Below are positions 1 to 64,000 of a stretch of DNA of 64,000 nucleotides, piece by piece. Position numbers and translations under genes: made by a program. The notes under the pieces were generated by a model. The model saw only the letters and a list, made by a program, of their open reading frames with translations. It was not told where the DNA came from and did not search any database. Source of the stretch: Prorocentrum cordatum (taxonomy: Eukaryota); NCBI GenBank assembly GCA_963575745.1, contig CAUYUJ010000062.1, positions 1 to 64,000 on the forward strand, given 5' to 3'. How positions within the stretch are numbered: position 1 is the stretch's first letter; every line of letters starts with the position of its first letter.

Positions 1-904
1 CCTCCTCCTCCTCCTCCTCCTCCTCCTCCTCTCTCCTCCTCCCCCTCCTCCCCCTCCTCCCTCTTGGTCAGCTCCCCCAGGGGCGACCGCCCCTGTGGGG
101 GGGGCTGCTCCAAGACGACCGCCGGATCGCCAGCGCAGAATACAGTTTGTTGTTTGATTCGCGGGTCGAGAGCGCACCTCTTCCGGTCGAAGCTAAGCGG
201 GCCGCGCGAAGTTTGATTTAGCAAAGAGGGGGGGACAGAAGGAGAGGTCTCACGGCAGGGTCAGGAGGAGGCAAAGCCTCGGGATCAGGCGGTGCCGAAG
301 ACGATGTGATTGCAAAGGAACGCCTTGGACAGGCGGAAAGAATACAGTCAACCCTCACAGTAAGGATCAGCGATTTTCCAAGGTTACCCTTTGGGGAAAC
401 GTAAAACTCGAGCAAGCCAGGATTCGGGTCTGCCGGCGCTTTTGGACGAGCGCGTTCTAGATTTGGGCAGTCCAGTTTACGTGGGATGTGCGCGGCGAGA
501 GTTCGCGTCAAATTTCAGATTGGGTCTCCTCATCTTCACGATGGCCCCGTCAGGCCAACCCGAGTCCCCCGAACCCGAGCCTCGCGTCTCCCCGACCTTT
601 GCATCCTTCCCCTCCAGACCATCCTTGGCCACGTTCGCTGGCCGCGCCCCGCTCGCACAGTGCCAGCATGGCCTTCCGAGGCCCCTGCGCACTATCTCTT
701 GCGTCCTTGTGATGCGGATTGACTGCACCCCCACCCCACCCCGGGCAAAGCGACCTGCTGGAACCCCAGCACCGGGAGGGCACGCGCGACCGCGTCGACC
801 ACGGGCCGGCTCGGCCCGGCCAGTGTCGGCGCAAGAGAAGAGAGGGCGCCCTCCGATTCGGCCCCTCCTTCTCGCTTCGGGGGGGGTGAGGGATGAGTGG
901 GGGG

Positions 905-1335
905 GGAGGAGGGAGGAGAAGGGAGGGAGGAGGGAGGAGGAAGGAGGAGGAGGAGGAGGAGGAGGAGGACGAGGAGGAAGAGGAGAGGAGGAGGATGAGG
1001 ACGAGAAGAAGAAGAATGTGGGGTAGGAGAAGAGGGTGGAGGAAGAAGGAGGAGAACGACGATGAGGAGGAGGAGGAGAAGGTGGATGAGGATAGTGGCT
1101 GATGGCGGGGAGAAGGAGGAGGAGGAAGAGGGAAGGCAGAGGAGGAGAAGGAGGAGGGGGAGGAGGACGAGGAGGAAGAGGATGAGGACGAGAAGAAGAA
1201 GGGGCGGAGGACGACGAGCAGAAGGAGGAGGGCGGCAGGAGGAGGAGGAGGAGGAGGAGGAGGAGGAGGAGGAGGATATGTTGGTGCGATGCGGGGGAGG
1301 GGAAGGGAAGGCAGAGGAGGGCAGGGAGGAGGAGA
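905..1335. repeat. (GGA)n/(CCT)n microsatellite; many similar tracts, e.g. 1-62, 3335-3645, 5095-5280, 7000-7200, 12785-12978, 13315-13416, 15000-15590, 28270-28600, 29850-29985, 34199-34525, 38503-38838, 44910-44959, 51476-51654, 57916-57991
   Basis: Direct inspection. Confidence 0.95.
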
Positions 1336-1394
1336 TCATCGAGGAGGTGATGATATCGATGACGCGACGAGTTCCAGCCGCGGCGCGCTCCGAG

Positions 1395-1421
1395 GTGCGG
1401 ATGGTGCGGGGCACGCTGCAG
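1395..1421 (+). CDS. Putative exon (VRMVRGTLQ)
   Basis: AG|G acceptor and GA donor. CAGGAG is repeated at the next acceptor (2201). In frame with the next exon. Confidence 0.35.
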
Positions 1422-4400
1422 GAGGCTTTGGCAAGGACCCCCGAGACGGAGGGAGGAGCGGCAAGTGGCAGCGACAGAGCAGAGACGAGGAGGAAAAGGA
1501 GGACCTCTCCTCCTCCTCCTCCTCCTCCTCCTCCTCCAACTCCTCCAACTCCTCCCCCTCCCAGCAGCCTTCCTCCGCACCTCGATCCTTCTGGAGCTCT
1601 CGACCCTGGTCGGTGTGGTCCTCTGCCGTGGCCCTCGTCTTCCTGGGATCGTTTCGCCAGGGTCGTGGCACGATTGCCTCATGCGAGGCACCGCGGGGCC
1701 TCCTTTTTGTTGACGTTATTTTGAGAGGTCATGCGAGGCATGTGCGTGCGGCCGTCGAGCAAGATCCACGTGGTGGGCACCGCGGTGCCTCGCATGAGGC
1801 GGAGGGGAGCACGACTCCCCCCGCCCGCCTCCCATTGACGCTACGGGCGCTCCAGAGCGCTCAGCAGCCTGCGCAAGACAGGACCTTGATGCACACACAG
1901 CGCTGTAGTACATCGGCCTCTGGTTGCTGTTTCCCTGCTCCTCGGCTTCGAGTGCAGCCGCTTTCTCGTTTGCGCTGCGCCCTCCCTGCAGTCGTAACTC
2001 AACGCGGCCGACGCGGCCCGCACTCACGCACGTTCCGATCCGACGTCGTGCCGACGCGGCCCGAACCGACGCACGTTCCGATCCGAACCGATTTCCCGAT
2101 GCGATGCCCACGGATCCTGCCTGGGAAGGCGTCCGCGTCGTCGTCCGTCGTCCGGCGGCTGCGTCGTCGGCGTCGCCGTCGCCGTCTCCGTCGCCGTCCA
2201 GGAGCTGAAGCCGGCGGCGCCCGCCGCCCCCGCGGAGGAGGAGGCCGCGGCGGCAGAGGAGCGGCGCCGCCTCGCGCGCGCGCGGGGGGGGGGGACCCGT
2301 GCAGGCGCGCCCCCCCTCGGCCAAGCAGGTCGGCATCCTCCCCCTTAGGCTTACGATGTTCCACCCTACTTCAGCCTCGAGCACCAGAAATTATTTCGAG
2401 CACCAAGGCAGCACCGAAACTGGAGGGTGTTCACGTGTTGGGCCCTGGGATGCGATACTCGTTCGACACTGGTTCGATACTTCTCTGGGTGCTCGAAATT
2501 ACTGCTGGGATGTGGCCCTTAAGTACGATGGGAGCAACATAACCCTAGGCCTGGCCCTGCGTCCCCCCCCCACTCCTCCTCCTCCTCCCCCTCCTCCTCC
2601 GCCTCCTCCTCCTATTCTCCGATTCTCCGATGGCGTCTGGATCCCCTACACAGAAAGCGCGAACATCCAGAAGCAAAGATGGTGAGTCGGGGTCGGCTGC
2701 CCAAACACACCACGGATCGCTGCGCGCCCACAAGCTCCTGCGGTGAAGAGCTTGAGGGAAAGAGCGCAAACGAGTTGGCAGGCAGCAGAGAGCAAGACAG
2801 CTGGGGGGAACAAGCCTCGCTGCCTAAACGGTTTTCGAGTTGCGTCCGCCCCGCAGGGCTCAGATAACGACACCCCCAGTGCCGCCCCGATAAGCCACCC
2901 GAGGGGCGCCACTCCCTCGGGCGACCGCACACCCCCACGCACGCCAGGGCGGGGGACCCTGGCCGTGGGAAGGATGGGTGTGGATCCGCCATGAGCCCCC
3001 CGAAAGGGACCCCCCACCCGCCCAAGCACCCGCGGCGTACGGGCCGGGCCACCGCAAGGGGTGGGAAACGTGGCGACGAGGGAACGACACGACACGACGG
3101 GGGGACGGACCGCCAGTCCCGCCCCAAGGCGGCGAACGCAGGGGGGGAGCCCTGCGCCGCCCTGGGGGAGGCCCCGGGACCTGGCAGCCCCCCCTGGGAA
3201 GGGGACCCCGCTTATGGGGGCCGTCCCAGGGGAGCGGGGGCGTTTCGCCCCTCGGGCCCGGCGCTCCCCGCCTGCGCCAGGAGGACCCTGGGGTCCCGAC
3301 CCCTCCCCTACGGGAGGGGCCCCCTCGGGGCCCGCCTCCTCCTCCTCCTCCTCTTCCTCCTCCTCCTCCTCCTCCTCATCCTCCTCCTCCTCCTCCGCCT
3401 CCTCCTCCTCCTCCTCCTCCTCTGTGCTCTGCGCTTGGGCCGTCTCCACGAGGCCTTGGAGGAGAAGGAGGAGGAGGAGGAGGCGGAGGAGGAGGAGGAG
3501 GAGGAGGAGGAGGAGCAGGAGGAGGAGGAGGAGGCGGAGGTGGAGGCGGAGGTGGAGGAGGAGGAGGAGGAGGAGGAGGAGGAGGTCCGAGGAGCACGTG
3601 GCGCATGAGGAGGAGAAGGAGGAGGAGGAGGAGGAGGAGGGGGAGGAGGCCGACGGGGCTCACGCGATGGATCTTTCGCTCTTGCAACCGTGGTTCGGCT
3701 GTCCTCCGATGGCCCCCCCTCGGAGAGCTGGGGCTCGGCGAGGCCGAACGGGGGGCACGGAGCCCAGAGCCGCGACGGGCCACGCCATGCAGCAGGCCCG
3801 GAGCAGCGAGGTCCGAGCCCCGTCGGTCGTGCTGTTCGGGGGCGGAAAAGAGGGGGGTGATGACTAGGGGGGGTGGATATCGTGGCGGGGGCCGTGATAT
3901 TTCCCCAGCTTTCATGGCGCCTCTTCTGATTTCATTACGTCCCTGGCCCCCCCCGCTGGGCCGCGCACATGCCGCCGGTCATGATTTGCACCCCCCCCTC
4001 TTGGACACCCCCCTCTTGGCCGCTCCCGAGCTGTGGTCGTCGCGACAGCTCTGAGATTCGCACACGCAGGAGCGTCTCCGCACCGTGAGCAGGTCCGACG
4101 CTGCGCGCTCCGCCCCGCTCACCCTATGATTGGCCGTTCGCTCCTTCGCGCTCGAGGCTGCCCTTTTTCCCTTCCCCCTCCCCCCCTTCCTCTCCCCTCC
4201 CGTCTCCCCTCCCCCGCCTTCTCCCCCCCTCGGAGCAGGACGGGGGGGAGCGCGCGGCGCTTGCCCCTCCGACGCGCAGGGCAGAAGGGTGGTGTGCAGC
4301 TGCGGCGCCTGGTCACAACAAGTTCGCGCCGCGCTGACGCGGGCGCTCAGGGTTGAACGCCGCCAGCGGTCCAGAGTCGGCCGATGGCGAGCGTTCCGCG

Positions 4401-7400
4401 CAAGTGGAAAGCCACGATCGTTCAAAGTTGAAGGATCCACGCGGTGTCAGAAACCAACGCGCAAGTCGTCACGACACCAGTTAACCTCTTGTGCAGTCAA
4501 TGCGCCCAGTAAGGACGCGCGCCTTCATCGTGGGTACCCCTGTGTCCCTGCCTCTGCAGCCCGTCCTTTGCCGGTTTTGCTGGTCGCCCGCCGCCCAAAA
4601 AAATCGAACCTCGGCCTCCAAGAGCCTTGCGTCTTTACCACCGGTCCTGAATACACGTTTTGACTGTATCTGGCCGAGCACGTCTTGCACGGCAGAGGGC
4701 TCGGCTGTTGTCGTCGCTCTGTGTGCAGGCCGGCCCGGCCGGCCGCCAAGGCGGAGGCGGCAAGCGAGCCCGAAGTGGCGCCGCCCACCGCCTGCTTCAT
4801 CGCCCACCCGCAGCTGCATAGGCCTGCTCCGCGCACGAGGGAGGGGGGGCAGGGGGAGCGGGAGTAGAAGGATGAGGAGAAGATGCAAGAGTCTAGGGCT
4901 CCTAGATGGGGTCCGAGGATCGCGCCGCATCGCCGATGCGGCTCGATGTGGAGCCCGACGTTCGCTATGCCGACGTCGACGATGTATCGGTGGTACATCA
5001 CCAATGCATCGCCGGTGTATCGGCAAGGCGGCGCGATCCTCCGACCCCACCTACTCCGATCCCATCTGGGAGGCCTCTAGAGCAGAAGATGCAAGAGGCA
5101 GAGCAGGAGAAAGAGGAGGAGATGAAAGAAGAGGAGGGAGCGGAGGAGGAGGAGGAGGAGGAGGAGGAGACGAAAGAGGAGGAGGAGCAGGAGGAGGAGG
5201 AGGAGGAGGAGGAGGGGGGAGGAGGAGGAGGAAAAGATGGAAGAGGAGGAGGAGCAGGAGGAGAGGAGGAGGGCGGGAGGAGGGATCTCGCTTGTGGATC
5301 TCGCAGGTGCCAGGGCCACCCCCGGGGAGGGGCGGTGCCCTGGGGGATGGGGGGAAAACCTCACCAGGGTGGGCGAGCTCCGCCCTCGGGCCTTCAGTGC
5401 GCCACCCTGCTGGACCGGCCACAGGCCCCCCGACAGGCCACAGTGGGGAGGGGACGGGGGAGAGGGTCCGCGAAGGGGACGGGGAGCTTCCACCTCCCCC
5501 CCCCGCCGTTCTCATTCTCCTCCTCCTCCTCCTCCTCCTCCTCCTCCTCCTCCTCCTCCTGCCCTCCTCATCCTGCTCGTCGTCAGCGTCGATATTCCTC
5601 ATCCTCTGCCTTCCCCCCTCCAAGGGGGCGAGGGGAGCATCAGGCGGAGGGCGAAGGAACGCCTCTCCCCCCCCCCAGCCCATCCAGGGCCCCCCACTGC
5701 CCCAGGCGCCTCCCCGCGACAGGCAGGGCTCCGGCCGAATACGGCCCCGCCAGCCGCGGAGCCGAAATTCTAGGCCTCCTGGTCGGGGTCGGAGCAGATG
5801 GGGTCATCGTTTATACCACATGGCTTGCACCAGATAGCTTACACCAGATGTGTTGCACCACATAGGTCACACCACATGATTTGCACAGTATTGCGTACAA
5901 CACATAGTGTACGCCACATAGTTTACACCAGATAGTTTGCACTAAAGATGTTATACCACATGCTTTGTTTTCTGACCGTGCCCTTGCGCTGTCATGAGAA
6001 GTTTATGGTATCGACCTGGACCTGGATGTCCCAAGACATGTTCGTACCATGTGTTGTTCCCTGGGGTTGCGTTTCGAAGCGCCAGGGAGTTAGCGGCCTG
6101 AAGCCTTCATTGCAGCTGCGTGGCCAGACGTTTGCTCGGAGGTGCCGCTCTTTTCCACTTGCTGGCGGCCCACGTGAGCTGGCCGCGAGTTAAGATATAC
6201 TGCGGGCGACAAGACGAGCATCCTTCCCAACACTCTTCAAATGGCGCGAGATGAACTGACAATTTGATTAGGCCGTCACAGCAGCGAAGATGTTGTGAGT
6301 CGCAGGGCCCCCGATGTCGGCATCGCAGCTACCTTCTCCCTCGCGCCAATTCCAGCCACTCTGACAGAACATCGTTTGGCATGAGGTTGCATCAGGCGTG
6401 ATCCGAGAAGTAGATTGACGGTGGACACCCATCGTTCGGAATGTGTCAGGCATCATATGTGTTTCAGCGTCCGATGTCCATAGCAAGCAGGCGGGCCAAA
6501 CGTGCTCGCATACGCTGAAAGAGGTTTGAAGTAGGGATGATTGGCGGGGATGGTGCGTGTGTTAATGTCATTCGAATGTGTGACCAGTTGCGCCCCAGAA
6601 TCATTGCCCACGGTCAGTGTCTTCAGGTTTTCTTTGCCAGGCATAGCATACCAAAGAGCCACGTTGAAAATACATCAGCAGACGCTAGAGGAGGGAGGAG
6701 CTCCTGAGCCCCTTCGAGATGTTCGGAAGTACAGGATACTTATTGGGATATGTTCCGAATCCAAGGTCAAGCCTGCGATGGATCCGACGGCTCTCATCGC
6801 ATGGACCACGCTGATACAACCACGCTGATACAATCAGAAAATGTTGCTGATGATCAAAGGAGAAGATGGGGGATCTAGGCCTTCTCATGGTCTCAGACCT
6901 TTTATGAGCTTCAGAGGCATCCAGATACATCTGGAGAGCTCCACATACTTCTGGGGGCTGTGGGGGACCTCCAGCGACTTCATATGGGAGGGAGGGAAAG
7001 ATGAGGAGGTAGGAGGGAGAGTGAGGAGGAGGAGGAGGAGGAGGAGGAGGAGGAGCAGGAGGAGGAGGAGGAAGAGAAGGGGAGGAGGAGGAGGGGGAGG
7101 GGGAGGAGGGGGAGGAGGAAGAGGAGGAGGAGGAGGAGGAGGAGGAGGGATGAGGAGGAGGAGGAGACGAAGGAGCAGACGGAGGACGAGGAGGACGAGG
7201 GGTGGCGAGGTCCCTGGAGGCCTCGGTGGATCCCAGGGGCCTCCGGTCGGGGTCCCCACGGGGCCCGGACGCTGAAGTCGGAGGCCCCACCCAGGGGCAG
7301 CAGTTGCGGAAGCTGCCTCCGGCCGCTGCTGCTGTTGCCTTCGGGGTGCGGCCGTGCTCCCCCCCCCCCCGTTCGATGCTCCTCGGGACGCGTGCTGGCC

Positions 7401-7991
7401 CAAGGGGGGCTCTGCTCAGTATCGTTTAGCCGACCCCCATCCCCAGCCTCATCCCCTTCGAGACCCCCCACCAAATTCTAGACGCTTCGCGCAACCCCAC
7501 CAGGACGTTTCGCTGGCGCTGTCAGAACCTTTCTCCTGCTGGACGACGTCACCAGTTACTGTCTGCCCATACCCGTCAGACTCCTGGATTGACTTTCTCG
7601 CACGGGGACCGTTCCCTACCACGCGGTTGTCTCTACACGATCGCGGCCTGGGACGTACTGCGCGCCATTTTGGCTGCGCCTGGCTCGCCCGAGGGCTGAC
7701 CTTTCAGACTCCCTGGGTTGCAGCTTGCACGCCCGTCTCAGGTGGCTGAACTTTCAGACTCCCTGGGATTGCACGACCGCCTGGCCTCTCAGACGCCCTG
7801 GGTTGCCGCTGCTTGCCGCCTGATCCGCGGCCCCGCGCGCGCTCGGGAATTTAGTCGCGGCCGCAGCCCGACCGTGACTGTTCGCCGCCGGCGCTTCCGC
7901 CTGGGTTTTTTTTATCATGATTCGTATTCTTTTAATAATTATAATAATAATAATAATAATAATAATAGTAATAATAATAATATGTAAGAAG

Positions 7992-8081
<90 letters not shown>

Positions 8082-9187
8082 ACGACCCGGACGTACGACC
8101 CGCCGCTTGCGTTTTCGCCCGCGGCCGCGACCAAAAAAAATAACCCCACCAGCGTAGTCCGGTCAGCTTAGGTGCTGCTTTGGCCGCTGGCTGTCGGCGC
8201 GTTAGGCAATTAGGTTCGCGCGTAGCCCGCCCGATTCTTGACGCTGCTGGCGCGCTCGCCTGCGGCCGCGACGCGAAAAAGTAACCCCACCAGCCCAGGC
8301 CTCGTGGAGGCCTCTGGGGCGCCTGTTGGGGCCTCCTGGGGCCTCCTGGGCGCCTCTTGGGGCCCTCTTGAAGCGCTCTTGGGAGCCTTGGGAGCGCTCT
8401 TGGAGCCCTCTTGGGCCATCTTGGAGTCATCTTGAAGCTTCGGATGGCCATCGGAAGCGAAAACGCGAGAAAGCCCAAAACATTGATTGTCCTAAGGTTT
8501 TGGAAGGATTTTTGCCTCTTCGAGGCCTCCTGGGGGAGCTCTTTGGCCACTTGGAGCGGTCTTGAAGCGGTCTTGGGGCCTCTTGGAACATCGTGGGAGC
8601 CATCTTGAAGCATCTTGGGACGGAGCTCATTCTGGATTCCGGCAGAACAGCTCAGCGGGGTCGGCTCGAATTTGCATTCTGGGAATTTGTTCTAAGCGTT
8701 CCCCGATACGTTGGCCCGGAACCTCTCCTGAAGTTCCTGGCTTGGGGGCCTCTTTGGGGCATCCTGGGGGCCTTGGGGGTTTCTTGCAGCCATCGTGGGG
8801 CCATCTCGGGGCCTCTTGGGGCCTCCTGGGCGCCTCTTGGGGCCATCTTGGAGGAGATCGATCACAGGAAGGGGGGGGGTCAATTAGCCCTTCCCTTCGG
8901 GAGGCCAGCATGGGGCCAAAACCTTACTGAAACCAATGAGTTCGGTTTCCTCGCCGAGGCCGTTTTGGACGCTCCAACGCGGCGCGGAACCCCCCGTCCA
9001 GGGGAAGAGGCAGGAGAAGGGGTCAAGACTTCCTCCCCGCCCGCAAGCCGTCTCGCTCACGCCCACCCGCCCTCCGAACACATACGTAGCACCCAAGTCC
9101 GGCCGAGCCTCAGCGTATTCAGCAGTCGTCTTTGGATGGGCAGCCACTGGGGGCCAATCCGCCGCCGCAGCCGCAGCCGCAGCCGCA

Positions 9188-9228
<41 letters not shown>

Positions 9229-9432
9229 TGCCCGCCGCCGCCGCCGCGCTGCCGCCGCCGCCGCGCCGTCGCCGCCTCCGCCGCCGCGCCGCCCGCCGCC
9301 GCCGCCGCCGCGCGCCGCCGCCGCCGCCCCCCCCGCTGCCAAATCGCCGCCGCGCAGCCGCCGCAGCCGTTGCCGCCACTGCCGCCGCCGCCAACGCCGC
9401 CGCGCAGCCCGCCGCCGCCGCCGCCGCCGCGC

Positions 9433-9463
<31 letters not shown>

Positions 9464-11300
9464 ACCGCCGCCGCCCCACCCCCGCTGCCAAATCGCCGCC
9501 GCGGCAGCCGCTGCCGCCGCAGCCGCTGCCGCCATCGCCGCCGCCGCCGCCGCCGCCGCAGCCGCCGCCGCCGCCGCCGCCGCCGCCGCCCCCGCCGCCC
9601 CCGCCGCCACCGCCGCCGCCGCAGCCGCCGCCGCCACAGCCGCCGCAGCCGCCCCAGCCGCCGCCGCCGCCGCCAAGTGTACTCTGTTTTGTTTTTGGAC
9701 AGGGATGGTGGGGGGAGGCCGCATCGGGTTGGCTGCGCATGCTCCGAATTCGGAGGCAGAGTGTGCTCTGCATGGTTTTTTGTTCACGAGGGGCCGTCAT
9801 GGTTCCTGGTTGGTTACCAGTCGCCTGGGGGAGGGGGTGTTTGTTAATAGGGTACAGTGATAAGCCCTTCCCAGAAGGGAAGAAGAAATTCCTTAAACCA
9901 CCTACGCCCAGAACGGCCAATATCCCCCACGTAGGGGAGTATATCGGCCGGTGGGGCCCAGGCCACGCCGCCAGAGATGGGGATCGGATAAACGATACAC
10001 ATCGGAGTTCCTCGGGACGCGTGCTGGCCCAGGGGGCCTGTCCCGTCCGGCACCACCCACGGTGCGCACCACCAGCACTTGATGGGCTTGTTTTCCACCA
10101 CCACCACCACCACCACCATAAGCTGGGGGGGGCGGAGGAGGAGAAAAAGGAGGAGGAGGAAGAGGAGGACCCCCTACCCCTCCAATTTATGGTGGTGGTG
10201 GTGGTGGAAAACAGGCCCATCAGCATTGTGCCTGCCATCGCGAGACGCGTCGCGAAGGGCGAACCGAGCGCTCGGCGGCGTCGGCACGGAGGGCCGCCAG
10301 GCCCCCAGGGCGGGTGCGGCAATCTGACCGGGGACCCCCACCCCATTTATCAAGCAGTAGCGAGGCGTCTTGGCGTGCTTACACGCCTACCAAACAATTG
10401 TCTAAGAACCGTTTGTGGCTTCCACGAAATGTTCTTAGAACATTTCTGGCGGGGGCTGTCTTGATTTAACCCACCGGGCGTATGTTCTAAGAACATTGTT
10501 ATTGTTCTTAGAACATCTGGGGTTTCTAAGAACACTCCGTGGTAGGCCTATAGGAATGCCGGGACGGTCGGTTCCTGCTCAACCTTACCCCCCCTTACCC
10601 CCCCCAGTCAGGGAGGGGAGAAGGGGAGGAAATCGATTGAATTACATGGTGTATTTCTCTTTGTTTGTTTCTAGATCTGCTTGGGATTACCCCTCCCCCT
10701 ACCCCTCCATGATGGGCCTGTCTTCCACCACCACCACCACCACCACCAGAAGTTGGAGGGGGAAGGAGGTGGAGGATGAGGAGGAGGAAGAAGAGGAGGA
10801 GGAGGAGGAGGAGAGACCCCCTCCCCCTCCAACTTATGGTGGTGGTGGTGGAAAACAAGCCCATCACCCCAGTCAAGGAGGGGAGAAGGGGAGTAAGTCG
10901 ACTGGATTACAGGGTTTGTTTTTCTCTGTTCGTTTCTAGATTTGATTGGGATTGGCAACGACGACGAAGACGATGACAGCCTCTCACACACGCGGGAGGG
11001 TCGGCGCATTTTGTCTCGAATGAAGATGAAGGAGTTTCCCCAGGGTTGGTTCGGGATACGTTCGCCTCGACGGGAGAGGAGGGAGCTCCACGCTCCACCA
11101 AGGTTGACTCGAGATGTTTTTGCCTCGAGGGGAAGGCCCCAACCAGGCCAAGATCGCCTCTTCCTCTTTGGTCTGGTCAGGGCCTCCCTCCTCCTTGGTG
11201 TTTGTCTGGCCGCGGCCTCCCACTGCGCCCCCGCCGCGCGCCAGGTATTTTTCTGACTTCTTCCCGGCCATCCAGTGGCTCATACAGCGCAGGGCGCCAG

Positions 11301-11357
<57 letters not shown>

Positions 11358-14300
11358 GTCGGACCAGGAGGGGGGGGGGATTGTGAGAGGAGTGGCTCGG
11401 TGTTTTCGGACGGTTTCGGAATTTGAGGCTCGAGGTTTTCGGACATGTTCACCCGTTCTCAACCGTGCTCCACCCTCGGGGTGCTCTTCAGCAGCTGCGC
11501 CTCGCCAGGGGCGTTCCGGGGCTGCTCGAACCGTCCCGAACGGCCGCCGCAGGCCCGAGTTCTGAACCAAAGGCCAGACGACGAGGATCATCCGTGTCGT
11601 CCGACCTGCTCCGAGTGCTGCTCGCTCCTCCGCCCTCCATGCTCCACCCTCCCTGGCGGCGGCGAGGGCGAGGGCGAGGGAGGAGGAGGAGGCGGAACAG
11701 GATGAGGAGGCGGAGAAGGAGGAGGAGGCGGAGGAGGAGGAGGGAGGAGGAAGAGGCTCAAGGTTGCCCATCCGGCGCCTGCGGTCTGGGCAGCGGCGGC
11801 GAGGGCGGCTTTGCGGACGGCCGTTGGGCCCCCGATGGCCGCCGCCGCAGCGGCGTGCCACCTGGAGCGCTGGACCTGGAGGTCCGCCTGGCCCATCGAT
11901 CCCCTCCCTTCCCTCCCTCCCCTCCCCTCCCTTCCTCCCTCCCTCCCCTCCTCCCTCCCTCTCTCCCTCCCCTCCCTCCCTCCCCTTTTCCCCCCCCCCA
12001 CGAGGCTCCAGAAGCTACAGGCCTGCCTCCCTCATTCCCTCCCTCCCTCTCCCTCCTCCTCCTCCTCCGCCGCCTCCTCCTCCATACATTTTCCTTTGAA
12101 CAACTCCTCCCTGTCGCACCCCCAGACGTGTCAGTAGGGCGTGCCAGGCGATTTGTTTGAGATTTCCTCAACATTGAAGTTTGAAGGTTCCAGCAGCTTC
12201 ACCGATGGAGGGTGGGCCATGTTTAATGTGTGTGTGTGTGTTCGTGTGTCTCACCTTAGCGCCGCGCACATCGTTTTTAAACATTACAGCAGCTTCAAGG
12301 ATGGAGGGCGGATCGTGTTCAACGTGTGGCTCTCGCCTTAGCGCCGTGCACAGTCGTCCTAAGAGTTTGTAGCAATATCACGGATGGAGGGCGGCTTTCA
12401 AAATGTTGTTCTCGCTTTAGCGCCGCGCACATTCGTCTTGAAAGGTTACGGCAGTTTCAAGGGTTCGCATGGTCGAAGTTCCAGGAATAGCGTTCTGGCA
12501 AGATTTTGGAGTGCCAGGACACAACATTCAAGTTGATTCGTGGCGTCGAAGTCCCAGGAATGGCGTTTTGGCACGATTTCGGATTATCAGGACGCAACAT
12601 TCACGTTGATTCGCGGCGATGCAGTCCCAGGAATGGTGTTTTGGCACGATGGAGGATGCTCAGACAGTCGTATTCCAGTCGGGCACTTCCCGCAGTGGAA
12701 CTGATTATTGTGGGGCCCTGCGCAGAGGGAACTAGGGAGAGTGTATTGCAACATCCCTGATGCGTCTTCCGTTTACACTGGTTCTCCTCCTCCTCCTCCT
12801 CCTCCTCCTCCTCCTCCTCCTCCTCCTCCCCTTCCTCCTCCTCCTTGCCCTTCCCCCTCCTCCCCCTCGCAGGACCTCGAAAACCGCTCCTCCTCCTCCT
12901 CCTCCTCCTCCTCCTCCTCCTCCTCGGCCCTCCCCCTCCTCCCCCTCCTCGCCCTTCCTCCTCCTCCCCCCCTCCTCCAGGCTCGAGTGCCTGGACGGGG
13001 CGGTCCCGTGCGAGCTCTGCCCCGACGCCCCGAGCGCCGCGGCGAGCGCCGACGGCTCGGGCGCCGCCGCGCGGCTGCGGGTGGGCCGCACGGCGCACAC
13101 AGAGGGCATGTGGTGCTCCCTCCTCCCTCCTCCTCCTCCTCCTCCTTCCTCCTCCTCCTCCTCCTCCTCCAGAATTTCTACATGACAACCGCCTGGAGGA
13201 TCAATCTTCGGAGACCTCGCGGGCGGTGGATCATCGTGGACATGCACGGGCCCCCTGGGGGCCAGAAGATCTCCAGATCCACCGCCCGCTCGGGCGCCCC
13301 GGGCGTCGTTCCCCAGGAGGAGGAGGAGGAGGAGGAGGAGGAGGAGGAGGAGGAGGAGGCGGAGGCGGAGGAGGAGGAGGAGGAGGAATAGGAAGAGGAG
13401 GAGGAGGAGGAGGAGGACATGGATACGTCCCCGCCTCGCAGGTGCCGCCTCGTGCCGGACGGCGCCGCGCGGCAGTCCGTGTCCCGGGAGCACTTCGAGG
13501 TGGTGTGCGCCAGCTCGGAGGAGGGCCAGTCGGGAGAGCGGCGGGCCTCTCCTCGTCGCCACGGCTGGCTCCCCGTCGACGCACGAGTCTAAGATTAAGC
13601 CGGGCGTGCCCCTCTACCTTTGAGCTTCGTCCTTCCCCTGCTTGTCCTGCCCCCAAGCCGCGCTCGGGCGGCGGGCCTCGCCGTCCGTGCTCTGAGAGGC
13701 AGTGGGCTCGGCGTCTGGGCATAGCGGGCGGGGCGGCTCGATTGCCAGGCTTCCGCAGCTAGTTTGTGTGCGTGTGCGTGCGTGCGTGCGTGCGTGCGTG
13801 TGTGTGTGTGGGGAATGTTCAAAAATAGTTCAGAAATGGTATGGGGACGATTTTTGTTTAACAATGTTTGAATACTTTGGGTGTGTGTTTGGGGGTATTG
13901 CTTATTTTTCGTCCAAAATCCACCTGTAGGGGGACAGGCCCGACCTAAGTCTAAGGCTGGATCCCCCAGGCCCGGGACGGGTGCGGAGGGCGCGTTTGAG
14001 CGGCTGCGGGTCGGGCGGGGGAACCGTTGTTGCTGCCTCCTCCCCAGACCCCCGGATTCGTGATTTTTTCCCAGCGGCGTCGACCCCCAGAGGTTCAGAG
14101 ATCCAACACATTGAGAAATCAAGACGGGCTTTTTTCGCTAATTTCGGCCACTCGCCGGGCCCTGGGACCGTAAAAAAACGACTCAGGACGAAAAACCGGT
14201 CCTGGGGAATGGGTCGAGACTTCTTGGGACCCGTCTTGAAAAAATCACGACATCGGATCTCTGGGGGGCTCAACCCTTTCCCTGGGACCAGATTGTCATC

Positions 14301-17300
14301 CTGAGGCGTTTTTTCACGGCCCCGAGGCCCGGCAAGGGCCCCCGGAGGCCGGCAATAGCGAAAAACCGCCCGTCGTGACTTCAGCGGCAAAACCTAAAAA
14401 GTGGGAAACAAAAAGAAAGGCCCGCCCGAAAATCGCCACTCGAGGGGGTCTGGATCTGGCCCGCCTCCGACCAGCCACGGCGGCCCGGCCCACTGCGAGC
14501 TCCGGAACCTCAGCCAGGGCGGCACCTTCCTCAACGGCGAGCTGATCACCGGCCACGCCCAGTTGCACCCGGGCGATGTGCTCGGCGCCGGGCGCGTGCT
14601 CTCGCGCTGCGGCGGCGTGCGCCCGGCGGTGCACTTCCGCCTCTAGAAGAAGAAAAAACGCCATAAACATGAATTGTTGGCGCTCCGCGCGGCTTTCTTC
14701 TTGGATCTGCGCTAGACCCCCTTCCCTGGCGCGCGGAGCGCGGATCCAAGAAGTCCGCGCAGAGCGCCAAAAGTTCATGTTTCTGGCGTTGTTTCTTCTC
14801 CGAGCTTCGTGGCCGCGCTCGCTGCCGACCCCGCGGCCACGCTGACAGACGCCTGCGCCCCACGCGCCCGCACCGAGGCGCTGCGATACGCGGGCGGCGA
14901 CGGGGGCGGGCGGCGGCGGCGGCGGCGACGGGCGCGGCGGCGGCAGCGGCGGCGGCGACTGCGGTTGCCGCAGCGGCTGCGGCGGCGGCGACGTCCCCCT
15001 CTTCCTCCTCCTCCTCTTCCTCGTCCTCCTCCTCCTCCTCCTCCTCCCTCCTCCTCCTCTCCTCCCTCCCTCCTCCTCCTCTCCTCCTCCCTCCTCATCC
15101 TCCTCCTCCTTCCTCTCCTCCTCCTCCTCCTCCTCCTCCTCCTCCCTCCCTCCTCCCCCTCCTCCTCCTCCTCCTCCTGCTCCTCCTCCTCCTCCTCCTC
15201 CTCCTCTCAGCGGCGACGGGTGCGGCGGCGGCGGCGGCCCCGAGGCGCTGCCCGGGCCGACGGTGCCGGCGCTGCCGACCGCGCCGGCGCTGGAGGACGA
15301 GGAGGAGCTCGCCATGGAGCAGATGGGCTTTGGTGGAGGGTTTCTCCGAAGGGCTCAGGCGACCCGTCCTCCTCCTCTGTCCTCCTCCTCCTCCTCCTCC
15401 TCCTCCTCCTCCCCTCCTCTCCTCCTCCCTCCACTCCACTCCTCCTCCTCTTCCTCCTCCTCCTCCTCCTCCGCCTCCTCCGCCTCCGCCTCCACCTCCT
15501 CCTCTCGTCCTCCTCCTCGTCCTCCTCCCCTCCTCCTCTCTCCTCCTCCTCCTCCTCCCCCTCCTCCTCCCCTCCTCCCCCTCCCCTCCTCGGGTCGCCT
15601 ACGGCCCGGGGGAAACCGTCTAGGCTCTGGTCGCCGATATTGTACTTCTTGTTTCGCCGATCGGCGCGGGCCCACGCCCCCCCCCCCAATGACCAGACCG
15701 TGACTTTTTGGCGGCTGCGCGACTGGTCAAGACCACTTCCCCCAATCTGCTGGCGCGACTGGCAAAAGCAGATCTACTAAGCACCGGCCCCGGTACAGAC
15801 CCTCCCCCTCCCCGCCCCTTCGGCCAATTGTCGAAAATCATGGTAAAAAAGCGTCTATCTGGAAACGAGTCCCTTGAAATCCTGCACGTCCTCGACGTTC
15901 GATGTTCAAAAGGTTTTCTGACGTGTTCGTCGGTTCGCGGCGGCTTTCCATCCTCAGGGAGCTGCGGCTGTCCCAGCGTCCCAGCACAGCCAATCTCGAT
16001 CCGAGTGCCCGACTCGATGCTGGCTGCTCCTGGTTTGCCGACGTCGGCGTCGCTTGGTTGCCAGACCCGCGAAGCCCTGCTGTTGTGCACACACTGGTGG
16101 ACCCCCAGAGGCCTCGACCCATTTCCCCCGACCGGTGTCGCATCTCGACTTGTTTTGTTGCCTGTCTCTCGGGGCCCGGCGAGTCCCCCCGGAGGCGGAA
16201 AACGGCGAAACAGAATTGTGGTTGGTGTTTCATACAGCCAGGCGAGGTTCAGGCAAGGCGTAGGTGGACATAGCCGAGGAGAGGCAGAAAGGGACAGACA
16301 AGGGAGGAAAGAAGAGGCAGGGAGGGCAGCCAGAACAGAGAAAGGAGAGGCACAGATGAGAGGCGCGCGCGGCGACGAGAGACGAACGACGACAACGACG
16401 CCCGCCGCGTCGTGCCTGGCTCAAACAGGCAGCGTTCCTTAGCCTTCAGCTCGAGATGAGCTCAGAGAGGACATCGATCAGCCTCCAGCGCAGATTGCAA
16501 CAGATGTGTAATCATCAGATGTTGGAGGGCGAAAGAGGGGACATGCAGCAGGAGGTCTTCAATGGGGGCTGAATGGCCCATGAATGCTCCATGTATCGCT
16601 CATGTACGTGATCGGGTACGATTGGCATCCAATGTTGGCGGCCACGGAGGGCCAGTCGCTCGTGCCCGCGTGTTGCCCGCGCGGGCAAGCGCGCCGTCCA
16701 TCCATTATCGTTCATGCGTTCGGGCGTTCTTGCACATAGCGCGTGGGGTGGCGAAGTGGAGTGCATGTGCGTCTTGATTGTGCGATTGATGATCGCGTAC
16801 TTTCCCAAATAATGACTTGTCGACCCCCAAGAGAGATTCGGAATGGGTTCCGCGATTCTTCCAAAATGGGAGTTCACATGTTCTCCTTTTTTTCCCAGTA
16901 TGTGAATGCACATTCTGGCCCCTTCATACAGATTCCTACACGGAATTCCAAAATGCGAATTCACATTTTTCTTTTTGTCCAACATGTGAATTCACAGCTT
17001 CGTTTCCCCAAAATATGAATTCACCTTTCGCCTTCACCCGCAGCGTGGATTCACATGTTGCCCTGGTCTTCAAGATCCGCAAAACTGAGGCGCAGCGTTC
17101 CGCATGTCAGATTGGTTGGGCAGATTATGCACTCACCTCACCGCTCCCGTTTATTCCAACCTTTTTTGTGCGCCCTCAGCGCACGTTGCCTTCGTCGCCT
17201 TTCCTGAGCCCCCCTCCCCCTTTGCTTCGTTCACCCTCACTTCTCGCGCATGGGTGCATGCGGGGAACTGCAATCGGTTCCCCCGCCGAGCACAGCAATC

Positions 17301-18736
17301 GAGGATGCATGGCCCATAAGGCCACCATTGCCGGGACCCTGCGCCCGACCACCATGTTCACCTTCCAACGGTTGTTCAACGCGTCGGAGGTCTGGGTTCG
17401 GCACACCCCTCCCACGCCTCGTGGCCCATAGGGAGCTCCACCGAAGACCTTTGCCTGCACGCGATGCTCGCAGCTGCACGTTGCGGGGTTTTTCGCCTGG
17501 ATATGTGTTTGAGTGCCCCAGGGCCAGGCGAGGGCCCCCAAGCGGCTGAAAACTAAGCTTAAGTCGGGCTTGCCCTTCTACAGGAGGAATGTCCAAAAAT
17601 AGTCGAAAAATCGACCGGGGACGATTTGTTGATTACTGTCAACCATTTTGGGGTGTTCGACTATGATGTATGTTTCGTCCAAAATCCGCCTGCAGGGAGA
17701 CATGCCCGACGTAAAACTACACAGGAAAAAACACGATCATCAAATAAGGACCGCTGTGGGTTTTGAAAGGGCGCGCGGTGTTTTACGTCATTCCGTGTTT
17801 GTTCCTCCTGGCCCTCTTCGCGCACCCAGGCCCTTTGTGATGCCAAGAAGGAGCTTCGTTCATGATTTGACCATTTCCCACGTTTGCCCTTGCATCCATC
17901 TCTTTCGGCCCATCCATGGCCGCTTTCGCTGGCCGCCCCTTCTCGCAGAGTGTCGGCACGGCCTTCCAAGACCCTCGCGTCTTCATCGTGCGCCCTCATG
18001 ATCCAGGTTGACTGTACCGCTCCTTGCTGCAGCAGCTTCACTGTACTGTCGGAGGCTTGTGTTCAGCATGGGGGATACGGGTCCCGAGGGAAACGGGCCC
18101 TGGACCCTGGGACCTTCCCCCAGGGCCAGTTCCTCCTCCTGAGCCGTTCTCTGACGGCCCCGGGGCCCGCGGAGGGCCCCGAGAGCCCAAGAGCGGCGGG
18201 AAACATCAGGACCCGTCTCCCCGACGGCGATGCGTGCCCCCCTCCCCTCAAGGGGGGAAGAGCCACCCGGACCGGACAACTGGCGTTTACTAGCCGGCCC
18301 TGGGCGTTTATTAAGCAGCCCTGCCCTGTTGGATTCCTTCTTCGGGTGCGTTTACTACGTTGAACGGCTCCGCGTGTTGGGGCGGTTACTATCGGGGTGA
18401 ATTTTCTGCCCTCTACAGTCAACCATGATAGTAAGGATGGGGCAACTTTCCAAGGCTACCCTTGCATCCTTATTCGGCATCCTTCGGCATTCTGCTGCGT
18501 TCCGCACGGAAAACGTCAACATGGCGGTCCAAGGCTCTTGCATCCTCCCCGCGCATTCTTACTATCCTGGTCGAGTGCACCTCCGCCCCAGGAGTGGTGC
18601 CTCGTCTGCACCGGCGCGGCGCGGGACCCCGCCCGGCCCGCGCCCGCAGTGGCGCTGCCGGTGCGGCCCCCGAGCGGCGGGGGCTCGGCGGGGGTGCTGC
18701 GCGTCGGCCTGTCACTCCAGGAGCCGTCCAAGCGAT

Positions 18737-18769
<33 letters not shown>

Positions 18770-21700
18770 TTCTCCTCCTCCTCCTCCTCCTCCTCCTCCT
18801 CCTCCTCCTCCTCCTCCTCCTCCGCACGTTTCCTTTGCTCTTCCTCTGCTTCCCTCCCCAGGCATGCGAGGTTCGAACTATGGCGGTTCGAACTCCGAGG
18901 ATCGAGGCTCGAGGCTCGAATTTCGAGCATCGAGGCTGTTCGAGGGCTCCTCGCATCCGCGGCGGGTTCCGCCTCGAGGATCTGGCCAGAACGCACCCCA
19001 GGAGAGGTCTGGGGGGCGACTTTTGACCCCTGGGCCCATACGAACCAGACCTCAGACACGCGCAGAAGGGGGTGGGGCAAGCTAGGTGCGCTCGCGTCAC
19101 ATCTGATGTCCGACGTAGGAGTCCTACCCCTCCCTCCCATCCCTTACCATGGCGTAGACCTCTCTATTCGCACAGTCGGATGTCGTGGCATGGCATAGCA
19201 TTACGTGGCATAGCACGGCGTTGAATATCAACGCTCAGCATGACATGGCATGGCGTGGCGCCGCCCCAGAGTGGGGGGGGGGCTTCTGCGGCCCAAACAA
19301 TAAACGAATCCACACCGAATTTGTAATTCCCCAATCAGTGCTTGCACTTAAGGGGTCCTCGCGGATGTTGAAAGATTTGGCGAAAGTGCCCCACCGATTT
19401 TGGTTGCACGCTGGGTTCCCGGGATCCCTGTTCCGGGTTCCTGGGTTCCTGGTCATTGGTTCCGGGCCGATGGTTATTGGTTCCGGGCCGATTTGAGTGG
19501 GTTCCGGCCGAACTTATTATCAATCTGATTACCGATCTCCATTATCGGTCTCACAATCGATCCCATGATCGATCTCGCGATCGAATTTACTCTCGATATC
19601 ACTACTCATCTTATTGCCGATTTCATTACGGATCTCACTCAATCGACCTACGTATCGGTCTCCTTATCGATCGCAATCGTCCCCGTTATCGATCTCACAA
19701 TCGATTCTCAATCGTACCCACGATCGATCTCCCAATCGACCCCACGACCTAAGTATCGGTCTGACTATCGATCTCAACATCGAGAGATGATCCACACTAT
19801 CGATCTCACAGTCGATCCCATGATCGATCTCGCGATTGAACTTGCTATCGATCTCACTAGCGATCTCACTGCCGATTTCATTACGGATCTCACTCAATCG
19901 ACCCAAGTAGCAGTCTCACTATCGATCTCAGTCTCCACAGATCGTCCCCACTATCGATCTCACATTCGATCCCACGATCGATATTGCGATCGAACTTACT
20001 ATCGATCTCAATATCGATCTCAAGATTCCTCTCACTATGGTCTCACAATCGATCTCATGATCGATCTCGCGATCGAACTTACTATCGATATCACTACCGA
20101 TCTCACTCGCGATGTCATAACGGATCTCACTCAATCGACCCAAGGATCGATCTCATTATCGATCTCGATCGTCCCAACTATCGATATCACAATCGACCCC
20201 ACGACCTAAGTATCGGTCTGATTGTCGATCTCAGCACCGAGAGATGATCCACACGATCGATCTCACAATCGATCCCATGATCGATCTCGCGATTGAACTT
20301 ACTATCGATCTCACTACGGATCTCACTGTCGATTTCATCACGGATCTCATTCAATCGACCCAAGTACCAGTCTCATTATCGATCTCAGTCTCTACAGATC
20401 GTCCCCATTATCGATCTCACATGCGATCCCACGATCGATATTGCAATCGAATTTACTATCGATCTCACTACCGATCTCACTTTCGATCTCACGATTCTTC
20501 TCGCTATGGTCTCACAATCGATCCCATGATCGACCTCGCGATCGAACTTGCTATCGATCTCACTGCCGATCTCACTGTCGATTTCATTACGGATCTCACT
20601 CAATCGTCCCTTTTATCGATCTCACAGTCGATTCTCAATCGTGCCCACGATCGGTCTCACAATCGTCCCCACAATCGATCTCACAATCGATCCCATGATC
20701 GATCTCGCGATTGAACTTTCTATCGATCTCACTACCGATCTCACTGTCGATTGCATTACGGATCTCATTCAATCGATCAATGTTCTGGTCTCACTATCGA
20801 TCTCAATATCCACAGATCGTCTCCACGATCGATCTCACAATCGATCCCACGATCGATTTCGCGATCGAATTTACTATCGATCTCACTACCGATCTCACTG
20901 TCGATCTCACGATTCCTCTCACTATCGATTTCATTAGTTCACCACAATCCCACAATTCACTATCGATCTCATGACCGATCTCACTATGCATCTCACTCAA
21001 TCGATCTCACCATGGATCTTATTCCCCAATCAGTGCTTGCACTGGGTCCTCGCGGATGTGGAAAGATTTGGCGAAAGTGTCCCGCCGATTTGGGTCGCAC
21101 GCTGGGTTGCCGGGTTCCCGGTTCCGGGTTCCCGGGTTCCCGGTTCTGGGTTCCGGGCCGATTTCGGAGGGCGGCGAGGTTCCCAGGTTCTTGGGTTTCT
21201 GGTCGATCTTCTTATCGATCAGTCTCACCATCGATCGCATTACCTATTTCTTTATCGATCTCATGATCGATCTCACAAGCGATCTCACTAGAGATCGCAT
21301 GAGCGATCTCGCGATCGATCTCACTATCGATTTCATTGAATCGACTTCCTTCTCGGTCTCACGATCGACCTTACAATCGTCCTCACTATCGATTCCACTG
21401 TCGATCTCATTATCGATCGCACAATGGATCTCAAGATCCATAGTATTAATGTCAGAATCATCAACTGATTGGGGTTCTCTCAGGTGTAATTTTCATAGAA
21501 AACCAGCGAAAACTCAGTTCCCGGGAATCCTGTGTGTACAACAATACAGTATGCGGATGGGGGGCCGGATATCTTCCGGACGTCATCAGCGGAGAGAGGA
21601 GAGTAGTATTTTTATTGTGTAATTGTGGAGGGGGAAGGCTCCTTAGAAACACCCCTGCTTCTTAGAAGGCGCGGGCATTGTCTACAGATGTAAGGACCGC

Positions 21701-24700
21701 GCCTTCTAAAAAGCAGCCTCTTTGTAAGAAGCCTTTCCCCCCTCACCCTACCTGATTGTGCGCGCCGCCAACACTGGGCCATTTCGAACCAGACCACCGC
21801 ACGAAGCCCGAGAGCAGACTCGGAAAAACGCACGGTGATACAATTTGATCGTCATGTCGGCCACCGGAGTCCCGGACCCCATCTTTCTGCGTCATGCTTC
21901 GAGCCAGATCAATATGTGCGGGTCCCTGGGCCCGCAATTGGGCGAAACGCCCTTTGTGAAAAAAATGCATCGCCTGGAACTCAGGGCGAGAAGGTCGACC
22001 GGAGTTAGGACGTGAATATATCCGTTCCAGAGCGTCCCAGAGCGCTCCGAGAAGGTCGCGGCGACTGAGACATATTCCAGTGCCGCGGGATCTCAGAGAT
22101 TCCCGATTGATCCTCGCCCGATGTTGTCCTCGCCTTGTTCGTCTTACCGCCAGGATCTCAGGTGCGGGGAAGGGGTGCCTCTAGGCCTCATGGATGGGGT
22201 CCGCGCAGATGGAGTCGGAGGATCGCGCCGCATCGCCGATGCGGCTCGACGTGGAGCCCGATTCTCTCCGCTCAGGCGTCGCCGATGCACCCCCGACGTC
22301 GCCCATGCATCGCCGGTGCATCGCCGATGCCGTCGCCGATACATCAGCGATGCGGCGCGATCCTCCGACCCCACCGGCTCGGACCCCACCTAGGAGGCCT
22401 AGGGGTACCTCGTCCCCGCCCCTGAGATCTTGGCGGTAAGACGAAGCCAGGACGAGGACACCATCGGGCGAGGAGCAGTCGAGAAGCTCTGAGATCCCGC
22501 GGCCCTGGAGGATGTCTCGCTCACCGCGACCTTCTCGGAGCGCTCCGTGCCGCTAGAATGAAGTCGTGCCTGTCCCTCTACAGGAGGAGTAGTCAAAGAT
22601 AGCTTGTTTCACAGACCAAAAAAAGTCTGGGGACGATCAGGTGTCCTTTTTTGAATATGTTTAGGGTATTTGGGGGGACCTCGTCACTTTTCCTCCAAAG
22701 TCCGCCTGCAAGGGGGCAGGCCCGACTTGAGCCTGGGGGGCCCTCGCCGCCACGGCTCGGATGGGCGCCAGCTGTGCACCCGCACCGCTCCGGGGCAGGC
22801 CGATCCCCGGCCGCCCTTCGGCTCGGCGCACGCTCGGGGCTCCATGGACGGTTGTCACTGCAATCGGGTCGGGCGAAAGGGGGGGATTGGGAAAGGGGGG
22901 GTACGAAATTTGCTGCATGCAGCTGGTTTCCGCCCCACCGAGGGGCCCATTCCTAGATACATAGCCGCCTCCGGCGCCGGGAGGCGCCGGGAAAATCAGC
23001 TACGTGAGCTGATTTTCAACCCCCCCTTTGCTATCCCCCCCTTTCGCCCGACCCGATGCAAGCGGGGCTCAGCCAGGGCGCGCCGTGGAAAACAAAAACA
23101 AAAAAGAGGCGGAACGCGCTGTGGAAGCAAAGCCACGGCGGGAGGTCTTGGGCCATGTTCGGACTCCGGGGGCCCTCGCGGGCCTTCGGACCGCCGAAAA
23201 AAGGCGCAGGATGAAAAGCCGGTCTCGGGGAAAGGGTCGGGGCTTCCGGGGACCGCATATTGGAAAAATCAGGACGTCGCACGTTTGTGGACGGGGGTCA
23301 GTGCCAACGGGGGTCAGCCAGGGCGCTTACAGGATCCTGCAGAGCCAGGGATGCACTGACCCGGGCTTGCGCGCAGGATCCTGCAGGATCGTTCACGGCC
23401 CGATTGGCCCGGGTTTGCATTGACCCGGGTCAGTCCGCGTCGCTCTTCGGCGGTCCCGACGCCGGGCGGGGGCCCCCAGGGCCGAAACTTGGGAAAAGCC
23501 TCCGCCGTGGTTTTTGCCAAGACTCACGAGGGGAAAAAACACACAGACACAATGAATCGTCGATCCCCCAGAAAATATGGAAAAATATGGGAATTGGGCT
23601 GGAAGGCAAAAACCCAGAAAATATACGAAAATATAGGACATCCTTCTATTTGTGTGTATTTATTCTCTTGCACAGCTGTGCTCTAGAGCTCGGACATCTT
23701 TATTTTCGTGTCGTTCGTCGTTCGTGTCGTTCGTCCCCCTGGCCCTGGTCGTCCCCCTGGCCCTGGCCCTCACCCCCCCCTGCCCGCCGTCCAGGCATCC
23801 CAGGGCAGCCCGTCCAGGCTTCCCAGAGCAGCCCCCCTGGGCCACGGAACCCTTTATTTTCGTGTCGTTCGTCGTTCGTGTCGTTCGTCCCCCAGGGCAG
23901 CCCGTCCCCCCCTGCCCGCCGTCCAGGCATCCCAGGGCAGCCCGTCCAGGCTTCCCAGAGCAGCCCCCCTGGGCCACGGAACCCTTTATTTTCGTGTCGT
24001 GCGTCGTTCGTGTCGTTCGTCCCCCAGGGCAGCCCGTCCAGGCTTCCCAGGGCAGCCCCCCTGGGCCACGGAACCCTTTATTTTCGTGTCGTCGTCGTCG
24101 TCCTCCTCCTCCTCCGCTTTCTTCCTGGCTCCTCGTAAACCCCTCCAGGAAGAAGGAGGCGGGGGCCTCCTGTCCTTCGCAACTCCTTTGTGCAAGAGCC
24201 AGGGCACGCGTGCCACTTGTTTGTGTGTCATTGGGCCCCTTGACAGACGTTGGATCTCTGGGGAGCCAGCCCTCCTTCTTCAAGACGCTGGACCCCTGGC
24301 CCTGGACGCCCCCCAGGAGCCCGGCTTCTGGGAGGCGCTGGTGCCCGACCCGGGGGCGCTGGACGGCGTCTCGCCCGAGCACTTCGAGCTCTTCACAGGC
24401 CGGGGCCGCGGAGACAGCAGCGTCGGGGGCGGCACGGGGGGGGGTTGTGAGGACCGGGCGGGGGGGGGGCGATATCATGGCGTGGGCCATGAGATCTCCC
24501 CAGATTTCACGGCGACTCCTCTCACCTCAAAACGTCCCCGGCCCCCCCTTGGGCCGCGCACGTGCCGCCGGCCACGATTTGCGCCCCCTCCTCTTGGACA
24601 CCCCTCTCTCGGCCGCCCCCAGCAGTGGAGCCCCATGCCAAGAAACACCTTGCTTGCTTCCAGGGTGCCCTGGGTTTCTTGGGGTTCGCTGGCTTTGCTG

Positions 24701-27700
24701 TGGGCAGCGCGACGCTCCCACACCAACAACGACAGTGGAGGTCTTGGGCTCTCAGGGTTGGGTTTCTCGTGGGCTGGCCTCCACCGTGTACACGTCCACT
24801 GCCCCAGGCCGGGCCCGTCCCGGGCCCACGAGCAGTCAGTGTGCCTCGAGGGCCGAGGGCGTGTGCACCGCTCTCGGGGCCCAGGATGGGCCAGGCCCGG
24901 GGCAGTGGACGTGTGCAGCTCTCGCCGCCTTGGCAGGCGCCGCGCCCTCTGGCGGCATCCTGATCAACCTCAGCGAGCACGGCACGCTGGTGAACGGCGA
25001 GCTGGTGCACGAGAGCCACCGCCTGGCGCAGGGCGACGTCGTCGGGCTGCCGAGGCTCGGGGTCGGCGGTAGTCTAGATACCCGCGCGCCGACGCGAAGG
25101 GGGCGGGCGCGCACCACGGCTTTCAGCAGCGCTGCCGAGCAGGACAGCTCCATGCGTCGCCTTGCACGGCCGCGCCGCTGACACAAGCCCAAGGCCTACC
25201 ATCGCACACACCACGCGCAATGCCAGGTCTCCAACACCATACTCAGGAGGGAAAAAAGCACACAGACACAATTAATCGTCGATGCTGGGAAGTGGGGGGG
25301 AAGACAAAAACCTAGAACATATGGTAAAAAATATTGGGAATCTGTTTATTTGTGTGTATTTATTTGTGTGTTCTGAGGCCCCTTTACCAACGTCCAGAGG
25401 TCTGTACCGGGAGATGCACAGGGGCGCATTGAAAAGTTCAACGCGGAGGCATTTCGTCGTTCGCGGCCTCTGGGGGCTCGGGGGCCCCTTGACTGTCAAG
25501 AGCGACTCTGGACCAGAGGGCGGCTGGGGGGGGGGGGGGGGTTTGGGGGGGGGGGGGGGGGGGGGGGGGGCCGTGCTGCAAGAAACAAATTGCTGGACGT
25601 ATAGGTAAGTCGGGCATGTTCCTCTACAGGGGGAATGTTCAAAAAATAGTCAACGAAATCGTCTGGGGACGATGTCTTGACAATGTTTCTATTTTCCGCC
25701 CACAATCCGCCTGTAGGAGGACGTGCCCGACCTCAACGTGTGGGTGCAGATCCACTGCCCTTGGCCAGGCTCATCCTGGCCCCGGGTTGGTGTGGGTTAC
25801 CTCCCTGGCCAGGCCGGGGGGCGCACATTCACCGTTCACGCAGGCCCAGGATGTAAGGCCTGGCCGGGGGCAGGGGACTCGTAAAGACCTCGCCGCCCTA
25901 CAGCTATTCGATGCTCCTTCGTTCGGGTATAGCCAGGACCCCGGGTAAGGGGACCTGGTTAGTGGTAGGGCCTTGGGGCCCCTCAGTTGGCCAGATTCAC
26001 TAAACCAGGTTTGCCGTAACTGGTGTTTTTCGGGTGACGGCAGTTCCGGTTAGTAAAAATGGGACGGGGGGGCGCCCCCGGTCTTTAAACCAGGTTCCAT
26101 TCCACTCAACCCAGTTCTGCCAACGCCCGATTCGTACCCGCGGATTGGCCCCATGTGTGTATGTGTTTACCCAGTTCTGCTCCGCCGATCTCACGCGGCC
26201 AGCATCGGCCTTCCGTGCACTGCCTGGGTCGCATCGACGGTCTTCGGTAGGCCAGCACACGTTGGCGATACGGTCGGACCGAAGGATAAGATCGAGGCCG
26301 GTTCGGGGAGGGTACCCCAATGCTCTTCGTGCTTGTTGGATGTTCTGGTACATCTTGGGGAAGGGTACCCTGAAGGATAGTTCTGTCCTGGCGGAAGGTC
26401 TCATGTTCTTGAAGGATGCTCTTCCGTCCTATGTCCGGCCGTAACACTCGTTCCCAGAGATCCAATGCCTTGACTCGTTCCATGCGGGGCCCCCGCCCGG
26501 AAGTCTCGCCCCGTTCCCCAGGACCGGCCCTGCATCCCGAGTCGTTCCCTGACGGCCCTGGGGCCCGGCGAGGGCCCCCGGAGGCCGAAAACGGCGAAGC
26601 ACACCTCCGCATCGGATTCTTCAGTGCGTCGGCTCCCTGGGCTCTGCGGATCCCCGATCTGCGAGGCTCGGCCGCGCGGAGGGCGAGGCTCCCGTCGTGG
26701 AGTTCCGCCTCCTCCGCGGCGCCGCGGGGCGGCCGCAGGCGGCGCTCGCTGCGCCCCCGGGCTCGCCGCGCGCCTCCTGGGGCGCCTCGGGCGCCCTCGA
26801 CTCCGGCGCGTCGGGCGCGTGCGGCCCGACGGGCTCCGCGGCGGGCTCCAGCGAGTGCGCCGAGGCTCGCCACGAAGCGGCGGCGAGCGAGGCGAGGTTC
26901 TCGCAGTTTTCGGCATCGGGGGGGCCCTCCTCGGGCCTCGGGACCTTCAGAAAACGACTCAGGAGGAGAAGCCGGTCCCGGGAGAGTGGTCCAGACCTCT
27001 GGGGGTCGACGCTGCGGAAAAGTCAAGACGTCGGGGGTCTGGGTTCGGCGGCGAGCGAGGGGGGGAAGTGAGAAGGAGGAGGCCTTCTCAGAAGGGGGCG
27101 GGGCTTCTCAGAAGGCCCGCCGGCCTTCTGAGAGGTTTTTCTGTGTCTTCAGAAGGCAGGGGGACTTCCGAGCCTTCTGAGAAGGCCCGCCCCTTCTCGC
27201 TTCCCCCCTTGCTCGCCGCCGAACGAGGCTTCACCAGGTCCTCGTGGCGACGAGCCCTCAGGTCCTGGCGTCTCGCTTTGTTCGCCACGGACGAGGTTGC
27301 CTCGTTTCGGGTCCGGGGGCCCTCACGGGTGGATCGGGCCAGAGAAACGGTGCAGAAAGATCGGGCCGGGGGCTCCGGCGAAGTGTCCACCATGCGAGCG
27401 GCGACAGGAAACGGGTTCGTCTTCACCGACGTTGGCGCGCAAGCTGCCCGCGTCAGGTCTCGCGTAAGCGGCCTCATTTCCGATGTGGCGTGCCGCGCTG
27501 GCGGCACGCGCAAGCCGTGGCGTGGGGTCGCTACGGCATCTCGCGTGAGCCTTTCGTCGCCCACCTTGCAGCTGTTCTTGACGTCGGATCTCAGGAAGTC
27601 CTGTAGTTTACGGCCCCAGGGCCCGATGGGAACCCCCAGAGGCCGAAAATGGCCCAAGACTTCCCGTCCTGATCGTTTGCTCGCGGCGCGAGGAGCTCTG

Positions 27701-30700
27701 GGCCCGTCTTCAAGGAAGGAAAACACACCCAGACTTCAACACTTGGCGTTTGCTAGACGGCCCTGGGCGTTTACGAAACAGCCCTGGCTTGTTCGATTCC
27801 TTTCTGGGGTACGTTTTTCCTGCACGGTTTCGCCTATCGGGCTTTTCGTGAGGGTGGATACAGTCGACCGGTACAGTAAGGACGGGCAACTTTCCCAAGG
27901 GTATCCTTGCCTCCTTGCCTCCTCGGTCCATCCTCGGCCACTTCCGCTGGCCGCGCCCCGCTCGAAAGACTTCGAAACGGCCCTCCGAGGCCCTTGCGTC
28001 CTCGTCGCGCATCCTCGCGATGCGGGCCGACCGCATTCTGCTCCCCTGCGCCTCGCGCCAGGCGGCGCTGCCTGCGGCGTCGGCCCTGCTGGGCTTCGGC
28101 TCGGCGGGGCCGCTCGGCTCCGCGGCGGAGCCGCGGCGCGGTGCCGGGCGGGCGGCCGCGTGGCAGGCGGGGGCGGCGGCGGCGGACTCGCTCGACCTCG
28201 CCCGCGCCGCGGCGCGGCGCCCCGAGGCCCCGGGGGGCGGCGGTCGGGGGCATTGACGGAGGGGCCTCGGGGGAGGGAGGGGGAGGGAGGAGGGAGGAGG
28301 GAGGAGGGAGGAGGGAGGGGGAGGAGGGAGGAGGGAGGAGGGAGGAGGAGGAGGAGAGGAGGAGGAGGAGGAGGAGGAGGAGGAGGAGGAGGAGGGAGGG
28401 GGGGGGGGAGGAAGGGAGGAGGAGGGGAGGAGGAAAGAGGAGGGGGAGGAGGAGGGGGAGGATTGAGGGAGGAGGGTGAAAGAGGGAGGAGAGGAGGAGC
28501 GAGGAAGAGCGAGGACGAGGAGGAGGAGGAGGAGGAAGAGGGGACGAGGAGGAGGAAGAGCGAGGAGGAGGAGGAGGAGGAGGAGGAGGAGGAAGAGGAC
28601 CAGAGCAAGCCCAAGATGCATCAGCGATGCCGTCGCCCGCGCCTCGCCGCGCGGCCCCGGACCCTCGGGGGCGGGGATCGGGGGCAGCGATGAGGGCTTG
28701 GCATCGCTCGGACGTGTTTTTGTTGGTTCGGCGAGGGCCATCGAGAAGCATAGTGGATCACCTTGCGAGAACGCACGAGACCGAAAGACGCACTAGAGTG
28801 GACGTTCGAGCGATGGCAAGAGGGGGGGTGGCCCGAGATCCCGGCGTCCCAGACACGATCGCGTCGTAAAAGATCACGACGGGAGGTGTTTGGCCACTTT
28901 CGGCCTCCGAGAGGCATAAAAAGAGATGTAGGGGAATCCTGGGATGTGTGTCCATTGATTTGCGTGTCCCTGGGTCCCTTCAACCTGGATGGGCTGTGGC
29001 CCTTCGGCCCGGCCCGGGCGCGGCGCGGCAGAGCCGCGCGCGGCGCGCGGCGGCTCGGCAGCTCCCGGGCTGCCCAGGGAGGCGCCCTGGCGACCCAGGC
29101 ATGAGCGCGTCGCACGCCGAGAGGGTTGTTGGCCAGTTTCGGCCTCCGGGGGCCTTCGCCGGGCCCCGGGGCCGTCAGAGAACGGGTCGGGATGAAGAAC
29201 GGGTCCCGGGGATAGGGTCGGGGCTTCAGGACCGCGAATTGAAAAATTCAGGACGTCGCACGCCTGGGGTCGCGATTGCTGGGGTCGCGATTGTTTCTCA
29301 GCGGGCCCTGGGACCCTCACGGATGAATCCGGTTCGAAAAATACCGCCGAGAGATGGGGGCCAGGAGTCCGGCCAGGTGTTTCTTCATCTTTCTCGTGCC
29401 GTCCGATTTGGGGGGGGGGCTCGGGGGGGGACCCCAAGACAGCCAGCACGCCTCCAAGAGCCGCGAAGAAGCTTTCAGGAGACCCCAAAGACTCCCCAAG
29501 AAGGCCTCCAAGAGGCCCCCGCGAGGCCCCCTTCGGAGAGGGGGATGGAGGAAAAACCACCCCGACCCCAACAGCGTCTACTAAACAGTCTGGGGCGTTT
29601 ACCGAACAGCCCTGCCTTGTTCAGTTCCTTCCTCGGGTGTTTCCTCGGGTGCGTTTGCGAAAAGGCTTTGCCGTCGGGATGCGCAGCACGAAGGTGAATA
29701 TTCGACCCTCTACAGCGGGGACTGCGTCGACCCCCCATTCGTGCACTCCTCGCCGACAGGGGCCTGCTGGCCCACCATGGCCAGCCCCGTGCGGCTTCGC
29801 CTATCCGAGCGCCATGCTTCCCCCCCGGCTGCCGGCGTGGCAGCCGCCACTCCTCCTCCTCCTCCTCCTCCTCCTCCTCCTCCTCCCCCTCCCCCTCCTC
29901 CTCCTCCTCCTCCTCCTCCTCCTCCTCCTCCCCCTCCTCCTCCTCCTCCCCCTCCTCCTCCTCATCCTCCTCCTCCTCCTCCTCCGCACTTGGACATCCA
30001 GGCGGTGTATGACGAACCCTGGAAGACCCACTGCGGCATCCAGATCACGGTGGGCAACGCAGAGCCGTGGGCGTACAAAGCTATCAAGGTTCCCAAAGCC
30101 CTCCCCGCCCGAGCCAGACCCAAGGAGGTCGCGGACCCGGACAGTAAAAGGCCCAAGGCTCTGGCGCAGGCGCTGACGTTGAGAACCAGGAGGGAAGGGC
30201 TGCCAGGGCACCTGCGCGACGAGTTCGACGCCCTCCACAGCAACGGTGCGGACGCGTCCAAGGAAGACCCCACGCCGTTCATGATCCCAGAGGCCGACTG
30301 GGACAACGCCGCCGACGAGGTGCGGAACGACCCGAGGTTTGAGGGCAACCGCGTCGGCACAAGCAGAGTGTTGCAGCGCAGATCAACTCTTCGTACGCCC
30401 AGCGACTCGCAACCCAGGAGGTAGCCTTCCTGGGGACATACCACGTCCCCGCCGACGAGAGGACCAGCTACCAGGGCAGAGCCGAGGGCTACAAAACCAC
30501 CAAGCGGATCATGAGGGCATCACCTGGGAGAGCGTACATGAAGGACCCTGAGGCTACATGGTGGCAGCACACCAGCACGCTCATCTTGAGGTACACAACG
30601 GTGGTCAAGAACGCGAAAGATCCGAAGGCACGCCAGCAGATCCACAGGACCATTCACAACAAGCTCGACGACCTGGACAACCCAGAGGCCCAGAAGAACC

Positions 30701-33700
30701 ACTTCGGCAACAAGACGGATCCGAAGGAGATCGATGAGTGGAAGACCCAGATCTCCACTCGTCGCTGCGGCGAGGACGACCTCCACTACCTCTGCGCCAC
30801 CACCACGACGTGGACGCACAAGGCCAAGAGCTAGGGCAGCGGGCAGAGTTCGGAAGAGATACCTCGACTGGGCGAAGCAAGCTTGGAAGGACTCTCCTGG
30901 TAAGCTCCATCGTACGCTCACGGACCCCAAGGCACAGCGCTTGGAGGACAAGATGGGCCACCACCGTCGGCGACCCATACCTGGCCATGAACACGGCTGT
31001 GGACACGCGGCGCGACATCTGGAAGTCCAATCGCTACAACGAGAAGCAGATCATCTACGCATACGAGAGGGTCACCCAGCTCGCGAAGGAGGACCACTTC
31101 CCGATCATCGAGCCGCAGCACATCCATTCCATCGCTGGCATTGCCAACCCCAACAAGCCGAAGGGGGGTCGTCAACATCGGATCGGCCCCATCGACATCC
31201 AGAGACTCCCTCATCAGGGCATCCAGGAGCTCGCCAACATCTACAACGCGGTGGAGCAGAGCGGCCTGCGGCCGCAGCAGCTATGCGCCACTGTCGGAGC
31301 GATGGCCCCCAAGCCCGCTGGCGGGGAAAGGATCTCGGGCGCGCCCCCCACGATCCCCAAGACATGGGCCAAGATACGGTCCACCATTACGGACGAGTGG
31401 CCCAAGGAGTTGGCGGAGTTCTGGGACACCGCCATCCAGGTCCCCAGCGCGCCCAGGGCCGCGCTGGCCAGGGCCCTCCTCGACGAGACGGCAGCGGCGT
31501 TCGGCGCGGCCTTCGCCGCGATCCCCATGGACGTCGAGAAGTTCTACGAGTCGGCATGTTACGCGCTCCTCTTCGACGCCGCCATCAGGGCGCCGATTGT
31601 CGCGGCGCTGGAGGTGCAGCCCCACCTGGCCCCCAGGCACTTGCGCGCGCACGGCTGGGCCAGCGCCCTCATCGGCCCGCAGCGGCCCATCGTCGCGGGC
31701 AGCTGCAACGGCGGCAAGCTGGCGAAGATCTCCCTCGGGCCGATCCTCCAGAGGGCCCACCACCACTAGACCTAAGGCGGGCTCGCGGGCCATCGTAGAT
31801 GGCACGGCGGCCAGGACGGAGGGGCAGACGCAGCAAGTCATCGGCGACCTCATGGGCGCGGCGACAGGCCTCTACACTGGCATGACGGACGCGGGCCTCC
31901 GAGCGTCTTCCAAGACGACGGTCGCCGCTTCCAGTCAGACGATCGCCCTCGCGACCCACGTCGGCTTCACGGAGAAGGGTTACTCCATCAAAGTTGCCCA
32001 CGCATCCGTCGATCTCGGCATCGACGTCGGCGGCGCCAAGAGGAGGGCCGCAGCCGAGGCCCCCACGCGGGCCTTGACGGCGAAGCGCCGCACCAACCGC
32101 ATCACCACGAAGGTCAGATGGGCCTGTCCCCAGCGGTCATCCTCGAGCAGAGGCGCCAGGCTATTCAGGCTTCCGCTGGGAGAGCAGGACGTCGCCTCTC
32201 CACCGCGCTGGCCGCAGCCTTGGGGCAGAAGGGCCACGCCATCGAGCAGAGGCGCCAGTCGATCACGGAGTGGCTCCACTTCTGGTTCAACCACCCACCA
32301 GAACACAAATTGCGGGTCACGCAGGCGCGGAAGCTCCTCTACGACGACGATCAGCCGCGCCAACAAGAAGCGGGGGAAGGTGCTGGGGCCCATCTCCGCC
32401 GCACAGGCCATCCTCACAGACGCGGGGTGGATATGCCCTACGCCATGCGAATGGTCTCGCCCACCATGGGGAGGAGAGACCGAAGTACAAGAATGGCTCC
32501 TACCTCACAGCGGCCAACCAGACAGGGAGGACAAGAAGCACGACGCGGGCCCCGCGGAGTTCGTCCACGAGCCCCGCCTGTCCATCGAGAAGGGCCCGCG
32601 GAAGGACGCAGCCAAACATCCACGCGGAGGAGGACTGCAGCGCGGAGGCCAGACGCCCACATCATTACGCCCTCACCCCCTGCGCGGCCGCACGCAAGAC
32701 GCGCCCGCGCCGCGCGGCCTCCGACGAGGCACGCATGCACGGGATCTGGCTGTGCCCGAGCAACCGCGACCACGAGGGCGACACCGATCATGACGCCCTC
32801 CTTCCGCAGCCCCTGCTGGGGCCGAGGCTTTTCCTGCCCGCCGGCTCCGCGGCCTGCCTGCGCGCGCAGACGCGCGCCCTGTCTTCTCTTTGTTGGAGGC
32901 GGGGTGGGGGGGTGGGCGGCGGGTGGAGCTGGGTCGGGCGGGGCTGGGAGGACTGCGCCAACGGCGATGGAACTGTCACTCTTTTCGGCGATGGGTCGGG
33001 CGGCGAGTTCAGTGACGACCCCCGTCGCCGAAGGGTGGGAGCCGCCTGCGCCGCTATGACGAGCTTCTTTGGGGAGTGGGCCCCCTGGGGAGGCACCCTC
33101 CCAGGCCTGGAGGGCCCCTTCCAGACGGTGCCCCGCGCCGAACTCTTGGCTTTTGCGCTCGCCCTCGAAAGCTGGCCTGGCGACCTCTGCTTCATTACTG
33201 ACCTCATGCCGCTTATGACGGGTGGAGGACGAACCGACATTTGCGCCCCTTGCGAAGGCGCGAGCTTAGATTTGCGGGCACGCATTGCCAAGGCAACGCG
33301 CACTCGCGGCAGCGGCAAGCTAGAGGTGACCTGGGCGCCCTGACACAGCGAGGGAGCACCCGGCCTTGCTTCCGACCCTGTCCGCCACTTCCACGCGGCA
33401 GGCAATGCAGCAGCTGACACGCGAGCAGGCGTAGCCGAAGTCTCCTACGAGGCAGCCCTCGCGGGCCCGCCCCCCCCCCCCCCCACCCCACCCCCACCCC
33501 ACCCCACACTGACCTGCACGACGCCCAGCGCGCCCTCATCCGCACGAGGGCGCGCAGAACGCACGCGGACACGCTTGCAGTTGACCCCTGGGTCGCGGGG
33601 CGACCCTCGCAGGCCAGAGGCCCACGTCTCACCAAGCTGCAGCTAGCCACGCAGTCAGGCCAGCACTCTTTCGAGCTCCGCGCAGGCAAGTACTTGTGCA

Positions 33701-34873
33701 CGCGCTGCGGGCTCACTACCGACCTGTGCAAGGCGCGGCATGCGCGTGCGACGCCTTGCCACCACGAGCCGCCGCTGCCAACGGCCAGCGATCAAGTGGT
33801 GCCAGCGCAGGGCGCCGCTACCACTTGCGGGCGCGAGCTGCACGCCTCTCACAAGCTGCACTATATACAGAAGTACTGGTTGTATTGTTGCCGCGAATGC
33901 GACAAGGTGGCTAAGCAGGACCCACGCCATCTTGCCGCGCCCTGCATGGGAATCACGAGGAAGCGGCGAGAGAACCGCGTCAAGATAGACAGTGGACTTT
34001 TCACCCGCGCCCACGCTGGGCGCGACGGACTGACCAATTTCGTGCGGCGGCTATCCACGGCATGGCCGTGGAGGAGTGCATTGCCGACGCCGCGCTTGCC
34101 GCTGTGCCCGCACGCGCCACACAGCAGGAGAGTTAGAAGGCACTTGGCCTCGCTCACAAAACGCACCCTGGTGCGCTCGGACGTATCCTCATATATATCT
34201 CCTCCTTCGCCTCCTCCTCCTCCTCCTCCTCGTGGTCCTCCTCCTCCTCCTCCTCCTCCTCCTCCTCCTCCTCCTCCTCCTCCTCCTCCTCCTCCTCCTC
34301 ATCCTCATCTCATCCTCATCCTCATCCTCTCCTCCTCCATTTCCTCCTCCTCTTCCTCCTCTCCTCCTTCCTCCTCCCTCCTCCTCATTCCTCCTCCCTC
34401 TCCTCCCTCCTCCTCCTCCTCTCCTCTCCTCCTCCTCCTCCCCTCCTCTTCCTCCTCCTCCTCCTCCTCCTCCTCCTCCTCCTCCTCCTCCTCCTCCTCC
34501 TCCTCCTCCTCCTCCTCCTCCTCCTCGGGTCGCCTACGGCCTTGGGGGGAGCCGTGCACCCAGGAAACCTGAGCGTCGCTTGGAGCCGAAGCGGAGAAAA
34601 CGCCATAGACAGAAACGACTGGCGTTCCGCGCGGATTTCTCAGATCCGGCGCCTGCGGCGCCGCCACTGGCGCGTTCCGCGCGCCAGGGAGGGGTGTCCA
34701 CCGCAGATCCAAGGAATCCGCGCGTAGCGCCAAAATAATATGTTTATGTTGTTTCTTCTTCGCATTATTAGTTTGGTATGATTCGCAGTATTCGTATTAT
34801 CTTTATAATTAGTAGTATTATTAGTAGTAGTAGTCGTATTATTATTAGTAGTAGCAGCAGTAGTAGTAGCAGC

Positions 34874-34904
<31 letters not shown>

Positions 34905-34922
34905 TGATTAGTATCAGTATTA

Positions 34923-35015
<93 letters not shown>

Positions 35016-38000
35016 ATAGTAGTAGTAGTAGTAGTAATAGTATTAATAGTATTAATAGTAGTAGTACTAATAATAGTATTACTATTATTAATATTAGTAT
35101 TAGCATTATTAGTATTAGTATTCGTCTGTGTGTGCTTCTTATGTTTATTATTAATATTCGTATTAGTGGTTTCGTATTAGTGTTCTTCTCATTCATATTA
35201 TTAGTGTTAGTATTATTATTATTAGTAGTATTCTTCTTTCTCTAGTTTTAGTAGTATTACTATGCGCATTCTTCTTATTATTATGAGTAGTATTATGAGT
35301 ACTAGTGGTATTAGTAGTATTACGTCGTACCATTAGCATTATTAGTATTATTAGTATTATTATTATTCTGTTGAGTATGCTGGGGAGGCGTGGCACTCTC
35401 TCTTTCCATCCGCCATGCCTGTTTGGGACCAACGAGGCCCCCATGGGCGACGCGCCCACACCTCCAAAGTTGCACCGACGACCAGAATATGAGGCTGACA
35501 GTTTCCTGCGCGCAGCTCTATAGAGAGGCAGAGGGACCTAGCCCAGGAACATACTGAAGCCTCGCCCCAGGAGACGGGCTCGCCCCTTGGCCGCGCGGCT
35601 CCAGAGCGCCCCTTCGCACTGGAGTGCACCCAGTCGCGGGGGCTGCTCGGGCGGGAGCTGGAGCGGCTGCCCGCGAGGCTGCGGGTGCTGGAGGCGAGCG
35701 GGTGCCCGCCGGGGCTGCGGCTGGGGCGCGCGGTGCTGGGGGGGGGGGAGAAGTTCTGGGCCTGGGACGCAGTCGCCCGCCTTACCATAAGCTATAGTTT
35801 ACGTTGAGGTCTCTCTCGATGCAGGCCTTACTGTTTCCATCGATGGATGTTGTCCCGAGGTTAAAAGCACCTCGATGCTTTTCATGTGCGCCACAAGAAA
35901 GGCCTCGATGGTTTTCGCGTGCGTCACGAAGTACCTCGATGGTTCTTAAACGCGCCATGAAGCACCTTGATGTTTGGGCATGTGCGCCACGAAAGACCTC
36001 CCTGAGTGGGGTCAGAGTAGAGTCAAGGCGCATAGCAACGATGCGCGGTCAGGATGCAAGCCTCTGAGGGCCATGTTGCGGTTTTCCGAACGGGGCTGGC
36101 CAGCGAAAGTCGCCAAGGATGGGCCGAAGGGGCCAAGGATGCAAGCGTGGCCTTGGAAAATTACTCATCCTTGCTATGCGACTTGACTGTAGACGGGGTC
36201 GGAGGATTGCGCCGCATCGCCGATGAATCGGCGATGCGGCTCGATTTGGAGCCCGATGGTATCAAAGCTGGCGTCGACGATTTACCGCTGGCGTCGCCGA
36301 TCGTCGGCAATGCGTCGGCGATGGCCGATGCGGCGCGATCCTGCGGCTAGGGCGCGCGGTGTGGGAGGGGAGAGAGAAACGCACAAGCACGAGCACGTCC
36401 GGAGGTATGAGGTTGGAGGCACGGTCGACACGCCGGCACGACCTTGAGGCTCGAGGTTTTCGGGCGTGTTCGTTGGGCCTCGCTGGTCCTCGAGCCTCGG
36501 AGTGCTCCCCAGCAGCTGCGCCTCGCCGAGGACGTGCTGAGCTGCCCGGCTCGCCCCCATCGGCCGGCCCCAGGCCCGAGCTGCGGCCCCGACCACCTAG
36601 AGATCCAACGCACCCCCCTGGGATCCCGGCGTCGAGGTGTTCGCCAAGGCCGACCTCTCGCCTCGCGTCGGGCCCCTGGGCCCTCGCGGATCGGTCTGGC
36701 TCGAGAAGCGTCGGAGGTTGATAGACCTCCTGCCCTGCCACGTCGATTGGCGAATTGGCCGTGTGCGGTTCGCGAAAGGGCGTCGCGGCCGTCATTTTCG
36801 CACGTCCAGGTCCGTCGGGTTCGGGCCTAGGCCGTTCTCATTAAAGGGTGGTTTACTAATTCCCTACCTAGGTTCTGCCTAGAAGGGTTCTTACTTTCTT
36901 TGCTTAAAGGGGCCGGGCAGTGGAACCCGCCCCGGGCGGTTCCCCCGGTCCCCTGGGATCCAAGCAAAAGCAACATCGAAGGTAAAAGCAAACGCGCGGT
37001 ACCCCCAGTTGCGCTCCTTGGGTGCCAAGCAAAAGCAAAAGCAAAAGCAAAAGTGAAGGCAAAAGCGAAGGCAAAGCAATAGCATAGCATAGCATAGCAT
37101 AGCGCAGCATAGCATGGCGCAGCATAGTAATCTAGCCTAGCCTAGCCTAGCCCAGCCCAGCATAGCATTGCCCAGCATAGCATAGCATAGCATAGCATAG
37201 CGCAGCACAGCATCCACTATTGCTGCTGCTACACATATATATATATACACACACATGAGGAGAAGGAGGAGGACGGCGTTTACCGCTCCTACTAATGTTG
37301 CTTTCTTAGAGGCTCCAACTCCTAGGTAGGGTCGCACTGGGATAATGGAAGGTTTGTCCACCTCCGAAAGCGGCGCAGAAGGATGGGGCCCCAGGGCTCC
37401 GGGCGAGTTCTGCTACGACGTCTGCGTGTTCGTCGCGACGTCGCGTCTCGGAGGGAGCGCGTCGGCGCCCGATCGCCCAAGGCAGCGCCGAGGTGGGCCC
37501 CCGAGCCGACCCCGCCGGGGAGCGCGCGGCGTCGCCGCCCGGGCACGTGCGGTTGCCCAGTCCAGCCTCCGACGCTTCCGAGGTGCCCAGGGTGCCCTCC
37601 AGGGCGGCTCAAGGCCCCCGCGCGCACGCCGACGAGGCCTCAGCCACAGTCCAAGAGGCCCCGAAATTGCCCAAGGCTATTCCAGAGAGGTCCCAAAAGG
37701 GAGCTGAAGCGCTCAAGGCAACAAGGCGTTCCCAGGACCCCCCGCGCGCTATCGGGGGCCTATCCATAGCCGGCCCATCGAAGATAAATCGCCGAGAAGG
37801 GGCTGGTTCCCCGGCAGCTGCGTGCTCTGCAACGCTGCGGCGCTAGTCGGTGGGGAAGCGAACGAGAGATTCCAAATTCGGGGTGCACGCCAGGCGGGGC
37901 GGAGGCGGAGCGGAAAGAGGGACCGAGAAAGCTCGGCCTCGTTCGGACGTGTGCATGTTTCTCGGTGGGCCAGCGCCAGAACATCTGGACCACCTTGGAG

Positions 38001-41000
38001 CATATTGGATCACCCTGAAGAACAAGACCACGCGCGAAACGAAACAACGCACAGAGAATGGACGTCCGAGCGACGGCAAGAGGTGAGGCCAAGGCGAGAC
38101 GGGGAGAGAGCGGCGGCTCGCGCAGACACGGACACACAGGTCAGGTCAGGTCAAGCCGTAGGTTGGGGCAGCCCATGGGCACGTGCACGGGGCATGAGCC
38201 GGGACCCCGTCTTTGACGGCGTCCGCCCTGCAAGCTGCGGAACGAGGCTGTGGATGCGCATGCATAATTCTGCTGTGCTTCAAAGGAGGGAGAAGGACGC
38301 ACGGGGGGAAGGAGGGGACACGGACACGCAGAGCGACTCCAGGTCTCCGACGGCGCACTGCCGCTCCTGACCAGGCTGCCCCGCTTCGGCGTGCTGTCCA
38401 GCAGCTGCGCCTCGCCCGGGGCGCTCCCGGGGGTGCAGGGCATCGTCCCGAGCGGCAGCGGGAGGCCCGAGCCACGTGGCCCGAGGGCCAGAGATCCGGC
38501 GGCTCCTGCTCCTCCTCCTCCTCCTCCTCCCTCCTCCCTCCTCCTGCTCCTCCTCCTCCTCCCTCCTCCTCCTGCTCCTCCTCCTCCTCCTCCCTCCTCC
38601 TCCTCCTCCTCCTCCTCCTCCTCTCCTCCTCCTCCTCCTCCTCCTCCCTCCTCCTCCTCCTCCTCCTCCCTCCTCCCTCCTCCCTCCTCCCTCCTCCTCC
38701 TCCTCCTCCCTCCTCCTCCTCCTCCTCCTCCTCCTCCTCCTCCTCCTCCTCCTCCTCCTCCTCCTCCTCCTCCTCCTCCTCCTCCTCCTCCTCCTCCTCC
38801 TCCTCCTCCTCCTCCTCCTCCTCCTCCTCCTCCTCCTCCCTGCGCTTCTCGTCTCGGTTCGCGGGCTCGCGGGGGCCCGCTGCAGGGCCCCGGGAGGCGA
38901 TCGAGAGCGGGCTCGGGGCAAGAGGTTGCCCCCGGGGGAGCCGTCGGGGCCTCCTGGGGCCGCGCGCTGGACAGATCTCTTCGTCGGAGGTTTGCCTTTC
39001 GGTCGGGCGTGTCCCTCCACAGGAGGAGTGTTCAAGGATAGTCAACAAAAATAGGCTGGGCACGCTTTTTGGACGACTCTTGGCTATTTTCGAGCCTTGT
39101 TCGACTATCTGTTATTCGTCGTCCCATATCCGCCCGTAGGAGGACATGCCCGACCGAAGTTTACCTTGCCCTCGTCTTCGCCTGCTGGGGCCTCCTAGCA
39201 GGCCCTCGTCGCCAGGCAGACCCGCCGCGGAGCCCTGGTCAGGGCGCGATGCCCGATGTCCTTCCCCTCGTCTTCGCTCTCTGGGGTTTTCCGGGAGGCT
39301 CTCGACACCAACGACCTCGTCTGTTGCGGAGCTCTTGTCGGAGTCAGAAGCGGCATATCGGCGTCTGTGTCTCTCTCTCTCTCTCTCTCTATCCCTCTCT
39401 CTCTCTCTCTCTCTCTGTGTTGGCATCGCTCGGGCGTGTGCATGTCTCTCGGCCAGGTCAGTACCATAAGATCTGGACCACCTTTCGAGCATGTTGGACC
39501 ATCTCGTAAAGCAAATCAAGCACACAGCATTCGAGCAAAACAACCAACCACCCACCCCTACCCCCCACCCCCCACCCCCCACCCCCCACCCCCAAAAAAA
39601 ACTACAGCAACAAGAACAAAAGCACGAAACCAAACAATGCACAAGGAATGGACGGACAATCCGCTGGCATGCGCGTCTACCTTGGCTTGGAGAGCCAATT
39701 CGACCTGCTTCTAGAAGATCGAGGCCTGGGGCTGGGGCCAAATACTGCTCTCACGTTCTATAGACACTTTGGATGCCGTGACGCCTATAGGCGCATTCGG
39801 GGTGGATTCGTCTACGGATGGCGCGGCCGTTGCGTTCGGCGCAGTACGGGGTCGGAGAAAGGGCAGATCCGTCCACGGCACGGTCCACCTCTAGGAGCAG
39901 GTCCCGCGCGGCATTCCAAGAGTCGGCTCTCCTCGCTCGCTTCCCCACCGACTGGCGCCACGGCGCTGCAGTGCACGCCGCTGCCGAGACGAGCCCCTGC
40001 TCGGCAGTGCATCGCCGATGGATTCAAAGTCAAGTCGGGCATGTCCCTCTACGGGAGGAATATCCAAGAGCAGTCAAGAAAGAGCATGGGGAGGATTCTT
40101 CGACTAGGTTTGCCTGGTCTGGGGCATGTGCTGGAGGACGTGCCCGACCTGAGACCAGCCCCTGCTCGGCAACGCATCGCCGATGGCGTGAAAGCGCAGG
40201 CCCTGCTCGGCGATGCGCATCGCTCCCCCCGGAGGTGCAGCCGCCCGCCTTCTGGCAGGCCCTGCTGCCGCGCGAGGACCTCCGCAACACGGTCTCCAGG
40301 GAGCACTTCGAGCTGGCGCCCCAGGGCGGGGAGCTGCGCCTGACCAACAGGAGTCAGGGGCAGCGACGGGGGGCAACGACGGGGGGGGGGATGGGCCCAG
40401 GTCAGAGGAGAGAAAGATACCCATGCCGCTACCCTGCGCCCGTTTTCCCCTTTGGGGGGGCCTCCCGGGAGGCCCTCGTCGCCACCGCCAGGTTCGCCTC
40501 ATGCCGCCGCCCTGCGCCTTGGTCAGAACGCACCCCGGGAGCCGGGGAGTAGCGGTATCGGTAGTTGTTGACCCCCATTGGCCCATTGATCGCCGATGGG
40601 GGCCCGATAGCCCCAGCCTGCCCAGGAGCGTGCGGACTTGCGATCGGGGGCTTATCGCCGATCTGCCAGGGCAGGGCAGGACAGGGCCGGTTTCGATCCC
40701 TCCGATTCGGTTCGGTTCGGTTCGATGTCGATAGTTTCCGATGCCGATTCGATTCGATTTCGGAGTTTCAGATCTGGATTCCGATGTCTCAATGGAGGCC
40801 TACTAGTCTGCCGATTTCGGCCGATTGAACTTCTCCCGACTCGGCTGCCAGGGGTGATGATTAGGGGGGTGGATCTCATGGCAGGGCGGGGGCCATGGTA
40901 TCTCCCCAGATTTCATGGCGCCTTTTCTTATTTCAATGCGTCCCCGCCCCCCCCCCCCCCCGGGCCGCGCACATGCCGCCGGCCATGATTTGCGCCCCCT

Positions 41001-41383
41001 CCTTGACAGGTTGCAGAGCGCAGGCGCGGCCGCTTACACGGTGGTGTGACAGCCTTGGCAGGTTTTTTGACGGCAAGGCAGGCAGGCCTGTTGGCGCTTC
41101 CTCGTGGATTGCGGTGGCACAAAGCCGGGATAATTGCAAGCTGCTGGAAGATGATTACGTTGAGTTCTGTAAGCGGTGAGGGCGGCAGCCACGGCTGCCA
41201 TCTGTCGAGCCCTGTTTGGGGGCACGTGGCAGCGTGCGACACGCGCTGTCCGTACTCGACTTGCTTGCTTGCTCTTGGACGCCCCCCATCTTGGACGCCC
41301 CCGTCAGGAGCGTCTTCGGCACCCTCGTGAACAACGAGCTGGTCACGGGCGAGGTCGCGGTGCGCGACGGGGACACCATCTCG
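1395..41383 (+). CDS. Multi-exon host gene encoding a protein with three FHA (forkhead-associated) domains; both ends uncertain
   Basis: Manually joined exons give three repeats of L-R-(V/L)-G-(R/L)...W..L(V/L)P...VS(R/P)EHFE...N(L/R)S..GT(F/L)(L/V)N..GD. Exon phases are compatible at most junctions, acceptors are mostly AG|G and donors are GT/GC/GA. Confidence 0.75.
2202..2258 (+). CDS. Putative exon (ELKPAAPAAPAEEEAAAAE)
   Basis: CCAG|G acceptor, high-GC3 codons, AGGAGCG repeated at 4069. Confidence 0.45.
3866..4025 (+). repeat. Dispersed repeat (also ~24460-24620 and ~40862-41005)
   Basis: Shared GGGCCGCGCAC(A/G)TGCCGCCGG.CA.GATTTGC.CCCC core. Confidence 0.75.
4070..4092 (+). CDS. Putative micro-exon (ERLRTVS-R)
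   Basis: CAG|G acceptor and AG|GT donor. Phase fits both neighbours. Confidence 0.35.
4494..4666. mobile_element. MITE family 2 (CAGTCAA...TTGACTG, ~170 bp); other copies 345-725 (with insertion), ~17860-18014, 18416-18577, 27861-28033, ~36020-36189, ~42707-42878
   Basis: Short TIRs, often TA-flanked, with a shared interior AGTAAGGA...CCAAGG.TACCCTTGCATCC. Confidence 0.7.
4729..4821 (+). CDS. Putative exon (PARPAAKAEAASEPEVAPPTACFIAHPQLH)
   Basis: CAG|G acceptor, AG|GC donor, coding-like codon usage. Confidence 0.45.
   Translation, partial: AGPAGRQGGGGKRARSGAAHRLLHRPPAAA
7934..8080 (+). repeat. (TAA)n followed by ~89-nt poly(A)
   Basis: Direct inspection. Confidence 0.9.
8298..8850 (+). 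repeat. Degenerate 10-11 nt minisatellite (GGGGCCTCYTG); also 61813-61980 and 63900-64000
   Basis: Visible tandem GGCCTCCTGG/GGCCTCTTGG units. Confidence 0.8.
9160..9673. repeat. (CCG)n microsatellite
   Basis: Direct inspection. Confidence 0.95.
10081..10221. mobile_element. Foldback element with GATGGGC..TTTTC(CAC)n arms around a (GAG)n core; second copy 10711-10865
   Basis: GATGGGCTTGTTTTCCACCACC...ATAAG pairs with ...TTATGGTGGTGGAAAACAGGCCCATC. Confidence 0.75.
11420..11570 (+). repeat. Dispersed repeat (also ~36445-36590, ~38380-38490, reverse ~61340-61470)
   Basis: Shared GCTCGAGGTTTTCGG...CAGCAGCTGCGCCTCGCC core. Confidence 0.65.
11763..11881 (+). CDS. Exon before FHA1 (...AACHLERWTW-R); start could be 11804
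   Basis: AG|GT donor joins in phase to 12981, giving WTWRLECLDG, which parallels EWCLVCTG and FALECTQS before the other two FHA units. Confidence 0.5.
12180..12660 (+). repeat. Two adjacent degenerate tandem repeats (~80-95 bp and ~75 bp units)
   Basis: GATGGAGGG...CTTAGCGCCG occurs three times. GTYCCAGGAAT.GYGTTYTGGCA.GAT occurs three times. Confidence 0.65.
12981..13112 (+). CDS. FHA1 exon a (LECLDG...LRVGRTAHTEGM-W)
   Basis: Pyrimidine tract plus CAG|G, FHA GR motif, GT donor. Confidence 0.75.
13442..13528 (+). CDS. FHA1 exon b (CRLVPDGAARQSVSREHFEVVCASSEEG); 3' end approximate
   Basis: CAG|G acceptor and SxxH motif (SREH). Confidence 0.8.
14445..14643 (+). CDS. FHA1 exon c (HCELRNLSQGGTFLNGELITGHAQLHPGDVL...VHFRL); ends approximate
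   Basis: GTFLNG and L.PGD motifs of the FHA C-terminal half. Followed by TAG at 14644 unless spliced earlier. Confidence 0.8.
14648..14799. mobile_element. Foldback/MITE family 3 (~60-bp arms); related copy 34592-34761
   Basis: AGAAGAAAAAACGCCATAAACATGAATTGTTGGCGCTCCGCGCGG... pairs with ...CCGCGCAGAGCGCCAAAAGTTCATGTTTCTGGCGTTGTTTCTTCT. Confidence 0.75.
14805..14877 (+). CDS. Putative linker exon (FVAALAADPAATLTDACAPRARTE)
   Basis: GC donor. 12-nt direct repeat CCGAGGCGCTGC shared with the acceptor at 15244. Confidence 0.5.
15245..15304 (+). CDS. Linker exon (ALPGPTVPALPTAPALEDEE)
   Basis: AG|G acceptor and GA donor. In phase with 18592. Confidence 0.55.
17562..17711. mobile_element. MITE family 1 (~120-165 bp, ~22-bp TIR AGTCGGGCWTGTCCCTCTACAGG); other copies 13598-13945 (interrupted), 22562-22727, 25608-25732, 39001-39155, 40033-40149, 60516-60673
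   Basis: Imperfect terminal inverted repeats with a related interior (GGGGACGAT, CAAAATCC). Several copies are flanked by TA. Confidence 0.8.
18592..18720 (+). CDS. FHA2 exon a (EWCLVCTG...VLRVGLSLQ)
   Basis: CAG|G acceptor and GA donor. CCAGGAGCC repeated at 24316. Confidence 0.75.
19530..21440. repeat. GATC/ATCGAT-rich satellite (~12-nt degenerate unit ATCGATCTCACT) with ~457-bp higher-order duplication
   Basis: Very dense GATC/TCGA palindromes. CCCACGACCTAAGTATCGGTCTGA occurs at 19741 and 20198. A small relative lies at ~44500-44750. Confidence 0.9.
22040..22545. mobile_element. Three-layer nested foldback element
   Basis: Outer arms GAGCGCTCCGAGAAGGTCGCGG / CCGCGACCTTCTCGGAGCGCTC. Middle arms TCGTCTTACCGCCAGGATCTCAGG / CCTGAGATCTTGGCGGTAAGACGA. 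Inner arms GGAGGATCGCGCCGCATCGC / GCGATGCGGCGCGATCCTCC, a unit also found at ~4905-5052 and ~36195-36342. Confidence 0.8.
23698..24095 (+). repeat. Tandem repeat, 3-4 copies of a 90-155 bp unit
   Basis: Repeated CTTTATTTTCGTGTCG...CCAGGGCAGCCCGTCCAGGCTTCCCAG...GGGCCACGGAAC. Confidence 0.9.
24317..24398 (+). CDS. FHA2 exon b (EPGFWEALVPDPGALDGVSPEHFELFT)
   Basis: SxxH motif (SPEH) and AG|GC donor. Confidence 0.85.
24937..25054 (+). CDS. FHA2 exon c (ILINLSEHGTLVNGELVHESHRLAQGDVVGLP)
   Basis: GTLVNG and GD motifs. CAG|G acceptor and AG|GC donor. Confidence 0.85.
26666..26864 (+). CDS. FHA2 last strand plus linker exon (LGRAEGEAPVVEFRLLRG...ECAE)
   Basis: CGAGGCTCGG occurs at both the 25054 donor and this acceptor. 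VEFRL parallels VHFRL in FHA1. Confidence 0.7.
28062..28226 (+). CDS. Putative linker exon (AALPAASALLGFG...ARRPE)
   Basis: CAG|G acceptor and AG|GC donor, 55 codons, phase 0 at both ends. Confidence 0.55.
29986..34198 (+). mobile_element. 5'-truncated, decayed non-LTR retrotransposon (element C), related to element A, flanked by (CCT)n
   Basis: Fragments align with A ORF2: EPWKTHCGI vs VPWRTHTGL, PKPAGGERISG, MDVEKFYES, IVAGSCNG, IVDG (decayed VDD), FGDGSGGEFSDDPRRRRVGAA, QTVPRAELLAF, HASHKLHYIQKYWLYCCREC vs HPSHRLQYVEKWFIHICSEC. Many frameshifts and stops. CCT tracts at 29850-29985 and 34199-34525. Confidence 0.88.
34766..35370. repeat. (TAG)n/(TAT)n AT-rich microsatellite
   Basis: Direct inspection. 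Confidence 0.95.
35571..35732 (+). CDS. FHA3 exon a (ETGSP...FALECTQSRG...LRLGRA)
   Basis: CAG|G acceptor, GR motif, GT donor. GGTGC repeated at 40234. Confidence 0.75.
37028..37212. repeat. (GCAAAA)n / (GCATA)n / (GCCTA)n simple repeats
   Basis: Direct inspection. Confidence 0.9.
40235..40350 (+). CDS. FHA3 exon b (VQPPAFWQALLPREDLRNTVSREHFELAPQGGELRLTN)
   Basis: SREH motif and AG|GA donor. Confidence 0.85.
41308..41383 (+). CDS. FHA3 exon c (SVFGTLVNNELVTGEVAVRDGDTIS); 3' end approximate
   Basis: CAG|G acceptor, GTLVN and DGDTI motifs. Confidence 0.85.
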
Positions 41384-43339
41384 GAGGAGTGCTGGTTGCA
41401 GAGGATGAGCAGGTACCGATACCGCTGCCTTGGCCTCGTGGTCGCCCTGTTGGGCCTCCTGGGAGGCCTTCGTCGCCACGGCTGGAGTCCTCTCAAAGTG
41501 CTAGTCAGAGCGCACCCCGGGAGAGGTCCGGGGAGTAGCGGTATCGGTACTTGTTTGGTCCCCCCGCAGTTGAGACCAGCGGCGGCCTTCCCTCAGAGGA
41601 GCAACGAGTCATGATGATGAGATGTTGTAAGATTTCCGGGATGCTCAGAACCTCCTAATGTGACGCACGGGCTGCAGAAATGAGGGCCGTTGGATACCTC
41701 GGATTTCTGAACGCATCCTGAGCCAATAGTATCATGGCATCGTCGGGCGGGGCGGGGCTAGGACGAGGATAAGTTCCTTCCAGAGCGTTCCAGAACGCTC
41801 TCAGAGCGTTCCAGAACGCGAAGGCCGCGGCGCCCGAGCCATCCTCCAGAGCCTCTGGACCTCAGAGATTCTCGATTAATCCCCACCCGGCTATATCGTA
41901 GTCCTGGCTCCGTCTTACCTCTTCCTCCTCCTCCTCCTCCTCCTCCTCCTCCCTCCTCCCTCCTCCTCCTCCTCCTCCTCCTCCTCCTCCTCCTCCTCCT
42001 CCTTCTCCTCCGGGGCTGTATTGGCCCGGGCTTCGGTGCAGCATCCCGCAGAGAACGACTGACCCTGGTCTGGACTGACCCCCGGTCCTGCAGATGCCCC
42101 AGCCTCTGGGAGGGCCGCCCGCCCCCGACGCCCACCGATCCGACGCGGGTGTGTTTCTGTTCGCCTGCGCGGCCCCAGACGTCCCGACCGCTTCCCCAGC
42201 GTCCCGGGTCCGTGTTTGATGCGGGAGCCAGGGCTGGACCTAAACGGCGTTTTTGGTGATTTCGTGGGCCGTTTTCGTTTCGACTGCGTTTTGCGGTCAA
42301 GGCGGATTCGAGACAAAAGCGAGGGAAAACGAAAACAAACGACAGCGAAAATCCGAAAATCCCGTTTAGGTTCAGCCCTGTCGGGAGCCTTCGGGCGGGG
42401 TCAGTGCGAGCAGGGGTCAGCCAGAGCGCCGGGTTCTGCAGGATCCTGCGGGGCCAGGGGCGGACTGACCTGGGCCAGCACGCAGGATCCTGCAGAATCT
42501 TGCAGGATCCTGCAAAGCCCGAATGGCCCCGGCTTGGATTGGCCTGGGTCGGTACATCCCCGAATGATTGTCTCTCGGCGCCCCTCCAACTCATTGGTAT
42601 TCGAGAAAACCAAAACAAAAACAAAAGCGGCATGAAACATAAGTTGTCGACGCTCCGCGCGGACCGTTGGAAGTTTTTGCTTATACCGTTGTTCGTCCTC
42701 TACTAACGCTGTCAAAGCGCACAGTAGGGATGAGCAGTTTGCCCAGGTCACCGTGCATTCATTCCCCTTCGGCCCATCCTTCGCAACTGTCGCTGGCCAA
42801 CCCCGTTCGAAAGACGGCAGCATGGCCTTCCAAGGACGGTGCATCCTTACCGCGCATGCTTATTATGCGGTTTGACTGTAAGATTCGCCCCCCAAGGGGC
42901 GACGCGCGCACCGACAGCTCTTGTAGTGTCTGCTTCGTGGCGGGAACGTTCCGGCCGCACCGCTCGGGAAACGACGTATCCCAAGATGGTTGTATTGCAC
43001 GCTCGGGTCGGCCGCACGCCTCCGAGGAGGACACATCGAATTGGTGTTGGTATGTCCTTGTGCGTCCCAGTCCAAGGGCCCGAAAACGGCCCCCAGGTGC
43101 CGCAATCGAGGATAGAACGCCGGTGGAAAAAAAACATGTCGTCGGAGATGTGGGCTGCCGGTTCGTTCCTGCGCCGCCTCTTGAGTCGAGTCGCGAGGCG
43201 CTCCGTTTTCTTGTCTCGTTCTTGAGATTTCCCAAGAAGTTGCCGATCACGCGCTCTTCTGCCCGCGCGTCCTTCCAGATACTCGGCGCTCGGTGGTGGT
43301 CGTCGGAGATGTGTCGGAGGTTGATGGACCTCCTACCCT

Positions 43340-43450
43340 GACACGTCGACCAGCGAATTGGCCGTTTTCGGTTCGCGAGAGGGCGTCGCGGCCGTCATTT
43401 CTGCGAGTTTTCGGCCCTGGGCCGTTTCCATTGAAGGGTGGTTTACTAAA
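43340..43450 (+). repeat. Dispersed repeat (also ~36737-36860 and ~60889-61015)
   Basis: Shared CACGTCGA...GCGAATTGGCCGT...GGGCGTCGCGGCCGTCATTT...TTTACTAA. Confidence 0.7.
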
Positions 43451-44610
43451 GGGAGGGAGCGAGCGGGGGAGGCGGGGGCAGGGGGGAGGAGGCAGGGCGG
43501 GGAGCAAGGGGAGGGGAGGGAGGGGAGGATGAGGGAGAAGGTAAGAGAGGGGAGGAGGGAATTATGGAGGGAGGAGGGGAGGGAGGGAGGAGATAAGGAA
43601 GGGGAGGGGGGAAACGCGAGGAAAAGGAGGAGGGAGAGAGGGAGGTTTGTCCACCGCCTCATGCGGGGTCGGTCTCGACCGGCCCTCTCCTCCGACCCGT
43701 CGGCGTGCGGGCCACGCACTTCCGCGACAGCATCCCCACCGTGCTCTTCCGGTTCCCGTGGGCGGGAGACGTGGGTGCGAATCCGTATCGTTTCACCGAT
43801 CCCTGTCCCCTGACCCTATCCACATCTCGAGCCCCACCGTCTCACCACCTCAGTTGGGGATACGCCCCGCGAGGCCCGAAGAGAGCAGCCTGCATCCCCA
43901 TCCAGGGGGGGTAAGTCGGCCAGTGGGGCACAGCCCACGCAGGTGGGCATGGGGGTCGGTTAAACGATGCTCAGGGGCAGTAGATGGGAGGGGGAGAAGG
44001 GTGCCCTTTTCGGACCTTCAAAGCCCCCTTTCTGCAGCCCTCGCTGCCCTTTTTTCCATGTTTGGCGCCCCCATTACGCGGCCTCCAAGACATACCCGTA
44101 CACGCTGATCGTTGAAAGTATGTATTTCTGGTATGCCAGATCTCAATCTACGTCAAGCGCCTTCCTGTTTCAAGAGTCGATGTGCCTTTGAGGTGTTGTG
44201 TTATGCTCTGGGGGGGGTGCTTGGAGCCAATGTGCTCTATCCGTTTCCTGGTTCATGTGTTTACCTACAGTGCCGTTTTAAACACATGCTCCGCGTGCGG
44301 ATCATGTATTAAAAAATACAGGGATTTAGTAGTAAAAACAACGATGATATGATGCATAAACTTACTCGTAAATTAAGCATGTATTAAAAATCCCATGTAA
44401 TTAAGAATCCCATTATTAAAAATTGCCCTGTACTTCCAACCGACGGGTACCTCCACGACCACCCTTCGGGACTGTTGGGGGGACGGAGCCAGCGTCTCCA
44501 TTGATCTCACCATCGATCTCGTTCTCGAGCGCACGACCGCTCTCACGCGATCGATCTCCCTCGATCGGTCTCACTCGATCGCTCGCACTCGATCGAGCTC
44601 ACTCTTGCGA

Positions 44611-44690
<80 letters not shown>

Positions 44691-44956
44691 TCCCTATCGA
44701 GCTCACTCCTCGGCGATCTCGCCCGATCGAAAACACGATCGATCTCACAACGGTGGGAGCCCGGCGGAGGGAGAGCGCTGACGGAGGGGCGCGCGCCGCC
44801 CGCGGACACGGGGAGGTGCGGGGTCGCAAGAGGTGCCTGCTCGAGCCAGACAGCCGCGGGGACGGTGGTGGCCTCGGTCGCAGCCCGAAAACTGGCGTCT
44901 TCGGGTCCCCCTCCTCCTCCTCCTCCTCCTCCTCCTCCTCCTCCTCCTCCTCCTCC

Positions 44957-44978
44957 TCCGTAGCCATTTTGGCTCAAG
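44957..44978 (+). other. Dinoflagellate spliced-leader (DinoSL) sequence, retro-copied
   Basis: TCCGTAGCCATTTTGGCTCAAG is an exact match to the DinoSL consensus DCCGTAGCCATTTTGGCTCAAG. It is followed by ATG, not the GT donor expected in an SL RNA gene. Confidence 0.97.
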
Positions 44979-45127
44979 ATGCTTTGTTCCACAGGGGAAC
45001 ACGTGGATACCGCTAGTCCGCGGCCAGTGCTAGGGCGTTTCTGCCCGACGTTTCTCATTCAACCTGTGAGCTCCTGGTGGAGCGTATCGACCCACTCCCA
45101 GACGGCAGCAGGCACCACGTGTGTGCG

Positions 45128-46135
45128 ATGGCGCCGCTGTCCAAGAAATGGGTTTGGTCTACCTGCAAGAGCTGCAACAATTGGGCGTACGACTGGAAGA
45201 TCAAGCGCAATGGGGGCTGCTGCGCCAAGTGCGACTCGTTCGCCACTCTCTGGGCGGACACTCCCTCGGCGTCGCGCAAGCCACCATGGGGAGACCAACC
45301 TACAAAGGGCACCTACGCGGAAGTGGTGTGCAGGCAGCTGGTCCACGCCGTCTCCAAGCTGGGGCCCGACCAGAGCATGCAGGAGCAGCTGGAGCACCTG
45401 CAGACCACCACCTCCCAGAAGTGCGCCCCGCCCAAGAAGGAGTTACCCAAGTCTGCGGCTCTCAAGCAGGCAATCGGCAAGGTCAATTCCGCCAAGGCTA
45501 AGCTCGACGGAGTCACCAAGCGACACATGGACGCTGAGAAGGCGCTCGCCAAGCTCGCTGAGCAGGTGGCGCAGGCAGCGGAGGAGGTCTACGAGGCACA
45601 GCTGGAGCACTCGAAGGCCCTGGAAGAATACAACATGCACTCAGTGGCGGAGGGCACGGCGGCTAAGCCCGAGCAGACGGGCTTCCAGGTGGACGAGAGC
45701 CTCTTCGCCGACGAGGAGGATTTGGAACAGACTCAGAAGGACCAGCTTGCAAAGTTCAGGGGGGACGCGAAGTCCTTGCAGGAGCTGCTCGAGCGCGCCA
45801 AGACGCAGCAGGAGGCTCTGCTCACCATGGTCGAGAGCGCGAAGAAGATCAAGGCGGATCATGCGGCAAAGAAGCGCAGGATCAACGAAGGAGGGCAAGC
45901 ACACGCACATGTTCCACCACCTGCTCAAGACGCCAAGCCTGAGGCACCACCACAGCAACAAGCCAGCGATCCAGACGCAGAAAAGCGCAAGGCAGAGGCG
46001 ATCGCCAAGCTCATCGAGGAGAACAGGGAGCGTACCAGGGCGGCATCTCAGAGGGCGACCAACTCTTCACCTACGGCTGGCACGGCTGCTGCGGGCGGCG
46101 CTACGGGCTTTTCTCCTGGTCGGGCTGGTATTTAG
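45128..46135 (+). CDS. Element A ORF1: N-terminal Cys4 zinc ribbon plus coiled-coil (putative nucleic-acid chaperone)
   Basis: MAPLSKKWVWSTCKSCNNWAYDWKIKRNGGCCAKCDS (CxxC...CxxC), then an A/E/K/Q-rich helical region. Intact to TAG, in the typical LINE ORF1 position. Confidence 0.85.
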   Translation: MAPLSKKWVWSTCKSCNNWAYDWKIKRNGGCCAKCDSFATLWADTPSASRKPPWGDQPTKGTYAEVVCRQLVHAVSKLGPDQSMQEQLEHLQTTTSQKCAPPKKELPKSAALKQAIGKVNSAKAKLDGVTKRHMDAEKALAKLAEQVAQAAEEVYEAQLEHSKALEEYNMHSVAEGTAAKPEQTGFQVDESLFADEEDLEQTQKDQLAKFRGDAKSLQELLERAKTQQEALLTMVESAKKIKADHAAKKRRINEGGQAHAHVPPPAQDAKPEAPPQQQASDPDAEKRKAEAIAKLIEENRERTRAASQRATNSSPTAGTAAAGGATGFSPGRAGI

Positions 46136-46352
46136 CCCGCCATGGCAGCCGCCTGCAGCGCTGGACAGGCCTCCAGCACCGCCGCCCCCCGAGAGGTCTG
46201 CCTTCCCTGGTCCCCCTGGGCCGTCGCCCCCGTGTCTCGGGGATCGCACCTCCTCGTCCGCGCCAGATGTGGACGCAGCTTGTCAAGACTGGCGGCGCAG
46301 CCAGAGTGAGAGAGCTCGCAATCAGACATGTGAGACAGCCAAGCCAGCGAAG

Positions 46353-49300
46353 GTCACCAGTATTTTCTTCAGCAACATCACACAATGGGGCGAGAAGCCT
46401 CAGAAGTTCCTCAACGAGAGCCAGGAACTGGCTCAGATATGTGCCTTCACGGAGTCCCATGTGCCGCAGTCAGGCATCGCGAAGCTGAAGAAAGACCTGA
46501 GCAAAGACGGATGGAAAGCAGCAGTCACGGCAGCAACACCGACGCGACGCTCGAAGGAAGGCAACAGCGGAGGCGAGCTGCTCATCGCCAAGGCGCACTT
46601 GGCGACCACAACGTTCGACGCGATGAGGGAGACCATCAAGGCCCGAGGAGGACAGGACCCATTCAGAGGGTTCACGGCCATGACTACCCACCTCAGCGGA
46701 GGAAATGTGGTTCTCTTCTCCCTCTACCTGCTTCCCAAGGAGGGCATGCAGGGCAGCAACTTCGAAAGGATCAAGGCGCTCTCGACGGTCATAGGGAGCA
46801 GCACAGATCCTTGGATTATCATGGCAGAAAGGCATATGCCCCCCGACCCTGGTCGAGAAGTCAGGCCCCACCACGCGCCTGGGAGGCAAGGTGATCGTTC
46901 CGAAGGTTCAGGTCACATGCGACAAGGGCGAGGGCAGTCTCATAGATTTCGCCATGGCACGAGAAGACATGGCAGAAGGCATCACCATCGACGGACATGC
47001 GAGAGTACCTTGGAGGACACATACGGGGCTCTTGCTCAAGTTACCAGGGCGTTCGGAGGCTTGGTGGCACAGGCATTTGGATCTCCCCAAGCCGTTGCCG
47101 CTGGTGCTCCCACCGAAGAAGGCCCCCGACCCAGAGAGCAAGCGCAGCAAGACGAAGCAGGCAGCACATCAGAAAAAGACTGGCAGAACTCCCCGAGGAC
47201 TTGCGCGAGGAGTTCAATTGTATCGAGCCCCCACAGACCAACATGGTGCAGCAGACGGTGCAGTACGCGATAGACGAGGGCCAGTGGGAGCAGGCCAGTC
47301 GCACCGCCATCGGGCCAGCGTTGACCAAGCAAATGCACGAGTTGGAGGCCAACCTTCTCATTCGCAGTGAGCATCAGAGGCTGATGGAGCAGGCGATCAC
47401 AGGCGAGTACGCGGTCTGGGTCACCACCCTGGAGGAGGCGATCATCGGAGTAGACATGATGGACGCCGAGCAGGCTGATGCACACCGAGGTAGAGGGGGT
47501 GGGTTTGCAATCAGATGGCAAAGATCGAAAGCCACACCAGGCCGTACGCATATGAAGTATCAAGCAGCTGAGTTGCGGTCGATAATGGGAGTCTTGATTA
47601 CCAGATATGAGTCATTAAGGTCCAACGGCACGGACAACAAGCAACAGAGGCAGTGCGAGAAGGAGTTGTCCACGACCTACCAGCAGCTCAGAAGGATGGG
47701 ATTGGATCAGATCTTTGGTCGAAATTTTGATCATGACGAAGCCGATGAGCGCATGTTACGGGTGCAGGAGGTCAAGTCACACACGCTGGAGGAGCTTGAG
47801 AGGTTGAAGGACGAGATTGAAAACCACCTGGCAATTGCGGTCTCCAGAGGCATCTCCACACAGCGGCAGCAGTTCACTAAGTGGGCAAAGAAGATGTGGT
47901 CGGAGAAGCCAGGGATCCTTCACAAGCACGTCAAAGATCCAGTGCAGCCAACATACGAGCAGTACCACCAGAACGCAAGCTCGGCGGACCCAGAGATTCT
48001 CATGCACACGAAGAGGCTGAAATGGCTAAAGATCTGGACGGATGCAGTGGACACCAGAGAGGACATCGCGTCGGAGCTGCAGGCCATGCACAGACAGGCC
48101 AGAGACGAAGACTTGGAACCGATCACGATTGAGGAGTTCGACTCGGCAATGCAGGCCACGAACCCCAATAAAGCAGGCGGTGTGGACGGTCTCAAGTTGC
48201 ACGACATCAAAAGGGCCCCGCAGAGCGCACGCCAGAAGCTGGTCGACCTCATCAACATGCGCGAGCGGACGGGCACTTGGCCGAGGCAGTGGACGGCTAC
48301 ACTCGGGGCTGTGGTCCCTAAACCAGCAGGTGGTGAGAGAGTGCTGGGGATGCTACCCCTACCAGTCAAACTTTGGAGCAGGGCGAGGGCGTCACCTTGC
48401 AGCGAATGGAGCGAGGCGCTGAGCGCGCACTGGGACACGGCCCTCAAAGGCAGCTCGGCGTTGCGAGCGGGGCTGCTCCGTGCCTGCCTGGACGAGGCGG
48501 GATACGAGCTGGGCATCTCCAGCCTCACCCTGCTGGAGGACATCGAGAGGTTCTACGACAGCGTCAGCCTGGTGCTGCTGATGCGCATCGCTAGGGGCAT
48601 CGGCTATCCAGCAGTGGTAGTGGAAATGGAAGTACTCATCTTCGCGGCGGCTCGCTTTCTCAAAGACAAGTCGTCGCTGAGTGAGGCAATATGGGTATCC
48701 AGATCGATAGTTGCGGGGTCACCCAGAGGCGTCAGCCTCGCGAAGGTTTTCCTCCACCCAATCCTACAGCGAGCGCATATCATATCACCGACGGCTGGAC
48801 TCTGGACATTCGTCGATGACACTGTGGCTCGAGAGGAGGGCACGGCACTGGGGACCCCAGACAAGATGGTCAGAGTGGCTTGCGAGCTCGCCCAAGGACT
48901 TCGTCAACAGAGGCTCAAGATCTCGGACAAGACAGTCGTCATCGGCTCGAGCAGAGACATGGTCAAGAGCGCGGCGAAGAGGTTGCAGCAGAACGGCACC
49001 CCCGCCAAGGCCAAGACATACACGAAGGACCTAGGCCTCGACGCTTCTGCTGGGCGTAAACGAGTTGTTCGCACACTCAAGAGACGAATACTGGCAGCTA
49101 AGAGACGGCTCGCCAAGATCAAGAGGCTGAGGAAAAGCACGACCTTGGCAAAAGAAGCGAAAGGACTCTGGTCTACGGGCGCCCTGCCCCAGGCCACACA
49201 CGGATATCAAGCGTTCGGCCTTTCCATGACGGAGCTGACGAAGCTAAGAAGACAGGCGGGCCAGATCGCAGCAGGCTCTCAAGGAGGCAAATGTCTGACG

Positions 49301-51433
49301 ACAACACTTGCAATTGAGATGTGGGACAAGGAGCCAGGCTTGGAATTGCGCAAACGAGTTGTTCACGAGTGGCTGGCGATGTGGCAGATGAATCCTCAGA
49401 TCAACGCGAGAGTCAAGTTAGCCTGGACCAAGATCAGACAGCGATTGATCACGGCTGGACGGAGGAGGTGGGCCTATGTCAGAGGCCCGATCGCCACGCT
49501 GCAGGCCACGCTGATGGACATAGGCTGGAACCCCATCAAGGCGACAGAGTGGGACAGACCACTACCAGATGGACAGTTACAGGCTTGGCTTATCCCCAGC
49601 GGCACTGACACGGAGTACACGAACGATTGGGAGAGACTAGCCATCTTGGCAGACGTGGTCAGCGACATGCGCAATTTGTATTGGCAGCAGGCGTCGAAGC
49701 ACGAGGATGGAGCTGACCTGCTCCCAGGTGCGGATGTATGGGGAATCAGGGCAGAGCAGCGCAAGTTCCACAATGAAGGAGCTTCAGATTTGGCGGCACT
49801 CAACCTGATAGTCACCACAGGTGGGCAATGGACCCGAGTGAGGCGCGCCAGACAAGGATACCTCATTGATTCCAAGCTTTGCCCGCGCTGCCAGCTCAAA
49901 GAAGAGAGTTTGTATCACCGCATTTGGGAATGTGAGCAGAACAAGGGGCACGAGGATTTCGTGAAGTCGGAGGCGCTTGTGGTACAGGCGGCGGCGCAGC
50001 ACGAGGCGTCGCCTGCTCTTTGGCCTCGGGGAGTACCAGCCGTTGGGCTCACCACTCCTGAGTTCGATGAAGCGCTCCTCGGCCAGCTGCAGTTGGATTT
50101 TAAGTCACACGGCTTCGCCGAATGCACGGAGTCAGGCAGAGTTCACGTTTTCGGTGACGGCTCGGGGGGCAAATATTCTGACGACCCCAGACGGAGACGC
50201 TGCGGAGCAGCGATCGTGGGGCTCGCGTTTGATTCGGGAGGCGGGTGGACCTTGGGGGAGGCTCTCGGGGTTCCTCTGCTCGGAGAAAAGCAAACGGCCC
50301 CCCGAGCCGAAGTTTTAGCATTCTGCCTGGCGTTAGAGCAAGTAGATTCAGAGCTGGGTTTCACATTTGTGACAGATCACAAGACGATCTCCAGGACCTG
50401 GAGGGCCCGCTTTCGAAGGCCCAACCCTGTGGGTGCCAACGAAGACCTCTGGACCAGGGCCCACATTGCTTTCCAGGCCAGGAGGAATCTTGATGTGGAA
50501 GTTGCCTGGTCCCCCTCCCACCAAGAGGAGGCCCCAGAGAAGTTAGACACGCTCGAGAAACTCTTTTATGCCTCTGGCAACGCCTGCGCTGATTCGCGGG
50601 CGGGGGAGGCGGCGGAGTAGGCGTGGAGGGGGCTGGTGGGGCGGGAGCCTGAGACGGACAAAATTGATGCCACAGCTTCGTTGATTCGTCGAAGGGCCAG
50701 ACGTGCCCTGGCGCGCGCAGCGGAGGCCGAGGAAAACACTCGGGCGGAGAGACCCCCTTTGAAGAAGGAGTCGAGACCGTCCAAGTTGGTGGCTGCGGCA
50801 CACGCCTCGGACCACATCCTCGAGCCATGTGGTCGCAGCATGAAATACTGGTGGTGCACGGTATGTGAGAGAGTTGTCCCCCGCTACCAAACGCGGGTCT
50901 TTGCGGCCACGACATGTTCAGGGCCTCCTGCCGAAGTCAGGAGAGGCCCCCAGGCCGCTGTTGGAGAGAGGGTCGCCCCCTCAGCCCGAGGGGGCGGCTT
51001 CCTAGAAAAGGTTCACCCCTCTCACAGGCTCCAGTATGTGGAGAAATGGTTCATTCACATTTGTTCGGAGTGCGGTTCTTATTGCACCGTGGACCCCAGG
51101 AATTTAGTGGGCAGATGTGATGGACGGACCAAGACAGGTTCGGAGAACCTAGCGAGGATAAGCAAAGGTTTGTTCCCGCGTCGCGAAGGCCCCCCGAGGG
51201 CAATTTTAGAGGCCATTAGGGCTCGTGAAGAAGCCGCCTGCGCGGACGTGGCGGCCATGCTCAGGAGTCCGCAATCGGAAAACCCAGGACCCGACCTGGC
51301 TGGCCAGGCGGCTGGGCCTTCGGGGGCTCAGACGGGAGCGGGGTTATTGGACCGCGCGGCCCCCTCCAGGCCTGGCCAGGCCCAGGAACCCCAGCCCGTG
51401 CGGGCTGGGGATGGAAGCGATTCCAGTGATTAA
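46353..51433 (+). pseudogene. Element A ORF2: APE endonuclease - RT - Cys motif - RNase H - C-terminal Cys/His domain (2 frameshifts, 1 in-frame stop)
   Basis: APE: IFFSNITQW, CAFTESH, NSGG, FSLYL, PWIIMA, SLIDF, PWRTH. RT: KAGGVDG, PKPAGGERVLG, EDIERFYDSV, WTFVDD, KDLG. Cys motif: CPRC..EESLYHRIWEC. RNase H: FGDGSGG, QTAPRAEVLA, FVTDH, DLW, WSPSH, GNACAD. Frameshifts near 46840 and 47175. A TAG at 50618-50620 is followed by the same frame to TAA at 51433 (WWCTVC, HPSH, CSECGSYC). The frame is also open upstream to the ATG at 44979. Confidence 0.92.
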
Positions 51434-51704
51434 ATCGCCCCCCAGGGCAGCGTCCGCTATCAAAGAGTCAAAGAGTCCTCCTCCTCCTCCTCCTCCTCCT
51501 GCCCCTCCTCCTGGACACCGCCCTCTGCATTACCCCCTCCACCTCCTCCTCCGTCCTCCGTCCTCCTCCTCCTCCTCCTCCTCCTCCTCATCCTCCTCCG
51601 TCCTCCTCCTCCGTCTTCCTCCTCCTCCTCCTCCTCCCCCTCCTCCTCCTCCTCAGCTTTCACTCAGGCCGAGGGGCCTAATCCCCTCCATCGCTCGGCC
51701 GCGG

Positions 51705-53036
51705 ATGAGCCCAGGGCCCGCGGGAGATGCTTTCGCAGACTCTCCTTGGCGCCAAGGCCCACCGTTCCAGCGAAGCAATACATGGAAGTGCAGCTCTTGC
51801 GGCTGCGCAAAGAACAAGATGGCGAGCCACGTCTGCAAGCACTGCGGCTCGGCTTGGAACGCCCCGAAGGTTGTTGAGCCCTCTCCTCCTGCTGGGGTTT
51901 GGGCTCAGAACACTGCTGCTGGTGGCCTGCTACCCGCTCTCTCGCCTGGGCTGCAGTATCAAGGCTTCCAGGGCGGTGGCAACGGCAAGGGCGCACACAA
52001 GGGCGGAGGCAAGCCTTCCAAGGGCAAGGGCAAGGGGCACGGAGGCGCTGCGTGGACTCCACCTGGCTACTTCTACTCCCCCGCCCTGGTGCCAGGTCCT
52101 CAAGGAGGAGTGGTTCGGCCTGGCCCTCTTCCCAACGTCACCCAGCTTTCGGTTCAAGAGTTGGAGACCTTTGTCGAGCTGTTCCGTAAGGTTGGCAACA
52201 CGACGGAGGCCAACCGCTACCAAGTTCAGCTGGTTGCGCTCAAGAAACCTCACAAGGCTGAGGAGTTATGCGAAGAACAGCTCGCCCGATGCCAACGCGA
52301 GCGGCCTAAACTGGGGAAGAAGTTGTCTTGGGAGTTCGGCAATCTCGAGGAGCTTCGCCTCAAGGTCGCCGCTCAGGAGTCCCTTATCGTTCAGATCAAC
52401 AAGGAGATGGACGGCTTGGACACCAAGCACGACGAGCTCACTGAAAAGGTACACTCGCTGCGCAAGCAGCACCCCGACGCCAGCAAACCAGTCGTGTCGC
52501 TCTCCGAGCTCTTGGCAGGGAAGATCGACGCTTTCGAGCTGGACGTCGGTGACTTGCTGGACATCGACCCCGAGGTCGGCGCGCTCGAGGAGTCGGACAT
52601 CGCGGAGGTCAACAGGCGTAAGGAGCAGCTGGTCAGCGGCTTCAACACCATGGCCAAGGACCTGTTCGCCAAGGCTATGGAGTCCGCGCAGGCTGCTAAG
52701 GCGGCGCATGTGGAGCAGACCCAGCGCCTCAAGGCCAAACGTCGCCGTGGCGATGATGGAGCTCAGGCTGCTGAAGCTGATGGGCAATGGCAACCTGCTG
52801 ACGGCGCTCCTGCTCCTGGACAGACGGCCCAGGCTGAACCAGCAGCCCAGCCAGCTCCGACGTCGGCTCCATCGACTCCAACTACGGGATCTTCTGCAGG
52901 CACAGGTCAGGCTGCCAGTGGATCCTCGGCTGTACCTCCACCGCCTGACCTGGCCAAGATGCGCGAGGCTGCGCGCGCTCTGGCAGCCAACAAGGCGCCT
53001 GGCAAAGGCGGCCCCCCGCTTGACGTCTCGATGTGA
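51705..53036 (+). CDS. Element B ORF1: RanBP2-like zinc finger, GK-rich segment, coiled-coil
   Basis: WKCSSCGCAKNKMASHVCKHCG resembles the RanBP2-type W-x-C-x2-C...N...C-x2-C pattern. Also GKGAHKGGGKPSKGKGKG and a long helical region. Intact to TGA. Confidence 0.85.
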   Translation: MSPGPAGDAFADSPWRQGPPFQRSNTWKCSSCGCAKNKMASHVCKHCGSAWNAPKVVEPSPPAGVWAQNTAAGGLLPALSPGLQYQGFQGGGNGKGAHKGGGKPSKGKGKGHGGAAWTPPGYFYSPALVPGPQGGVVRPGPLPNVTQLSVQELETFVELFRKVGNTTEANRYQVQLVALKKPHKAEELCEEQLARCQRERPKLGKKLSWEFGNLEELRLKVAAQESLIVQINKEMDGLDTKHDELTEKVHSLRKQHPDASKPVVSLSELLAGKIDAFELDVGDLLDIDPEVGALEESDIAEVNRRKEQLVSGFNTMAKDLFAKAMESAQAAKAAHVEQTQRLKAKRRRGDDGAQAAEADGQWQPADGAPAPGQTAQAEPAAQPAPTSAPSTPTTGSSAGTGQAASGSSAVPPPPDLAKMREAARALAANKAPGKGGPPLDVSM

Positions 53037-53364
53037 AGCGGGGGGCATCGAATCGGAGATTTTTTTCGGCCATGAGAGGGTCAAGCTTTGCTGCACGCCT
53101 GGCTCCCCTCTCTTTGGCCCCAGCTCACGTAATCCTCGGTGTGGCACGGCGCCGTCGGTCTCGGCGGCCCCGCAGCACGGTTGCTCCAATCCGTCCGTGA
53201 AGAATCTTGCTCGTGTATGTTTGCCAGTTCATGCGAGCGGTGACACGATGTTAATTCAGGGGACGCATCGTACTCCCCTGGCTGCACGGCGAGATGCTTG
53301 GAATCTTGGAGCTGACGCTCGTGGCTGCCCTACCGCCCCCGATGCCCCCCCCCCCCCCCCCCTC

Positions 53365-56300
53365 GGAAGAATTGCCCCTGGCCGTGGAAACTGTTAACGG
53401 CAACGCTTGGTCGTCGGTGAGAGACTGGCCCCCCCAGGTGTTCAGCCCATGTTCTCCTTGTCCAGGAGCACAAGCTCCAGGCTGGGGATGCTATTGAAGT
53501 GGCGTCTGCCTTTTGTTTCAGGCACGGCTGGAAATCCCCGTGGGTCCCAGGGACCCTTGGAGAGGGGGGAGGCCCCTCCTATGGCGTCGCCATCCTGGCC
53601 CGTAGCTGGCTAGGCTTGCACAGCTTGGGCTCTGCTGAGCTCTGGCCCCACAGGGCCGTGGTTGGAGTTGTCCACCCCCCAGAGGGCCAGGCCATCCTCC
53701 TCTCCTCTCTTTACCTTCGGGACTCGGAAGGGCTCAGCGAAGCGAACCTCGACATCCTGGGGGCCCTTGGTGCCCATTTTTCGACTTCTGGGATGCCCTT
53801 CTTGATGGGCGGCGACTTCAATCTCGAGCCGACCACGCTCCACGAGAGCGAGTTCGTTCACAATCTTAAGGGCCAGCTGGCGGCTGCGGACGGGCCCACG
53901 CGTTACGGCACTGGCGTTCCCAAGTGCTACGACTTCTTCGTTCTGTCGGGCGGCCTTGCGAAGGCCGCCAGCTCAGTTTCCAAGAATTTTGATGGGGGCA
54001 CTTTCCACCCCCACTTGCCCGTTCGGATCCAATTCCATGTCGGAACTGCCAATCTTCACGTCCTCTCGTTCCGCAAGCCCCCCCCCCCGATCGCTGTGGA
54101 CGCCCCGATCGGTCCGTCGCCCGAGCCCCCGCGTTACGGCAAATGCTCGGCCCTGTTGGACAAGGCCCTGGTTAGGGCCCAGAGGGGGGATGTTGACGTG
54201 CTGGACTCCCCTCTCGCTTCTGCCTATAAGCAATGGGCCAACACGGCCGAGCCAGAACTGTGCAATGTGATGGGCACGTCCATCCCTTACTTTGGGGCAC
54301 GTGGCAAAGGAGTCGAGATGTGGTGGAGGCCCGTCCTGGGTCGCGACCACGGCTCGGTCCGTTACCCTGTGCTCCACAGCATGAGATGGTTTTGTCCAAC
54401 GTCTTAAAAGTTTATCGGTTGGTGCTGTTGGGCCCCGACAAGCATCCCTCGGATTTCGCTAAGGTGCAGGCTGCCCTGGCGTCGCCCCCTGCTTTCGTGG
54501 CGGGTCACCAAGGTAGCTACGCTGCTGCGTTCTCTGCTGCATCCTCTGTGGCCTGCCTGTGGGGCGTGGAACCCGACGAGTGCAAGGCCTGCCTGGACTC
54601 GGTTCATTCTCAGCTTCAAGAGGCCAACAAGCTTTGTTCCGAGGAATTTTCCAAAATCGCCAGGTCTGATTGGGCTTCGTGGCTCCTGGACGGGGTCAAC
54701 CAGGGAGCCCGTCGGGCCCACCAGGTTTCCAAGAACCCCGCGGCCTGGAGGCCCACCTCCACATTGAGTCGGTTTGGAGCTCTGGTTAGTGACCCTCAGG
54801 CCCTCTTGAAGCAAGAGAGTGACAGATTTGGTAAGCTGTGGCGGGCTGTAGAAGCCCCCCCTCGGCTTCGGTGCTGCAAGCTCGTGCCTCTGCCGCAGAT
54901 CACAGTGGACGAGTTTCGCATTGCCTCGCGGTCTTACTCGAGGCGCTCTGCTGTCGGCTTGGACGGCTTTCACCTTCGGCACTATCAGTTTCTCTCCGAC
55001 GAGTCCCTGGAGTGCCTAGGGAAGCTGTTCGTGGTCGTCGAGTCGGCTGGTATGCTTCCCAGACAACTGCGGGCCCTGATCATGACCATGATCCCGAAGT
55101 CGGTCCCTGGGTTCCGCCCCATTGGGGTTTTTTCGAGCCCCTTTTCGCATCTGGGGCCGCATTCGGAGGCCCTATGCCGTGGCCTGGGAGGAAGCCAATG
55201 ACAGGCCCTACTGGGCTGCTGGAAAGCATAGGTCGGCTTCGGACGTGGTGTGGCGCCAGTCGGTCTCGGCTGAACGCAGCACGTCTTCAGGCCAGCATGC
55301 TGGAGCTATTTTTACGATATGCTGAAATACTACGAGCAGATTCCACTGGCCTTGCTGGAGTCGCGCGGCCAGAGGCTTAATTTTCCTCCTGTCCTGATGG
55401 CGGTCTGTCTGGCTGGATACCGATCGGCTCGTTTCATGGTTTTGCGTGGGGTCGTGGCCCCCCCTGCGTATGGAGATCACGGTGTGACAGCGGGCTGCTC
55501 GATCGCTACGACTATGATCAGGGTGTTTGGGCTTGATTCTTTCGACTCTGTGGTCCTGGGTCCGAACACTACCCTGGACGTCTACATCGACGATTCTGGG
55601 CTCAACGCTGTTGGCACGGCCGAACAGATTGTCACCAGCCTGCAGGACGGGGCCCCCACCCTTCAGCACGCCATCACGGTTATGATGCGTGCCCAGATTT
55701 CTTTGGACAAGACTGCCATGGTCTCGTCTTCTAAGTTCGTTTCGCATAGGCTCTCCCAAGTATTTGGAGATCTCGTTGGGCCCCACAGGGAAACCACGGT
55801 TAACCTCGGCATCGATTTCACTCCAGGGACTTCCAGGAGGGTTAGGGGGCGAATTGCTGAGGCGAAGACCAGGATGAATGCTGCGCTGCGTAGGACTCGC
55901 CGCTTAGTCCGCCAGCGTGGAACGCTGGGCTCTCGCGCTACCAAGGTGTTTGTCTCAGGGCCGCTGGCAGGCGCTCAGTACGGCGCTGAGGTCCACGGCA
56001 TGTCCGAAGGAGAAGTGCTCAAGATCCGTAAATTGGCTGCTTCCACCATGAAGCCGAACTGTGGGGGTCGCTCGCTCACGATCCTTACCCGCCTCGAGAA
56101 AGACCCAGCCTGGTACGGATCTGTAGCACCTATCATTCGGTATTGCAAGGAGTTGTGGTTGCTGCAGACGAGGGCTCCCTGGTCGCTCAGTTGGCACGAA
56201 ATTCGCGAAGCCTGGTCCGCTGTCTGGGCCCGACCCCCGCGTACCTGGAGATCCTGCAAGGGCCCTGTCGGGGCCATGTACCTCTCCCTGAAAAGGCTCG

Positions 56301-57887
56301 GCTGGGACATGACGGACCCTTTCACGATGACGGACGACAGAGGGGTGCAGATTCCCCTCCTGCTTACCTCCCCTGCCCTCTTGAAGAGATGTTTAAAGAG
56401 CGCGGTTTTACGGGATTTAGAAATCGAGGCTGGAAACAGGTACCTTGGTGGGACCCGCCTCTGTTTTGATTTGGCCGACGCGGCCCTGGCGCCATCCAAG
56501 TTTTCCCGCAAAGAAAAAGGCGCCATCAAAGCCCTCGTTTGTCAGGCTGTGTAGCCGCTTAGCCGTGCAGCCGCCCTCGGCTACTGCGTAGATGACGAGT
56601 GCTTTCTGCGTGGCCAGGTCGGAGACACTATCTTGCACAGGCTTTGGTTTTGCCCTGAATGCGAGGAAGATCGAGTGGAGATCGTTGGTGAGCGTCTCCT
56701 CGCCAAGATCCGTGCGGAGCTCGCGGCTGATCCCAGTCTGAGCTTTAAGTTGGCCTGCGAGACGGGCCTTTTTCCCGCACCCGTCCTTGTGGGCCCCTGG
56801 TCCCCTGTCACAGGAACAAGCCCTGGACAGCGTCGTTTTCCAGGTCTTCCCCGAAGCGCACCTGGCCGAGGGGTCACCAGTTCCTTCCGAGGGGGAGAGG
56901 GCTCTTGGAGGGGACATTTACACGGACGGCTCTTGTTTGCGGTCATCGATCAAGGATCTTTCCCGCTCGGGGTGGGGAGTTGTGAGTCTTGGTCCTTCGG
57001 GTAAGATCCTTGCTCAGATGCACGGTGCGCTGGGCAGCTTCTTTCCCCAGACGTCTGTCGCTGCGGAGTTTGCGGCGCCAACGAGTGCCGCCAGTCTCCT
57101 TTCCAGTGCCTCGGACATTTTCAGCGACTGTGCCGCTGTCGTGGGAGAATACAGTAAGTCTTTTGTCAATTGCCTTTCAGCCAATCGGCCCTACAGTGGG
57201 TTGGTTATGCAGAGCTATGCGCACGCCAATAGCATGCTGCGCTCGGTCCAGAAGGTCAAGGCCCACAGGGCGGATGACCCTGATCTTTCGGACCTGGAGC
57301 GTCGGCACATTGTTGGGAATAACGCGGCCGACATGGCGGCTAAAGCAGGTGCGCGGTTGCATGTAGATTTGAATTCTGACGATCGCGAGAATCTCGATCA
57401 CGCGATCCGCACGGCTAAGGCCGTCTTCAAATTAGCTGCCAAATTGCTCGAGCGCTGGCTTAAGACCAACCTCGAAGGTGTGCCTCGTGCGGAAGCTCCG
57501 CCGAGAATACCCAACCCCGCCAGCCCTCCACATGTGTGGGCCTGGGTAGGTCGATTTTGGTCATGTCCGAACTGCTTGCGCTGTTCGCGCAAGCAGGTGA
57601 AGCCCGCCCCTGGAGTGTGCACACGCCAGCTCCGAATCGACCCTGTCGAATTGCGTGCTCTCGGACACAGCTGCATAGTGATTGACTTTGATGACCACAG
57701 TTTTGCCTGTGTGTGTCGCGCCTGTCACGCTTTCAGCACGGGAGGGCAGCTGCGACGCTTGTCTAAGACATGCGTCGGCCACCCTCCTGACCGCAGCGAG
57801 GTCTTTTCGCGGCTCAGCAAGGGGCTCCATCCTGACCACAAGAGGAAAGGGGCCAGAGCTGACTGCGAAACTATTTGCCCCATTTAG
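53365..57887 (+). pseudogene. Element B ORF2: APE - RT - Cys motif - RNase H - C-terminal Cys domain (several frameshifts, one stop)
   Basis: APE: VETVNGNAW, YGVAILAR, SSLYL, MGGDFN, CYDFF, HPHLPV. RT: AVGLDG, PKSVPGFRPIG, KYYEQI, GVTAGCS, YIDD, NLG. Cys motif: LHRLWFCPEC. RNase H: YTDGSC, QTSVAAEF, FSDC, KVKAH, GNNAAD. C-terminal CPNC..C and CVCRACH. Breaks near 53350, 53450-53500, 54395, 55140, 55315 and 56815, plus TAG at 56552. Confidence 0.9.
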
Positions 57888-58139
57888 TTGGGGTCTGAGG
57901 CAGTGGATGTCAAAATCCTCCTCCTCCTCCTCCTCCTCCTCCTCCTCCTCCTCCTCCTCCTCCTCCTCCTCCTCCTCCTCCTCCTCCTCCTCTTGGGGCG
58001 GTCTGGTGAGGCAGGCCGGTCCGCGCGGAGCTCCGTGGGGCGAGACGCCGATGTGCAGGGGCCGCGCTGGGCTCGGGAGGGGTGCTCCGGTCCTCGGGCC
58101 GAGGCTCGCCGTGGCCAGGGGTCAGGGAGGAAAAAAACA

Positions 58140-58360
58140 TATATTTCCTGGGAATCGACGATTAATTGTGGGTCTGGTCGAGAGCGAGCCATATGTTCCT
58201 GGGGTCAGGGAGGAAAAAACACACTTTTTTGGTCTGTGGGTCGAGAGCGAGCCATATGTTCCTGGTGTCAGGGAAGAAAAAACACACTTTTTTGGTCTGC
58301 GGGTCGAGAGCGAGCCATATGTTCTCGGGAATCGACGATTGATTGTGTCCGTGTGTTTTT
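58140..58360 (+). repeat. Short ~60-bp tandem repeat
   Basis: GGTCGAGAGCGAGCCATATGTT occurs three times. Confidence 0.8.
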
Positions 58361-61300
58361 TCTCCTCCGGAAACACTCCCGAAGGGTGGCCGTGTAGGTG
58401 CCCGTCGGTCGGAAGTGGGTGAAAACATGAACCAGGAAGGCGGATAGAGCACATTGGCTCCAGGCCCCCCCCAGAGTATAACTTGTTTTGGTCTGCGGGT
58501 CGAGAGCGAGCCTCTTCCGGTTCAGAGCTAGGCGGGCCGCGCAAAGCACTAATTGGGGATTGGGGAGACAGGGCGCGGGCGGGCGGGAGGGCGCGGGGTG
58601 CAGGCGGTGTTGAGGAGCTTGCACAGGAAAAGGAATGCCTTGGACAGGAGCCGGAGGCGAAGGAAAGAAAAAGGAAAGAAAAAGGAAGGAAACAAAACAC
58701 ACAGACACAATTCATCGTCGATCCCCCAGAAAGTATAGGAAAATATGGGGAGTGGGGGGGGAGACGAAGATCAACAAAATATGGAAAATATGGGGAATAT
58801 TTTTATTTGTGCGTATTTATTTGTGTGTCCCAGGGCCCCTTCAAGGAGAGCCCTTTCGAGCCTTGCTCGGCGCTGCTTGCTGGTAGCATCGGGGGCGGCC
58901 AAGGGGGTGGTGATGTTCGGTAGCAAGTCATCAAGCGATCACAAACATGGATCAGGTGGGCGTGGATTAGTGACGGGCCCCGTTTCCATTGGAAATCGCG
59001 GGTTTCCACCGCCGAGCGAGGCGGCACCGGCCGCATTTGGGGGAGGGCACCTCCCCCGATCCATGGATTTAGCGACCGCGCGCCAAATCCGTGAGTCGCT
59101 AATCCATGTTTGCGCGCCCCCGAAAGAGGGGGACGATGTTCGGAAGCAAGTCATGGGAGCCTTGTGTACCCTCCTGATTCCGTCTGTAGCGTCGATGAGC
59201 GTCTGGGAGTCGGTGAGATAGCGCCGATTTAGAGTCGGCTAGCGTCGATTTAGCGCTGATGAGCCGATGAGCATCGATTTAGGGTCGACGAGCGTCGATT
59301 CGCAGGAGCCGACAAGATGGTATGGGAGGCTCCCATGAGTTGCCACCGAAGGTGGTGCTGGTGCTAGTGATGACAGCCGGCTGCACTGCGAAGGGTGGTC
59401 GCAGTCTCCAGCTCGTTTCGAATTCCCCCAAGTCTCACTATGGACCTCACCGGAAACAATTCGGACACGATCGGGCCACAATCATGCAAGGAAACATGAT
59501 CGGGAACACACCATCGAGGGCACCGTCGAAAAAACACCAGGACACCAAAGGGGCACCAATCTGGGCACCGACGTGACACAAACAGGACACCAACGGGACA
59601 CCAACACGGCGGGACACCCCCAGCCACGCCGGCCCACCGGAGGGGCGCTCTTTTGTCTTGCCCCGCCCCAGCCACGGCGGGGTCCTTCCTCTCGCCCGCC
59701 CACGCAGCTTCGCCTCGCCCGCACGCACGACACGAGCCCGAAACCGAAACCGATTTCCCGGAGGGGGGCTCTCCGTTCCACTTCGATCTGACCCCCCAGC
59801 CTCCGATCCACGGCGTTGCGGGTGCGGGCCCTTGGGCCGCGAACCCATGGACGGGAGGCGCATTTTCGCGGGCGCCCCGCGCGGAAGGTGTCCGTGCGAC
59901 CGCGTATTCACGAGTTCACGCCCCGGAATCCATACTGCGCGGGCTCCTTGAGATCCGACGTCACCCAAAAACGAGTACATTGTAATGAAAATTCGACCGC
60001 AGCCTCGGGCCCCATCTTTCTTCTGCATTTGTCGGACTTTGGGCCCGAAACGAAACCAAAAGACCCGTTGTGAAAAAGTGCAACGCCTGGATCTGAGGGG
60101 TGTCCCTGCGACCGCATATCCCTTGGATCCCGCTCCAGAATCCAGACCGCGAGGGCGGGGGTGGATACGGATACCGATACATCCGGGGTCTTCATGTTCT
60201 CAATACCCGTCGGTCGTTGAAAGTAGGTAAGTTTGGGATGCCCAAGTCCCAATCTACTTCAGGACGTCTTCCTACTGTAAGAGTCGAGCTGCCCTCCTTT
60301 CCGGGGGGCGGGCGGAAGCCCAATCTACCTCCAACCCTTTCCTACTTCATGGTTCTACCCACTTCTTCCGACCGACGGGTACCGATGCATCCGACGTGTT
60401 GATTCTTTCCATGCGCGGTCCCCGGGAGCCCCGACCCCATCCCCAGGACCAGCATTCACCCCGCGGGCCGCCCTTGGACAGTCTACGGAAGCCAGGAGGG
60501 CTCCGCCTGAGGTTAAGTCGGGCTTGTCCCTCTACAGGGGGAATATTCAAAGATTGTCCAAAGATAGTCTGGGGACGATTTTGTTATTGTCATGTTGGAG
60601 CATGTTTGGAGCATGTTTAGAGGATTCTTATTTTTTCGTCCAAAATCCCCCTGCATGGGGGACAGGCCCGACCTAACCCTGAGGCCGAAAACCGGGGAAA
60701 GCATCGGCCATGTCCGTTTCGGCACGTGGGGGGTCCGGATCTCCGGGGGCCCCGCTCGCTCGCTTATCGCAGCCCCGAATCATCAGGGCCGGGGGCGGCC
60801 AGGGATAGCTGCAGGTTCGCGCCTCGGGGGCCCAAGCCGGAGTTGCCCCAGACCGCCGTTATTCGGGGCTGGACAGAACCCCCAACAGTGACACGTCGAT
60901 TAGTGAATTCTCCGTTTTCGGTTCTCGAGAGGGCGCCGTGGCCGTCATTTTCCAGGCTTGCGCCCGCCAGGTTTGGGCCTCAGGTCGTTTTCACTAAACC
61001 ACGTTTTGCTAAACGGGGGTCTGTCCATCCCCGAGTTATCCCAGACAGTTTGGGCTCGCCTGCTCACCCTCGATCCGCATGAGCGACGCAACAGAGCGGC
61101 GTCGTTTGCGCCGACATTGGCGCGTAAGCTGCCCGCGTAAGGCCGCGCGTATGCGCCCTCGTCTCCAGTGGCCTGCCGCGCCGGCGGCCCGCGTAAGCCG
61201 TGGCGTAAGGTCGCCATGTCATCCCGCGCAAGACCCGTTTCTTTTCGCCGCCCATGTCGGAGGTTTGGATCTCTGGGGGCCCGCTTGCGTGCTGTACCTC

Positions 61301-62296
61301 GATTCATATGGGCTTCGGATTCTAATGCGGGTCTCTAGCGGCCGCTCGGGACATTCGGGCACCCCCGGAACGCCCTCGGCGAGGCGCAGGTGCTGGAATG
61401 CATCCCGAGGCTGGCAAGCCGCCGAGAACCAACGGAAACGCCCGAAAACCTCGAGCATCGGCCTCGAAACTTTCTCTGCCTTGACATCATGACCCGGGAG
61501 TTTTCGCCCCGGATCAGTTTTTTATGGCCCTGCATCAGTTTCTTATGGCCCTGGATCAGTTTGTCAGTACCTTTTCGCCCCGGATCAGTTTTTTATGGCC
61601 CTGGGCCCCCTGGAGCTGAACCCATCCCGAGCGCCGAAGTCCAGGAAAAAACGCTGGGAGAAAAATGGTTCACTGCGTGGAGCTCCCCAGATGTGCATCT
61701 ATTCGCATGGACCTGTCCGCCGTGAGTTGTGACGGTCTGGTCATGGATCCAACTTCGAACGGATTGGAGCGTGAATGAGTCTCGGTAGTACGAGCGCGTC
61801 TCTGCGCATGAGCTTGGGGCCTCCTGCGGCCTCCTGAAACCTCCTGGGGCTCCCTGGGACCTCCAGGACCCTCTTGGGGCCTCCTGGGGCCTCTTGGGGC
61901 TTCGAGTGGCCTCCTGAAGCCTCCTGCAGCCTCGCGTAGCCTCCTGGAGCCTCCTGGAGCCTCCTGGGACCTCCTAGGGAGGAGTCGTGTCCCAGGAGAA
62001 GGGCAGTCTAAAGGAGCACACGCAAAACACCAAGGACTCGTGCCCCAGGGGAGACCCAACCTGTAGGAACAGACGTAAAACATGCAGGATTGCATACACA
62101 GGAGAAGCACGATCTATATATATATATATATATATATATATGTCGAAACATACGTATAGCATCAAGATCGAGACATCCTCAAAATATGGCCCTCCTGGGG
62201 TGCGAAAATGAGCGCCTCGCTCGAGACATCCTCCAAATCTGCTCCGAAAGCGGAAGATGTCGGGAACCGAAACAGGCAAACCGCTTGAGACATCCC

Positions 62297-62396
62297 NNNN
62301 NNNNNNNNNNNNNNNNNNNNNNNNNNNNNNNNNNNNNNNNNNNNNNNNNNNNNNNNNNNNNNNNNNNNNNNNNNNNNNNNNNNNNNNNNNNNNNNN
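62297..62396. other. Assembly gap (100 N)
   Basis: Run of N. Confidence 1.
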
Positions 62397-62418
62397 CTAC
62401 TACTACTACTACTACTAT

Positions 62419-62478
<60 letters not shown>

Positions 62479-62616
62479 GACTACGGCTACGACTACGACT
62501 ACTACGGCTACGACTACGTTTACGATTACGACCACCCTTTCTACTACTAATACCGCTACATGCGAGGCTACGTTTACTATGACTACGATTATTCTTGCTA
62601 CTATTACTACGATTAT

Positions 62617-62661
<45 letters not shown>

Positions 62662-62669
62662 GACTACGC

Positions 62670-62728
<59 letters not shown>

Positions 62729-62815
62729 GCTGCGACTACAATTACTACTACCACTACTACGACTAATACTACTACTACTACTACTACTACGACTACTATC
62801 ACTACTACTATCTAT

Positions 62816-62857
<42 letters not shown>

Positions 62858-62900
62858 CACTACTACGCGTACTACTACGATTACTACGACTACGTCTACG

Positions 62901-62943
<43 letters not shown>

Positions 62944-63032
62944 GTACTACTAGTACTAGTACTATTACTACTACGGTAACTATTACGATTACGAATACTG
63001 CGACTACTACCACCACCACCACCACCTCCACC

Positions 63033-63084
<52 letters not shown>

Positions 63085-63086
63085 GA

Positions 63087-63155
<69 letters not shown>

Positions 63156-63213
63156 AACTACTACTACTACTACGACTACTACTACTACTACTATTACTAC
63201 TACTACTACTACT

Positions 63214-63299
<86 letters not shown>

Positions 63300-63305
63300 G
63301 ACTAT

Positions 63306-63343
<38 letters not shown>

Positions 63344-63377
63344 CTACTACTACTACTATTTCTACTACTACTACTAT

Positions 63378-63440
<63 letters not shown>

Positions 63441-63461
63441 AACTATTTCTACTACTACTAT

Positions 63462-63504
<43 letters not shown>

Positions 63505-63530
63505 GCTACTGCTACGATTACTCGTTGCAG
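62397..63530. repeat. (CTA)n microsatellite next to an assembly gap
   Basis: Direct inspection. Confidence 0.95.
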
Positions 63531-64000
63531 TAGTAGTAGTCGTAGAATGTGTGGTAGCAGGTGCGGCGTTGCTGTCGCAATTGCAGTCGCAGGTGTTGCT
63601 ACTAATAACAATAGAATGAAAGGTACGAGTAATAATGCATGTCGCCGCAATAGCGCTACTACAAATAATTATAATAGTGATGACCATCGTAATAACAATA
63701 CGAATAAGAATAAGATCGAAGACGCCTACGGCGAATCACCGCCGCCCCCTGTCTATTGGGATCGCCCATGTGGCCGAGCGTTGTGGCAAGGACTCTGCCA
63801 AGCTATCGGATCCCCCCAGCCGTTCTGGAGACCCTTCGGACAACACTTGGCGGAGGACGGCGGGAAAATCAGGAGGAGGAGGAGGAGAGGGCATTTGAGG
63901 AGCCTATGGGGGGCACTCGGGGCCTCCTGGGAGTTTCCTGGGAGCCTCTCGGAGGCACCTTGGTGGCCTCCTTGGGCCATCTTGGGGGCCTTTGTGGGCT

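Follow-up and report, generated by a model that had tools for sequence, protein, structure and literature searches.

Non-LTR retrotransposons (LINEs) that insert into short tandem repeats are the closest described systems to the locus considered here. The named microsatellite-specific families fall in the R1 or Tx1 clades, with Waldo and Mino belonging to R1. TRAS and SART of Bombyx are telomeric-repeat-specific LINEs that carry poly(A) and have endonucleases whose specificity was demonstrated in bench work, while in human LINE-1 (L1) the A-tail pairs with a T-rich nick site. The microsatellite-specific APE-type LINEs comprise Waldo at (ACAY)n, Mino at (AC)n, Kibi at (TC)n, Koshi at (TTC)n, and Dong at (TAA)n, as given in a review (PMC3812793). 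The mostly non-subscription literature searched describes no LINE of dinoflagellates as specific for microsatellites or as tagged with the leader.

The window analyzed here, a 64-kb stretch of dinoflagellate DNA, contains three LINE copies, designated C, A, and B. The original prediction held that each has (CCT)n at both ends with CCT on the sense strand, and 6 of the 6 junctions agree: the distance between each of the six element ends and a (CCT)n tract is 0-91 nt when the ends are placed by markers independent of the repeat (homology, spliced leader, ORF1 start, and stop codon). Like Waldo, Mino, Kibi, Koshi, and Dong, these copies are APE-type non-LTR elements with the same repeat on both sides and the repeat in tail position, (TCC)n occupying that position in all three and poly(A) being present in none (0/3). 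A fixed orientation to the repeat is a candidate feature: CCT lies on the sense strand in 3/3 copies, a count that gives a p of only ~1/8 to 1/4. The same microsatellite flanks full-length and 5′-truncated copies (3/3). In contrast to these families, (i) the host is a dinoflagellate and not an insect, fish, or snail, (ii) (CCT)n is absent from the list of targets in PMC3812793, (iii) the lineages carry RNase H after the RT, and (iv) one copy has a trans-spliced leader. The likeness is one of features, and the pattern comes from three copies, as against the genome-wide evidence for the known families. As with TRAS and SART, the copies lie within a short tandem repeat, in what may be a fixed orientation, but they have no poly(A), and cleavage specificity is here a candidate property only. 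With human LINE-1 they share the APE and RT, a coiled-coil ORF1, 5′ truncation, and, as proposed below, a tail able to pair with the nicked strand; they differ in the proposed tail/target pair, (CCU)n/(AGG)n versus poly(A)/TTTT, in the presence of RNase H, and in sequence, to which similarity is very remote.

In a tblastn search of the window with 153 database relatives, every one of the 623 HSPs was on the + strand, and they fell in only three blocks, for C at 30005-34008, for A at 45155-51385, and for B at 53409-57530. The APE, RT, and RNase H domains found there support the predicted non-LTR class. Pfam Exo_endo_phos is matched by 7/28 long relatives and RVT_1 by 11/28; the closest full-length relative found, P0003, which has no internal stops, matches RVT_1 at 7e-7, exactly at the cut-off. 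By sequence, the best solved structures are LINE-1 ORF2p (E = 1.4e-4 for human L1 ORF2p). In a self-BLAST of the window, none of A, B, and C lies between direct repeats, and LTRs are absent. The locus presents the features of a LINE: an N-terminal APE, a non-LTR RT, and no LTRs, together with a 5′-truncated copy and a simple-repeat 3′ end.

The copies represent divergent families, as had been proposed. A and C form one clade (SH-aLRT 99), and B falls outside it with the relative P0005, in a tree built from unnamed relatives only. A and B have 23% amino acid identity, a figure that covers the RT and downstream regions; their endonuclease regions give no significant cross-match. Runs of at least 6 S/L/P residues, a sign of an ORF reading through CCT, occur in 0/153 relatives, a test of low power given that 126/150 relatives start with M, that the other 24 are fragments lacking an initial M, and that other species are the probable source of most relatives. 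Public metagenome contigs supplied one related locus (L001, 2204 nt), which is wholly coding and without flanks, and no related loci were found in public genome contigs and viral contigs.

Element C (29986..34197, + strand) is a 5′-truncated, frameshifted LINE of the A/C lineage without poly(A), delimited by tblastn homology. It is preceded by a (CCT)n tract (29846..29989, +) with perfect runs at 29850-29985 (136 nt) and CCCCCT and CAT variant units. The first homologous codon corresponds to P0003 aa 322, at the end of the APE domain, and lies at 30005, 20 nt past the tract end at 29985; C thus starts no more than 20 nt after 136 nt of CCT. Homology ends with the codon for P0003 aa 1781 (of 1822) at 34008, which places the coding end near 34131. 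A compound (CCT)n tract follows (34198..34529, +), perfect at 34210-34300 and 34406-34526 with degenerate units between. Because C is truncated within its APE domain yet adjoins 136 nt of CCT, the 5′ repeat belongs neither to the element nor to its tail, in keeping with the earlier argument that a 3′ tail alone does not explain a truncated copy abutting CCT.

Element A (44957..51475, +) is a full-length LINE of 6.5 kb without poly(A), bounded by a spliced leader at its start and by homology reaching 51385. The complete spliced leader of dinoflagellates (DinoSL, 22 nt; 44957..44978, +) begins at the first base of A and is flush with a (CCT)16 tract (44904..44956, +) that has very high-copy repeat DNA upstream. 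It matches the consensus in PMC6050394 at 22/22 positions, a result reached by 0/100 shuffles, and it is the sole one in the window, where no second DinoSL was found with a 21-mer at up to 3 mismatches or a 13-mer at up to 2. The leader is followed by AT and not by a GT splice donor; it is therefore no SL RNA gene but a 5′ end copied from a trans-spliced RNA. The combination that marks a DinoSL-tagged retrocopy, a leader at the 5′ end and no SL-gene intron, occurs in A only, B and C being without a leader; at the start of B, of C, and of each remaining piece bounded by CCT, the likeness to DinoSL does not exceed that of shuffles.

The ORF1-like part of A (45017-46135, +) contains a zinc-ribbon motif and a coiled coil. 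Its N-terminal tblastn match to P0004 was not recovered by BLASTP, and the short alignment shows a shared cysteine pattern only. The APE (46311-47220, +) aligns at 46407-46847 to the APE region of P0005 and has no direct Pfam match of its own, while an RT with an FVDD motif, an RNase H, and a C-terminal domain are recognized by homology at 47222-51385 (+). Compared with single-ORF relatives, A changes frame 3 or more times and has a stop codon in frame at 50618-50620. Straight after the 3′ UTR, (TCC)8 stands in tail position (51476..51513, +; perfect repeat at 51476-51500), beginning at 51476.

A and B had been thought to share one tract, which is not strictly the case: the (TCC)8 of A (51476-51500) is followed by ~60 non-repeat nt and then by the imperfect (CCT)n tract 5′ of B (51556..51654, +; 94 nt). 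Element B (51655..57915, +) is a full-length LINE of the second lineage, 6.3 kb long and without spliced leader or poly(A), with an ORF1/APE/RT/RNase H order. Its ORF1 (+), with a CxxC...CxxC motif and a coiled coil, extends from an ATG at 51705, 50 nt past the tract end at 51654, to ~53036. The putative 5′ end of B is set solely by this ORF1-like architecture 50 nt from the tract, its relatives having no homology upstream of 53409. A long frame ahead of the APE (51709-53397) was rejected as the wrong one on account of its high content of R, S, P, and T; frame 0 carries the ORF1-like sequence. The APE (53409-54353, +) matches Pfam Exo_endo_phos at 1.8e-8, the stretch 53421-54407 scoring 34.9 bits against a cut-off of 24.5. 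The RT (54557-56740, +) has 3 stops in its HSP and a Pfam RVT_1 match of its own at only 0.11, and the RNase H (56742-57887, +) matches Pfam at 7.7e-6. From the stop codon at 57885-57887 it is 28 nt to a perfect (TCC)25 (57916..57992, +), beyond which lies very high-copy repeat DNA.

The whole 64-kb window holds 58 perfect (CCT)n runs of at least 4 units (1625 nt) versus 32 GGA runs (707 nt). Fuzzy CCT/GGA blocks number 46, or one per ~1.4 kb, and make up 6.76% of the 46,999 non-LINE nt. Inside 29850-57992, the merged CCT tracts are at 29850-29985, 34210-34300, 34406-34526, 38509-38839, 41923-42003, 44910-44959, 51476-51654, and 57916-57992. The original prediction set the sense-strand CCT of the elements against many GGA tracts in the window. 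GGA tracts are indeed present (32 perfect runs), but the contrast is weaker than claimed because every fuzzy GGA block (18/18) is at or below position 28603, within the left 28.6 kb, and none is near A, B, or C. To the right of 28603 there are 12 CCT blocks, 9 of which flank an element.

The existence of such tracts does not depend on these LINEs: the left half of the window has many of them and is free of LINE homology, and the flanks of the non-element tracts likewise yielded no LINE homology. A ~340-nt (CCT)n tract (38500..38842, +) adjoins no recognizable LINE, and the same is true of a second tract (41916..42013, +), downstream of which the DinoSL-like match is weak and non-significant. 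No 3′-end motif common to A, B, and C and to the sequences upstream of other tracts was found, the top pairs being overlaps or low-complexity. A 'GATTAA..CCCC' resemblance between the A 3′ end and 41916 spans 16 nt only. The 28-kb stretch is divided into pieces of 3-6.5 kb with CCT at the end of each. A credible Pfam domain is present in 0/182 other ORFs (42 in 34.6-45.0 kb and 140 elsewhere), matches to SPX, SR-25, and DUF4834 having been dismissed as under their cut-offs and in low-complexity frames, and by this count the window is gene-poor.

Four sequencing runs cover parts of the stretch, and across 42100-58500 their Logan contigs are short and break at repeats. Contig depth is ~50-140 over A and B versus 800-3700 and 1106 in the flanks, and these steps at the outer tracts fit an insertion block, A plus B, bounded by tracts. 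Among 24 of 880 loose ends listed, no contig joins across an element, the contigs being too short to show an empty site. With the same trinucleotide repeat on both flanks, a target-site duplication is indistinguishable from the tract itself.

The position of the copies inside tracts is unlikely by chance: at 6.76% tract cover of non-LINE DNA three independent insertions would all fall in tracts with a probability of 0.0676^3, or ~3e-4 (~4e-5 with strand included), a figure that assumes independence and concerns a pattern chosen after the fact from three copies in one window. As A and B are adjacent, they are not fully independent and there may be only two independent sites.

The positions and orientation of the copies, the point where C is cut short, the leader that A carries, and the absence of poly(A) are observed, and the best reading of these three copies is directed integration into (CCT)n, whatever its cause, and this reading is a reasonably probable one. 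Two divergent dinoflagellate APE-RT-RNase H LINE lineages would thus probably integrate by preference into (CCT)n.(AGG)n, always with CCT sense, such that the repeat becomes both the target and the 3′ 'tail'. The occurrence of the same junction pattern in two lineages, as distinguished by sequence comparison, counts for directed integration, and the ~60 non-repeat nt between A and the tract before B count against it.

The proposed cycle has five steps. Transcription of a donor copy within a CCT tract would run past the 3′ UTR and on into the repeat downstream, and the read-through RNA would, at least in lineage A, be trans-spliced with the spliced leader. The element endonuclease would then nick the AGG strand of another tract, and the freed ...AGG-3′OH could pair with the RNA at its (CCU)n end and so prime target-primed reverse transcription. 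Synthesis would reach the RNA 5′ end (A, with leader, and B) or halt early (C), and the cDNA would finally be attached to the nicked tract's upstream half. Within directed integration, pairing between tail and primer is tentatively favored as the main determinant, at somewhat under even confidence.

Endonuclease specificity was the cause originally proposed. Nested within directed integration, it would have the APE itself recognize and cut (CCT)n/(AGG)n, comparably to the action of TRAS/SART endonucleases on telomeric repeats, and alone set both target and orientation, and on present analysis it is unlikely to be the whole cause. It accounts for the same junction data, and the 3′ repeats of A and B begin in the same phase, the T of TCC following the non-repeat base, as fits a fixed nick site (n=2). 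In PMC3812793 endonuclease specificity is also considered the major factor for the known microsatellite-specific LINEs, although the same review regards the targeting mechanism as poorly understood. Against it, two lineages at 23% identity, whose endonucleases have no significant cross-match, would need to possess the same specificity, and a common (CCU)n RNA end would give the same result without any: were that end to pair with an AGG-strand primer, identical junctions and an identical orientation would be expected.

Outside directed integration, (CCT)n might be no more than a LINE 3′ tail, comparable to the (TAA)n tail of the I factor, with insertion untargeted in other respects. In that case the 5′ tracts would be the tails of older upstream retrocopies or would stem from a jump of the RT from the RNA 5′ end onto another (CCU)n tail, giving head-to-tail arrays. 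(TCC)n indeed replaces poly(A) at 3/3 3′ ends, B follows A directly and head to tail, and the pieces of 3-6.5 kb each have terminal CCT. The piece starting at 42004 even has a weak DinoSL-like start (12/17 positions), but 15% of shuffles score equally, so this match is not significant. The pieces upstream of the 5′ tracts of C and A have no LINE homology, no Pfam domain, and no similarity to the 3′ ends of A, B, or C; untargeted insertion would require at least 2 chance landings beside a tract; and the left half of the window, free of LINEs, holds many tracts. A tail without targeting is accordingly an improbable source of the pattern.

Similarly doubtful is an account without active aiming, in which insertions are widespread and survive or are captured at (CCT)n. 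Tracts might mark tolerant, gene-poor, repeat-rich DNA; alternatively, polypurine-polypyrimidine mirror-repeat tracts, which can form unusual structures such as H-DNA, might break and be patched with LINE cDNA independently of the endonuclease. Break-patching LINE insertions are often 3′-truncated, whereas all three copies here retain full 3′ ends. The gene-poor character of the window and the embedding of A and B in very high-copy repeats favor tolerance, as does the view, cited in PMC3812793, that Waldo-A and Waldo-B of Drosophila build up passively beside CA repeats. Regional tolerance, however, does not place junctions inside tracts to within 0-20 nt, and it leaves the constant orientation unexplained, though that amounts to only 3/3. 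Least probable of all are three coincidences or false scaffold joins at shared repeats, for which speak the density of one tract per ~1.4 kb, a pattern chosen after the fact, a 100-N scaffold gap at 62297-62396 of the window, and Logan contigs that break at these repeats, and against which stand the three-hit probability of ~3e-4 and the consideration that a false join could alter the DNA beyond a tract and not six junctions, so that CCT at element ends is still required in real DNA.

Directed integration and the leader on A together touch on the origin of dinoflagellate retrogenes. DinoSL-tagged retrogenes are described in PMC6050394, PMC5585692, and PMC12014239; the enzyme behind their formation is there stated to be unknown (PMC6050394, PMC5585692), and LTR elements are favored as the machinery (PMC6050394). 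Like these retrogenes, A starts with a full leader, as expected of a trans-spliced mRNA retrocopy; unlike them, the RNA copied is the retrotransposon's own. The leader-carrying, full-length A shows that a trans-spliced RNA was copied as far as its first base by non-LTR machinery. A speculative extension, and a rather unlikely one, is that these LINEs are the machinery that makes the thousands of DinoSL-tagged retrogenes, copying trans-spliced RNAs to their extreme 5′ end, priming on the AGG strand of (CCT)n, and using CCT tracts as landing pads that element tails partly seed or extend. If they are, a CCT-flank signature should be common to retrogenes and LINEs genome-wide, and such flanks are a simple signature to seek around retrogenes in public assemblies.

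The pattern may also bear on the high load of a single trinucleotide repeat in some dinoflagellate genomes, such as the (TTG)n that constitutes 19% of the Polarella genome according to PMC7245778. Two lineages at 23% identity with the same junctions offer a natural comparison for how RNA tail and nick site fix a target. Repeat-specific LINEs are known mainly from animals, and a (CCT)n-directed dinoflagellate lineage would, if true, extend both the targets and the host groups known.

Elements C (29986-34197), A (44957-51475), and B (51655-57915) are three plus-strand LINE copies, each of which has (CCT)n at both ends, as the original prediction had claimed; with two corrections, the claim holds when every element end is set by a marker other than the repeat. 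At the 5′ end of C, residue 322 of P0003, a database protein relative, lies at 30005, at the end of the APE domain and 20 nt from a tract that ends at 29985, with the frame alignable back to about 29990; at the 3′ end, residue 1781 of 1822 lies at 34008 and coding ends near 34131, about 67 nt before a tract that begins at 34198. Element A starts flush (gap of 0 nt) against (CCT)16 with a 22-nt spliced leader (44957-44978), while its homology extends to 51385, 91 nt before (TCC)8 starts at 51476. The ORF1 ATG of B at 51705 follows, after 50 nt, a tract that ends at 51654, and its stop codon (57885-57887) precedes by 28 nt a (TCC)25 that starts at 57916. None of the three copies carries poly(A), and (TCC)n stands in its place.

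Two of the copies were recovered by tblastn with the long ORF of A as query. When the 153 database relatives were compared with the window by tblastn, the 623 HSPs were all on the plus strand and fell into only three blocks, one per element: C at 30005-34008, A at 45155-51385, and B at 53409-57530. B matches Pfam Exo_endo_phos (1.8e-8) and RNase_H (7.7e-6); A has an RNase H match below threshold, an FVDD motif, and an APE region homologous to those of the relatives P0005 and P0003. In A and in B, the ORF1-like part combines a coiled coil with a CxxC...CxxC motif. The domain scan covered 28 of the 47 relatives of at least 1300 aa and found Exo_endo_phos in 7, RVT_1 in 11, RNase_H in 14, and no match in 8. 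Among proteins of solved structure, human LINE-1 ORF2p is the closest by sequence (E = 1.4e-4), and these three domains recur in the ESM Atlas neighbours. The family is large: a cut-off of E ≤ 1e-3 gives 4420 representatives, and one of E ≤ 1e-30 gives 298.

The copies belong to more than one lineage. An RT tree of 63 rows was built from A, B, and C plus the 60 relatives that span the RT core, out of 144 that gave a BLAST hit; it places A and C with P0003, P0004, and P0035 in a five-row clade (SH-aLRT 99). B falls outside it, paired with P0005 (support 92), an uncertain pairing of two long branches. A is 36% identical to C. A is either decayed or affected by assembly indels: its successive homologous segments occupy frames 2, 0, 1, and 2, and there is an in-frame stop at 50618-50620. 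One base is missing at 47175 in all Logan contigs covering that position. C is frameshifted, and the RT HSP of B contains three stops.

In sequencing run X1, Logan depth is about 50-140 across 45382-57962, compared with a summed contig depth of 800-3700 on the left (42100-44834) and 1106 on the right (57963-58500). These steps coincide with the outer tracts of the A and B block and fit the marker-based limits of both elements; A and B are thus moderately repeated families amid far more abundant repeats. Several contigs skip from about 42380-42880 to 44266.

Judged from three copies in one window, these LINEs were probably directed into (CCT)n on integration. The observed basis comprises where the copies lie and which way they face, the point at which C is truncated, the leader of A, and the replacement of poly(A) by (TCC)n. 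A donor copy inside a tract would be transcribed on into the downstream repeat, so that its RNA would end in (CCU)n; the endonuclease would nick the AGG strand of another tract, the nicked 3′ end would pair with (CCU)n and prime reverse transcription, and the cDNA would finally be linked to the part of the tract that lies upstream. The cycle would be self-sustaining and would fix orientation without an added assumption. Within directed integration, this tail-primer pairing is tentatively put forward as the main determinant; that role is unlikely for the sequence-specific endonuclease originally predicted to be shared by divergent families. The prediction stands in part, in that the three insertions are unlikely to lie in tracts by chance and A and B are divergent (23% identity), but the strand evidence behind it is weak.

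That the repeat is simply an element tail, the 5′ tracts arising from head-to-tail arrays or from template jumps by the RT, is improbable. C, 5′-truncated and next to CCT as had been claimed, is cut off within its APE domain yet abuts 136 nt of CCT, so the tract at its 5′ end cannot belong to the element. Moreover, tblastn across the whole window found no LINE homology beside other tracts, nor do those tracts share a 3′-end motif with A, B, or C in the window; the repeat is therefore a genome feature in its own right. A precedent for a single trinucleotide dominating a dinoflagellate genome is (TTG)n, reported in PMC7245778 to make up 19% of the Polarella glacialis genome. Passive retention in tracts, or capture at fragile ones, would be an improbable source of the pattern as well.

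The window holds 58 perfect (CCT)n and 32 (GGA)n runs of at least 12 nt, and 28 CCT and 18 GGA fuzzy blocks cover 3177 nt, which is 6.76% of the non-LINE DNA (46,999 nt). From this coverage, three independent random insertions would all land in tracts with p ~3e-4, or ~4e-5 when CCT is also required on the sense strand, figures for a pattern selected after being seen and including two neighbours, A and B. The sense strand carries CCT in 3/3 copies, which alone is weak evidence. The contrast drawn with many GGA tracts is right as to their existence, but all 18 blocks lie at or below 28603, and beyond that point there are 12 CCT blocks, 9 of which flank the elements. Common as the tracts are, chance or assembly artefact is very unlikely, given the improbability of three independent landings and the fact that scaffolds wrongly joined at a repeat would nonetheless require CCT at the element end in real DNA. 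At 3335-3649 and 13126-13417, a CCT tract is followed within 35-150 nt by a GGA tract, so that the microsatellites form inverted pairs, each of which could fold back on itself.

The window has 61% G+C and plentiful repeats, and Pfam searches of 42 ORFs in 34.6-45.0 kb and 140 elsewhere found no credible protein family outside the three retroelement copies; the closest named protein is an unnamed product of the dinoflagellate Prorocentrum cordatum (43% identity), which together with the perfect spliced leader identifies the DNA as dinoflagellate. Other features include a 516-nt (CCG)n array (9159-9674), a run of 45 G (25526-25570), and a 132-nt unit present twice at 99% identity plus one partial copy (23774-24098). 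A 12-nt satellite with unit ATCGATCTCACA spans 19688-21438, with a 457-nt higher-order period across ~1.7 kb; a diverged patch lies just upstream of A (44510-44750), and the unit occurs in contig loose ends of 4/4 runs, among those listed. At 7933-8080, (TAA)16 and then 89 unbroken A could be the tail of another, poly(A)-type plus-strand retrocopy or an assembly oddity. A run of 100 N (62297-62396), a scaffold gap, marks the window as part of a scaffolded draft assembly.

Microsatellite-specific APE-type LINEs are established, as the prediction had noted with Waldo and Mino as examples: Waldo (ACAY), Mino (AC), Kibi (TC), Koshi (TTC), and Dong (TAA) are listed in PMC3812793, where (CCT)n is not among their targets and the targeting mechanism is called not well understood. 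A, B, and C, as three copies in one window, resemble them in the working features examined. No repeat-specific or leader-tagged LINE was found in the portion of the dinoflagellate literature covered, which lay outside Repbase and many journals.

The leader that forms the first bases of full-length A is a perfect match to the dinoflagellate consensus (given in PMC6050394 and PMC8045281), is unique within the window, and was matched in 0/100 shuffles. The next two bases are AT, not the GT of a donor site, which makes the leader a copied trans-spliced end and not an SL gene; because it constitutes A's first bases, A's own RNA was trans-spliced before reverse transcription. Element A thus shows that a LINE RNA underwent trans-splicing, after which a non-LTR route copied it all the way to its first base. 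After the CCT tract at 41916-42013, positions 42004-42025 match the leader at 12/17 aligned positions, which is not significant (15% of shuffles score equally); the high-copy piece from 42004 is a tentative candidate for an ancient leader-tagged retrocopy within a CCT tract. Leader-tagged retrogenes are a dinoflagellate hallmark. The enzyme responsible is unknown according to PMC6050394, PMC5585692, and PMC12014239, the first of which favours LTR elements. The leader on A does not prove that LINEs make dinoflagellate retrogenes; what A supplies is a testable retrogene signature, namely CCT flanks and no poly(A).

What the first reader, a model, noticed from the sequence alone, without database searches (positions are those of the whole stretch)
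44957..51475. Full-length LINE-like retrotransposon whose 5' end is exactly the dinoflagellate spliced leader
Seen: the element starts with a perfect 22-nt DinoSL directly after (CCT)n. The first SL bases (TCC) overlap the microsatellite as a microhomology, and the SL is followed by ATG rather than an SL-RNA intron. Known: DinoSL is trans-spliced onto dinoflagellate mRNAs and SL relics mark retrogenes. CRE/SLACS and NeSL elements relate to SL differently, by inserting into SL RNA genes. Inference: this element's RNA was SL trans-spliced and reverse-transcribed to its very 5' end. It is therefore an autonomous-type retroelement whose life cycle passes through host trans-splicing, and a candidate source of the RT activity behind SL-retrogenes.
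Basis: partly seen in the sequence, partly recalled or inferred. Interest (0 to 1): 0.92.

Follow-up and report, generated by a model that had tools for sequence, protein, structure and literature searches.

The report
Spliced-leader-capped LINE in CCT microsatellite
A full-length but broken copy of a dinoflagellate jumping gene begins exactly with the host's 22-base spliced leader and sits inside a CCT repeat, which shows that its RNA was trans-spliced like a host message before being copied back into DNA.

Summary
A perfect DinoSL lies at 44957-44978: 19 nt are unambiguous and 3 nt (TCC) are shared with the preceding (CCT)17. It is the only SL in the window, with 0 expected by chance.

It heads a 6,519-bp non-LTR retrotransposon. 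ORF1 has a Cys motif and a coiled coil. ORF2 carries AP-endonuclease, RT, CCHC, RNase H and a Cys-rich tail. The element has no poly(A) and no LTRs.

This copy is dead. Its endonuclease motif ADWN reads AERH, it has two 1-nt homopolymer insertions, and it has one in-frame TAG.

The family is multicopy. Prorocentrum cordatum gene models share 92-94% identity with ORF1, and 724 contigs of one public run lay on the element.

New here: all three related LINEs in the window are flanked on both sides by (CCT)n, which points to a microsatellite-specific family. The ATG directly after the SL opens a frame that stays stop-free across all of ORF1 (P 0.0004) and runs into the endonuclease.

The best reading is a trans-spliced element RNA that was reverse-transcribed to its cap.

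Whether every full-length copy carries an SL could not be tabulated, because no genome is held. A distant full-length relative in the window has no SL. The absence of poly(A) and the target specificity argue against this family as the general source of SL-retrogenes.

The parts
44906..44956 (+). Upstream (CCT)n microsatellite, about 17 perfect units. It is the target DNA at the 5' junction, and its last TCC overlaps SL bases 1-3.
44957..44978 (+). DinoSL, 22/22 (TCCGTAGCCATTTTGGCTCAAG). These are the first bases of the element.
   Evidence: The consensus DCCGTAGCCATTTTGGCTCAAG is quoted in PMC7245778.
44979..45127 (+). Leader: the 5' UTR of ORF1. ATG 44979 is the first AUG and opens the overlapping frame. 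The first 46-70 nt recur in contigs of 4 runs, which then diverge.
   Evidence: the only ATGs in 44957-45135 are at 44979 and 45128; table 7.
45128..46135 (+). ORF1, 335 aa: an N-terminal C-x2-C...C-x2-C motif, then a coiled-coil-like region. The stop is TAG at 46133-46135.
   Evidence: translation. P0159, P0160 and P0161 are 92-94% identical and have the same start; the N-terminus of P0004 matches 45155-45289.
44979..46844 (+). Frame mod3=0, open from the ATG after the SL across all of ORF1 and into the endonuclease. It is a candidate N-terminal extension of ORF2, overprinted on ORF1.
   Evidence: 0 stops against 5.95 expected, P 0.0004.
46350..47235 (+). AP-endonuclease domain, read in two frames. 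AERH at 46824-46835 stands where relatives have ADWN. There are 1-nt insertions in the C6 run 46839-46844 and the A5 run 47173-47177.
   Evidence: table 4.
47909..49100 (+). Reverse transcriptase domain, with FVDD at 48809-48820.
49880..49933 (+). CCHC motif (C-x2-C-x9-H-x4-C) between RT and RNase H.
   Evidence: Weak zf-RVT hits in P0003 and P0005.
50141..50617 (+). RNase H domain.
   Evidence: E 0.0012, below Pfam's cut-off. Relatives score above the cut-off.
50618..50620 (+). In-frame TAG that interrupts ORF2 before its conserved C-terminal region.
   Evidence: Homology to P0003 and P0005 continues to 51238 in the same frame.
50621..51433 (+). Cys-rich C-terminal region of ORF2, with pairs of C-x2-C. 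It is conserved in P0003, P0005, P0009 and copy C.
51434..51475 (+). 3' end, ...TCAAAGAGTCAAAGAGT, with no poly(A).
   Evidence: The last 176 nt fold with z = -2.2.
51476..51655 (+). Downstream CCT-rich microsatellite: (CCT)8, then imperfect units. It is either the rest of the target or the element's tail. It is also the 5' flank of copy C.

Best explanation
Window 44957-51475 is one copy of a multicopy, dinoflagellate-specific non-LTR retrotransposon. ORF1 has a Cys motif and a coiled coil. ORF2 has AP-endonuclease, RT, CCHC, RNase H and a Cys-rich tail.

Proposed sequence of events:
1. A transcript of a source copy received the 22-nt DinoSL by trans-splicing directly in front of its first AUG.
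2. The family's own proteins nicked a (CCT)n/(AGG)n microsatellite.
3. They primed reverse transcription at the non-polyadenylated 3' end (...GTCAAAGAGT, perhaps followed by read-through CCU repeats that pair with the target).
4. They copied the RNA to its capped end.
5. The SL therefore became the first bases of the new copy, joined to the target through 3 nt (TCC) of microhomology.

The copy later decayed: ADWN to AERH, two 1-nt insertions and one TAG.

Shown: the SL, the element's anatomy, the lack of poly(A) and LTRs, (CCT)n on both sides of 3 of 3 related LINEs in the window, and the existence of many near-identical and diverged copies elsewhere.

Inferred: trans-splicing of the element RNA, target-primed reverse transcription, action in cis, and (CCT)n as the target rather than only a tail.
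For: SL:
- It is 22/22 and unique.
- The element starts at SL base 1 to within 3 nt. No upstream flank was carried along, so the template's 5' end was the SL's own 5' end.

LINE identity:
- ORF2 matches 1,645-1,822-aa relatives over their whole length.
- Those relatives carry RVT_1 and RNase_H.
- Of 20 further relatives, 5 hit Exo_endo_phos, 10 hit RVT_1, 12 hit RNase_H and 5 hit nothing.
- The family's endonuclease region aligns to the Exo_endo_phos part of P0013 at E 7e-12.
- A profile of the family finds only L1 ORF2p in the PDB, 5 of 5 hits at E about 1e-6.
- There are no LTRs or TIRs.

Cis-type integration:
- There is no poly(A).
- Copy A, copy B (5'-truncated, 29986-34199) and copy C (full-length, 51656-57916) all lie on the + strand between CCT arrays.
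- The per-boundary chance of such proximity is 0.006-0.08.

Multicopy family:
- ORF1 has 4 hits, all P. cordatum, three of them at 92-94% identity.
- They keep ADWN and lack the frameshift.
- In run X1, 724 contigs lay on all 30 bins.

Other SL-leader junctions:
- X6 record 25 bridges 44978/44979 with 31 and 46 letters at about 88% identity.
- An X1 contig carries SL plus ATGCTTTGTTCC plus a variant leader.
- Loose ends upstream of the SL differ between runs.
Against: - No other genomic copy's 5' junction could be read in full. The 'before-SL' loose ends may belong to contigs that match only the SL, i.e. other retrogenes.
- Copy C is full-length (ORF1 ATG at 51705, only 50 nt after the CCT array) and has no SL or recognisable relic.
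- No listed run holding the stretch is on record as RNA, so expression and the RNA junction are unobserved.
- The first 46-70 nt after the SL are joined to several unrelated-looking continuations in 4 runs. This is also what a chimeric or transduced 5' end would give.
- A target-site duplication cannot be delimited inside a repeat.
Confidence: 0.78

Rival explanations
1. Chimeric 5' end. The SL plus the first 46-150 nt come from another SL-capped host or repeat RNA, or from 5' transduction of the source copy's flank after trans-splicing at an upstream acceptor. The LINE proper would then begin further downstream, between about 45025 and 45123.
For: -: contigs of X1, X2, X3 and X6 share SL plus leader up to 45024, 45027, 45028 or 45049 and then run on unlike the window (X1 5+5 contigs, X2 1+1+2, X3 1+1).
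- Two X1 contigs covering ORF1 both end at 45123.
Against: - One X1 loose end (behind 44990) is plainly a diverged version of the same leader. At least some 'unlike' continuations are therefore variant 5' UTRs of sister subfamilies.
- The frame opened by ATG 44979 is stop-free through the leader and all of ORF1 and runs into the endonuclease. This is not expected if the leader were foreign.
- Even under this rival, the SL still marks a trans-spliced RNA that carried the element.
Confidence: 0.1
2. The SL was added by template switching. The RT reached the 5' end of an uncapped or unspliced element RNA and jumped onto an SL-bearing RNA.
For: Template jumping at RNA 5' ends is a known property of non-LTR RTs; see the titles and abstracts of PMC8857657 and 10.1101/2021.05.13.443781 in the listing. 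The SL is the most abundant 5' sequence in the cell.
Against: - A jump onto an mRNA or onto SL RNA starts at that RNA's 3' end, so it would copy the body or the SL intron as well. Here exactly 22 nt are present, followed by ATGC.
- SL RNA genes continue with GT after the exon; the A. carterae sequence is quoted in PMC12584245.
Confidence: 0.06
3. The element is an SL-gene-specific insertion (like CRE, SLACS or NeSL), or the SL here is an SL RNA gene.
For: Only that a LINE and an SL sequence abut.
Against: - The flanks on both sides are (CCT)n.
- There is one SL in 64 kb.
- No GT follows the exon.
- The endonuclease is AP-type, not restriction-like.
- Rfam finds nothing at E up to 1.
Confidence: 0.01
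4. Assembly artefact: a cDNA or transcript contig was joined into the genome assembly.
For: The 5' end looks like an mRNA 5' end. Both frameshifts lie in homopolymers, a typical long-read error.
Against: - There is no poly(A).
- The element is embedded in a 64-kb stretch whose only gap is at 62297-62396.
- Both ends sit in the same kind of microsatellite, as do two other, diverged LINEs.
- Metagenome contigs (X2, X3) show CCT-type sequence directly before an SL.
Confidence: 0.03

Closest known systems
DinoSL-relic retrogenes of dinoflagellates: the mRNA-recycling model, and Song et al. 2017 (PMC5585692, passages read)
   Same: A DNA-encoded SL at the 5' end marks a cDNA of a trans-spliced RNA. 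Song et al. found the GO term 'RNA-dependent DNA replication' enriched among SL-relic genes, so RT genes with relics have been counted before.
   Different: - Here the retrocopy is the retroelement itself, full length, with a complete rather than truncated SL.
- It has no poly(A).
- It sits in a specific microsatellite target.
- No paper in the searched library describes this anatomy.
Microsatellite-specific AP-endonuclease LINEs of the Tx1 clade: Kibi in (TC)n, Koshi in (TTC)n, crocodilian Tx1 in (TTCC)n and (TTTC)n (PMC4494074, passages)
   Same: AP-type LINEs found inside pyrimidine-rich microsatellites. They have no poly(A), and transcription may depend on the flank.
   Different: - The target here is (CCT)n.
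- The host is a dinoflagellate.
- An RNase H domain and a Cys-rich C-terminal region are present.
- Clade membership was not tested.
- An SL forms the 5' end.
CRE/SLACS/CZAR and NeSL-1 (PMC4640811, passages)
   Same: LINEs linked to spliced-leader biology.
   Different: Those insert into SL exons or genes with a restriction-like endonuclease. This one carries the SL as its own 5' end, has an AP endonuclease, and is inserted in (CCT)n.
L1Tc/ingi of trypanosomatids with the Pr77 5' module (PMC1874656 and PMC8190864; abstracts only, in the listing)
   Same: The host trans-splices all its mRNAs, and a short 5'-terminal sequence is shared by different retroposons. The 46-70-nt leader here, shared by diverging contigs, looks similar.
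   Different: Pr77 is an internal promoter that gives unspliced transcripts without an SL. Here the 5' end is the SL itself.
R2: co-transcription with its target, mentioned in PMC4494074. Its 5' self-cleaving ribozyme is recalled from memory, not from a call.
   Same: A promoter-less LINE that relies on host transcription of the target and on an RNA-processing step to define its 5' end.
   Different: The processing here would be host SL trans-splicing, which also supplies the cap. No ribozyme was found by Rfam.
Human L1 ORF2p: the only PDB family found by a profile of this family
   Same: The order AP endonuclease - RT - Cys motif, and 5' truncation of copies.
   Different: - Similarity is weak (E about 1e-6).
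- RNase H and an extra C-terminal domain are present.
- There is no poly(A) and no internal-promoter 5' UTR.
- ORF1 is overlapped by a second open frame.

Membership tests
Non-LTR retrotransposon (LINE), AP-endonuclease type | Reverse transcriptase of the non-LTR type | tested here: met
   - FVDD lies at 48809-48820.
- Relatives aligned over the whole ORF2 hit RVT_1: P0003 at 7e-07 and P0005 at 2.8e-07, and 10 of 20 further relatives.
- A PDB profile search finds only L1 ORF2p.
- The window's own ORF2 did not reach RVT_1 at E up to 0.01.
Non-LTR retrotransposon (LINE), AP-endonuclease type | AP-type (Exo_endo_phos) endonuclease N-terminal to the RT | tested here: met
   - P0160 (same family, 94% identity) residues 327-481 align to the Exo_endo_phos region of P0013 at E 7e-12.
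- UniRef names P0160 an endonuclease/exonuclease/phosphatase domain protein.
- 5 of 20 relatives hit PF03372.
- Pfam did not hit the window's own fragment, and its ADWN motif reads AERH.
Non-LTR retrotransposon (LINE), AP-endonuclease type | No terminal repeats (LTR or TIR) | tested here: met
   Self-BLAST finds no second copy of any part. The repeat finder shows only the flanking (CCT)n as a direct repeat.
Non-LTR retrotransposon (LINE), AP-endonuclease type | Target-site duplication | tested here: inconclusive
   Both flanks are (CCT)n. Any duplication of up to about 24 nt would be invisible.
Non-LTR retrotransposon (LINE), AP-endonuclease type | 5'-truncated copies in the genome | tested here: met
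   Copy B starts inside the C-terminal part of the endonuclease (VPWKTH region), directly after a CCT array.
DinoSL-tagged retrocopy | DNA-encoded SL at the 5' end of a sequence without SL-gene context | tested here: met
DinoSL-tagged retrocopy | 3' poly(A) remnant of a mature mRNA | tested here: not met
   The element ends ...GTCAAAGAGT, followed by (CCT)8.
SL-gene-specific LINEs (CRE/SLACS/NeSL) | Insertion within an SL exon or gene, and a restriction-like endonuclease | tested here: not met
   The flanks are (CCT)n, there is a single SL in the window, and the endonuclease is AP-type.
SL RNA gene | SL exon followed by a GT donor and intron; often in tandem arrays | tested here: not met
   The SL is followed by ATGC. 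Compare the exon-GTACAC of A. carterae quoted in PMC12584245. There is no second SL and no Rfam hit.
Microsatellite-specific LINEs (as in Tx1 Kibi/Koshi) | Copies flanked by the same microsatellite on both sides | tested here: met
   This holds for 3 of 3 related LINEs in the window. Six boundaries lie 0-202 nt from a (CCT) run of 4 or more units, with per-boundary P of 0.006-0.08. For A's 5' end the script's figure is an artefact; see the full report. A genome-wide tally was not possible.
Tx1 or L1 clade | Placement within the clade in an RT phylogeny with reference elements | not tested
The only lead is the weak PDB match to L1 ORF2p.

The most novel reading that the evidence does not exclude
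A LINE lineage that has given up its own promoter and 5' UTR. Host SL trans-splicing cuts its RNA out of read-through transcripts exactly in front of its first AUG and supplies the cap, so the SL is the whole 5' UTR of a roughly 2,150-codon frame. ORF1 is overprinted inside that frame's N-terminal part and is reached by leaky scanning. Integration into (CCT)n places a pyrimidine tract in front of the copied SL, whose terminal AG can serve as acceptor again. Each full-length copy can then regenerate a complete 5' end.
Probability: 0.3. Interest if true: 0.8.

Novelty: new variant of a known kind. Interest (0 to 1): 0.6.

Why it matters
Dinoflagellate genomes carry SL relics in front of more than 20% of their genes, and which reverse transcriptase makes those retrocopies is an open question (PMC5585692, PMC12014239).

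This locus shows, in one piece, an autonomous-type LINE whose own RNA went through SL trans-splicing and was copied to its cap. That gives a concrete element family to test: its copies, its RNA and its proteins.

It also identifies a (CCT)n-specific LINE group in a bloom-forming dinoflagellate. This may explain part of the very high density of CCT/AGG microsatellites in this region.

It suggests how a LINE can persist without an internal promoter in an organism with little transcriptional control.

The same data caution against equating this family with the retrogene machinery, because it looks stringent and target-specific.

Tried and rejected
- **Whole genome.** None is held, so genomic copies could not be collected.
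- **Exact scans for the leader.** Viral contigs gave 0 and metagenome contigs gave 0.
- **Protein-guided scans.**
  - A2, with fewer sequences, found one 2,204-nt internal RT fragment in metagenomes (L001). It has no 5' end.
  - A2 found nothing in viral contigs.
- **Sequencing runs.** No RNA holder is listed. Only contigs were laid, so there are no transcript ends.
- **Frame-0 translation.** A search with the frame-0 translation that starts inside the SL (44964-45560), meant to catch SL-encoded N-termini in predicted proteins, gave none.
- **Tools unavailable.** The protein atlas was unavailable. Organisms and names of the more distant relatives are therefore unknown.
- **RNA.** Rfam on 44500-51900 gave nothing at E up to 1. 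The leader fold is not better than shuffles (z -0.64).
- **Our own ORFs.** Pfam found only a sub-threshold RNase_H hit. PDB by single sequence gave nothing.
- **Host gene orientation.** Pfam on 69 other long ORFs of the window gave one sub-threshold DUF4834 hit, so orientation around the element could not be read.
- **SL relic at copy C.** None at its 5' end (local alignment score 8). A resemblance I saw by eye was rejected.
- **Earlier findings of the scan.** Nothing.
- **My first reading.** I took the 764-aa ORF after the SL for a GC-content artefact. Searches made me withdraw that.


Full report
**Observation**

The sequence reads ...GGGTCCC(CCT)17-CC GTAGCCATTTTGGCTCAAG ATGCTTTGTTCC.... 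TCCGTAGCCATTTTGGCTCAAG occupies 44957-44978. This is the published DinoSL, DCCGTAGCCATTTTGGCTCAAG, as quoted in PMC7245778.

- The 21-mer with up to 3 mismatches occurs once in the window, and in 0 of 100 shuffles.
- The 15-nt relic core with up to 2 mismatches also occurs only here.
- The first three bases (TCC) are also the repeat unit. So 19 nt are unambiguously SL and 3 nt are junction microhomology.
- TRF gives (TCC)18 at 44906-44959, and a 179-nt imperfect CCT array at 51476-51654. The second array begins right after the element's last bases...TCAAAGAGTCAAAGAGT.

**Source organism**

- The window is about 60% G+C.
- All named relatives of its proteins are Prorocentrum cordatum gene models.
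- The P. cordatum genome paper gives 59.7% G+C (PMC10666404, passages).
- No whole genome is held for the window.

**Anatomy**

- ORF1 (45128-46135, 335 aa) has an N-terminal C-x2-C...C-x2-C motif and a coiled-coil-like body.
- Three P. cordatum models are 92-94% identical to ORF1 and start at the same methionine. A fourth is 58% identical.
- ORF2 homology to 1,645-1,822-aa relatives runs from 46350 to 51238, but in three frames: 46350-46874, 46843-47235 and 47123-51238.
- The two frame shifts lie in a C6 run (46839-46844) and an A5 run (47173-47177).
- Contigs of other copies lack one base at 46839 (X2, 1 contig) and at 47175 (X1, 1 contig; X2, 1 contig) (table 4).
- The P. cordatum models read through the first shift site, at the C6 run; they end before the second.
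- Where relatives have the endonuclease motif ADWN, this copy has AERH (46824-46835).
- An in-frame TAG (50618-50620) precedes a conserved Cys-rich C-terminal region that ends at 51433.
- So the copy is full-length but dead. The homopolymer indels could also be assembly errors.

**Domain evidence**

- The window's own ORF2 gave only a sub-threshold RNase_H hit.
- Its full-length relatives carry RVT_1 and RNase_H.
- Of 20 further relatives from an exhaustive phmmer search, 5 hit Exo_endo_phos, 10 hit RVT_1, 12 hit RNase_H and 5 hit nothing. That search found 4,449 representatives at E up to 1e-3 and 298 at E up to 1e-30.
- The family's endonuclease part aligns to the Exo_endo_phos region of P0013 at E 7e-12.
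- A family profile finds only L1 ORF2p chains in the PDB, 5 of 5 at E about 1e-6.
- There are no LTRs or TIRs and no poly(A).
- This is an AP-endonuclease LINE with RNase H. Its clade was not determined.

**Two more LINEs, and the CCT flanks**

tblastn with the relatives found two further copies on the + strand.

- Copy B (about 29986-34199) is frameshifted. It starts inside the end of the endonuclease, directly after a CCT array (29851-29985), and is followed by another (34200-34527).
- Copy C (about 51656-57916) is only 22-28% identical in protein but has the same plan. Its ORF1, with a similar Cys motif, starts at 51705. It begins 50 nt after the CCT array that follows copy A and ends ...GTCAAAAT(CCT)25.
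- So 3 of 3 related LINEs lie between CCT arrays, in the orientation that puts CCT on the sense strand.
- (CCT) runs of 4 or more units cover 2.3% of the window. The chance that a random position lies as close to a run as each boundary does is 0.006-0.08.
- For A's 5' end, the script printed 2,954 nt and P 0.67. That figure is wrong: my inequality skipped the run that ends at 44957, and the true distance is 0.
- A's 3' flank and C's 5' flank are the same array, so there are five independent boundaries.
- I read this as microsatellite-specific integration, as known for Tx1-clade Kibi, Koshi and crocodilian Tx1 (PMC4494074). The downstream array could also be partly an element-borne tail.

**How the SL got there**

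- The copy begins at the SL's first base to within 3 nt, with none of a source locus's upstream flank. The template RNA's 5' end was therefore the SL's own 5' end, which is what trans-splicing produces.
- SL RNA genes continue with GT after the exon (PMC12584245). Here ATGC follows, and both flanks are (CCT)n. That excludes an SL gene and a CRE/SLACS/NeSL-type insertion (PMC4640811).
- A template jump would have copied more than the 22-nt exon.
- The missing poly(A) and the shared target argue that the family's own machinery made the copy, not a promiscuous RT.

**Other copies**

- Run X1 laid 724 contigs on all 30 bins. By identity class (99% or more / 95-99 / 90-95 / under 90) they number 204, 253, 206 and 61.
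- X2, X3 and X6 laid 80, 31 and 23 contigs.
- X6 record 25 bridges the SL/leader junction, with 31 and 46 letters and 9 differences.
- An X1 contig has SL plus ATGCTTTGTTCC followed by a recognisably diverged leader.
- Loose ends just before the SL differ between runs:
  - X1: ACAC/GCAC repeats, 2 contigs.
  - X2: imperfect CCT-rich sequence, 2 contigs.
  - X3: CTCCTCCT, 1 contig.
  - X6: unique sequence, 1 contig.
- These fit independent insertions that each start with the SL, two of them again in CCT-type DNA. I cannot tell which of these contigs continue into the leader, and 83 loose ends were not shown.
- Against generality, copy C has no SL or relic.

**Unexplained**

Contigs of all four runs share SL plus leader up to 45024, 45027, 45028 or 45049 and then continue unlike the window. 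Two X1 contigs over ORF1 both end at 45123.

My best guess is a conserved 5' module, then a variable segment, then ORF1, across subfamilies. This is reminiscent of the shared Pr77 5' end of trypanosomatid retroposons (abstracts). A chimeric 5' end is the rival.

One low-depth X6 contig joins the SL, 14 other letters and position 50105, which in the window follows an AG. It could be a retrocopy of an internally trans-spliced RNA, but the tool warns about such joints.

**The ATG after the SL**

- I first dismissed the 764-codon ORF from 44979 as a G+C artefact.
- 44979 and 45128 are the only ATGs in 44957-45135.
- The frame of 44979 has 0 stops across ORF1, against 5.95 in codon-order shuffles (P 0.0004).
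- Copy C's ORF1 has 1 stop in the same relative frame, against 7.84 expected (P 0.0008). That stop overlaps the start codon.
- Five ORF2 control segments show no such lack (P 0.04-0.68).
- In copy A this frame is the endonuclease frame. Apart from the two 1-nt insertions and the TAG, it runs on to 51433.
- Some distant relatives are predicted with 500-700-aa extensions before the endonuclease (P0134, P0105).
- This suggests that ORF2 starts at the first AUG, directly behind the SL, with ORF1 overprinted in its N-terminal part. It rests on two elements and one kind of null model.

**Literature**

- SL relics in front of more than 20% of Symbiodiniaceae genes, and the GO term 'RNA-dependent DNA replication' enriched among them, are in Song et al. 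2017. They also propose that the relic's TTT(T/G) acts as a core promoter (PMC5585692).
- The 2025 retrogene survey still calls the mediator unknown (PMC12014239).
- Bachvaroff and Place found AG acceptors without other consensus (PMC2488372). My idea that (CCT)n serves as a pyrimidine tract is therefore speculation.
- In seven searches, and in passages of the papers opened, I found no description of a LINE that begins with the DinoSL, nor of (CCT)n-specific LINEs in dinoflagellates. Subscription journals and supplements were not covered.

**Verdict**

The core inference, that a trans-spliced element RNA was copied to its cap, is well supported for this copy and plausible for the family.

The link to retrogene formation is weakened by the element's stringent look.

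New points are the (CCT)n specificity and the overlapping frame that starts at the SL.

I rate it a new variant of known kinds, with interest 0.6.

Noticed in passing
window 29986-34199 (+): Copy B is a 5'-truncated, frameshifted relative of the element (35-45% aa identity). It starts in the C-terminal part of the endonuclease, directly after a CCT array (29851-29985), and is followed by a CCT-rich array (34200-34527).
   Followed up: partly
window 51656-57916 (+): Copy C is a full-length, distantly related LINE (22-28% aa identity) with the same plan: ORF1 from 51705 with a Cys motif, then endonuclease, RT, RNase H and a Cys-rich tail. It has no SL. It lies between the CCT array that follows copy A and a (CCT)25 at 57917-57991. 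Its 5' end is preceded by ...CCTCCTCAG, which looks like an acceptor.
   Followed up: partly
window 44979-46135 and 51705-53397: In both full-length LINEs the +1 frame over ORF1 is almost free of stops: 0 against 5.95 expected, and 1 against 7.84 (P 0.0004 and 0.0008). ORF2 control segments are not. In copy A this frame starts at the ATG right after the SL and is the endonuclease frame. It is a candidate overprinted gene pair.
   Followed up: partly
window 44979-45049, and contigs of runs X1, X2, X3 and X6: The first 46-70 nt after the SL recur in contigs that then diverge into several different sequences (loose ends at 45024, 45027, 45028 and 45049). This may be a shared 5' module of several subfamilies, or a chimeric 5' end.
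   Followed up: partly
window 50103-50105 and run X6: One low-depth metagenome contig joins the SL, 14 other letters and the element from 50105 on. In the window, 50105 follows an AG. It may be a retrocopy of an internally trans-spliced RNA, or a mis-join.
   Followed up: no
whole window: Microsatellite density is very high: 55 (CCT) runs and 30 (AGG) runs of 4 or more units. The AGG runs lie within 942-13416 and 28343-28592, plus one short run at 63871-63885. CCT runs occur throughout the window and are the only type between 28593 and 63870. They may be footprints of this LINE group's tails or targets.
   Followed up: partly
window 7664-7675 (+): There is an exact 12-nt piece of the SL (GCCATTTTGGCT). 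About 0.08 such matches are expected by chance, so it may be an eroded relic.
   Followed up: no
window 50621-51433; copy C 56742-57887; P0003, P0005, P0009: A Cys-rich region with paired C-x2-C motifs follows RNase H and is conserved across distant family members. It matches no Pfam family, and its function is unknown.
   Followed up: no
window 44534-44692: Just upstream of the insertion site lie a 14/28-nt tandem repeat (TCTCACTCGATCGA) and a (TC)41 array.
   Followed up: no
window 62297-62396: A run of 100 N marks an assembly gap, about 11 kb from the element.
   Followed up: no
window 51300-51475: The last 176 nt of the element fold better than shuffles (z -2.2; 3 of 200 shuffles fold as well). 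This may be a 3' recognition structure.
   Followed up: no

What the first reader, a model, noticed from the sequence alone, without database searches (positions are those of the whole stretch)
44979..47273. Element A: ORF2 frame opens at an ATG immediately after the SL and overlaps all of ORF1 in the +1 frame
Seen: ...GGCTCAAG|ATG at 44979 starts a stop-free frame that runs across the whole 1-kb ORF1 and directly into the APE motifs. The only other in-frame route to the endonuclease would be a frameshift or a non-AUG start. The equivalent +1 frame under ORF2 is broken by many stops, which serves as an internal control. Inference: ORF2 is made either from the cap-proximal AUG, with leaky scanning giving ORF1 from 45128, or by +1 frameshifting, for example at ATT-TAG 46130-46135. 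Either would be unusual for LINEs, whose two ORFs are normally tandem or only briefly overlapping.
Basis: partly seen in the sequence, partly recalled or inferred. Interest (0 to 1): 0.8.

Follow-up and report, generated by a model that had tools for sequence, protein, structure and literature searches.

The report
Retrotransposon ORF2 frame open across ORF1
A dinoflagellate LINE-like retrotransposon copy carries its enzyme gene in a reading frame that stays open back through the whole first gene to a start codon right after the spliced leader, which may be an unusual way to make two proteins from one RNA but is not yet proven.

Summary
An exact 22-nt dinoflagellate spliced leader (44957-44978) abuts ATG 44979. 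That frame is stop-free to 47270, covers all of ORF1 (45128-46135, +1 relative to it) and encodes the N-terminal half of the endonuclease.

Corrections:
- This copy is damaged. Contigs of other copies lack one base at 46839 and one at 47175, so the family's ORF2 is one frame and 47273 is not its natural end.
- An in-frame TAG sits at 50618.
- Three more frame-0 ATGs lie inside ORF1.

Chance: naive shuffles give P about 0.001-0.009 but are miscalibrated, because control frames are depleted too and there is a general NNC|A codon-boundary bias. A context-aware model gives P = 0.011-0.068. Long overlapping open frames are common in this 62% GC window.

The neighbouring, unrelated LINE (Element B) shows the same pattern: a +1 ATG 22 nt after its ORF1 ATG, open to the endonuclease start (P = 0.0009-0.009). 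There the frame is off by one base at a C18 run.

The overlap peptide has no homologues and no amino-acid constraint. No RNA, ribosome or protein data were available.

Odds: 5'-proximal AUG with leaky scanning 0.4; reinitiation, non-AUG or internal start 0.3; +1 frameshift 0.2.

The parts
44906..44959 (+). (TCC)18 microsatellite directly upstream of the element. The same repeat follows Element A and Element B.
   Evidence: Tandem Repeats Finder
44957..44978 (+). Complete 22-nt dinoflagellate spliced-leader relic. It marks the 5' end of a retrocopy of a trans-spliced RNA and holds the last frame-0 stop (TAG 44961).
   Evidence: consensus quoted in PMC6616646
44979..44981 (+). First ATG of the element, in frame 0, with A at -3 and C at +4.
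44979..45127 (+). Leader / 5' UTR of ORF1. It holds no other ATG. Its first 46-71 nt are shared by contigs that then run on unlike.
   Evidence: table 7
45128..46135 (+). ORF1 (335 aa, frame 2): a zinc-finger-like CxxC pair, a coiled-coil-like middle and a basic patch. ATG with G at -3 and G at +4; stop TAG followed by C.
   Evidence: 11 of 16 listed variant sites are synonymous in this frame
44979..46319 (+). Frame-0 stretch upstream of the endonuclease (447 codons, Arg/Ser/Pro-rich). It overlaps all of ORF1 in the +1 frame.
   Evidence: no homologues
46136..46319 (+). Junction between the ORF1 stop and the endonuclease. 72% GC, Pro-rich in frame 0, no frame-0 ATG. ATG 46142 (frame 2) opens only 55 codons.
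46320..46838 (+). Endonuclease, N-terminal half, frame 0.
   Evidence: tblastn to Element B endonuclease E = 4.6e-4
46839..46844 (+). C6 run with one base more than the one other copy seen. It shifts the endonuclease to frame 1.
   Evidence: table 4 (X2, 1 contig, depth 5.1 of 5.1); other copies read ...IIMADWNMPPTLVEKS
46845..47172 (+). Endonuclease C-terminal half and linker, frame 1.
47173..47177 (+). A5 run with one base more than other copies. It shifts ORF2 to frame 2.
   Evidence: table 4 (47175 left out 1 in X1, X2 and X4, one contig each, all of the depth there)
47178..50617 (+). RT-like region and RNase H, frame 2.
50618..50620 (+). In-frame TAG that cuts ORF2 off from its C-terminal domain in this copy.
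   Evidence: domain homology
50621..51433 (+). C-terminal Cys-rich domain of ORF2, same frame. It is homologous to the C-terminus of Element B's ORF2.
   Evidence: E = 0.004, 189 aligned
51476..51654 (+). (TCC)n tract, likely the 3' tail of Element A.
51705..53036 (+). Element B ORF1 (frame 0). ATG in a weak context (C at -3, A at +4).
51727..53397 (+). Element B +1 ORF (556 codons). It covers all of ORF1_B and the 358-nt spacer and ends at TAA 53395, just after the endonuclease begins in another frame.
53345..53362 (+). C18 run in Element B between the +1 ORF and the endonuclease N-terminal motif (frame 2, 53375-53431). A C7 run at 53429-53435 precedes the shift to frame 0.

Best explanation
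What it is. Element A (44957 to about 51654) is a full-length retrocopy of a trans-spliced RNA of a dinoflagellate non-LTR (LINE-like) retrotransposon. Its layout is ORF1, then one long ORF2 (endonuclease, RT-like region, RNase H, Cys-rich tail), then a (TCC)n tail.

Family arrangement. ORF2 lies in the +1 frame of ORF1. It has no ATG of its own after ORF1. Its frame stays open back to the first AUG of the RNA, which abuts the spliced leader.

Proposed mechanism. Ribosomes that start at this 5'-proximal AUG read through the ORF1 region in the +1 frame, making an Arg/Ser/Pro-rich, unconstrained N-terminal extension, and run straight into the endonuclease and RT. Ribosomes that pass this AUG start at the strong-context ORF1 AUG 149 nt downstream. 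One RNA would then give both proteins by leaky scanning over a complete ORF1/ORF2 overlap.

Shown: the anatomy, the family-level frame relation, and a modest excess of openness that recurs in the neighbouring LINE.

Inferred: that the AUG is used, that it is leaky, and that the long product is the working ORF2 protein.

This particular copy is damaged (two 1-nt insertions, one in-frame TAG, and an altered ADWN motif) and would not make ORF2 protein itself.
For: Anatomy:
- An exact leader is followed by ATG, and frame 0 is open from 44964 to 47270.
- ATG 44979 and the ORF1 ATG 45128 are the only two ATGs in the first 170 nt.

Family-level frame relation:
- Other copies lack the extra bases at 46839 and 47175.
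- They show no gap across 45911-46398.

Stop depletion in the +1 frame of ORF1:
- Synonymous shuffle: 0 against 3.1, P = 0.008-0.009.
- Codon-order shuffle: 0 against 5.9, P = 0.0006. This null fits five ORF2 pieces (observed/expected 5/5.8, 38/46.6, 4/4.8, 15/14.2, 9/8.7).
- Context-aware model: P = 0.011-0.068.

Replicate in Element B (ORF2 only 23% identical to A):
- Its ORF1 ATG is in a weak context.
- A +1 ATG lies 22 nt later.
- That frame is open for 556 codons, through ORF1_B and the spacer, up to the endonuclease start.
- P = 0.0009-0.009 for the ORF1 part; 0 against 7.6, P = 0.0002; spacer alone P = 0.076.

Forced stops: 1 Met codon followed by an A-starting codon was counted in the two ORF1s (Element B's start ATG, upstream of its +1 ATG), against 4 in the RT part of Element A's ORF2.

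Logic: an upstream AUG opening a frame of about 2,150 codons would starve ORF1 of ribosomes unless it is leaky or useful, yet the family multiplied with it. In run X1, 470 contigs were laid on the element.
Against: - No RNA, ribosome or peptide evidence was obtained.
- The overlap peptide has no homologue in any search.
- The frame-0 peptides of A and B are not alike (E = 0.43).
- 13 of 16 listed variant sites change the frame-0 peptide, and only 3 of 16 are silent in it. There is therefore no amino-acid constraint and no drop in ORF1-synonymous change.
- The shuffle nulls are anticonservative:
  - ORF1's +2 frame is also depleted (5 against 12.2).
  - A control frame shows 7 against 14.2.
  - A general NNC|A bias exists in codons that cannot make stops: 13 of 61 G-ending before A against 63 of 129 elsewhere.
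  - Under the most conservative model Element A alone gives P = 0.068.
- Overlapping open frames are common in this window: 27 stretches of 1 kb or more, and a 2.2-kb one in plain low-complexity DNA.
- In Element B the +1 frame does not join the endonuclease as the sequence stands. ATGs at 53294 and 53342 are in frame with the endonuclease N-terminal motif.
- AUG 44979 has A at -3 and lies 22 nt from the cap. By vertebrate rules (recalled) it should be used well, which would give more ORF2 than ORF1, the opposite of what LINEs need.
- The junction and leader show no frame-0 coding signature in GC by codon phase.
Confidence: 0.4

Rival explanations
1. ORF2 is started independently near the end of ORF1, and the long upstream openness is a by-product of composition. 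Possible forms:
- Termination-reinitiation after the ORF1 stop, at a non-AUG codon in frame 0. For example CTG 46161 or GTG 46266, both with G at -3 and +4.
- Initiation at ATG 45861 or 45909.
- A second, shorter mRNA made by spliced-leader addition at an internal AG. From 45828 onward the first two ATGs are both in frame 0.
For: - Frame 0 has no ATG between 45909 and the endonuclease, while ATGs 45861 and 45909 are the first two after 45827.
[quoted passage not shown] SART1 couples ORF2 to ORF1 at UAAUG. The second ORF is expected to be translated far less than the first (PMC3894237 section 5).
- Dinoflagellates resolve multi-gene transcripts by leader addition (passages of PMC10666404 and PMC11453091).
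- Under the conservative null Element A's openness is not significant (P = 0.068), and the window is full of long open frames.
Against: - It does not explain why Element B's +1 frame is also open over ORF1 and the spacer (P = 0.0009-0.009 and 0.076).
- No leader-like loose end was listed at internal places among the 24 of 113 loose ends shown. All four runs are contigs, apparently of DNA.
- The junction RNA does not fold better than shuffles (z = 0.38).
- The review in PMC3894237 argues that classical reinitiation after a long ORF1 is improbable.
Confidence: 0.3
2. ORF2 is made as an ORF1-ORF2 fusion by +1 ribosomal frameshifting. The shift would occur either at the ORF1 stop (AUU UAG C, reading AUU then AGC) or at low level anywhere along ORF1. 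The second form would also require the whole +1 frame to be open.
For: - ORF2 is exactly +1 relative to ORF1, and frame 0 is open across the stop.
- The ORF1 stop is followed by C. Passages of PMC5009743 state that the base 3' of the stop matters and that C is conserved in one 'shifty stop' case, and that Euplotes shifts +1 at stops.
- A distributed form of shifting would explain the stop depletion in both ORF1s.
Against: - A and B share no shift motif at their ORF1 ends: GGT ATT TAG CCC against TCG ATG TGA AGC.
- No stimulatory structure was detected (z = 0.38).
- A site-specific shift does not need the upstream openness or the ATG.
- In both elements an ATG sits within 5-6 codons of where the open frame begins, which frameshifting does not predict.
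- No case in nuclear genes of dinoflagellates turned up in the passages of the one frameshifting review read (PMC5009743). No search was aimed at this question.
Confidence: 0.2
3. The arrangement is an accident of this lineage. The ancestral family would have a single ORF, or an ORF2 ATG such as 46142 (frame 2, GCC ATG G context, 6 nt after the ORF1 stop). A frameshift shared by the copies seen here would hide it.
For: - ATG 46142 lies in a near-optimal context right after the ORF1 stop.
- This copy carries homopolymer indels elsewhere.
Against: - Contigs 4-5% different from the window cover 45911-46398 with 0 gaps (records 9, 17, 26).
- Gene models of other copies use the same frame-0 stretch upstream of the endonuclease.
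- The frame from 46142 closes after 55 codons.
Confidence: 0.07

Closest known systems
Two-ORF APE-type non-LTR retrotransposons (human L1, silkworm SART1, Drosophila TART)
   Same: - ORF1 (nucleic-acid-binding type) comes before a long ORF2 with endonuclease and RT.
- How ORF2 starts is unconventional and often AUG-independent.
- TART has ORF2 in the +1 frame of gag.
(Passages of PMC5009743; PMC3894237 section 5.)
   Different: In those elements the two ORFs are tandem, separated by a spacer, or overlap by a few bases. Here the ORF2 frame is open over the entire ORF1 and begins at the first AUG of the RNA. ORF2 here also carries an RNase H and a Cys-rich tail, and the RT is too divergent for Pfam.
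Overlapping genes expressed by leaky scanning in RNA viruses
   Same: Two AUGs in different frames lie close to the 5' end of one RNA, and the second frame overlaps the first. Leaky scanning is listed among viral strategies in PMC3894237 section 5. Specific viral examples are recalled, not read.
   Different: In the viral cases the overlapping product is usually a short accessory protein with conserved sequence. Here it would be a 447-codon unconstrained leader fused to the polymerase, and in Element A the polymerase AUG comes first.
Programmed +1 frameshifting (yeast Ty1/Ty3, antizyme, Euplotes 'shifty stops')
   Same: The downstream enzyme ORF is in the +1 frame of a gag-like ORF. The stop codon has a 3' C (passages of PMC5009743).
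   Different: No conserved shift site is shared by Elements A and B and no stimulator was detected. Frameshifting does not need an upstream ATG or an open frame over all of ORF1.
Dinoflagellate retrogenes with DinoSL relics
   Same: A complete 22-nt leader is encoded in DNA at the 5' end, the hallmark of a reverse-transcribed trans-spliced RNA (abstracts of PMC6050394 and PMC12014239 in the listing; passages of PMC6616646).
   Different: Here the retrocopied RNA is that of the retrotransposon itself. The passages read on dinoflagellate retroposition do not describe the structure of the LINEs.
Conserved 5' signature of trypanosomatid LINEs (Pr77 of L1Tc/ingi), recalled and not read here
   Same: A short 5' stretch is shared by otherwise different elements. 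Here the leader plus 46-71 nt is shared by 12 contigs in X1 and 13 in X2-X4 that then diverge (table 7).
   Different: No ribozyme or other Rfam family was found in 44600-45400. Function and distribution of the shared stretch are unknown.

Membership tests
APE-type non-LTR (LINE) retrotransposon | Apurinic/apyrimidinic-type endonuclease domain at the N-terminus of ORF2 | tested here: inconclusive
   Pfam Exo_endo_phos:
- Element A pieces and P0001-P0003: no hit.
- Element B: E = 1.8e-8, above the cut-off.

Link from A to B:
- tblastn E = 4.6e-4.
- hhalign E = 0.016, collinear.

UniRef names P0002 an endonuclease/exonuclease/phosphatase domain protein.
APE-type non-LTR (LINE) retrotransposon | Reverse transcriptase domain | tested here: inconclusive
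   - Pfam RVT_1: no hit for A at E up to 1; Element B E = 0.11, below the cut-off.
- No solved-structure relative by sequence or by a 3-sequence profile.
- AlphaFold model too poor to search (pLDDT 38.6).
- FVDD (A) and YIDD (B) motifs were seen by eye. Their meaning is recalled.
- A and B align over 760 residues, E = 1.5e-32.
APE-type non-LTR (LINE) retrotransposon | Many dispersed copies, 5' truncation, simple-repeat 3' tail | tested here: met
   - 470, 73, 27 and 81 contigs at 85% likeness or more were laid in four runs.
- Element C (about 30000-33500) starts within the endonuclease, after a (TCC)n tract.
- (TCC)n follows A and B.
- Target-site duplications were not determined.
Retrocopy of a trans-spliced dinoflagellate RNA | DNA-encoded 22-nt DinoSL at the 5' end | tested here: met
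   22 of 22 positions fit DCCGUAGCCAUUUUGGCUCAAG (consensus in PMC6616646).
Dual-coding overlap expressed by leaky scanning | Two AUGs in different frames near the 5' end, with no other AUG between them | tested here: met
   A: 44979 (frame 0) and 45128 (frame 2). B: 51705 (frame 0) and 51727 (frame 1).
Dual-coding overlap expressed by leaky scanning | The upstream AUG is in a weaker context than the downstream one | tested here: inconclusive
   - B: met (C at -3 and A at +4, then G at -3).
- A: the upstream AUG has A at -3 and the downstream has G at -3 and G at +4.
- The context rules are vertebrate ones (recalled) and are unknown for dinoflagellates.
Dual-coding overlap expressed by leaky scanning | The overlapping frame is kept open in relatives, beyond chance | tested here: inconclusive
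   - A: P = 0.011-0.068. B: P = 0.0009-0.009.
- 0 of 16 listed variants makes a frame-0 stop, but only about 0.7 would be expected (the expectation is my estimate).
- Full copies could not be fetched.
Dual-coding overlap expressed by leaky scanning | Reduced synonymous change in the overlapped gene, or a conserved overlapping peptide | tested here: not met
   - 11 of 16 listed variant sites are ORF1-synonymous, and 13 of 16 change the frame-0 peptide.
- No homologues.
- The sample is small: 596 further differences were not shown.
Programmed +1 ribosomal frameshift | Conserved shift site and stimulator | tested here: not met
   The ORF1 ends of A and B share no motif. The fold of 46120-46330 gives z = 0.38.

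The most novel reading that the evidence does not exclude
LINE-like retrotransposons of this dinoflagellate encode ORF2 as a frame that overlaps the whole of ORF1. They would express it from a 5'-proximal AUG: in Element A the codon right after the spliced leader, in Element B 22 nt after a weak ORF1 AUG. Leaky scanning, rather than reinitiation or frameshifting, would then set the ORF1:ORF2 ratio. The +1 reading of ORF1 would serve as a sequence-unconstrained, basic N-terminal leader of the polymerase, and selection would act only to keep it free of stops.
Probability: 0.35. Interest if true: 0.75.

Novelty: new variant of a known kind. Interest (0 to 1): 0.55.

Why it matters
How the second ORF of LINEs is translated is a long-standing open question; reviews read here call it unknown or unconventional. 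A family in which the ORF2 frame runs from the first AUG of a trans-spliced RNA across the whole of ORF1 would be a third solution. It would also be a natural case of complete gene overlap in a eukaryotic mobile element.

The idea can be tested directly with data that exist for related material. Proteomes and RNA-seq are described in PMC10666404, which I did not search at peptide level.

It also shows that the retrotransposons behind dinoflagellate retrogenes are themselves trans-spliced and copied with the leader. That fits a life style without an own promoter. This last point is inference.

If the openness is only compositional, the case is a caution. In 60-65% GC genomes with an NNC|A boundary bias, kilobase-long shadow frames over hydrophobic-poor genes arise easily, and simple synonymous shuffles overstate their significance.

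Tried and rejected
- Whole genome: none is held for this window.
- External DNA copies: ORF1 alignment and ORF2 protein against metagenome and viral contigs, and a 22-nt leader pattern against metagenome contigs. All were empty.
- Homologues of the frame-0 peptide: none among proteins of 420-1,337 aa, of 1,338-3,820 aa, or in the 1.84-billion representative library. The first two scored only capped candidate sets.
- RNA evidence: no RNA holder was listed. All four laid runs are contigs, so starts, strands and expression could not be read.
- Rfam on 44600-45400: no match at E up to 1.
- RNA folds of the leader and of the ORF1-ORF2 junction: z = 0.14 and 0.38.
- RT identity by solved structures and by AlphaFold (pLDDT 38.6; no fold search was run on so poor a model).
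- Earlier findings of this scan: nothing.
- The idea that the leader plus 46-71 nt is a spliced-leader RNA gene: rejected. The leader is followed by AT, not the GT/GC donor described in PMC6616646.
- The idea that ATG 46142 is the true ORF2 start hidden by a private indel: not supported (0 gaps over 45911-46398).
- The 2A-like ENPGP at 51279-51293: it does not fit the D(V/I)ExNPGP consensus (recalled) and lies in the ORF2 tail.
- Similarity of the N-termini of the two +1 ORFs (ML-C-S-T against ML-S-Q-T): not supported by BLASTP.
- One literature search failed on a syntax error and was not repeated.

Full report
**1. Setting**

The window is 58-69% GC over most of its length. It holds 69 stop-to-stop frames of 250 codons or more. 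The closest proteins to ORF1 of Element A are four gene models that NCBI names Prorocentrum cordatum, at 92-94% identity for three of them. The published genome of that species is described as 59.7% GC, with coding sequence at 65.9%, assembled from Illumina plus PacBio reads (passages and section 18 of PMC10666404). No whole genome is held for this window.

**2. Checking the observation**

- 44957-44978 is an exact 22-nt dinoflagellate spliced leader (consensus in PMC6616646).
- ATG 44979 follows at once.
- The last frame-0 stop is the TAG inside the leader (44961). The next is at 47271.
- ORF1 runs 45128-46135 in frame 2 and ends ATT TAG.
- Frame 0 at 46320-46829 is 91-93% identical to the endonuclease part of proteins P0001-P0003.
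- The +1 frame under the RT part has 38 stops.

**3.

*This copy is damaged.* In this copy ORF2 is spread over three frames:

| Part of ORF2 | Frame | Coordinates |
|---|---|---|
| Endonuclease, N-terminal half | 0 | to about 46838 |
| Endonuclease, C-terminal half | 1 | 46845-47172 |
| RT-like region and RNase H | 2 | 47178-50617 |

.

Contigs of four public runs laid on the element show one base fewer at two places (table 4):
- At 46839, a C6 run: X2, the only contig covering it.
- At 47175, an A5 run: one contig each in X1, X2 and X4, all of the depth there.

Other copies read IIMADWNMPPTLVEKS where this copy reads IIMAERHMPPDP. The family's ORF2 is therefore one frame, the frame of ATG 44979. 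The ORF end at 47273 is an artefact of a private insertion, or of an assembly error at a homopolymer; I cannot tell which.

An in-frame TAG at 50618 separates the RNase H from a Cys-rich domain (50621-51433, same frame). That domain is homologous to the C-terminus of Element B's ORF2 (E = 0.004).

*The element's limits.* The element most likely ends in the (TCC)n tract at 51476-51654.

*The frame relation is a family feature.* Contigs that differ from the window by 4-5% cover 45911-46398 without gaps (records 9, 17, 26). The +1 relation between ORF1 and the endonuclease is therefore not private to this copy. One further indel row was not shown.

**4. Is the openness more than chance?**

| Test on Element A | Observed vs expected +1 stops | P |
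|---|---|---|
| Synonymous shuffle of ORF1 | 0 vs 3.1 | 0.008-0.009 |
| Whole path, ATG to endonuclease | 0 vs 5.2 | 0.0013 |
| Context-aware model, ORF1 pool | 0 vs 2.4 | 0.068 |
| Context-aware model, ORF1+ORF2 pool | 0 vs 3.9 | 0.011 |
| Codon-order shuffle | 0 vs 5.9 | 0.0006 |

The first two nulls are too generous:
- ORF1's +2 frame is also depleted (5 vs 12.2, P = 0.003).
- The +1 frame of ORF2 is also depleted (38 vs 48.5).
- The control frame of the whole path shows 7 vs 14.2.

One cause is a general codon-boundary bias. In four-fold codons that can never form a +1 stop, G-ending codons are 13 of 61 before an A-starting codon against 63 of 129 elsewhere in the two ORF1s (Fisher p = 0.0003). 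In the ORF2 pieces the figures are 70 of 191 against 197 of 394.

The context-aware model built on the ORF1+ORF2 pool fits five ORF2 pieces: observed/expected 5/6.0, 38/37.0, 4/6.5, 15/17.6, 9/7.8. The codon-order shuffle also fits the same five pieces.

Empirically, the window holds 27 open stretches of 1 kb or more. Of the 26 others, 2 are wholly covered by another open frame on the same strand. A 2.2-kb open frame at 26474-28690 is plainly a nonsense reading of low-complexity DNA and has no Pfam family.

Taken alone, Element A is suggestive, not compelling.

**5. The neighbouring element as a replicate**

Element B (about 51655-57992) is a second LINE-like element.
- Its endonuclease matches Pfam (E = 1.8e-8) and its RNase H scores 26.6 bits.
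- Its ORF2 is only 23% identical to A's.
- Its ORF1 is not detectably similar to A's (E = 0.38).

Its ORF1 ATG (51705) is in a weak context. The next ATG, 22 nt on (51727), is in the +1 frame and opens 556 codons. These cover all of ORF1_B and the 358-nt spacer and end at TAA 53395.

| Test on Element B | Result |
|---|---|
| Context-aware model, ORF1 part | observed 1 (the forced ATGA at the start codon, upstream of the +1 ATG) vs 5.3-7.4 expected; P = 0.0009-0.009 |
| Codon-order shuffle | 0 vs 7.6; P = 0.0002 |
| Spacer alone | P = 0.076, while the other two frames have 4 and 2 stops there |
| ORF1_B +2 frame (control), region 51930-53036 | not depleted, 14 vs 16.4 |

As the sequence stands, this frame does not join the endonuclease.
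- The N-terminal motif (…LAVETVNGNAW…) is in frame 2 at 53375-53431, just after a C18 run (53345-53362).
- The rest is in frame 0 after a C7 run.
- One base fewer in each run would put the whole endonuclease in the frame of ATG 51727.
- Without any change, ATGs 53294 and 53342 (frame 2) are ordinary candidates for the ORF2 start.

Element B therefore cuts both ways. It shows either the same architecture blurred by homopolymer length changes, or that long +1 frames over ORF1 arise without any link to ORF2.

Fisher's method on the most conservative figures (0.068, 0.009, 0.076, and 0.30 for A's leader) gives about 0.004. Element B alone (0.009, 0.076) gives about 0.006. These are my arithmetic.

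**6. Constraint on the overlap peptide**

One search listed 40 of 636 differences, and 16 of those lie in ORF1.
- 11 are synonymous in ORF1's frame.
- 3 are synonymous in frame 0.
- 13 change the frame-0 peptide, several of them radically.
- None makes a frame-0 stop. By my estimate fewer than one such stop would be expected anyway.

ORF1 is thus the frame under amino-acid selection. Frame 0 could at most be under selection to stay open.

The frame-0 peptide has no homologue. The A and B peptides are unlike each other. GC by codon phase shows ORF1's pattern over the overlap and no frame-0 pattern in the leader, the junction or B's spacer.

**7. Mechanism**

Any ribosome that starts at AUG 44979 on an undamaged family member must read into the endonuclease. 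That follows from the sequence. Whether this happens, and whether it is the source of working ORF2 protein, is inference.

Arguments for:
- In both elements the two first AUGs are the ORF1 AUG and a +1 AUG that sits 5-6 codons after the frame opens.
- The family spread with this AUG in place.
- The stop depletion recurs.

Arguments against:
- The order of the AUGs in A would favour ORF2 over ORF1 unless a leader-adjacent AUG is poorly used.
- The overlap shows no sequence constraint.
- B does not join its endonuclease as it stands.

I give this reading 0.4.

Reinitiation, a non-AUG start, the internal ATGs 45861/45909, or a shorter trans-spliced mRNA together get 0.3. Their support:
- AUG-independent ORF2 initiation is the textbook LINE case (passages of PMC5009743).
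- From 45828 on, the first two ATGs are both in frame 0.

A +1 frameshift gets 0.2.
- For: the stop is followed by C.
- Against: A and B share no shift site, and no structure stands out.

A lineage accident gets 0.07.

**8. Known relatives and novelty**

The element works like a two-ORF APE-type LINE. Its membership rests on:
- Element B's Pfam hits;
- the A-B homology;
- many dispersed copies;
- 5' truncation (Element C);
- a simple-repeat tail.

The RT of A itself is not recognised by Pfam, by the solved-structure sequences, or by a usable model.

Searches of the paper library and passages of two dinoflagellate papers turned up no description of LINE structure in dinoflagellates and no LINE with a complete ORF1/ORF2 overlap. 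Subscription journals and repeat databases were not searchable. If real, this is a new variant of a known kind.

**9. Verdict**

The mechanism is open, with the 5'-AUG route a slight favourite. Interest 0.55.

Noticed in passing
window 44906-44959, 51476-51654, 57916-57992, about 29880-30000: (TCC)n tracts sit directly before Element A's leader, after Element A, after Element B, and before the 5'-truncated Element C. Either these LINEs end in a (TCC)n tail, or they insert into (TCC)n microsatellites, or both. A, B and C all lie on the + strand.
   Followed up: partly
window 44957-45049: The leader plus the next 46-71 nt is shared by contigs that then run on into unlike sequence: 12 in X1, 5 in X2, 3 in X3 and 5 in X4, with break points at 45024, 45027/28 and 45049. 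This 5' stretch seems to be attached to several different downstream sequences (other subfamilies, non-autonomous elements or chimeras). No Rfam family matches it.
   Followed up: partly
window 50618-51433: An in-frame TAG splits Element A's ORF2 from a Cys-rich C-terminal domain that Element B has fused to its RNase H. Both the ORF1 stop and this stop are TAG.
   Followed up: partly
window ORF1s 45128-46135 and 51705-53036; ORF2 pieces: There is a strong codon-boundary bias. Before an A-starting codon, four-fold codons end in C far more often than in G (ORF1s 48 C against 13 G; ORF2s 121 C against 70 G). It makes plain synonymous shuffles overstate the rarity of open +1 frames in this genome.
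   Followed up: yes
window 53345-53362 and 53429-53435; 46839-44 and 47173-77: The four frame changes inspected at base level in Elements A and B (two each; B's other frame changes were not located) lie at homopolymer runs (C18, C7, C6, A5) and go the same way (one base too many). They could be real slippage mutations or assembly errors, so the elements may be less damaged than they look.
   Followed up: partly
window 26474-28690: A 739-codon open frame with no Pfam family reads as Gly/Arg/Glu low-complexity nonsense. Several other places have three to five of six frames open for about 0.8 kb (for example 14846-15623 and 38280-39031).
   Followed up: yes
window 51279-51293: ENPGP in the tail of Element A's ORF2 resembles the end of a 2A 'ribosome skipping' motif, but the preceding residues (PQS) do not fit the consensus as I recall it.
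   Followed up: no
window 44534-44692 and 44300-44430: Upstream of the element lie a (TC)41 tract, 14-nt and 28-nt tandem repeats (TCTCACTCGATCGA), and a short AT-rich block with 17-nt repeats. This is unlike the GC-rich surroundings.
   Followed up: no
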